Part shown: positions 1 through 26,546 of the stretch, in pieces
Position numbering within the stretch: the stretch's first letter is position 1
Layout of the letters: each line of letters begins with the position of its first letter
Assembly (NCBI GenBank): GCA_048213135.1
Contig: PS015106.1
Location: 89,192-115,737, forward strand
DNA from: Reclinomonas americana ATCC 50394
Taxonomy: Eukaryota
Length of the DNA: 26,546 nt
Direction of reading: 5' to 3'
Made by a program: the position numbers and the translations under genes
The notes under the pieces: model-generated
The model's database searches: none
Seen by the model: only the letters and a program-made list of their open reading frames with translations
What the model was told of the DNA's origin: nothing

Positions 1-28
1 CGTGGCTGAGCATGAAGGCGACACGAAC

Positions 29-3000
29 CTGCTCCCGTGCCAATCGAGCCCGTTCTTGAATGGCGGCCACTTCTTCGGCCTGCCGGCGCTCCACAGCCTC
101 CTCGCGCTCCATTAGCTCCTTGAGGGCCCGACGCTCCGCCATGATGCGCTCGCGATGCTCAGCCTCCTACAGAAGCACAACCCCACCAACGCGATGAGTT
201 GACCACAGTAGCGCACTATGAAGAACTCAATAAGTGCACCTCACGCGCACGCCGATCACGCTCCTGTCGCTGCAACATGATGGTGTCCTCGTTGGCCAAA
301 CGCGCCATGGCCTGATCCGCAGGCACGGGGATGGTGGTGCGTCCGAGCCACTGTTGAACGCACTGGCCACCGATCTCCGGCTCCAGGAGTGCCAAGTAGT
401 AACAGAAGCGCTCAACGAGCCGTCGACGTGGTCCGATTTTCGCCAGCACCTCCTCGTACACATTGCGATTGGTGAGTTCTGTGTCTTTGGGGGCGGCAAA
501 GGGGTCGTCGTCCGGCGTTTCCGGTGTCTCGGAGGGTATCTCAAAAAGCTGCACGCGCGACGGAGTGGCAGCTTCCGGTCCGCTCGGCGACTTGCTCCGC
601 TGCTCGTGCTCCAATTGTCTCTCGATCTCGTCGGCCTCCTCCTTGAGCACCGCGAGAAGCTCCTGCCCAAACGTGCCTGCCAAGAGAGTGGCAATCAGTG
701 CACCCAAACACAAGCTGCATACATACTGGGAGGGCATGCACGCACTCGGCTGTCCTTCGGCCAGCAGTGAGCGCCGCACAGTGTCCAGCACACGCTTGGT
801 CGGCTTCTCCATCCGACATTCCAGCATGTTCATCATGGCACGCACAAGCAGCATGGCGTCGTGAAACACGCCCACGCGGTACCCTGCGTGGCGCATCATG
901 ATCATCACTTATTAGCATCGCCTGATCGCAGAAAAAGAAGCACTGTGCTGTCACGCAACCGCACAGCAGCACGCGCTGCAGCATCTTGGAGGCCTTGGAA
1001 GCGGTGGCCGCCGACAGCAGGCGGCGGTCAACGTCGGCAATGATGCGCAGGTACGCAAACACCGGGCTCTGCAGCGATGGCTCACGCAGTGCCGAGTGTG
1101 CATACATGGACACAATGCGCTCTGCAAACGAGTGCAGAATAGATGAATTGATGTGGAAGAGCAAAAAAAGGAAACCACCAAGCCGCCACACCATTGAGTG
1201 TTGCCTGCGTCAGACCGAACGTGTACAAGTCGAATGTCTCCACATCTTGCAGCGTGAGATGCTCGCTGAGTACCCACAGCTGCGAGAGGAGGGTAGTCGA
1301 TTGCCGCATGTCACGCAATACTTCCTCTGTGTACGCAGGTCACAACACGGTGACGACGACGCAAGCGGGCACGTACACACAGCAGCAACAGCGCGCTCGC
1401 ACCTTGTTCAGTGAGCAAGATGAAGCACTTGAGCAGAGCACGAGCAGCGTCGGTCTTCCAGTCCACAAGGTGCAGAATGGTGACCACGGCGTGATGAATC
1501 GAGTCGGTCGAAAGCACTGCGAAGCAAGGTCACAATCTCCACATCACGCACACGCATACATAAACGCATGGCACACCTGAAAGGTCTCCAGCACCAGTCA
1601 GCCGCTGCAAAATGTCGGCCAGCATGATAAACAGCGGCTGATCAACCGAGAACAGCTCGACTTCGCGCAGCGGCACAATTACAGTCTCGAATGGGAGGGA
1701 GCCACTGGAGGAGCCAATCTTCGCTGCCGCATGAACTGATACAGAGTGGTGAGCGTGGGGAGGCGCTACAATGAGCTTGATGCGAGTGCGTTCCGCACCT
1801 GCCAGACATGGATTCTCGGCAGCCTTCATGGCCAGCCAACGGCTAGCATCGCTGGCACACAGTTTGAAGAAGGAGCGACGGAATGTCGACCCCAGTAGCG
1901 TGTCGATACCAAACTCTGTATAGAAGCAGGTTAGTGCACGTGCTGCTGCGACATCGCTCGACATGCACAGGCGACGAAACTGGTCGAAGTCAAATCCCAC
2001 AGACATCGCACGGCGAGACGAACAGCAAGCAAGCTCTCCGAGGCCAACAGCTTCTTCACCAGCTGCAGGTAGCCGGCCTCCGTCAACGGCGCCAACGTAT
2101 GCACTGCGTGGCATGACTGTGAGTCACACTGACAGAGAGAAGTACAACCGAAGCAGCTGACGCGGGCGCACCAGAGTTCTGCAACAGGGTTACGAGTTCC
2201 ACCGACATGAGCACGGCTTGCGGGATGGTGGTCCACGACGGTCGCGTGAGCCAGTCACGTGGACACGGCTCCGGTAGTGGATCGTGCGACCGGAACCCCA
2301 TCGAGGTGGCCTGACCGTCCACCGGTGCTGCAATGACAACAGGGAGTGAATAATCTTGATCCATCTCCGCAGTCAGCCTGGACGGGAAGAGAAGATGACG
2401 AACCGACAGGCAAGTGAGCCGTGTGCACAAATGGAGCCTCCATGACTCCGTCGGCCTGGCCCACAAAGTTCGAGTGATCCTGCGGCGAGAACATGTCCGC
2501 ATCGGCCACGGCCACAAACCAGAAATCCATGCATCCCATCAGTCCCTTCACACTCGTGTCCTCCTCGGGCATCAGACCTGCCGAGCAATTAGAGCTCCAT
2601 TCGCAGAAGAAGAAGAAAGAAAGGACATGCATCACTCACCATAGAGTACACACAGGCGCAGGCAGCGTATGGCAAGGGTCATCGAAGGATGCGACAGACC
2701 GGCATCAAAGTGCGACACAAACGACAGCAGCGAGCGGCTGACACGCGCCAGCAGCCAGCACTCGCGCGATGCTGCGGGATTCTCCTCGTGCAATCCCGCA
2801 TGCACACAGTCGAGCAAGGCGTGGCACATGGTACTCTGCTCACGCAGCGCACCACATACGTACTTGGCGACCACCACCAGATCCTCGGTCACCAGTCCAA
2901 ACTTTTCTGGATCCAAGAAGAGCATCCGACAGATCTCCACCATGACACGCTGCACTTCGGTCACCGGTGACGACACCAGCTTCATCGCGCTCATCCAGTC

Positions 3001-6000
3001 CCTGTACAGATACATTGCTGTGCGCAGATGCACGTCTGCAGCACCGAACACGGTGAGCGGGCAACGAATGGCGAATGAGAGGGTCACAGAATCGCTCACC
3101 CTCGAGACGCCGCTTGTACTCGTACTCGGCGCGCAGCAGGTCGGCCGGTCGAATGTCGTCGCGAGTGAGCAAGTTCACCGACAGTCGCATCTCGTCGCGG
3201 CGCAGTCGCGGATCGAAATCCAGTGCACCTACACAGATAATGAGAGGCTTGCATCCGGCAGTGCAGCACGATCAAGAACAAACCCCACGCGCGGTACTCG
3301 CGCAGCAACCACACGGCAGCCGCGTGAATGTCGCCAACATTGCTTCGTGCAGTGGTGAGGATGCGTCGCGGCATCTCGCGATCACGCAACACGCGAGCTC
3401 GTGTGCTGCCGTATGAGCCGAGAATGCGGATGCCGTGCATGGCAGAGATGAGCATGGCACCGCTCGTGTAGCTGACAACGGTGGCGAGCTCCGAGTACAC
3501 GCCCTCGGTGAGTGCCAGGTGCGCCAGATCTGAGAACGGAAGCGGACGCGAGTGAATTCAACAGTGCACATCGGAGACACACGACGGCAGCTGGCAACAA
3601 CACCTTCGTCGGCCTCCAGGGCGGAGACCACGGCGTAAATGGCGCGTTCCTGCACCGGCCGCGTGCCACTGCTCATCAGATAGAACAGCAGCTGGAAGGC
3701 GCGCTCCTCAAAGAACCATGACAGCTCGCCTGGCGTGCACGACGGGTGAGACAATCGTGTTTGCTGCAATGCAACAAAAAAACACACAAAGGAACCTCGA
3801 TGCATGAGTCCGTGCAAATGCAGAATGACTTGCTTTTGCTTCAGTGGATCTGGCGAGTGCGCACTGCACCACACATCGAGAAAGCTGATGAGTTTGTCAT
3901 CGATTGGCACACTGTCGAGCGCCAGCAAGTCCTCGTCCGCATTCCAGATGCCGCCTGATGCATCAACACATGAGCATCACACGCAACCCTATCAATCAGT
4001 GTGGACGTACGACACACCGCTGGTGATTCCCTGCGAGCCGTCTCCGCCTGGTGTGGCTGTAGTCGGTACAGCGAGGAGTGGATTCGCAGCGCGATCATCA
4101 ACATCGTGGAAGCCGCGCACTTGTTGCACGGCGTAGTAAATCACGTTGTCTTCGGTGACGTATGCCTGCCGATAGGCGGCCACCACCTGCACACTGGCGT
4201 TTCGCACACGCTGAGCGGGGCAGTGTGCCAGGATACTCATGGTGATCAGGCCTCTCTCCTCCGCCAAGGTGTCGGGCACGCCGGCTGCGCGGGACGAGGA
4301 TAAGCAACAGGCGTGGTGAATGCGAAGCCAACGTGGGAGCAACATAGTGCGCACGTTCTTCGGCCAGACATGCAAGCGAGGAGGCTGCACAGGTTACCAC
4401 GCGCTCTTGCGCCCGCGTTTCGGGATTGTCATCTGCGGTGTGCGTGTGTGGACGTTCTCAGCAAGTGCATCACCAACACTGCGTGTTGCATTGCATGTGC
4501 ACGCACCTGCAATCTCGGAGCGCTCCTCGTGTTGTCGCCCAGACTGCGATCCACGAGCCGTACTGGCCTTTGCATGTGACACGCCTGACGATGACGACGA
4601 CGACGAGCCCAACTCGCGTTCGGCCTCCTCCTCAGCAAGCCTCCGCTCCTCTTCCTCCTGCATTTCCAGTTCGTCCTCACGGCCCTTGCGCCTCCGCTGT
4701 CGCAACAATTCCTCCGCATCCGCCTCCGCCTTGGCCGCCGCAGTCGCCGCGGCGATCTCCTGCATGGATGTGGAGCAGTTCGCGGTCAGCTTTTTGCGGC
4801 GAGATTGGCCAGCGTTGCACATACGCAGACGACACACACCTTGTCCTTTGGCCGTTCAATGAGTCCCTCTGCCTCGGCAATCACATTATTGGCGTAGTTG
4901 CGCAGCAGGCGAATGTTGGCCGGCACAAAGCCGAGACTGATGAGTCCTGGTCTCAGCGACTCGGTTTCCGCCATGAATGCAAAACACTGCGCCAGCTCCA
5001 CTTGGAGATGTGGATCGTCGATGTTGGCCCAGTCGAACAAGATGTGCATGGCCGGCGATTCGATGATTGTTCCTCGTGTTTCCTCTGCAGTGGCGCATGT
5101 CAGCAAGCACTACGAAGCACTCGTACATGCCTCTCCACCCCCCACGCACCATTGACATACAATCGCGAAAACACCCATGCCAGGTGGCTGGAGATTTCCG
5201 GGCCGGCCTTCTCACTCAAATGCAAGAGTGAAGTGAGCATGGTGCGGTTGCCGATTAGAGGGCACCCAAAGTCGGTGGCACACGCCGCACGCAGGAAGCG
5301 AATGCCTTGCGGCACAAAGCGCTCCGTGTCCTGGTGTGTCTCCACGATTTCAAGAACTCGTTGCACCACCGCCTTGACCACCAATTTCTCGGCGCATTGA
5401 GCTGGGGAAAAAAAGAGAGTGAGCGAGTTGAAGAAACGGTGACACAACACAAGAATCACGAAACGTAGCTCCGCCATGTTGGACATGGCCAAAATGGCAA
5501 ATTCCCACGCCGGCTGATTGTCAGAGGCCAGCACTTGGGTCAGAATGTGCTCAATGTCGTGTGCCAAGAAATCGTAACGAGAATCCACTACAATGAGGGA
5601 GTGAGAGAGCGGTATGCCAACAAAGAGTTGCAGTCAGGCTGCACGCAACAGTTTTCAGTGATGAACGCAATGGCTGCCGTGGCGTGTCGCTGCAGTGCTC
5701 GAATTCCACTGGCCGCAGCTCTGGTGATGGGACCGACGACACCTGCCACATTCAAAGGCTCGATGCAGCGCGCTGTCACCAACAACAAAGCGTGAGCGCA
5801 CTGATTACAAAGTGCACAATTGCTCCCACTGACACGCAACTCTCCACGGCCAGATTGGAAATGGTGCGCGCGGCCTGCACTTGAATGGAGGAGTGTGAAC
5901 TCTGTTCCACCAGCTGCACGAGACGGCGGCAGAGATTGGTGGCCAGGATTTCGGAGCGGCCGACATCGGTAGCGGCCGCATTCGCAATCACCGACAGCGC

Positions 6001-9000
6001 CATTCGCTTGAGCTCCTCACTGTCGTGCTCCAGCAACAGGCGACTCATCTCCGCCGTGACGCCCATGCCCAACAGTCGCGCCATATTATGCGCATCCACT
6101 GTCAGATTGTAGAGCGTTCCGACCACCTGCACGAAGAAGGAGGAGGGGATGAGCCACACAGCATGCCTGCACAAAGCTGCATTTCCGCCACTCACGTTTC
6201 GCATCAGCGATTCGTTCTCCGAGGGGATGTGGGCGAGAATCCACGGCACGCACTTTTCCTGCACAATGGACTCGCGCAGGTGCTCCTCGGTGGAGAAGTT
6301 GCGCAGTGCCGCAGTGAGAAGCACTTGCAGGTCGAGATCCGAGTGAAATGTCTCGCCCAGCAGCACCAGATTGCGGAATCCGTCCGGAGCGGGCATCGCC
6401 GCACGGCAAGCGGCTGCGGATTCAAGAGCACGAGTCAAGCCGGAGGGGTATGCGACACAAAGAGGAATGTACATGACACTACCATGTGCAGAGAGAACGT
6501 AGAGCACACGAGCGGCCTCCACTCTGGCTGACTTGGCGGTGGAGCGCAAGCTGTTGACGACCATACTCACGCCTCCCCACTCGGCCGCCTCGGCCTTCAC
6601 TTCGTCTGTGCAAATTTACGAGTGAGCAAGCAGCGACAGGCGCACACGGTGGGGCAACGACGAACCAATTTCCAGCGCCAAATTACCGAGCAGAGCACAT
6701 GCGTTTTCTTGAATTACCGGATCACGCACATCGCCCTTCATGACACTGAGCAAGACACCACCAGCGGCACGAACGTAGCTGCACCAGATTCCTGCATTCC
6801 ATGCTCATGAGAAGAAGGGGTGGTAAGAGGGACTGCATGAAAATGAATGTGTCGCGTACCGTCCTTGGTTAAGCGAGCCAGGGTGATGAGCAAATTCTGA
6901 GTGACCAACAAATCCTCCAGCGACGCTGTGACCATCAACTTCTCCAAGCACTCGGGTTGGGCAAGTTGTGTGCGCACAGAATCTGCACGTGTATATATAA
7001 GGACACCAAACTGCACTGCACGTTCACGAACACAAGCTATCGTTCCGAGAAACGCAACCAACTTGCGAAATGCCGGCCAAGCAGCGCAAGGCATTTCCCA
7101 GTGAGCGCACGAGACCCGGATGCCGAGGGTGTAGTTCTTCTTCTCGCAGAATATCGCCTGTTTCCAAGCACGGGTGCTGGAACACCTCGAGAACGACCTC
7201 CACCAAGCCCACTTCGAGCAAACGCGGCCACATGCGTGCTGCGTGGAACCACAGACACGATCAGTAATGCGACAGCAGTGCACGCTCGCTCTAATGCGCA
7301 CGCACGATTCGCTGTCAGTGTGGCAAACGCGGCAAGACCCTCTGCTTTGAGTTCCGCATGTTCCTCACGATGAAGGACACGCACCATGCGCGGCAACACA
7401 TCCGACACGACTGCCGCCGGCACAAGAGTGTCTGCGTAGACACACTGCGTGTGAGCGCAGCGCAGCACGGCACGTGCGCTGCTCACGTGCAAGACGCGCT
7501 CACCATCGGCCACCACCTCCTCGTAGCAGAGGTACGCCTCGAGACGTACTTCGGGATCCTCGGAAAGCACGGTCCGCTCCAACATGCGCAGTCCCTGAAG
7601 CACGTGCACAAATGCACGTCTCTCACGCTCTGCGCGCTTGCCACACGTGAGATCAGTGCCTTTCGAGGTATCGCATTCTCCCAATAATCACGTGCCTGTC
7701 TTGAGCAGGAAACGCACAGCCTGCAGTGCCGTCACACGCATGGTTGGTGGTGCGCGTCGTGCAAGCTCCACAAGCACGTAGCTGACAAATTCCTTGCCGA
7801 GAGCATAGTGCAAGTCATCTGCGGTGACAGTAGTGAGGTGCGAGTGAGCTGCATGGGTCACGCGCAGCTATCGTCACGGCAAAGCGACTGAACTCTCCAT
7901 GCACAAGTTGCGCAGTGTGCTGATTGCGTGTATCTGCACGGCCTTCTCCAGTGTTGATCCGGAGAAGCAGCGGCCGGTGATGGGTCCATACGGGTGCACT
8001 TGTGTGGCCTGTCGAGCCAGATGGACGATGCTTGACAACTCGGTGATGATTGACTTGTCCATGCGCACATGCACTGCGAAGACACACCGAGTGATTGATT
8101 ACATGTCACACGAACATGCAGCAAGATCACAGCCTACCATCCTCGGTGAGCTGCGACACGGCAAACATGGCATGGTGACGAAGTCGCCAGTTCTCGGCTT
8201 TGAGCGACTTGAGCACCAGCGGCAATAATTGATGTTCAATCACTTTTGGTGCCGTTTGCAGAGCTACACGAGAGCAGAGTGAATCACCACGGATGCGACA
8301 AAAAGGAGCATGAAGGAAGCGTGTGCCACTCACCACCACAGTAGCGTACGAGGCGAGCGAGAGTCTTCAACGCTTTGCGCAATCCGTGCGTATGTGTGGT
8401 GCGCATCGTGCGTGACACAAGGAACACCAGGTCCACTTGGTCAAAGGTGAGGCACGCATAGTGCTCTGCCAACGCACTGTGAATGCCAGCAGAATGACAA
8501 ATTAACACCACTCTCGCACCACCACTCACCATTCAATGTGAGCGCATCCAGCAAATAGGCACACGCAGTTTGCATGTCATTGTCGAGTGTCATACACAGC
8601 GCATGAATCGTATCGATGTGCACCTCGACAATGTACTGCAACACGGCTTCGCCTGCAATCTCGACCGAATGAGTAACCACCCACATTCATGAAAAGTGTG
8701 CGCGCGTACGTGCACGCAACTCGTCTTCATGATGGAAGCTAACTCCATCATGCGTTGACACATGTCGTCCACGGAGCCGAGCATGATCTTGCTGAACAAC
8801 TCATCGATGACGGCCTGCCTTCTGATGCGACGCGAGCGAGCACTCTCGTCGTCCTCACTTGCCGCACCTCCAGTGCTTCCGCGACTCACAGGCCGACTGC
8901 CTCCGGCGGGGCTTCCACCACCGCGGTTGGGGATGAGCGTGAGCTGAGGCACCGTCGGTCGCCACATTTCGTCGCCATCCTCGAACTCCACCACCGGCTG

Positions 9001-9950
9001 CTCAGCAAAGCGAGCCGACACTGACCGACTGGGACTCATTCCACCGCCACCACCACCAGCCAGTGCGGAGACGAGCGTTGAGGCACCATCGCTGCGACTG
9101 CTCGCGTCCTCCCATTGCACACGACCGGAGAGCAGTCGCCGTGCGGAACCGGCATTGGCTCCAGTCGATCGTGCCGTCACCGACGCCGTTCCTGCTTCCG
9201 CTGAAGCACCGGCTCCTGCGCCTCTTGCGGAGACCGCATCGGCAGGCACTACACCCGGCACGGCCGTGCGCTGGTACAATCGTTGGCGCTCTCGTTCAAG
9301 AACCTGCAGAAAGAAAGAAAGAGATCACTGAGCAAGCACATCGAATACCACCAAACGTGATTGTATGTGTCAAGCCCGACCTCGTCTTGCACCGCGATGC
9401 GTACGCCTCCCGACGGTCGATTCCGCCACATGCTAACACGCTGCGACTGCAACGGATGCTGCTGCTCCTCCTCCGCCTGCTGCACGGCCAGATACTCGGC
9501 CGTCGGGATCTCATCATCCTCATCATCATCCTCTGCCTCCTCCTCGCCCTCCTCGAGATGCACACCCGTACCATCATCATCCTCTTGTCCATCATCACCG
9601 TCCACCACCATCACCACTCGTCGCTGCCGCCTCGGTCGTGCAGGCTGCACCAGCAAATCACCATCATCGCCATCATCGCCATCATCTCCCGTGGGTGTCT
9701 CCATGGATAACCTCCTTCCCACATAGCGCTGCGCTGGCGACAGAGGCGACAGATCAGCTGCCGGCCACGGCTGCGCACGCTCCTCCGTCGGCACCGAGTC
9801 CACTGTCAAATCATCCTCATCGCCATTATCGTTATCATAGTCGTCGGCGATGGGAACATTGAGTGGACGCGCGCGTGCCAGTGGCGAAGCACTCACGCCG
9901 ACAATGGCTTGCGGTGAGTGAGAGCCTTGTCGATGCACCACCGTCGCCAT
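29..9950 (-). CDS. Giant armadillo (ARM)/HEAT-repeat protein, 38 introns, at least 2461 aa; 3' end lies beyond the left edge of the window
   Basis: ATG at 9950 (MATVVHRQ). One stop-free frame is recovered by joining exons 9381-9950, 8721-9303, 8530-8652, 8334-8465, 8138-8263, 7894-8073, 7696-7818, 7504-7629, 7306-7431, 7059-7238, 6860-6982, 6666-6791, 6483-6605, 6196-6413, 5841-6126, 5650-5772, 5465-5587, 5150-5401, 4840-5084, 4507-4759, 4355-4432, 4018-4284, 3796-3954, 3604-3729, 3284-3529, 3100-3228, 2640-3035, 2404-2577, 2172-2327, 1981-2103, 1799-1915, 1577-1723, 1403-1516, 1192-1326, 960-1121, 746-883, 240-676 and 29-166 (7383 nt). It contains ARM-like ~42-aa units (IQENACALLGNLA, QVQAARTISNLA, LKRMALSVIANAA, VVGTLYNLT), an acidic disordered N-terminus, and E/R-rich coiled coils at ~4600-4750 and <300. 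Confidence 0.8.
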
Positions 9951-10024
9951 CTTCAACGCACGATGCGTCCGATCGATGATTGTATGATGAGTCATGTGTC
10001 ACGCGCGCGCTTTTTGTGTGATCG
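9951..10024. promoter_or_regulatory. Probable bidirectional promoter/5' UTR region between the ARM gene and AMMECR1
   Basis: Only 74 bp separate the divergent ATGs at 9950 (-) and 10025 (+). This is a positional inference; no motif was identified. Confidence 0.45.
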
Positions 10025-11119
10025 ATGAGTGTGCACCACTGCGCCTACGTTTTTGACTGGTGTGTATGTGTGCCACGTGATCTGCACATGTCAATGCTTG
10101 AGTGTTGACTCTCTCTCACTCCTTCTTGTGTGATCAGTTTGCTGTACGAGTTGGGTCCGGTACACCCAACGATCAAGGACCTGGTCGATGTGAGCCCTCC
10201 ACACCCACAGTTCGATGTGAGCATGTGGCCTGCTGCTCCTCCCCCTCCTCCTCTGCTGTCTCAGTCACGAACTGATGTGCGTTGGTGTGTGTGTTTGTGT
10301 GAGGATAGGATCATTTGACCGAATCGCCGCTGTTTGTCACGTTCAAGAAGCGAGCGAGCAGCAAGCGACACCATCGACATCGCCGAGACGACAGTGAAGA
10401 GTGGGAACTGCGGGTTGCGTCCAACTCACGGTCTATTCTTGTCTACACTCTTGCGCGCTCAACACTGTGCGACAGGGATGCATCGGAACCTTCTCTCCGC
10501 TGCCACTGGGCGAAGGACTGCGACAGTACACGGTGCAGAGGTACACACTCGCACAGGTTCAGTTGGAGTTGGAGGTGTGTGTGCTCATGCCATGACGCAG
10601 TGCTTTCCGAGATCGGCGATTCGATCCGATTGAGGCGCACGAGGTCGAGGACCTCGCCGTGAACGTGTCCATTCTCACCGATTTTGAGCCGGCGGCGCAT
10701 GTGTACGACTGGGAGGTGTGTGCGTGTGCGACAAGAGTACGCACGCAATTTCCGAGTTGTCTTTTTCTCACCTGGCGTCTCTTGCTGGTGCAGATTGGTC
10801 GGCATGGCGTGTGGATGGAGTTCAAGCTCGGATCGCGCTCCACCACGGCCACGTACTTGCCGGAGATCGCAGCCGAGCAGGGTTGGGATCACGAGAAGAC
10901 GGTGAGCGTATACATGATGCCCTTTCGTCGAGCTCGTGCTTATGCACGTGTGTGTGTGCACAGATCGAGTCGCTGTTCAGGAAGGGCGGCTTCCGAGACC
11001 GCATCACGCGCGAGGTGCTGGAATCGGCGATTGTGACGCGCTACCAGAGCCAGAAGCGCTCGTTGACATGGGACGAGTACATGCAACTCAAGCGCCAAAG
11101 CATGGCGCCTGCCACATGA
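10025..11119 (+). CDS. AMMECR1: AMMECR1-family protein (7 exons)
   Basis: Exons 10025-10059, 10138-10216, 10309-10413, 10476-10540, 10601-10715, 10794-10901 and 10964-11119 give MSVHHCAYVFDCL...PLFVTF...LRGCIGTF...AFRDRRFDPI...VSILTDFE...DWEIGRHG...ATYLPEIAAEQGW...TRYQS. LRGCIG is the family hallmark. Confidence 0.95.
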
Positions 11120-11299
11120 GAAAATCCCCAGCAAAGAGAGGCGAGAGAGAGAGGGAGAAACGGCTGTAGAACAATTGTGCATCTGTGTAAAGCGAATGTG
11201 TGGCTCGACGGTGGCAACGAATGATCCGCGCATCGTAGTTGAATCTTTGTCCTCTTTGTTTGTTTTTTTTGATCCGCGACGCGTAAGTCACCTCCTCCA

Positions 11300-12799
11300 A
11301 TGACCAAGCGACCACTCCCTCCCATTGCTATTGCCGCCGGCCTCACTGGTTGGGTGGCCGTTGGTGAGTGAGAGTGTGTGTGTGAGAGAGAGAGAGCGCG
11401 CACACGTCATCACATCGCTCACTCGCATGCATGCGCAGCCACTCCGGCACCCTACTCATTCATCGCCATGGGCTTCTTGCTCGGCCTCTTTGTCATGTTT
11501 GTCAACAGCCTCATCTCCTCCACCTCTTCCTCCTCATCATCATCGTCATCATCGACATCAACAGCAGCAACAGGTGCGCGACAGAATCCCGCGACTTATT
11601 TGAATAGAAAAAAGATGCACTGATGCGCTGCTTGTGTTGTTGCATCTCAGCATCGTCACCAACAGCACAAGCAGAGGCCAAGCAGCTGTCGACCGAAGAG
11701 CAGCGTCGTCTGCAGCAAGCGTACGAGCCGAACTTTGATGTGATTGCCGAGGCCTTCCGGCAGGTGCAGCACCGGATCACGCGTTTCTTGGCCGAGGCCA
11801 CGAGCGAGGAGCCGCGCGAGGAGATCTGGGAGTACGAGAAGGGCGAGGGCGGTGGCCGCACTCGTGTGTGGGAGGGCGGCGCCAATCTGGAGAAGGGCGG
11901 CGTCAACTTTTCCGCCATTCGTGGACAGCAGCTGCCCGGATCGGCACTGGCGTCGCGAGTTGCGTCCCTTTCTGTCTCTGTCTCGCACAGTGGTGCTGAC
12001 TGCAGTGGCTTGCAGCTCAACGTTAGCGCGACGACGCCGTTTGGCGCCACGGGCGTCAGCATTGTGATTCATCCGCGCAACCCGTGGGTGCCGACGATTC
12101 ACATGAACATTCGGTACTTTGAGACGGGTCAGAAGTGGTGGTTTGGCGGCGGCATCGACCTCACTCCGTACTGCGTCAAGTCGCGTGCCGACGTGGCCAA
12201 CTTCCACGGCGCGATGCGCGACGTCTGCAACGCCCATGGCATGGACTATGCGGCGCTGAAGAAGACCGCCGACGACTACTTTACGATTACGCATCGCCAG
12301 GAGATGCGTGGCGCAGGTGCGGCGGGGTACTACACACACATGCACCTTCTGTTGCTTTGTGTGTGGCAGTGACTCACTCTCCCCCTCCGTGTTACGTGCA
12401 GGTGGCATCTTTTACGACAATCTGAACACGGATCGCGTCGCCAACTTTGACTTTTGCGTGGCGGTGGGCGACACATTTATCCGCGCCTACCGACCCTTCC
12501 TGGAGGCGTCACGGCTGTCGCTGCAGTACACGCCGCGCCAGCGTGAATGGCAGCTGCTGCGCCGCGGACGCTACGTGGAATTCAACCTGGTGTACGATCG
12601 CGGCACCAAGTTCGGCCTGGAGAGCAACGGCCGCACGGAGAGCATTCTGATGTCGCTGCCGACCGAGGCGCGGTGGTGGTACGGCGGCCAGCTGCCGCAG
12701 AACCTCGCCGCGGGCACACCCGAGTGGAATGAGCGCCACGAGGCCGAGATGCGCGAGGTCTACTTCCAGCCGCACGACTGGGTCGCCGAGCTGAAGTAA
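11300..12799 (+). CDS. CPOX: Oxygen-dependent coproporphyrinogen III oxidase (HemF/CPOX) with a hydrophobic N-terminal extension
   Basis: Exons 11300-11363, 11439-11573, 11651-11958, 12016-12316 and 12402-12799. Family motifs: [75 protein letters not shown]. The two N-terminal exons are less certain than the catalytic part. Confidence 0.95.
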
Positions 12800-12927
12800 C
12801 CTCCATTCGCGCGCACACCCCGCACATCCACAACTTACTATAGTAGACAATGAACAGACGTAAAAGAAAAAAGAACAACAGTTGACTACAATTCTCGGCC
12901 CAAGGAAAAAAAGGTTTAAAGTTCGCA

Positions 12928-14046
12928 TCATCGGAGGAACCGCTGGCACTGCCGGATGCACTGTAGCGATACGGATAAGAAAAGAGTGGCTGATGTGGGT
13001 GGACGAAGAGTGTGGAAGCAACCTTCGTGGCCTCGATCACTAGTGGATGATGCGCGGCATCGTCGCCGAGGATTTTCTGGTGTAAACTAACCGAGCGGTC
13101 AAACAGACGCACGGCTTTGCGGAACTCTCTTCTCGCCTGCACAATGAGTCCTGTGCGAACGCGAGAGAGAGCAGGTGAGCAACAACGAAGCGGGGGGAAT
13201 GTGCAGTGGCGATGAGGCAGACCGATATTATAGACAGCCTTGGCATACTCGAGATGGGAGGTCCCGTAGTGGCGCTTGCGAATCTCCAGCACACGACCCT
13301 GCACGACGCACGACACACTGAGAATAATCGCATGGGAGACAAGGCGCGAACGGCCGTGAGACGAACTTGCAACACGAGTGCCTCCTGCAAAAGCGACAGT
13401 CAGCATCATCGCACAACTGAGAGAACAACAACGGCACGCCACCTCCAGCTCATTGGCATCGCGCTTGATGCTGGCCATGTTCTCCAGCGTGACGGCCGTC
13501 AGCGGACTGCCCTGGCCGAGGATCTTTTCACGGATGCGCACCGACATGGTGTAGTCCTTTAGTGCCTCCTCCGTGTTGCCGAGTTGGTCCATTCTGCATG
13601 CGGCGGCGCGTCAGGAACGATCAGGTCGACAAGCGAATCGAATAGCAACGCAACACGACGCCATGGTTGTGTCTCACGTCGGCCAGGATTAACCGATCGT
13701 GGCCGACCAGATCTGCTCACACGTCTGTCAGCATCTCATCGTCTCACACTGTACTGTAAGCACACGCAACGTTCTCCCAGATCCAAACATCGCTCAAACA
13801 TGCGCAGTGCCTCCTGCAGCTCGCCATTCCCGAGATACAAGTGCCCCACATCTGCAAACACAACATGTAATAAGCACCTCGTGAACGACGTGTCACGAGC
13901 GCAGCACCCAACTGAGGTACACCGACAGCAGCTTCGGGTTCTCCTTGCCATAAATCTCCTCCATGGTATCCAAACACGAGTTGTACATCTCCAACGCCGC
14001 ATCGATCGTGCCACACGAGTGATACGCGTTGCCAAGACCCAGGAAA
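12928..14046 (-). CDS. Tetratricopeptide-repeat protein (kinesin-light-chain/NPHP3-type 42-aa TPRs), 5' part lost in the gap
   Basis: Spliced peptides include LGNAYHSCGTIDAALEMYNSCLDTMEEIYGKENP, ADVRHNHGVVMDQLGNTEEALKDYTMSVRIREKILGQGSPLTAVTLENMA and AKAVYNIGLIVQARREFRKAVRLFDRSVSLHQKILG. The last exon CIRQCQRFLR ends in TGA at 12928-12930. There is an 18-nt exon at 13367-13384. Confidence 0.85.
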
Positions 14047-14086
14047 CTATGACGCACATCAACACATACACAAGGCATGCCAGCAA

Positions 14087-14728
14087 NNNNNNNNNNNNNN
14101 NNNNNNNNNNNNNNNNNNNNNNNNNNNNNNNNNNNNNNNNNNNNNNNNNNNNNNNNNNNNNNNNNNNNNNNNNNNNNNNNNNNNNNNNNNNNNNNNNNNN
14201 NNNNNNNNNNNNNNNNNNNNNNNNNNNNNNNNNNNNNNNNNNNNNNNNNNNNNNNNNNNNNNNNNNNNNNNNNNNNNNNNNNNNNNNNNNNNNNNNNNNN
14301 NNNNNNNNNNNNNNNNNNNNNNNNNNNNNNNNNNNNNNNNNNNNNNNNNNNNNNNNNNNNNNNNNNNNNNNNNNNNNNNNNNNNNNNNNNNNNNNNNNNN
14401 NNNNNNNNNNNNNNNNNNNNNNNNNNNNNNNNNNNNNNNNNNNNNNNNNNNNNNNNNNNNNNNNNNNNNNNNNNNNNNNNNNNNNNNNNNNNNNNNNNNN
14501 NNNNNNNNNNNNNNNNNNNNNNNNNNNNNNNNNNNNNNNNNNNNNNNNNNNNNNNNNNNNNNNNNNNNNNNNNNNNNNNNNNNNNNNNNNNNNNNNNNNN
14601 NNNNNNNNNNNNNNNNNNNNNNNNNNNNNNNNNNNNNNNNNNNNNNNNNNNNNNNNNNNNNNNNNNNNNNNNNNNNNNNNNNNNNNNNNNNNNNNNNNNN
14701 NNNNNNNNNNNNNNNNNNNNNNNNNNNN
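14087..14728. other. Assembly gap (642 N)
   Basis: Run of N. It hides the 5' ends of the TPR gene and of SmD2. Confidence 1.
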
Positions 14729-14754
14729 TCCCTCCCTTCTCTCCCCCCTTTCAG

Positions 14755-14823
14755 GACCGGTTCATCAGCAAAATGTTCCTCCGAGGCGACTCAGTGATTG
14801 TGGTGCTCCGCAATCCGAAATGA
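14755..14823 (+). CDS. SNRPD2: Small nuclear ribonucleoprotein Sm D2, terminal exon
   Basis: Pyrimidine tract plus CAG acceptor, then [25 protein letters not shown], which is the conserved SmD2 C-terminus. Confidence 0.93.
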
Positions 14824-14930
14824 GCGCCTTCAGTTATTTTCCCTGGCTGTTCAGTGTGTGTGTGCGCGCGTGTGTGTCGGCAGAAAAAATACATGGAGTG
14901 AGAGCGCGGTGTGTTGGTTCTTGTCGTGTT

Positions 14931-16180
14931 TTACTTGAGTTTGGCTGCATTCTTGTCGTGCTCGGGTGTTGGTGAGTGCTGCCGTGTGGTCGACGAGAGC
15001 AGCGGGGTGGTGTCCGAGCTGCCACCCGCTGCGTCGTCGGCGGAGGGTGTCATCGAGGCCAGATGGCCGCGATAGTAGCCCGGCGGGAAGTGTGGAACGT
15101 GATCCGACGCTTGGCGCACAGGGAAGAAGCAGCCGTCACCTGGCAGGTCGGAGTTGGTTCCCGGCCACCACCACCACCACGGGTTCTCGCCCAGCGCTCC
15201 GCGCAGATTGTGCAGGTAGCCGACGTGGTAGGGATTGGCAGTCTGTTGGGGCGAGAGGTGTGAGTCGAGAGACACCCTTGACATACAGAGATGGAGAGAG
15301 TGGGCAGGCACGCAACCAGGTGGTAGCGTTGTCGCAGCTTGGTCCTCCAGCCCTTGTCCATCGACTCGATGGTGGTGATGTTGCGGAAGAGCAGTGAGAA
15401 GTGGTAGCCCCCAAAGCCGCCCAGAGTCAGCGCAAAAATAATGGCGATGAAGAAGGCCAGCACCACATTCACAATCGACAGTGGTTCCAGTGGTTCCGGG
15501 AACGGTTGCTGCGCGGGGGAACGCGAGTGTGAGGACGAGCTGGTGGACTCGCTCAGAGAGAGACACACACAGACAGACATACCCCTGGTGCTGGTGGCGT
15601 AAACACGGCATACTCCAGCGAAATGGCATACAAAAAATCGCGGAACAGCGTCGCCGCAATGTAGGCACCGAGCAGCGCCGAGTACATCAGGAACTGGAAG
15701 AAGAACTTGGTGTTGTAGAAACCGACACAGTTGTTCACCCACGCTGCGTCGTAGAACGAGATCGATGAGAGTGCTGCCCACTGGCGGGCGGCGGCGGCTG
15801 CTGAGAGAAGCACACGCAACGACAGTGGTGATCCATCTTGAGCACACACCGCTCGCACGAGCTGCAGTGATGCGCGCGATCGGGCTTCGGTACAGATCGC
15901 ACCAGTGGTCGCTCCAAATCCCGCCCACTCTCATCCTTGTGCAGCACGATCGGATGGCACTTGGAGCACACACGATGTGCGCCATCAAAACGCCGCTCGA
16001 TTTGCGACATCTGCAGCCGGCCTGGTCAGCCCAACGATCATTCATCATCTGAGCACGTCGACTCACCACCACACGCTCCTGTCCCGTGGACGACGACGAT
16101 GATGAAGACTCCTCCACCACCTTGGCGTTCACCGGTTGCACTGGCGGCGGCGTTCCGTGCGATCCAGCATGCGATGGGCT
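14931..16180 (-). CDS. DHHC-type protein S-acyltransferase (palmitoyltransferase), 5' part lost in the gap
   Basis: RVCSKC...[37 protein letters not shown] (intron 15744-15820), two TM helices, the TTIE motif, a PaCCT-like [16 protein letters not shown], and TAA at 14931. Confidence 0.93.
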
Positions 16181-16237
16181 GCGACAGGCTGAGCAGATCA
16201 TCGACAAAGGCATCGCACAGCATGCATGCATGCAATC

Positions 16238-16952
16238 NNNNNNNNNNNNNNNNNNNNNNNNNNNNNNNNNNNNNNNNNNNNNNNNNNNNNNNNNNNNNNN
16301 NNNNNNNNNNNNNNNNNNNNNNNNNNNNNNNNNNNNNNNNNNNNNNNNNNNNNNNNNNNNNNNNNNNNNNNNNNNNNNNNNNNNNNNNNNNNNNNNNNNN
16401 NNNNNNNNNNNNNNNNNNNNNNNNNNNNNNNNNNNNNNNNNNNNNNNNNNNNNNNNNNNNNNNNNNNNNNNNNNNNNNNNNNNNNNNNNNNNNNNNNNNN
16501 NNNNNNNNNNNNNNNNNNNNNNNNNNNNNNNNNNNNNNNNNNNNNNNNNNNNNNNNNNNNNNNNNNNNNNNNNNNNNNNNNNNNNNNNNNNNNNNNNNNN
16601 NNNNNNNNNNNNNNNNNNNNNNNNNNNNNNNNNNNNNNNNNNNNNNNNNNNNNNNNNNNNNNNNNNNNNNNNNNNNNNNNNNNNNNNNNNNNNNNNNNNN
16701 NNNNNNNNNNNNNNNNNNNNNNNNNNNNNNNNNNNNNNNNNNNNNNNNNNNNNNNNNNNNNNNNNNNNNNNNNNNNNNNNNNNNNNNNNNNNNNNNNNNN
16801 NNNNNNNNNNNNNNNNNNNNNNNNNNNNNNNNNNNNNNNNNNNNNNNNNNNNNNNNNNNNNNNNNNNNNNNNNNNNNNNNNNNNNNNNNNNNNNNNNNNN
16901 NNNNNNNNNNNNNNNNNNNNNNNNNNNNNNNNNNNNNNNNNNNNNNNNNNNN
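16238..16952. other. Assembly gap (715 N)
   Basis: Run of N. It presumably hides the DHHC N-terminal TM exons. Confidence 1.
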
Positions 16953-17223
16953 AAACTCGTCCCCCTCGTCTTTTTGTTGTTCTTTATCGCGCACACATGC
17001 GTTTGTGTTTTTATGAAAGGCGCGGTGTGTGTTGTGTTGTGTTGCACTTGAGAGGATTATTCACTTAACCACCTCACACGCACACATCGACTCAAGGCAT
17101 GCCACCCACCCACCAACCCCCTTCCCAACGACCAGCAAAACATCCGACATGCATGAAAGCAGAAAAAATAATGGAGAGCAGAAGCAACGGACTGAGAAAG
17201 CAGCGCAACGGCATCACGCCGCG

Positions 17224-20160
17224 CTATCCGGTCGACGTCCACCGTGTGGAGCTCGGACTTCTTGGTGAGTTGGCGCGGCTGCGCAGCGACGACTCCCACA
17301 TCAGCGTCTGCTGGTTGACTCCGGGTGCCGCCAGATGGCGGTACTCGTGGAACTCGGCAGGGTATCTGCACAACTGGTAAGACTCTCGCGGAGGATGCCT
17401 ACGGCGCATGATCAGAGTCGGGACGCAACGCTTGTGGTGGTGGGTTCATGAACCGCTCCAGCGATCGGTGTCGGGAGGACGACGAGCGCAGCGTGGGGCT
17501 GGCACTACGCAGGCTGCGACGGTTCGGACTCGAGTTGCGCTGTGGTCTGTAAAATACAAGGTTGGTCGCAGTACACAATGAAATGGAAGGCCAGCAGAGC
17601 ACACGACGCAACGACGTCTTACGACCCTGTGCGCCCAACTGACTAAAGTGCAAGCTGCGCGCCAGATCCTCCTGCGATCGCTCCAACGCCTGCAACGCCA
17701 TGGCTCGCCCGTCTGCCTGCTCGCCTTCTTCAGCAAACGCCGCAGCCGCCGCTCCACCGAGAAGATCGCTGCTCCGCTCGTTGGCCGACTGTGGCGGTGG
17801 TACCTCACGCAACAGCTCCGTTTGCAGCGGACTGGTCGGCGACGCCTGCGAGTAGTCCGCTCCGTACAACTGGCGCAGGGCCTGCACGTCCTTTTGCAGC
17901 GACGACGCCAGTTCCCGTGACGATGAACCGCGCGCCTCCTCGCTGCTCGGTTGTGGCGTTGAGATCTTGGTCGCATCAGGTGTGCTCTGCGTCACGCGTC
18001 ACAGAAAACAGATACAAAGTCAGCAAGAGAAACGCATGCAGTCGGAATTCGCAGAATCAGACGCAACAGGTGCCTGGCGACGGCTGGCCGCAGGCGACGA
18101 CGAAGACGACGACGACGGTACGGGTTGATGGAAGACCGCACTTAACCGGTTGGCCACGCTGTAGGGCGAGCTCGTGCTCCGTGCTGGCGGCGTCTGTCGT
18201 GACTATGCATACGAAGAACATGCATGAATACTCGCATATGAAAAAATCTTCGCAGGCGGGGGCACGAGCGCACCGATCGACCCACGCGACGAGACGATGT
18301 CCGCCGAGAGCCGTCTCGCCGTGGTGATGCATCGGCCGATGTGGGCTGGCTGTGGCCGGCCGACACTGGCGCAGAAGCAGACACACCGCGCGGTGCGAAC
18401 TTGCGACGTGGGCTATTGACAAGAGATGAGTGACGACCATTATCATTCAATGCACTCGCCACAAGCACAACTCACCGGAAGCGAGGATTGCTGGAGCCAA
18501 TGAATCGCGCCGATGACAACAAGTACTGATAGGCCTCTTGCAGCAGTTCTGGTGGTACCACGCCACTCTTGGCCACAAAGTCTGTGCGTCGCCGCGAGTG
18601 AGCATCATTCCTCCTCCTTCCCTCTTGCGCTCGTCCTCACCCATCAGATAATCAGCAGCCATCAGCGGGAATCTCACGTGCGGCAACACGGGTGCCATGG
18701 CGGTGGCGAGCGTCGGCACGGCGACCGGGTGCTCACTGCCGCGCGAGGGCGTCGGATCTGCAGCAGTGAATCACGAGAGTGAGTCTCGTTGTCGCGTGTC
18801 GCTGGCGCACGACAGCCGCGCACACCTGCATCACTGCTGCTGCCAATCGAGTGCACCACAATCTCCGGCACATTCGGGTCCTGGTTGTGTGGAACCCGAC
18901 TGCGGCTCCACAGTAGCACAGCCTCAAACACCGCCTCCTGCAACACACAACTCGTCATCGTCAGCGTCACTGGTGGCACGAAGAAGAGACACAAGAGGGA
19001 TGCGGACCTCGGCCGACACATTCAAATCATCCGACGCCAACAGCTCCACCAGCAGCTCCGGCTGCAACTCGGGGAACGTAATCGTCTGCGACATGGGCTC
19101 GAACTGCTGCAGCGCTTCGCGATGGCACATCTCAAACAACAGATCACACTCGGCCGTCGCCGCCGCATTGAACAGCACCGGCAGATTCTCCGCCGTGATC
19201 TGCGTCGTCAGGAACTTGGCAATCTCATCAAACAGCGTGTACAGCGACAGCTCCCGCGCCGCAATCAGAATCTGCATGAGCGCACATGAGAGAGGCAATG
19301 ACTGGAACAGAGCGAGACAACAACAACCGTGTCGCACCTCGCAGGCCGTGATAATGTCTCGCAGATGCACAGTGTCAGTGTACAAGTACCGCAAGACGAT
19401 CTCAAACGTCGCCGGTGAGCACGTGGTATGCGGTGTGATAATGGGCGCTTTGGAGGTCTGCAAAACACACAAGCAAAAAATGCATCAATGAATGAACACA
19501 ACAATGCATTTCTCACAGTGGTTGCATTTGCACGGTACCTCGTAACCGCTTCCAACGGCGGCAATCAGTGAACGCAGATAGGGCGATCGAGCACACAAGA
19601 CAACCTGCAAGAGAGAGTGTGTGTGTGAGTGTGTCAGGACATGACACGCAGACGCACACACAGGCGCACATGCAGATGCATGCGACTGCATCTTGCTCTT
19701 CCTTGCTCATACACAGACACAGGTAGTCACATGGAGAGAGAGAAGCATGCGCGTGTGCGCCAGTGCAAGTGACAACAGTGGCCATGACGACATGCCTCTC
19801 TCTCTCCCTCGCTCTCACGTGCTTCTCTGCCTGCACACACTCTCTCTCACACACACACTCTCTCCCTCAACGCACCTTGTGCGCTGGGAACGATCGATCG
19901 GCGACCACCACAGACAGATCGGCGAGGTCTTCAGAGAGCGCATAGGCGGCCAGGTCCTCTCCCAGTGTGGTTCGTCGAGGCACAGACGATGCCGAGGGTG
20001 GTGTTGCTGATGAGGAAGAGGACGACGAGGGCAAAGAGAAGGCCTGCTGCTGTTGTTGTTGTTGGGGTGATGCATGTGCTGGCGATGCAGCAGACATGCT
20101 GTGTGATGCAGACGAGGAGGAGGTCACCAGTGGCGACGATGACGCTCCTGCTGTGCTCAT
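17224..20160 (-). CDS. BTB/POZ-BACK domain protein with a long Ser/Arg/Pro-rich disordered C-terminal tail (about 11 introns)
   Basis: BTB: LADLSVVVADRSFPAHK|VVLCARSPYLRSL...FEIVLRYLYTD. BACK: FPELQPELLVELLASDDLNVSAE|EAVFEAVLLW...VLPHVRFPLM. The tail splices in frame through introns at donors 18475, ~18272, 18067, 17612 and 17429 to TAG at 17224. The start ATG at 20160 is uncertain (see findings). Confidence 0.85.
19605..19875 (-). repeat. 271-nt intron rich in (GA)n/(GT)n/(CA)n microsatellites
   Basis: GTGCGT...TTGCAG intron interrupting AHK|VVL. It contains tracts such as tctctctctc, acacacacac and gtgtgtgtgagtgtgt. Confidence 0.8.
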
Positions 20161-20202
20161 TCCACTGCTGTATATGAGTGTGGGAGGCAGGACGCATGCG
20201 AT

Positions 20203-21422
20203 TCATTTGCCGGACGACGACGACTGCAGTCGTCGTTGCATGAGATTCTTCAGTGCCCGCTCGCGAAGTTGCAGCTCGGTCATTCCCGAGCTGCCGGTAA
20301 CCGCTGGTGGTGGTGGTGGTGGAGGAGGTGGAGGAGGTGGGGGAGCTTCGGCGGCCACTGTCCGCTCAAGTGCCTGTTTCAGCAGGCGCTGGCGAAGCTC
20401 GGCCTCGACGAGCTCCATCTTGAGACGCTGCACGTGTGCCGAGGCCGATGTGCCAGTGGGGCTTGTTGGGTCGGACACTGGCGGTGGAGGCGGTGGAGGC
20501 GGCGGAGGCGGTGGTGGAGGAGGTGAAGGCTCGCGATGTTGATGTCGCTTGCGATCGGGCGAGCGGGATGACGATCGGTGACTGCGAGTAGTGCGTGGCG
20601 GCGATGGCAACTGGCGGCGGTGGTGATCCGGTGAGCGCGACGACGAGCGATGCCTCTTGCGGACGGCTGTTGGCGATCTGTCGTGACCGTGCGACGAGCG
20701 CCTGTGCTCACGATGGTGGTGGTGGTGGTGGTGATGGTGGCGGTGGTATCGATCGGGGGAAGGCGAGCGGTGACGATGTCGTCTCTGCAGGCGCACCGAC
20801 TCAGACGAGGCCCACACATTGTCATCATGAACAACAACCGCAACATCAACATCCTCAGTCTCTGGCGGCGGTGGTGGTGGCGGTGGTGGCGGTGGTAGCG
20901 GTGGTGAAGGAGGTGGAGGAGGCGGTGGATCCACCGGGGTCCCACTGCGACTGGTCGCACTGGACTCAACACTGGCCCGACGCGGCTCATCGATCGGCAT
21001 GTCACTGTCACTGCTTCCGCCGCCGCTGCTACTGCTGCTGTCATCGCTGCTGCTGCTCGAATCACTGCCATGCCTCCTCTTCCGCTTCCTCTCCTTGCGC
21101 CTCTTCTTCTCCTTCTTGTCGCCGTCCCTCTTCTTCTTCTTGGCATGTTTCTTCTCTTTCTTCGCCTTGCGCTTCTCCTTGCGCTGCTGTCGCGCCATTC
21201 TCCGCTCCACTCGCTTCTGCTCCATGTCCATCATGGCCTTTTCCAGTGCCGAGGGCGCTGCATGCACACATAAGTTGATGACGACAGCATGCAACTCAAC
21301 TCAAAAAAACCAACACACACACCTGCCATGGCGACTTTGCGCTCAATGGTGGAGATCAGACGCAGAGCCATTTCGTCACTGAGGCCAGCTACAGGCGCAC
21401 TAAGGCGCCGAGCAGCGGCCAT
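20203..21422 (-). CDS. Low-complexity Lys/Arg/His/Ser/Pro-rich protein, probably nuclear (SR-like/splicing-associated by composition)
   Basis: ATG at 21422 (MAAARRLS), exon 21323-21422, intron 21258-21322, then a long ORF with a poly-Lys block, a Ser/Asp tract, poly-Pro, poly-His, RSPSP/RSSSRSP motifs and two C-terminal ELR(Q/E)R(L/A)LK helices. A possible additional in-frame intron lies at ~20786-20851. Confidence 0.7.
20305..20925 (+). repeat. Coding trinucleotide tracts (GGT/GGC/GGA)n encoding poly-Pro and poly-His
   Basis: Runs at ~20306-20343, 20480-20525, 20714-20746 and 20863-20927. Confidence 0.85.
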
Positions 21423-21488
21423 TGCGCGAGTGAAGACGGAGAGAAGAGGACACAGTCTGCGTCCTGCACCTTTTTCTTTCGTTGTTTG
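21423..21488. promoter_or_regulatory. Probable bidirectional promoter/5' UTR region
   Basis: 66 bp between the divergent ATGs at 21422 (-) and 21489 (+). Positional inference only. Confidence 0.45.
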
Positions 21489-23768
21489 ATGGCGAGCCAA
21501 GGCATCACAGAGCACTCCAACTCACTCAGCGCCAACATTGACTTGTGCAGCTCGCCACTGGTTCGCGAGACAGACGCATGCATTTTCCTCACGTTGCATC
21601 TCACACTCTCACAGGAGTTNNNNNNNNNNNNNNNNNNNNNNNNNNNNNNNNNNNNNNNNNNNNNNNNNNNNNNNNNNNNNNNNNNNNNNNNNNNNNNNNN
21701 NNNNNNNNNNNNNNNNNNNNNNNNNNNNNNNNNNNNNNNNNNNNNNNNNNNNNNNNNNNNNNNNNNNNNNNNNNNNNNNNNNNNNNNNNNNNNNNNNNNN
21801 NNNNNNNNNNNNNNNNNNNNNNNNNNNNNNNNNNNNNNNNNNNNNNNNNNNNNNNNNNNNNNNNNNNNNNNNNNNNNNNNNNNNNNNNNNNNNNNNNNNN
21901 NNNNNNNNTCTACCTTACCATTTGCGAATGGCAGGGCTGCTCGGTGCTCCTCGGCTTCAATCCGGTGGAGCTGTCGCGCAATGCGCCGATTGAGAAGTGG
22001 GATCGGTGCGTGTTTTGTGCTTGTCCTCTCTCCTCCGTCCTCGCCACTGACTTGATGGCGAGCAGCACCTTCCGTGATGTGGCGGTGGCATTCAATGCAC
22101 GCGCCGACGACCGGCATATTATGCTGACGCCGGTGGTCGGGCCCGAGGTAGGCCTGATTGATGGACATGCAGCAAAGCTGCACTCTTCTCATCACTATCA
22201 CGCTGCAGGGCATCACGGGCTCGACGAGAATGAAGGGCGGCTCCGGCACGAAACTGATTCTCGATGCAGCGTTTGGCGCTGCTCTGCAGACCGCACTGGC
22301 GGCGCCAGAAGACGGTGAGCAGTCACTCGCATCCGTGCTTCCTGATTTCTCCGACTGTGTCCCTCACTTCGCGCCGGCACTCGCAGTCGACGCGTCCATT
22401 CGCTCGTGGGTCGAGCGCATCTTGGACAGCACCGAGGCGGCGGTGGAGCGTCTCTACACCGAGTATGCCACCGATCTGGCGGCTGTCGTGCAGTTGGCAG
22501 CCAACTCGCTGGCACAGGGGGGCAGTGTGACGTACTTGGGTCAGGGCAGTTGCGTCTGCAGCAAGGAGGAATGTGCGGAGCTAACGACTCACATGCTTCT
22601 CTGCTGCAGATTTCGGTCTCCTCGGCTTTGTTGATGCCTCGGAGTGTCCGCCCACCTACGGCGCCGCATTCACCGACATTCGTGGATTCCTTCGCTATGG
22701 GTGGGATGAGATGCGCAACCAAGAGGTTCGCCTGATGTGCACCAGTCAGTTTGTGCTGCACCACCGCTCACTGACCATGGCGAACAGGGAAACCTGAGTG
22801 GCGTGGGTGCGCCGTACGAGATCTCACATGCAGACTTTTTCAGCAAGGTCGCGCCGCACCTGTCGTCGAAGGACCTGGTCGTCTTTTTGATGCAGACCAC
22901 AGAGGAGGTGGAGTACTACGCCGAGGTACGCCAGCGCATTGAGGCGGCTGTCGAGACGGCCGAACGACCTCGCATGGCGGCTCTGTGTGTGTACGACGCC
23001 GAGGTCGGTTTACGCCACGATAGTTGCTGCTTTCGTTGGTGACCGTCCCTCACGTATTCTGCAGGGACCACGAGTGCACATGGTCGATGTCGATGCGTGC
23101 ATCTCGGTGCCGGTGGCCTCCTCCGTCAAGACTGCTGCCGGTCGGTTCACTCCGGAGGCTGAGCTCTCGCTGAAACTGAGTCTGAATGCCATCACCACCG
23201 GTGCGTCTATCTTTTTGGTGGCTCAGGTTTATTGTCGATCCGTGAACTCACCCAGAGGGGTATCGTCATGGCTCACGATGTAGGTGCCCATGTGATGAAG
23301 GGCCTGGTGTTCGGCAATCGCATGATCAACGTCAAAGTCAGCAACAACAAGCTGTACCACCGCGCCATTTCCATCATTGCCACGGTATGCCGCGTTCCTC
23401 TGCTCTGGATCATCACGGAGATACTCATCCATTTCCTGTGCAGATTGCCAAGGTGTCAACCGAGGAAGCCACTCGTGCCTTGCATCGTTCGATTTACGAG
23501 GACATTGATCCGGAGCGCGACGTGTCCGTGTCGGAGCGCATCAGCGTGGCCGTGGAGAAGGAAAAGGTGAATGCAATGTGCTTATTGTGGGAGGTGAAGA
23601 GAGCGAAAGTCTGACTTTGCTGTTCTTCGTGTACAGGTCGTCCCCGTGGCGTTGCTGTTGGCGTTGCGTGGACGTGAGATCACGGCCAAGGACGCCATTC
23701 GCGCGCTGGCGGAGGAGCCTGTGGTGCGAGTGTGCATGCAAAAGTGGACCGAGTCCAAGGGTTCATGA
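21489..23768 (+). CDS. GCKR: Glucokinase regulatory protein-like / MurQ-related double-SIS-domain protein (interrupted by a gap)
   Basis: ITEHSNSLSANID; VLLGFNPVELSRNAPIEKWD; PVVGPE|GITGSTRMKGGSGTKLIL; GFVDASECPPTYGAAFTDIRGF; ELSLKLSLNAITT|GAHVMKGLVFGNRMINVKVSNNKLYHRA; EKVVPVALL; TGA at 23766-23768. The motif order matches vertebrate GKRP as I recall it; orthology is not tested. Confidence 0.85.
21620..21908. other. Assembly gap (289 N)
   Basis: Run of N inside the GCKR-like gene. Confidence 1.
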
Positions 23769-23797
23769 GCAGAGTACATTCAGATTTGATTTACGGT

Positions 23798-23823
23798 ACT
23801 GCTGCTGCTGTTGCTGTTGTTGC
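23798..23823 (+). repeat. Short (CTG/TTG)n microsatellite between two convergent stop codons
   Basis: ctgctgctgctgttgctgttgttgc. Confidence 0.7.
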
Positions 23824-23825
23824 CA

Positions 23826-26529
23826 CTAGCAAGTGCACTGGCTGAGTGGCACATTGAGCGGAGGCGTGTGACCGCAGCACGGAACGTAGTACGGATCTGT
23901 GGATCGAGAGTGTGAGTACGCAAGAGAAATGCCGAAACGATGGTCCACATCCCTGACCTTGCGGGTCGAGCTGCGGCTGGCCCTTGACAATGGTGGCCTG
24001 GTGAGCAGCCACGGCAGCTTTGATTTGCGCCATGATGTCGGGGTACTGCGACACGTCCAGCGGGTACGCCTCGCTCGGGTCGTGCTGTGCGGGACATGTC
24101 ACACTCCGATAAGAACCACGGTGCGCTGTGTGTGCAAACCTCAATGTTGTAGAGGAGAGGCGGGTCGTGCTTCTGCGGCGCATCCAGCGTGAACCCGTCG
24201 CGCGTGAAATAGTGCGCCTTCCACGGACCCACACGAGCAGCGTACAGGGTGTGCTCGCGCCAGTAGAAGAACTGATTGCTGACACCCTGCGCGAATGGTA
24301 AGAGAGCACCGTCAGTGCATGCAGAGCGTGCGGGAGTAATATGTGGCAAACGCAACTGGTCCATTGTGGAAGAGAATGTTGGAGAGGCTGTGGCCGTCGT
24401 AAACGCGGTCGGAGGGCGGTTTGGCACCTGGGCAACGGGAATGAGTGGGGAGCACAATTGTGGGGTGAGAAGTGGAGCGCTTGCTGCAGCGCACCAGCCA
24501 GCTCAGCAATCGTGACAAAGAGGTCCATGGTAGACGCCTGTGGACACATGCATGAGTAAGTATTTGCTCCCTGTGAACAAGCTCGTGCTGGCTTCATGCG
24601 AACCACTTCCATCGACAAAGTCATGGGTGCGATGCGGCCAGGCCAGCGCGCGATTGCAGGCTGTAGTAATATGAGTCAAAACGAGTGGACAGCGAGGCAC
24701 CAGACGCTACCGCGCAACTTCACGCATGCCACCCTCCCACGTGGAACCCTGCGAGTGTGACTGCGTTGGCGACGGCACGAGAAACAAGTGTGAATTGAGA
24801 CGTACCTTGCCGCCGCGGAAGAGGCCGCCGCTGCCGCCTTTTACTTCCTACGAGAGGAGTGTGTGAGGGTGCATGAGTGAGTGAACAAGCAGTGGGGTAT
24901 CGATGCAACAGCATCTGCAGCATGACGAGAGAGACCTGGTTGATCCACGGTCCGTTGTCTAGCAGCAAACACCAGTGAGATAAAAGTGAACAATACAGCG
25001 ACCCAGGGGAGACCATGCACCTGACGTGAAGAACACAAACGTGTTGTCGTCGAGGCCAAGACTCTTCAGGCGCTGCATGATCATGCCTGCACCTCCCACA
25101 TGAGATGCCCAGCCCATAGTACCAACAAAATGAAGGCACGTACCAATCGAGTTGTCCATCTCCTCCATGGCGTCGCCAAAGAGACCACTGCATGACGTAG
25201 CAAAAGATCAGCAAGCAGGGTGATACAGCCACTGAGGGAAAAAGTACACAAACAGACCGGCGCGACACATTCTTGAATTGATCACTGGCAAACAGATCCA
25301 CATGCACCTCTGTCGCTCACATGTCAGCGAGCGGAGTAGAATTAGAGGCAGAAAACATCGCTTACCGTCGTACGCCATGTACAAGAAGAACGGCTTGTTC
25401 TGGTTGTGCGAGATGAACTCAAAGGCACGAGCATTGTATCTATGACAGAATGGTCGTGATGACAAACATGCGAGCGGAAAAGCAGCGATGTCGAGGGTGA
25501 CGCTTTACCGTGGAGTCAGCGTGTCGAGGTCCACCGGCTACACCGAGAGGAGTGAGTACGAGAGAGGACAAGAGATAGCCGGAGTGGCAGCGTCACCTGC
25601 TGGATGATGGTGTTGTTCTCCATCTGCACGCGCAATCCAGAACTTGAGTGAATGAGCGTGAATGCACACGATAAGCAGAGCAACTCACCAGCGGAACACC
25701 CTGTGTGGAGTGCAACATGCAGCAAGTGAGTGAGTCAGTGAAAGCAAGGGAGGCGCATGAATTGCAAACACGCACAGGCCCTGTTTGCAGAGAAATGGAG
25801 TCAGTGAGAGGGGAGAGAGAACAGCTCGGGAACACAACCAACGCACAAATGTTCTGCCACTCCTGCAAGCACGACCAACAAACAAGCTCGTGAGTGCCAT
25901 AATTGCGGCAGCAAATGGCTGAGCAGGGGCACGCAACGTGGCAGGGGTACGGCGGGCATCCTTCGTCCTGTGAGTATGGCCTGCGCACGGAAAAAATGTA
26001 AATCGCTCCTCCACTCCATGCGTGCATTCCACGGACGCAACAGGCCCTGCACGACAGCGTGTGAGACAATGTACGTATCACACGCGATTCGCGGCACGCA
26101 CGTAAAAGTAGTCGAAACCATGGTCCGTGGGGCGGAAACCGGGGAGATGTCTTCATTGAGAGTGGAGTGAGAAGTTATCGGCTCACTGCACCGCTTTGCA
26201 CAAAACGCACCCCAGATGCCACTTGCCGATCAGACTGTATGGATGTACACCGAGGCGTGTCAGCGGAGAAACAAGCTCTGAACAGCGAGGCACGAAGAAA
26301 CAAACCCCGTCTGATAACCCGACGACTTGAGCAGCGACGCAATGGTGACCTCCGAGGGCGGCAACCCGCCCGTCGACGACGGGTAGAACACACGGAACAC
26401 ATTGTCGGCAGGCCAGTCATCCGCCGTGTACACACCGTTGCGCTACCGGGGGGAGAGCGTGAGCGAGCAGTCACGCGAAGAGAAGCCACAAGAAAAACGC
26501 AACAATCGGCAGTCGGCCCGTCATCAGTG
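23826..26529 (-). CDS. Arylsulfatase (formylglycine-dependent sulfatase, ARSA/ARSG/GALNS-like), about 21 introns; 5' end beyond the right edge of the window
   Basis: Spliced protein: ALMTGRLPI|RNGVY...GLPPSEVTIASLLKSSGYQTG|LIGKWHLG|H...HGFDYFY|GL|PYS...KPFFLYMAY...EMDNSIG...NTFVFFTS|DNGPW...GGK|GSTWEGGMRE|PAIARWPG...STMDLFVT...DPSE...PCCG...CTC-TAG (23826). The CxPxR motif lies outside the window. Confidence 0.95.
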
Positions 26530-26546
26530 CTGCGGAGTATCATGTT

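Follow-up and report, generated by a model that had tools for sequence, protein, structure and literature searches.

Few features of eukaryotic intron starts are as strongly conserved as the G at +5 and the purine at +3. Shifted registers between the 5' splice site and U1, and registers bulged at +2/+3, have been established experimentally in human cells (Tan et al. 2016, PMC4856993), and are traced there to Roca & Krainer 2009 and Roca et al. 2012. By Table 3 of that paper, the +2/+3 bulge register accounts for 68 (54 after curation) of 201,541 human donors, and all non-canonical registers together for 2.1%. Two major classes of 5' splice site have also been described, AG//GU, linked to U5 loop 1, and //GURAG, linked to the U6 ACAGA box (PMC11732430, PMC9803359 and PMC10581693), and both U1 and U6 have been proposed to bind in alternative registers at a tandem donor of STAT3 (PMC11162779).

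The donors described here lie in a single intron-packed 26.5-kb window of a protist genome, the whole stretch of DNA that was analyzed (26,546 nt). A first-pass annotation had proposed that 20 introns in 8 genes, about one in five, begin with GTTGCG, and that GTTTCGT at two further sites represents the same displacement. The motif is present at all 22 coordinates: 19 read GTTGCGT, one reads GTTGCGC (24718) and two read GTTTCGT (1980 and 5464). Three of the sites lie on the plus strand and all others on the minus strand, where a site is named by its first intron base.

Junctions were placed using homologues, profile coordinates, repeat period and reading frame. For the homologue alignments the spliced aligner was given only GT/GC-AG as splice knowledge, and in the motif-blind parse, a Viterbi gene parse, donors were scored for GT/GC alone. 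The motif-blind parse recovered 12 of the 20 GTTGCG sites and both GTTTCGT sites, while a parse with a single donor matrix missed 8 of the 20; of 24 benchmark junctions, 3 to 4 escaped the parser. Eight of the 20 sites are placed by protein homology, the Pfam profile or repeat periodicity and nine by the motif-blind parse; of the remainder, 10414 is placed by a presumed AMMECR1 motif and a weak Pfam match, and 17429 and 18067 are ambiguous.

The sulfatase gene (minus strand) contains five of these introns. The donor of 24661..24718 (GTTGCGC, 58 nt) was chosen in 28 of 30 homologue alignments, that of 26443..26503 (61 nt, joining TGRLPI to RNG) in 20 of 30 and by the motif-blind parse, and that of 24287..24356 (70 nt) in 15 of 30, with an alternative at 24351 in 8, and again by the motif-blind parse. 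Intron 25981..26041 (61 nt; 14 of 30 homologues) is preceded by a 5-nt microexon, and the intron before that microexon is itself backed by 16 of 30 homologues. Intron 25863..25937 (75 nt) was picked by three parses; its donor appears in 8 of 30 homologue alignments, the alternatives are scattered among them, and the protein region is variable. In the coproporphyrinogen oxidase gene, intron 11959..12015 (plus strand, 57 nt) was supported by 30 of 40 homologue alignments and by the motif-blind parse.

In the DHHC gene (minus strand), intron 15744..15820 (77 nt) interrupts the codon for Pro in DHHC-P-W: position 36 of the Pfam DHHC profile ends the upstream exon and position 38 opens the downstream exon, with the split codon between them. 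A second intron in this gene, 15243..15316 (74 nt), was chosen by the motif-blind, single-matrix and two-class parses. The two introns of the TPR gene, 13594..13654 (61 nt) and 13713..13770 (58 nt), both minus strand, were chosen by the two-class parse and jointly restore the 42-residue repeat period, with a lag-42 self-score of +100 versus -78 when alternative donors are used. The first-pass annotation had regarded several cut sites as pinned by invariant protein motifs, among them DHHC|PW, TGRLPI|RNG and LR|GCIG. For the last of these, intron 10414..10475 of the AMMECR1-like gene (plus strand, 62 nt) was recovered by the two-class parse only, its ..ELR|GCIG.. junction is presumably the AMMECR1 motif, and the downstream exon resembles positions 46-67 of the AMMECR1 profile in a partial Pfam match (E 0.088).

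The armadillo-repeat gene (minus strand) has five sites, all chosen by the motif-blind parse: 884..959 (76 nt), also picked by the single-matrix and two-class parses, 5588..5649 (62 nt), which ends a 123-nt one-repeat exon, 5773..5840 (68 nt), whose acceptor begins a 123-nt exon, 6983..7058 (76 nt) and 8653..8720 (68 nt). A homologue search with the exons of this gene returned none at E <= 0.001, leaving its five sites without a homology check. The GTTTCGT introns, 1916..1980 (65 nt) and 5402..5464 (63 nt), also minus strand, were both found by the motif-blind parse, and each ends a 123-nt exon. Intron 22549..22609 of the glucokinase-regulator/MurQ-like gene (plus strand, 61 nt) was chosen by all three parses, and its downstream exon matches GKRP residues 338-375; a PDB sequence search with the upstream exon gave no relevant match, and that exon could not be placed. 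Three minus-strand sites complete the set. Intron 17547..17612 (66 nt), in a low-complexity coding region, was found by the motif-blind and two-class parses and lost in the single-matrix parse. The candidate at 17366..17429 (64 nt) has an in-frame alternative donor at 17453 that shares its acceptor, and the candidate at 17987..18067 (81 nt) was chosen by no model, although stops in all three frames, CTGAC and CAG lie downstream.

Donor statistics were compiled from a curated set of 97 short introns, which derives partly from a parse whose donor model already held both classes, and from the 106 introns of the motif-blind parse. In the curated set 19 introns (20%) start with GTTGCG, in keeping with the one in five first proposed, compared with 0.9 expected if positions were independent; for GTTGCGT the figures are 18 and 0.40. 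The motif-blind set contains 12 GTTGCGT donors versus 0.49 expected (binomial p 1.3e-13), so that the excess over an independent-position model is confirmed in both sets. GTTGCG(T) is the commonest donor of the curated set, twice as frequent as GTGCGT (19 versus 9). At +5 each of its 19 members carries C, at +6 each carries G, and 18 of 19 have T at +7; the wider pattern of no G at +5 with G at +6, mostly followed by T at +7, is found in 22 of 33 donors with T at +3 but in 5 of 64 other donors. The predicted junctions show that GTTGCG sites are intron starts and constitute a discrete class rather than the tail of one degenerate consensus. They support GTTGCGT as a distinct, non-random donor class; its share of introns would be about 20% (19 of 97), and the motif-blind parse sets a floor of 12 of 106.

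The first-pass annotation had also observed that most of these sites lack an exonic G at -1, and this G is indeed present in 4 of 19 class members compared with 63 of 78 other introns of the curated set. Within the homology-checked sulfatase gene the contrast is 0 of 5 versus 15 of 18, and in the motif-blind set it is weaker (3 of 12 versus 52 of 94, p 0.066). Canonical AG|GTNNGT describes the ordinary donors, of which 63 of 78 have G at -1 and 63 of 78 have G at +5, so that the organism would possess a standard U1/U6 system.

The explanation to which we lean, on balance, is that U2-type introns of this organism do use GTTGCGT, and in large numbers, as a 5' splice site, and that they are removed by the same spliceosome as the others but with the donor read in a register offset by one base. 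The conserved G and U, normally the partners of U1 C4 and A3 and afterwards of the AC in the U6 ACAGA box, would be presented one base deeper, at +6 and +7. In a shifted form, +1G would pair with U1 C9, +3U with A7, +6G with C4 and +7U with A3; in a bulged form, one U of +2/+3 would be looped out. In either case the cut would stay before the first G. As the +1G would already occupy C9, the scarcity of G at -1 is what the shifted register predicts. Offset pairing may be weaker, and only the best core, GCGT, would then be tolerated, with all information carried by the intron rather than the exon. ViennaRNA selects the shifted register for an idealized site at -2.5 kcal/mol, equal to GUGCGU in the canonical register at -2.4. 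In any register the real sites are predicted to pair very weakly, averaging -1.4 kcal/mol, mostly with 2-4 pairs, versus -5.6 for other donors, these energies being calculated with the canonical U1 5' end and pseudouridines as U, from which the organism's own U1 may differ. This weak pairing counts against a standard U1 offset alone, as do two further observations. If that were the whole story, GTTAAGT should be favored, yet there is one uncertain GTTAAGT donor (18146) to 19 GTTGCG donors; and exon positions -1 and -2 do not favor A and C, the bases with which a shifted register would extend the pairing (n=19).

It is possible, though we consider it rather unlikely, that the class instead has dedicated, lineage-specific recognition, through a variant snRNA (for example a U1 paralogue complementary to GUUGCGU) or a changed U1C, LUC7, SNRNP27K or PRP8 contact, for which GTTGCGT would be optimal, with mismatched offset pairing no longer required. 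Seven consecutive near-invariant bases followed by none would suit such a mechanism, as would the very weak predicted pairing with canonical U1 and the rank of GTTGCGT as the commonest heptamer. The core is also tighter than in ordinary donors: GC occupies +4/+5 in 19 of 22 offset donors, compared with 15 cases of GC at +3/+4 among the 63 donors that have +5G (p 3e-7), and the base after the G is T in 21 of 22 versus 32 of 63. The earlier description of the motif as GTGCGT with one extra T is apt as to the one-base offset, which the two GTTTCGT sites also fit, but not as to the core, whose bases vary much less than those of ordinary donors. Against dedicated recognition, the ordinary donors match canonical U1/U6, the two classes share identical 3' signals, the kinship to GTGCGT and GTTCGT is more simply explained by an offset, and the apparent invariance arises partly from defining the class by its motif. 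If a U1 paralogue or altered U6-side contact did exist, the major spliceosome would work with two 5' splice-site codes side by side, and the offset code would be used by introns that draw no support from the exon.

The introns themselves are unremarkable beyond their first seven bases. All 19 curated class members start with GT and end with AG, the base before the AG being C in 17 and T in 2; 17 of 19 have a CTNAY branch motif, which lies at a median of 17 nt from the 3' end in both donor classes, and the spectrum of branch motifs is the same in both. Lengths (57-77 nt) do not differ from those of other introns (Mann-Whitney p 0.29) and composition is alike. Information content is about zero past +8, and no position is conserved beyond +7. 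An Rfam scan of the window gave no matches, minor-spliceosome snRNAs included. With length, branch, acceptor and composition the same and nothing shared beyond +7, the GTTGCGT introns are, by these features, ordinary U2-type GT-AG introns that belong to no mobile family. Descent from an introner-like mobile family, or from an insertion process that carried the 5' end, is thus very unlikely: the fixed heptamer, the narrow length range and the missing -1G (that is, no proto-splice-site preference) would fit it, but 8-mers are shared at 0.14 per intron pair within the class versus 0.21 among other introns, and the sites are scattered across eight unrelated genes.

GTTGCGT occurs 23 times in the window, always on the gene-sense strand and never antisense. 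Dinucleotide shuffles gave 5.59±2.22 copies (largest of 100, 13), and under a third-order Markov model, which predicts 3.8 (z 9.3), it is the most over-represented 7-mer of the window. Intron starts hold 19 of the 23 copies; the other four, about the background expectation, comprise three that encode Leu-Arg in frame (3390, 17813 and 23663) and one intronic copy (3987). The idea that a donor pairs with its own complement elsewhere in the intron was rejected, as the window has zero antisense copies. The least probable account, which we strongly disfavor, is that the gene models are wrong and the motif is a coding or compositional feature with the true donors elsewhere: two of the 20 sites are ambiguous, the junctions are predicted from sequence by a parser that has its own errors, and the exonic copies are Leu-Arg codons, but at least eight junctions are fixed independently of the motif by homologues, Pfam coordinates or repeat period, no copy is antisense, and the non-donor copies match background.

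The searched collection contained no close relative. The sulfatase exons gave one match, 63% identical, and the coproporphyrinogen oxidase exons a best match of 65%, the best named eukaryotes being Thecamonas (60%), Monosiga (56%) and Balamuthia (55%), with Clydonella, Salpingoeca and Choanoeca added by cluster names. A metagenome scan for relatives of the sulfatase gene found 26 loci at up to 66% identity, and seven were inspected: in five, one long open frame (308 to 621 aa) covers the match, and in the other two, frames of 114 and 127 aa are cut short by the edge of the contig. The inspected loci are taken to be intronless and bacterial-type, and so provide no comparative intron data.

To our knowledge, the key G lies one base later here than in nearly all known eukaryotic introns, and the only other offset U1 pairing that we know of is a rare mode of rescue in human cells. 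Under the offset register that we favor, this organism may routinely read intron starts in two alignments. It would offer a natural system for studying how the cut site is set when U1/U6 pairing is displaced by one base, how donor recognition is shared between RNA pairing and protein, and how splice-site codes drift between lineages. Gene finders with a single donor matrix would mis-call about one-fifth of this genome's introns, as ours did in part. Literature searches for GTTGCGT, GUUGCGU or GTTGCG as a donor returned only primers, miRNAs and unrelated sites, and a search for shifted registers in protists returned nothing relevant; the offset donor class is real and unusual, and probably new to the literature.

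Like U12-type introns, the class is a minority with a long, near-invariant 5' motif and no exonic contribution, but its branch motif, branch distance and acceptor are those of the other introns here. We take GTTGCGT to be unrelated to the U12-type donor consensus. The STAT3 case concerns a single human tandem site (PMC11162779) rather than a class of introns. As with AG//GU and //GURAG sites, one group here relies on exonic -1G with a weak intron and the other carries intron-only information without -1G; unlike those two classes as the abstracts describe them (PMC11732430, PMC9803359, PMC10581693), the intron-heavy class here is mostly offset (GTTGCGT rather than GTGCGT), with U at +3 and C at +5. 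In form the class resembles the human shifted and bulged sites of PMC4856993, which also lack +5G, present G and U for U1 C4 and A3 one base deeper, and have an extra U after the GU with the cut still at the GU. The core here is GCGT and not AAGT; and where those registers are rare in human cells, the offset donor accounts for about 20% of predicted introns here and is the commonest heptamer.

The bases reported at the 22 positions of the first-pass annotation are all present: 19 sites read GTTGCGT, one reads GTTGCGC (24718) and two read GTTTCGT (1980 and 5464), with three sites on the + strand and all others on the - strand. The window contains 23 copies of GTTGCGT, compared with 5.59 ± 2.22 in dinucleotide-preserving shuffles (n = 100, largest 13). 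Relative to the coding strand of each gene region, 23 copies are in sense orientation and 0 in antisense. A third-order Markov chain predicts 3.8 copies (z 9.3), and GTTGCGT is therefore the most over-represented 7-mer of the window, above every ordinary donor heptamer. Of the 23 copies, 19 correspond to the claimed donors. The remaining four, the number predicted from background, comprise in-frame Leu-Arg codon pairs in exons at 3390, 17813 and 23663, and one copy within another intron (3987). The window itself (26,546 bases, G+C about 58%, three runs of N) is eukaryotic DNA with an extreme density of short introns, and an Rfam search found no RNA genes in it; all results here are based on DNA, protein homology and statistics inside this one window.

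Introns were predicted with a two-strand Viterbi gene parser that scores an intron solely by GT/GC, a branch-like motif, an acceptor matrix and length. The parser is blind to the motif, in that donor bases past the first two carry no score, and among its 106 introns it recovered 12 of the 20 GTTGCG sites and both GTTTCGT sites. Individual junctions were also located with a protein-to-genome spliced aligner whose splice knowledge was restricted to GT/GC-AG. In the sulfatase gene (- strand), 30 of 150 listed homologues, 420-620 residues long, were aligned; donor 24718 was placed by 28 of these, 26503 by 20, 24356 by 15 (an alternative 5 bases off in eight), 26041 by 14 and 25937, in a variable protein stretch with scattered alternatives, by eight. 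The coproporphyrinogen oxidase donor at 11959 (+) was placed by 30 of 40 homologues taken from 120 listed, with alternatives in five and three. In searches with one exon each of the sulfatase, coproporphyrinogen oxidase and armadillo genes, no protein more than 65% identical, the window's own protein included, was found among 5.8 billion sequences. The best matches were 60-65% identical, the named eukaryotes among them being Thecamonas, choanoflagellates and amoebozoans; the proteins of the source organism seem to be unsampled or unannotated in the searched collection.

Protein architecture supports further junctions. Around the DHHC donor at 15820 (-), the Pfam DHHC profile runs to position 36 in the upstream exon and resumes at 38 in the downstream one, the split codon being 37. 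The TPR donors at 13654 and 13770 (-) jointly restore an exact 42-residue repeat, and self-similarity of the protein at lag 42 is +100 with them versus -78 with the parser's alternative donors. The donor at 10414 (+) of the AMMECR1-like gene, for which the Pfam match is weak and partial (E 0.088), joins ..ELR to GCIG.. within LRGCIG, which we take to be the AMMECR1 protein signature. In the armadillo gene, which has a run of one-repeat exons of 123/126 nt, donors 5649, 5464 and 1980 (-) each terminate an exon of 123 nt. Two candidates are ambiguous. For 17429 (-), an alternative donor in the same frame lies 24 bases upstream; 18067 (-) was chosen by no model, although downstream of it every frame meets a stop and the 3' signals are good. 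Judged on DNA and homology, the observation that introns start at GTTGCG sites is confirmed.

Several local features accompany these genes. The sulfatase gene carries about 23 introns in ~500 codons and contains two 5-nt microexons of identical sequence, GGCCT, on the - strand: one at 26042-26046 (..FDYFY-GL-PYS..; 14-16 of 30 homologue alignments) and one at 25776-25780 (EWQNI-WP-GVPL; gapless alignment with the best homologue). Many exons of the armadillo gene (1981-8652, -) are 123 or 126 nt long, approximately one 41-42-residue repeat each, and are separated by introns of 60-76 nt. A search with one 95-residue armadillo exon against proteins of 168-2000 residues gave no homologue at E <= 0.001. 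The gene model alone predicts a 66-nt GC-AG intron at 7630-7695 (-), beginning GCACGTGATT. In its 5' region (15822-16237, -), next to an N gap, the DHHC gene resisted modelling, and around 15,880-15,900 (-) two overlapping reading frames both carry DHHC-like cysteine-rich text; either a misassembly or an atypical exon structure may account for this. A low-complexity open frame rich in lysine, glutamate and serine, possibly a separate gene, lies upstream of the BTB gene at 20200-21371 (-); its predicted introns (121-269 nt) are long and unreliable.

An excess of GTTGCGT over an independent-position model of the donor was found in the motif-blind set, with 12 seen against 0.49 expected (N = 106, binomial p 1.3e-13). 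A curated set was obtained by a re-parse with a two-component donor model, which found 21 of the 24 benchmark junctions that homology had fixed; use of this model makes the set partly circular as regards the motif. After five junctions had been corrected from homology or Pfam, and six predictions longer than 150 nt and three introns lacking support in the 5' region of the DHHC gene had been removed, 97 introns were left. The proportion of about one intron in five held in this set, in which GTTGCG opens 19 introns (20%; 0.94 expected), twice as many as the next hexamer, GTGCGT (9). By gene, the counts were 5/35 (armadillo), 1/6 (AMMECR1), 1/4 (oxidase), 2/7 (TPR), 2/3 (DHHC), 2/8 (BTB), 1/9 (GKRP-like) and 5/23 (sulfatase). 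The combination of +6G with no +5G occurs in 22 of the 33 donors that have +3T, versus 5 of the 64 others. GTTGCG donors form a discrete class and are not the tail of a single degenerate consensus. Position +3 is a purine in most eukaryotes; here it is T in 33 of the 97 donors, and +4 has no preference for A (17 of 97). Two predicted donors on the - strand, 13442 (GTGGCGT) and 19538 (GTACCGT), have +6G and +7T but neither +5G nor +3T, and may be rare relatives of the class.

The reported lack of exonic -1G was borne out in the curated set (4/19 in the class versus 63/78 ordinary donors, p 1.8e-6) and in the homology-fixed sulfatase gene (0/5 versus 15/18), the contrast being weaker in the motif-blind set (3/12 versus 52/94, p 0.066). 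The class had also been described as the common donor with one extra T. The one-base offset is supported, but sequence constraint in the class is far tighter than in ordinary donors: the core is GC in 19/22 offset donors versus 15/63 donors with +5G (p 3e-7), and T directly follows the G in 21/22 versus 32/63. We infer that the offset position tolerates only the strongest core.

The ordinary donors fit AG/GTNNGT, which argues for a standard U1/U6 system. As proposed, GTTGCGT equals GTGCGT with a T added after GT, and GTTTCGT is likewise derived from GTTCGT. The simplest reading would be that GTTGCGT is recognized in an offset register, shifted or +2/+3 bulged, as experimentally shown in human cells (Tan et al. 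2016, PMC4856993). For an idealised site, ViennaRNA selects the shifted register, with the pairs +1G:C9, +3U:A7, +4G:U6, +6G:C4 and +7U:A3; the predicted energy, -2.5 kcal/mol, matches that of GUGCGU in the canonical register (-2.4). The missing -1G would fit this register, since +1G then occupies C9. Dedicated recognition by a putative variant snRNA or protein contact nevertheless stays a serious rival, because the predicted pairing of the real GTTGCG sites with canonical U1 is very weak (mean -1.4 kcal/mol versus -5.6 for the others; ViennaRNA, pseudouridine left out), GTTAAGT is almost unused in the window yet would pair far better, and no A/C preference was found at -1 and -2 of the GTTGCG sites.

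GTTGCG introns are 57-77 nt long, indistinguishable from the others (Mann-Whitney p 0.29); both groups have the common CTNAY branch spectrum at a median of 17 nt from the 3' end, C before the AG acceptor (17/19 and 67/78) and equal base composition. GTTGCG introns carry no information past +7, and share 0.14 8-mers per pair versus 0.21 among the others. The match in length, branch, acceptor and composition, with nothing shared past +7, argues that these are ordinary U2-type introns. A U12-type identity was rejected on the branch motif and acceptor, as were mobile-intron copies on the absence of extra 8-mer sharing and of information past +7. Across the window, CTCAC and CTCAT predominate as branch motifs, lying about 17 nt before the 3' end, and 84 of the 97 curated introns have a CAG acceptor.

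Full-text literature searches, a broader search included, with subscription journals and supplements largely outside their coverage, returned nothing relevant on GTTGCGT as a splice donor. In Table 3 of PMC4856993, the human +2/+3 bulge register accounts for 68 of 201,541 donors (54 after curation), and all non-canonical registers combined for 2.1%; in the window, by contrast, the offset form opens ~20% of introns and is the commonest heptamer. The split between exon-reliant and intron-reliant donors in the window is similar to the two main donor classes that PMC11732430 and PMC9803359 describe for U5 and U6 pairing.

Follow-up and report, generated by a model that had tools for sequence, protein, structure and literature searches.

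An ARM-repeat gene of Reclinomonas americana in which phase-1 introns fall at one position of the repeat unit

A single minus-strand gene extends from position 9950 to position 216 of the window analysed here, a stretch of 26,546 nucleotides from Reclinomonas americana ATCC 50394. Our model of this gene, model R, is a single open spliced frame of 7353 nt (2450 codons and a stop) made up of 37 exons separated by 36 introns. The introns are short (46–80 nt, mean 66) and dense, about 5 per kb of coding sequence, in a genome that is intron-rich. The predicted product would begin with an acidic N-terminus, followed by about 23 ARM units, a charged linker and about 1000 residues of ARM-like helical units (Table 1). 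The N-terminal region is probably disordered, and a Pfam scan detected no significant family in exons 1–2 and no family in exons 20–37. Intron 1 is in phase 0, intron 2 in phase 1, and introns 19–36 are in phase 1 in 15 of 18 cases. The exon lengths listed in the first-pass annotation, from 8652 down to 5150, are exactly those of exons 3–18 of model R, while its start coordinate, 4840, is the end of exon 19, which is absent from its length list. The exons of 123–132 nt (n = 11) hold one unit apiece, as judged for exons 3, 4, 7, and 11 by size and phase only; exon 10 was counted on the same basis. The 180-nt exons consist of one unit with about 18 extra residues, as shown for exon 6 and as is probable for exon 10.

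Table 1. Features of the ARM gene (window positions; offset, residues from the profile end to the exon end).
Feature	Positions	Strand	Basis or remark
Whole coding region, model R	216..9950	-	Open spliced frame, predicted splice sites
Exons 1 (9950-9357) and 2 (9303-8721)	8721..9950	-	N-terminal region, ~390 residues, acidic, Gly/Ser/Ala-rich
Exon 3, 123 nt, phase 1-1, repeat-sized unit	8530..8652	-	Model R; no Arm-profile match
Exon 4, 132 nt, phase 1-1	8334..8465	-	Finder and model R agree; no Arm-profile match
Exon 5, 126 nt, phase 1-1, one ARM/HEAT-like unit	8138..8263	-	Arm profile positions 7-37, offset 1.3
Exon 6, 180 nt, phase 1-1, one unit and ~18 extra residues before helix 3	7894..8073	-	Arm profile positions 27-39 at exon end, offset 1.3, start offset 17.7
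Exon 7, 123 nt, phase 1-1, then GC-AG intron 7 (7695-7630)	7696..7818	-	Model R
Exon 8, 126 nt, phase 1-1, one ARM-like unit	7504..7629	-	Arm profile positions 5-32, offset 1.3
Exon 9, 126 nt, phase 1-1, one ARM-like unit	7306..7431	-	Arm profile positions 12-38, offset 1.3; finder and model R agree
Exon 10, 180 nt, phase 1-1	7059..7238	-	Model R; no Arm-profile match
Exon 11, 123 nt, phase 1-1	6860..6982	-	Model R; no Arm-profile match
Exon 12, 126 nt, phase 1-1, one ARM unit	6666..6791	-	Pfam Arm 18.2 bits, profile positions 17-40; own Arm profile positions 25-40, offset 2.3
Exon 13, 123 nt, phase 1-1, one ARM unit	6483..6605	-	Arm profile positions 6-40, offset 1.3
Exons 14 (6413-6196, 218 nt) and 15 (6126-5841, 286 nt), together 504 nt, four ARM units	5841..6413	-	
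Exon 16, 123 nt, phase 1-1, one ARM unit	5650..5772	-	Arm profile positions 12-37, offset 1.3
Exon 17, 123 nt, phase 1-1, one helical unit	5465..5587	-	Fold only (AlphaFold)
Exon 18, 252 nt, phase 1-1, two 42-residue units	5150..5401	-	AlphaFold; Arm profile positions 14-37, offset 1.3
Exon 19, 245 nt, phase 1 to 0, about two more helical units	4840..5084	-	Finder and model R agree
Exons 20-37	216..4759	-	Exon 20, charged, Ser-rich linker; then ~1000 residues, further helical units

All splice sites of the gene were predicted from sequence, most of them with a dynamic-programming gene finder that is blind to phase and whose splice matrices are derived from intron bases alone. Introns 1 and 19–36 of model R are its unaltered output, and it recovered 12 of the 17 introns bounding exons 3–18. 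The five that it missed (introns 2, 7, 10, 13, and 15) were picked using branch motif, profile register and fold and are not fully independent of the repeat pattern. All five have a YTNAY branch-like motif 16–22 nt before the AG (CTCAC at 21 nt in intron 15), whereas three of the finder's four alternatives to them have none, and they are supported also by the Arm-profile register and the AlphaFold models. Intron 7 requires a GC donor (CAG/GCACGT) and has CTCAC 19 nt before the AG; the GT-AG alternative at 7713–7660 is without a branch motif. Intron 13 (6482–6414) is 69 nt long, in frame and without stops, and a CTCAT motif lies 18 nt before the exon 3 acceptor (TTGCAG at 8653). The donor of exon 10 is the least certain of the region (7058 versus 7062). 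A candidate extra intron within exon 18 (5265–5215) falls within the best-folded helices of the AlphaFold model.

With the Pfam Arm family (PF00514, cut-off 20.6 bits) the read-through frame scored 37.1 bits and exon 15 scored 38.4. Only 3 of the 37 exons gave a match to a repeat family in Pfam, most units being too diverged; exon 5 reached 16.6 bits with Pfam HEAT, which is below the cut-off, and exon 19 had a weak match to ARM_ARMC5 (E 0.17). Our own Arm profile, made from 161 repeats of 15 HMMER hits and held in the Pfam register, gave 13 matches on the spliced protein, located in 9 of the 16 exons 3–18 and, downstream, in exon 24 (offset 3.3) and exon 30 (offset 1.3). Nine of the 13 end 1.3 residues before the exon end. 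The remaining ends lie at 2.3, 3.3, 43.3, and 85.3 residues, the last two in exon 15, where they stand 42 and 84 residues inward of a third at 1.3. A six-frame scan without any splice model returned the same matches on the minus strand. Nine of the 13 are weak, scoring below 2 bits, and the argument is built on the matches sharing one register and not on their scores. The phase-1 introns lie at the identical nucleotide of the unit, one and one third codons past the last Pfam Arm position, and this was found in at least 11 profile-placed units. It had been proposed that each intron follows a helix-3 motif NL(A/C/T)xE/D/N; the common register is confirmed by the profile, but the literal NL(A/C/T)xE occurs at a minority of boundaries. 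The phase-0 intron 14 (6195–6127) separates helix 2 from helix 3 in the second unit of the pair formed by exons 14 and 15.

In model R 31 of the 36 introns are in phase 1, four in phase 0 and one in phase 2; with the alternative intron 26 these numbers become 32, 4, and 0. Phase 1-1 symmetry is found for 26 of the 35 internal exons. The first-pass annotation gave 33 of 38 introns in phase 1 and none in phase 2, of which the dominance of phase 1 stands but not the exact counts. In rough models of eight neighbouring genes made with the same finder, 28 of 65 introns are in phase 0, 24 in phase 1 and 13 in phase 2, and the AMMECR1 neighbour has five introns, all in phase 0. Relative to these genes the phase-1 excess has a Fisher p of 1.2e-6 for model R and 7e-5 for the phase-blind model. 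Exons of 123–132 nt make up 11 of 16 in the repeat region versus 5 of 73 in the neighbour models (p = 3.8e-7). It is conceivable that the regularity was partly imposed by the choice of splice sites, five of the region introns including the GC donor having been picked by hand from sites that are all predicted, with alternative versions for intron 26 and for the acceptor of intron 3. It is also conceivable that model R joins two genes, i.e., an ARM gene ending near 4400 and a downstream gene, as the frame of exon 20 continues to a stop near 4397 if intron 20 is left unspliced; the whole-gene counts would then be overstated. However, the other 12 region introns and all 18 of introns 19–36 came straight from a finder blind to phase and repeats, whose own model of the gene still has 28 of 36 introns in phase 1. 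An open spliced frame of 7.35 kb is moreover not expected by chance, and the profile matches in exons 24 and 30 are in the same register as those upstream. The two-gene case would leave exons 3–18 untouched, and an artefact of either kind is considered hardly probable at all.

Two AlphaFold models, obtained from 5-row alignments and having mean pLDDT values of 70.5 and 63.9, contain three-helix units finishing at exon ends. Helices 4–12, 15–24, and 28–42 fill exon 13, and helices 3–20 and 24–38 fill exon 17. Exon 15, with pLDDT 85–92, ends 2 residues past a helix 3, and exon 18 is modelled as helices 61–83 and 87–102, then 107–111, 114–126, and 129–144. Where introns were read through, pLDDT was about 60 (intron 13) or below 50 (introns 14 and 17). 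The top Foldseek matches were designed ARM proteins, beta-catenin, Vac8, and importin-alpha, with probability 1.00, and sequence matches in the PDB included SmgGDS (6e-7), Vac8 (1e-5), and importin-alpha. The gene product is predicted from these models to be an ARM solenoid of three-helix units of 41–42 residues. The earlier assignment of ARM units of 41–42 codons agrees with the Pfam Arm score above cut-off, the three-helix units and the ARM fold. In a HMMER search of 1.84 billion representative proteins no relative reached an E-value below 1e-9, which argues that the protein is not an orthologue of importin-alpha, Vac8, SmgGDS/RAP1GDS1, or beta-catenin; no orthologue or paralogue of the gene was found in our searches.

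Duplication of a module of one exon and its intron accounts most economically for this arrangement, and it is likely (a probability of roughly 0.75) that the array grew in this way, that the intron positions are homologous and that the process is old. Repeated tandem duplication of one phase 1-1 exon and its intron would have produced the homologous intron positions, and long divergence would then have wiped out all similarity in DNA and most similarity in peptide. Loss of a few introns would have fused units, giving the 252-nt exon and the larger blocks, and a few phase-0 introns would have been gained within blocks. Within 9.8 kb no DNA self-match was found except for 32 nt of acidic low complexity. 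Peptide comparisons between exons gave z-scores of 5.7 at best and mostly below 2, and the introns are mutually unrelated beyond splice and branch signals. Because DNA self-similarity is absent and the peptides are barely alike, the duplication is taken to be old. This accords with the first-pass annotation, which had described the repeats as highly diverged and their expansion as old, a view to which the few Pfam matches also conform; its proposal of growth by exon duplication is favoured on grounds of economy and of the shared phase-1 intron position. Alternatively, an intron-free ARM array may have taken up introns independently at the equivalent spot of many units, through a preferred insertion or proto-splice site and possibly by introner-like elements. 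A weak common context exists, with G at 22 of the 36 exon ends before introns and split codons that mostly start with G, and such gain would be in keeping with the intron density of the gene. The introns are, however, not copies of one element, as they share nothing beyond the splice and branch signals. The peptide context at the introns is not conserved although their position is identical to the nucleotide, and the phase-1 excess is absent from the neighbouring genes. Parallel gain is therefore regarded as unlikely.

It was further suggested that the symmetric repeat exons act as cassettes, which alternative splicing or ongoing shuffling would skip or recombine in frame, giving varied binding surfaces in the manner of candidate immune receptors. 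The arithmetic of this is correct, as any one of the 26 internal exons with a length that is a multiple of three can be removed with the frame left open and no stop created. Repeat-per-exon families with proposed diversification are described in Ectocarpus, with TPR exons of 126 nt and LRR exons of 72 nt (excerpts of PMC3341825), and among brown-algal ROCO genes (excerpts of PMC11378527). The best HMMER match of the repeat region is a protein with NB-ARC and ARM, which indicates that ARM sensors on STAND NTPases exist. Nevertheless, neither exons nor introns resemble one another at the DNA level and the peptides are near noise. No recent duplication or shuffling is visible, unlike in the actively shuffled LRR/TPR families to which the gene had been likened. 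None of the 37 exons gave a Pfam match to a signalling domain, be it NB-ARC, ROC-COR, kinase or another, and the search for paralogues that had been advised gave no second ARM gene in a six-frame profile scan of the 26.5-kb window. Short introns are linked to intron definition and to intron retention, whereas skipping of exons is linked to exon definition and to long introns on either side (PMC6142364, in the text available); the introns of the ARM gene do not exceed 80 nt. A combinatorial role is accordingly considered very unlikely; splicing is most likely constitutive, each 46–80-nt intron being recognised across itself.

The protein resembles the known ARM proteins (PF00514; importin-alpha, Vac8, SmgGDS/RAP1GDS1, beta-catenin, and designed ARM proteins) in its tandem three-helix units of 41–42 residues, but is much longer, about 2450 residues, than those of solved structure, and most of its units are beyond Pfam detection. 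An LRR system with phase-2 exons likewise has an extreme single-phase bias in a solenoid gene, ascribed to clonal expansion of one exon. That system comprises tens of thousands of exons of exact length with nucleotide conservation in younger groups, whereas the present case is one gene, in phase 1, of ARM type and fully diverged. In NLRP-type LRR regions uniform 171-nt exons, some of them alternatively spliced, are symmetric and can be skipped with the frame kept, as in the ARM gene; these genes are vertebrate, with long introns and a NACHT domain, and their exon borders fall inside the LRR unit, whereas those of the ARM gene fall between units. The NB-ARC-TPR and LRR-ROCO genes of Ectocarpus, as excerpted in PMC3341825, also have one repeat per symmetric exon, and their TPR exons encode 42 residues. 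They belong to multi-gene families that carry signalling domains, their exons are all of one length and there is evidence that they are still being shuffled, while the present gene is the only one seen, with mixed exons of 123, 126, and 132 nt and without DNA similarity or signalling domain. A further parallel, as summarised in PMC4585158 and PMC3995336, is the second class of Street, Rose and Barrick (Street et al., 2006). It comprises repeat-protein genes in which each exon spans a whole number of units, and is ascribed to local duplication of intron/exon modules. As in that class, exons here hold one, two or four units and the introns share both position and phase, but the pattern spans a whole 36-intron gene of an under-sampled, protist-like genome. 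No description of ARM repeats with such an arrangement of exons was found in the literature searched.

In importin-alpha and beta-catenin the Asn of helix 3 holds extended peptides, and this residue is mostly kept in the units of exons 12–17. By analogy with the family, the mature protein may be a long superhelical docking scaffold. The ARM gene adds a clean new case, from an under-sampled eukaryote, to a class of repeat-protein genes that is already known.

Short GT-AG introns are legible by eye on the minus strand of the window, e.g., around the exon at 8652-8530, which lies between TTGCAG/ and /GTGAGT, and a gene of 37 exons and 36 introns is predicted there, running from 9950 to 216 in one open frame of 7353 nt (model R; exons numbered 5' to 3'). 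The model was built from sequence alone, i.e., all splice sites are predicted, by comparing the output of our own dynamic-programming gene finder with the exon list of the first-pass annotation. The finder requires an open frame and scores codon usage, intron length and splice matrices; as the matrices are restricted to intron bases it is blind to intron phase and to repeats. Early versions (maximum-length and low-penalty) under-split or over-split the gene and were discarded, and the version with a minimum exon length returned 36 introns, 28 of them phase 1. Exons 3-18 of model R measure 123, 132, 126, 180, 123, 126, 126, 180, 123, 126, 123, 218, 286, 123, 123, and 252 nt, which is exactly the exon-length series of the first-pass annotation, and exon 19 (5084-4840, 245 nt) terminates at its start coordinate. 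The phase-blind model agrees on 12 of the 17 introns that flank exons 3-18 and also supplied intron 1 and introns 19-36, which were adopted unchanged.

The five introns at which model R departs from the phase-blind model (introns 2, 7, 10, 13, and 15) are each favoured by repeat register and fold, and in each a YTNAY motif (mostly CTCAC) lies 16-22 nt upstream of the AG, a motif that is missing in three of the four alternatives picked by the finder. Across the gene YTNAY, most commonly CTCAC or TTCAC, lies within 8-40 nt upstream of the acceptor in 29 of the 36 introns, usually at 12-27 nt; it looks like a candidate branch-point signal of the organism and was used as an aid in choosing among competing splice sites. 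Intron 7 (66 nt; CAG/GCACGT ... GCGCAG, with CTCAC 19 nt upstream of the AG) appears to be a GC-AG intron, and its sole GT-AG alternative combines a weak acceptor with lack of the branch motif. Intron 13 was read through by the finder because its 69 nt are in frame and stop-free. For intron 26 there are two versions that both preserve the open frame: that of the finder (64 nt, phase 2) gives exons of 163 and 362 nt, and an alternative with a weaker acceptor (70 nt, phase 1) gives exons of 141 and 378 nt (3 x 126) and would abolish the sole phase-2 intron. An extra intron with a branch motif, proposed by the finder within the 252-nt exon, was rejected as it spans the best-folded helices of the structure model (pLDDT 76-84), and this stretch is most likely coding.

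Model R has 31 phase-1, four phase-0, and one phase-2 introns, and 26 of its 35 internal exons are symmetric (phase 1-1). When applied to eight neighbouring genes, for which the models are rough, the same finder placed 28 phase-0, 24 phase-1, and 13 phase-2 introns (n = 65), the five introns of AMMECR1 being phase 0. These mixed phases show that the method has no intrinsic phase-1 bias. The phase-1 excess relative to the neighbours is significant for model R (Fisher p = 1.2e-6) as well as for the phase-blind model (p = 7e-5). A similar bias is seen in length: by our own count 11 of the 16 exons from 3 to 18 are 123-132 nt long, as against 5 of the 73 in the models of the neighbours (p = 3.8e-7). 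Besides these 11, exons 3-18 comprise one of 252 nt, one pair totalling 504 nt, and two of 180 nt, each of which contains an insertion. Exon lengths are therefore whole multiples of the repeat unit with one exception, the 504-nt block, which is cut by a phase-0 intron.

The armadillo (ARM) identity proposed at first pass, with unit borders at exon ends, is borne out by a Pfam Arm/HEAT scan and by structure prediction, both run on unbroken translations of the window, some of which include introns (read-through introns). Two AlphaFold models, made on shallow five-row alignments, cover 5779-6615 (mean pLDDT 70.5) and 5151-5585 (mean pLDDT 63.9) and predict three-helix units (a short H1, H2, and H3) that recur every 41-42 residues in exons 13, 14, 15, and 18, high confidence being confined to exon 15 (pLDDT 85-92). 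In the first model exon 13 corresponds exactly to one H1-H2-H3 unit (helices 4-12, 15-24, and 28-42), a new unit begins with exon 14, the phase-0 intron 14 interrupts the second unit of the 504-nt block between its H2 and H3, and exon 15 ends two residues past an H3. In the second, exon 17 is one unit adjoining a read-through intron with a pLDDT below 50, and the 252-nt exon is two units of 42 residues. The predicted units appear to stack into a superhelix as in solved ARM proteins; Foldseek matched the 5779-6615 model to designed ARM proteins, beta-catenin, Vac8, and importin-alpha in the PDB with a probability of 1.00 and a query TM score of 0.36-0.63, which is lowered because the model contains two read-through introns. 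A PDB sequence search returned SmgGDS, Vac8, and importin-alpha.

At the sequence level Pfam Arm (PF00514, cut-off 20.6) scored 37.1 bits on the stop-free frame 5779-6615, which holds exons 13-15 plus the two read-through introns, and 38.4 bits on exon 15. When scanned exon by exon only three of the 37 exons matched a repeat family, i.e., exon 15 (Arm, 38.4 bits), exon 12 (Arm, 18.2 bits, under the cut-off), and exon 5 (HEAT, 16.6 bits), and the units are therefore highly diverged. The spliced full-length protein was scanned only with an Arm profile of our own (41 positions in the Pfam register, from 161 repeats drawn from 15 HMMER hits). Of its 13 matches nine score below 2 bits, and their evidential weight is in the shared register and not in the score: the extrapolated profile end is 1.3 residues short of the exon end in nine (exons 5, 6, 8, 9, 13, 15, 16, 18, and 30), exons 12 and 24 have offsets of 2.3 and 3.3 residues, respectively, and two internal matches in exon 15 are offset by 43.3 and 85.3 residues, i.e., 1.3 residues plus one or two 42-residue periods. 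Introns of the same phase thus recur at a homologous position in successive units (11 of 13 profile matches; 31 of 36 introns in phase 1). A six-frame scan without a splice model recovered the same matches, all on the minus strand and inside the gene, and a self-trained repeat profile recruited no further repeat exons. As 15 of introns 19-36 (18 introns, all from the phase-blind finder) are phase 1, the phase-1 pattern extends over the C-terminal half, and in-register profile matches are found there too (exons 24 and 30). The same module may therefore have given rise to most of the 2450-residue protein. In importin-alpha and beta-catenin a conserved ladder of helix-3 Asn residues binds extended peptides. 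By eye, units of exons 6, 12, 14, 15 (three units), and 17 have an Asn at the xNL-like spot, which most other units lack.

Word-based searches found no relative for the repeat region among proteins of 490-2000 residues or for the C-terminal frame among proteins of 402-2000 residues, and a metagenome scan with exon 15 found none either. HMMER, run against 1.84 billion representative proteins, gave 15 hits (best E 1.1e-9), all of them generic ARM repeats fused to unrelated domains. The conserved neighbouring coproporphyrinogen oxidase has best matches of just 50-54% identity, bacterial metagenome proteins among them, and Thecamonas trahens (50%) as the best named eukaryote, which indicates that the source is an under-sampled eukaryote, sparsely covered by public protein sets. 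This accounts for the HMMER search yielding no relative of the ARM protein better than E 1e-9 and the other searches none at all. Other neighbours, identified by Pfam on open frames, are AMMECR1, a TPR_10/TPR_12 gene, a BACK-domain gene, a gene with a GKRP-like domain, and an arylsulfatase. In the TPR_10/TPR_12 gene, the 5' part of which is hidden by a run of N, predicted exons do not correspond one-to-one to repeats and introns of different phases occur. The GC content of the window is high (about 56-60%), and three N runs outside exons 3-18 (1646 bases in total) appear as low-GC dips.

Coordinates of predicted features in the window
Feature	Position	Strand	Remark
Predicted ARM gene (model R)	9950-216	minus	37 exons
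Intron 7	7630-7695	minus	putative GC-AG
Intron 26, finder version	3002-3065	minus	phase 2
Intron 26, alternative	3087-3018	minus	phase 1
Extra intron in 252-nt exon	5265-5215	minus	rejected
Stop-free intron, multiple of three	7503-7432	minus
Stop-free intron, multiple of three	6482-6414	minus
Stop-free intron, multiple of three	6195-6127	minus
Stop-free intron, multiple of three	5464-5402	minus
Stop-free intron, multiple of three	3795-3730	minus
Stop-free intron, multiple of three	1769-1719	minus
Stop-free intron, multiple of three	745-677	minus
Low-complexity match	9654-9685 and 9807-9838		32 nt
Coproporphyrinogen oxidase gene	11468-12799	plus	database comparison
TPR_10/TPR_12-type repeat gene	12509-14078	minus	Pfam; runs into N run 14087-14728
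N runs	14087-14728, 16238-16952, 21620-21908

How did the array arise? One possibility is a recent origin, by introners or by recent duplication. This was rejected, as comparison of all 36 introns revealed common sequence limited to splice and branch signals, and the 9.8-kb gene contains no DNA self-match except for 32 nt of acidic low complexity; the latter, 84% identical, is coding sequence of the Asp/Gly/Glu-rich N-terminal exon. Likeness between exon peptides is also weak, with a best z-score of 5.7 and most exon pairs below 2. Between 8652 and 7059 the exon lengths run 123, 132, 126, 180 and then 123, 126, 126, 180, which would fit the duplication of a four-exon block. Such a super-repeat was rejected for want of sequence support, as peptides at that spacing resemble each other no more than other pairs do (mean z = 0.38 for exons four positions apart). 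Inheritance by module duplication is the best explanation of the array, and is preferred because intron position and phase are identical even though the sequence context of the units is no longer conserved. On this reading many ancient rounds of tandem duplication copied a phase 1-1 exon together with its intron, followed by loss of a few introns and gain of a few in phase 0. Growth of the gene by exon duplication, as suggested by the first-pass annotation, is well supported as an inference.

The same annotation went further and suggested that repeat exons are skipped or shuffled in frame so that varied binding surfaces result, the only part of its claim that would be surprising. The arithmetic is valid, as the frame stays open after deletion of any single one of the 26 internal exons with a length that is a multiple of three, and this in-frame removability stands. 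Diversification itself is unsupported and disfavoured. First, neither the introns nor the DNA self-comparison reveal recent duplication or shuffling, whereas nucleotide or strong peptide similarity between repeat exons marks actively shuffled receptor families such as the Ectocarpus NB-ARC-TPR/ROCO genes and the 90-bp LRR exons of Tetrahymena. Second, the Ectocarpus families join NB-ARC, ROC-COR or kinase domains to their repeats, whereas no signalling domain was found here in the 37 exon translations (Pfam, E up to 1), a per-exon scan that domains spread over several small exons could escape. Third, a six-frame scan with the Arm profile found no second ARM gene, i.e., no paralogue, within the window. 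Fourth, the introns are short (46-80 nt), and exon skipping across eukaryotes is tied to long flanking introns and exon definition, short introns being tied to retention (PMC6142364). Of the 12 introns divisible by three in length, seven are free of in-frame stops, and their retention would thus keep the frame. With a phase-1 intron at almost every unit boundary in addition, a graded series of solenoids from one locus is possible, and one might speculate that regulated skipping of ARM exons or in-frame intron retention lets the gene vary the length and surface of its product, with differing superhelical registers. We consider this very improbable; if true, the gene would be the ARM counterpart of the brown-algal repeat-exon receptor genes.

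Old duplication of a single exon-intron module, the preferred reading, places the gene among the repeat-protein genes that Street, Rose and Barrick (2006) assigned to their second class, i.e., duplicated exon-intron modules, as summarised in PMC4585158 and PMC3995336, since both its exon lengths in multiples of the unit and its intron positions agree with that class. The architecture is thus of an already known kind and opens no new mechanism, and the gene is a clean further member. In the literature searched no description of a gene with one ARM repeat per exon was found. The case is an unusually clean example of how a solenoid protein may be built up from a single exon, in which introns persist at almost every unit boundary despite units that have diverged almost beyond recognition. 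This makes the gene useful for teaching and as a test case for exon duplication versus intron gain, and it illustrates that intron position can flag repeat units that are overlooked by sequence profiles.

Follow-up and report, generated by a model that had tools for sequence, protein, structure and literature searches.

Internal exons of ≤15 nt occur in about 9% of the gene models (1,165) of Coprinopsis cinerea and exons of ≤3 nt in 89 of its genes; most of these microexons break the reading frame if omitted, and they are enriched in some enzyme families (P450s), as stated in the accessible part of the survey (PMC12230235). For plants, the available sections of another source describe small microexons of which about half are not multiples of three, which are mostly included and are often missed by annotation; adjacent exons of 5 and 12 nt were validated in rice Os08t0562700, most coding microexons are highly included, and sequential removal of the two flanking introns has been proposed (PMC8831610). 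In the excerpts at hand, animal neuronal microexons are characterised by regulation, by long flanking introns and, in most cases, by a length divisible by three (PMC8831610, PMC8378409); short introns are said to be handled by intron definition by default, and exons below the size that exon definition can serve to depend on it (PMC8378409). A search of the openly accessible literature found neither a paper with both 'sulfatase' and 'microexon' nor a survey of microexons in free-living protists.

The window analysed here, the whole stretch of 26,546 nucleotides from Reclinomonas americana ATCC 50394, carries a cluster of six small predicted exons in an arylsulfatase gene. As far as the accessible text on Coprinopsis cinerea allows the comparison, the cluster resembles that system in placing microexons in an ordinary metabolic gene of an intron-rich genome, and differs in that the exons here are predicted rather than proven by long reads, the gene has 19 introns per kb, and a shifted GTTGCG donor lies beside one 5-nt exon. 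Adjacent 5- and 12-nt exons are shared with rice Os08t0562700 as described in the available sections; plant clusters are reported there as conserved across species. Among 28 metagenome loci scanned here, none had the exon-by-exon pattern of an intron-bearing relative in which such conservation could be looked for. The likeness to animal neuronal microexons, as characterised in those excerpts, is one of size class only (≤27 nt): three of the six exons here shift the frame, the introns measure 55–75 nt, the donors are strong and the encoded residues are core-conserved.

The gene lies on the minus strand, extends past the window end and runs down to position 23826. Its window part (23826..26529) comprises 24 exons and 23 introns of 55–88 nt (mean 64.5 nt), all GT-AG, and splicing the six small and 18 other exons gives a single open frame of 405 codons with a terminal stop. 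Five further 5' exons, read from a second genomic copy of the region (L004), supply a signal-peptide-like start, a DD pair and CSPSR. In full, the model encodes 486 residues in 1461 coding bases, divided into 29 exons by 28 introns; one of these introns is assumed, in a stretch that was not read and over which the protein runs on without a break relative to its homologues. S1 formylglycine-dependent sulfatases are marked by the catalytic motif CxPxR, an N-terminal DD, GKWH and SDNG; of these, the second copy shows FADD and CSPSR, and the window GKWHLG and SDNG. The window protein scores 449 bits (E 7e-139) over its whole length against a profile of 122 homologues, which was built on 120 relatives of the bacterial bait P0002 and whose 120 listed members carry PF00884 and PF14707, and it is 52.6% identical to P0165 over 407 columns. 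By its motifs and whole-length similarity, the gene is a predicted S1 formylglycine-dependent sulfatase of the arylsulfatase A/GALNS-like kind. Single exons were poor queries: a word-based search with a 47-aa exon gave no match, and searches of Pfam and PDB mostly gave none, one of four exons matching PF00884 weakly. No paralogue was found in the organism's own assembly by searches with PF00884 and P0002, which returned the two copies of the gene and intron-less, bacterial-looking matches. The intron-less matches lie on very long or short high-GC contigs (G000:C1, C2, C4384 and others; L006–L017), a distribution that suggests co-assembled bacteria.

A search with one 45-residue exon yielded 50 proteins, from which 15 spanning the region were chosen (short ones, the near-duplicate P0143 and the bacterial-type P0152 were left out); two failed the anchor pattern, and 13 of the 50 were aligned as close homologues. 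In a quick tree of 36 rows, the window protein groups with proteins of Rigifila and a sponge (SH-aLRT 100), a group that shares a [HQ][DE]EG motif and [WF]P.[VT]PL. Recent bacterial transfer followed by intron gain was rejected as an origin of the gene, the tree placing the protein with these two named eukaryote proteins and apart from six named bacterial ones. The Rigifila homologue P0173 matches human GALNS (PDB 4fdi) at 6e-72 and arylsulfatase A (1auk) at 1.5e-63, and the bait P0002 matches arylsulfatase A at 1e-100 in an alignment that pairs the GxPYS and PL..N....P stretches; the human enzymes are absent from the tree, and the relation to them is given here as family likeness.

A sequence-only reading of the window had proposed the six small exons without giving their strand. 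All six were recovered at the proposed positions on the minus strand, each with canonical splice sites on both sides (CAG or TAG before it, GT after it); three are ≤15 nt (5, 5 and 12 nt). Its range of 59–78 nt for the separating introns did not hold, the eight introns of the cluster measuring 55, 61, 75, 66, 75, 65, 59 and 69 nt. In the direction of transcription, the cluster begins downstream of a 49-nt exon (26102..26150) that ends in the GFD-aromatic run upstream of GxPYS, as supported by frame and homologue profiles. The first 5-nt exon, GGCCT (26042..26046; acceptor CAG), encodes the Gly and two Leu bases of GxPYS, and this Gly is present in 13/13 close homologues and 122/122 bacterial-type homologues. 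Its donor is GTTGCG, the usual GTGCG shifted one base into the intron, which is also the commonest donor of the region (5 of 23 in the sulfatase, 14 of 89 in roughly parsed neighbours). Between this exon and the 16-nt exon lies a 43-nt exon (25938..25980), missing from the earlier list, which on frame and homologues encodes the remainder of GxPYS and the start of a Pro/Cys loop. The 16-nt exon (25847..25862) falls in the variable loop and is placed by homologue profile and splice signals; the Rigifila transcript-derived protein P0127 has WQNI here, reading WQNIFP and then PVPL at the cluster position, and the sponge protein reads WPAVPL. The first three residues of the exon stand opposite gaps in 9–10 of the 13 close homologues.

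Downstream of it, the second GGCCT exon (25776..25780; acceptor CAG, donor GTGCGT) provides two Trp bases and the Pro of [WF]P, whose aromatic is retained in 13/13 close homologues (W in 5, F in 8) and whose Pro in 12/13. The 12-nt exon (25689..25700) encodes the Pro of VPL, present in 13/13, and contributes the residue that opens a predicted beta-hairpin; the 27-nt exon (25597..25623) continues this hairpin up to the Q of QP (13/13); and the 29-nt exon (25509..25537) contributes a Pro and a Thr, each in 13/13, and leads into a predicted helix. G97, P132, P143 and T150 (P0173 numbering, our own count) are invariant in an alignment of 55 sequences. In an AlphaFold model of P0173, which represents the Rigifila homologue and not the window protein (mean pLDDT 81.8), G97 lies in a strand, the hairpin (strands 133–135 and 138–141, pLDDT 91) is made up of residues that correspond to the 12- and 27-nt exons, and residues 101–130 are a low-confidence loop (pLDDT about 50–60). 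Loop length varies widely in the family, some bacterial members (L043, L049) being nearly without it. The proposal that the small exons fall in the variable region after GxPYS is thus borne out for the 16-nt exon only; the residues encoded by the 5-, 5-, 12- and 27-nt exons are kept in 12–13 of the 13 close homologues.

Stop-free GT/GC-AG parses between flanking exons were enumerated exhaustively, segment by segment. Only one of 168 yields the GFD..GxPYS motif, and it uses the first GGCCT, as had been claimed; [WF]P.VPL appears in 222 of 4771 parses, and all 222 use the second GGCCT, in agreement with its proposed role in supplying W-P. Splice signals without homology rank the proposed parse first in each of three segments (1/40, 1/365 and 1/372). 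The acceptor and length terms of this score were trained on the 19 introns outside the cluster, and the ranking is partly circular because the donor score was hand-made after all introns had been seen. Donors reach the top score (4/4) at 8 of 8 cluster introns, at 12 of 19 outside the cluster and at 24 of 197 GT sites in the region. With the close-homologue profile the corresponding ranks are 1/40, 8/365 and 1/372. The exact parse is only eighth of 365 in the middle segment because homology does not fix the start of the 16-nt exon, where it ranks 4/160 and 8/365; the top 20 of the 365 parses all retain the second GGCCT and vary in that start. With the bacterial-homologue profile, too, the parse comes first where the first GGCCT and the 12-, 27- and 29-nt exons are concerned; in the segment of the 16- and second 5-nt exons it ranks only 71/160.

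The start of the 16-nt exon is the least certain boundary because in-frame alternative acceptors lie 3 nt (GAG) and 9 nt (CAG) inside it, which could trim one or three loop residues. The main parse might accordingly differ slightly, with this exon shortened to 13 or 7 nt, forms that score 123.6 and 125.3 bits in the homologue profile against 123.2 for the 16-nt form, or with the second GGCCT exon extended by 11 nt, which ranks second by splice signals. We consider such a variant quite improbable: the 16-nt form tops the splice-signal score (6.2 versus 4.5–4.7), the 7-nt form would lose the W-Q that the Rigifila protein retains, and the 11-nt form reaches 119.1 bits at best. Leaving out small exons destroys the frame or a conserved motif; loss of the first or the second 5-nt exon cuts the frame short at 128 codons, loss of the 16-nt exon at 99. 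Automated annotation could miss these exons, as the earlier reading expected, and the intact frame needs each of the two 5-nt exons. At the level of genomic sequence, the motif-restoring parses, splice signals, homology and second copy confirm the small predicted exons as real.

The second copy of the region lies on another contig of the 108 Mb assembly and is 94.5% identical (G000:C17, L004/L005, versus G000:C98). Most simply, it would be the other allele, the two contigs representing a diploid with strong heterozygosity. The copies show 22 exonic differences (1.8%), all of them silent. Introns differ at 132 of 1484 bases (9%) versus 1 of 94 cluster exon bases (P=0.002), the latter being a silent difference in the 27-nt exon. 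No AG or GT splice site is changed. The first GGCCT exon has the same sequence in the second copy, and both 5-nt exons with their AG and GT are unchanged, which alone is weak (P=0.19). In this two-copy comparison the exons show the mark of purifying selection.

As had been noticed, the reading frame differs between the two GGCCT exons, with phases 0 to 2 for the first and 1 to 0 for the second. A shared origin of the two, or a special splicing element, might be sought in their identity, since two random 5-mers of the sulfatase reading frame match with P=0.0014, or 0.005 if both begin with G. Given Gly-Leu and Trp-Pro, the phases and the codon use of the gene, this rises to P=0.07. Homologues that lack introns conserve the encoded residues independently. 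The introns on either side of the two exons show no relationship, their similarity ranking among the lowest 15% of all pairs, and the assembly has no enrichment of CAG-GGCCT-GTGCG (12 occurrences versus 19 and 14 for two control pentamers). A splice from one GGCCT that bypasses the other would take out 64 nt and put the sequence out of frame, so that the identity gives no useful product. Common ancestry or a dedicated element is hardly credible on these grounds, and the identical pentamers look like a coincidence of Gly-Leu and Trp-Pro codons.

With 28 introns in 1461 bases (19.2 per kb), the sulfatase gene stands out with roughly three times the intron density of its seven neighbours, which have 89 introns (6.7 per kb, range 4.5–10.2) in a rough self-trained parse whose models are unverified and in some cases truncated by gaps; genes also differ in density for ordinary reasons. 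The 28 introns compare with 9.8 expected from the neighbours (Poisson P=1.5e-6; 0.0016 versus the densest neighbour). From motifs in this rough parse, we tentatively take these neighbours to be a long ARM-repeat protein (1-9960, minus strand), an AMMECR1-family gene (about 10130-11120, plus), coproporphyrinogen oxidase (11300-12800, plus), a TPR gene (12900-14080, minus), a DHHC palmitoyltransferase (14960-16200, minus), a BTB/BACK gene (17240-20200, minus) and a sugar-phosphate etherase-like gene (21910-23775, plus). Of the 82 internal exons that it gives for the neighbours, 4 measure ≤15 nt, and it suggests further small exons of 3, 6, 12 and 12 nt (predicted).

Placing 28 introns at random in the coding sequence yields 2.5 exons of ≤5 nt where 2 are seen (P(2 or more)=0.74) and 11.1 of ≤27 nt where 10 are seen; the densest eight introns fall within 137 nt with P=0.14, and exon sizes are not distinguishable from exponential (KS P=0.11). 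Intron density is thus uniformly high in the gene, and the cluster, its densest part, is unremarkable at that density. Exons of ≤15 nt are fewer than expected (3 versus 6.8, P=0.04), which points, if to anything, to a mild avoidance of small exons. The very high intron density of the gene predicts exons of such size, and their kind is already known from fungi and plants. An origin by intron duplication or mobile introns inside the gene was rejected, as only 10–14-nt matches were found among the 23 introns. Genome-wide, AG-N5-GT showed no excess in a 2x2 design (272, 485, 122 and 199 matches, odds ratio 0.92), a test that is not specific.

The small exons are likely, at roughly 80%, constitutive left-overs between closely spaced introns, each intron probably being recognised alone by intron definition. 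The small exons mostly encode conserved residues and are therefore likely always spliced in, not swapped to tune the enzyme. The spliceosome would pair each strong donor with the next acceptor 55–75 nt away; recognition of each intron across itself would make exon size hardly matter, and removal of neighbouring introns one after another would leave one main mRNA for a predicted 486-aa sulfatase, secreted or lysosomal. Under intron definition, a splice-site mutation leads to intron retention, not exon skipping. The 23 introns are short and tightly sized (55–88 nt), and, as intron definition would allow, exon sizes follow no evident lower limit apart from a mild deficit at ≤15 nt. Intron definition had been proposed from exon size; the 55–88-nt introns, together with the accessible part of the source on short introns (PMC8378409), make it the likely route.

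The lengths of the 12- and 27-nt exons are divisible by three, and both exons have phase-0 flanks; singly, the exons of 5, 16, 5 and 29 nt do not preserve the frame, and the 16- and 5-nt exons do so only as a pair. The sequence-only reading had suggested that skipping the 12-nt exon, the 27-nt exon or the 16+5 pair could tune substrate specificity. The frame is indeed kept in each case, and the tuning is unsupported: the homologue-profile score falls from 123.2 to 105.7 without the 12-nt exon, 87.5 without the 27-nt exon and 109.6 without the pair (17.5, 35.7 and 13.6 bits lost), and the excisions required would be 152, 151 and 237 nt, where the longest intron seen is 88 nt. Regulated microexons might be expected as dispensable surface inserts; the 12- and 27-nt exons instead hold invariant residues, P132 among them, and the hairpin strands predicted in the homologue model. 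That either is skipped to adjust specificity is very improbable, more so than a slightly different main parse.

The sole opening for regulated variation would be the loop around the 16-nt exon. The loop might act as a regulated cassette: if the 16+5 pair were skipped, an inner acceptor of the 16-nt exon used or the three introns around it retained in frame, isoforms with different loop lengths and perhaps different substrates would result. The pair is frame-neutral, two in-frame inner acceptors are present, loop length varies widely in the family with low confidence in the homologue model, and the three introns in 25701-25937 (minus strand; 75, 66 and 75 nt) are stop-free multiples of three in the window copy. 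Skipping the pair, however, loses the conserved [WF]P besides the long excision, and the cluster donors are all strong. Three such stop-free introns in a row have a probability of P=0.20. In the second copy the third measures 71 nt and would shift the frame; if the first two were retained, the copies would differ there by 3 and 2 amino acids, where the true exons have no such difference. A retention cassette was rejected as the main reading on this account, its pattern being expected at P=0.20, broken in the second copy and free of coding constraint. Regulated isoforms of the loop are thus unlikely, although less so than the other alternatives weighed here. Marginally less likely again is an intron hot spot that cut the variable loop into a splicing cassette, such that inner acceptors, 16+5 skipping and in-frame retention would produce a set of loop lengths from one gene. 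If true, the cassette would be a protist counterpart of regulated microexons, diversifying a sulfatase.

Constitutive splicing of the small exons, the preferred reading, implies no new mechanism unless regulated loop isoforms exist. For annotation, missing either 5-nt exon makes an intact 486-aa sulfatase look like a pseudogene. The locus offers a clean, homology-anchored test of how the spliceosome copes when 137 coding bases hold eight introns and one of the 5-nt exons precedes a shifted GTTGCG donor, and adds one more well-supported case for the view that there is almost no lower limit to exon size in the Reclinomonas americana genome.
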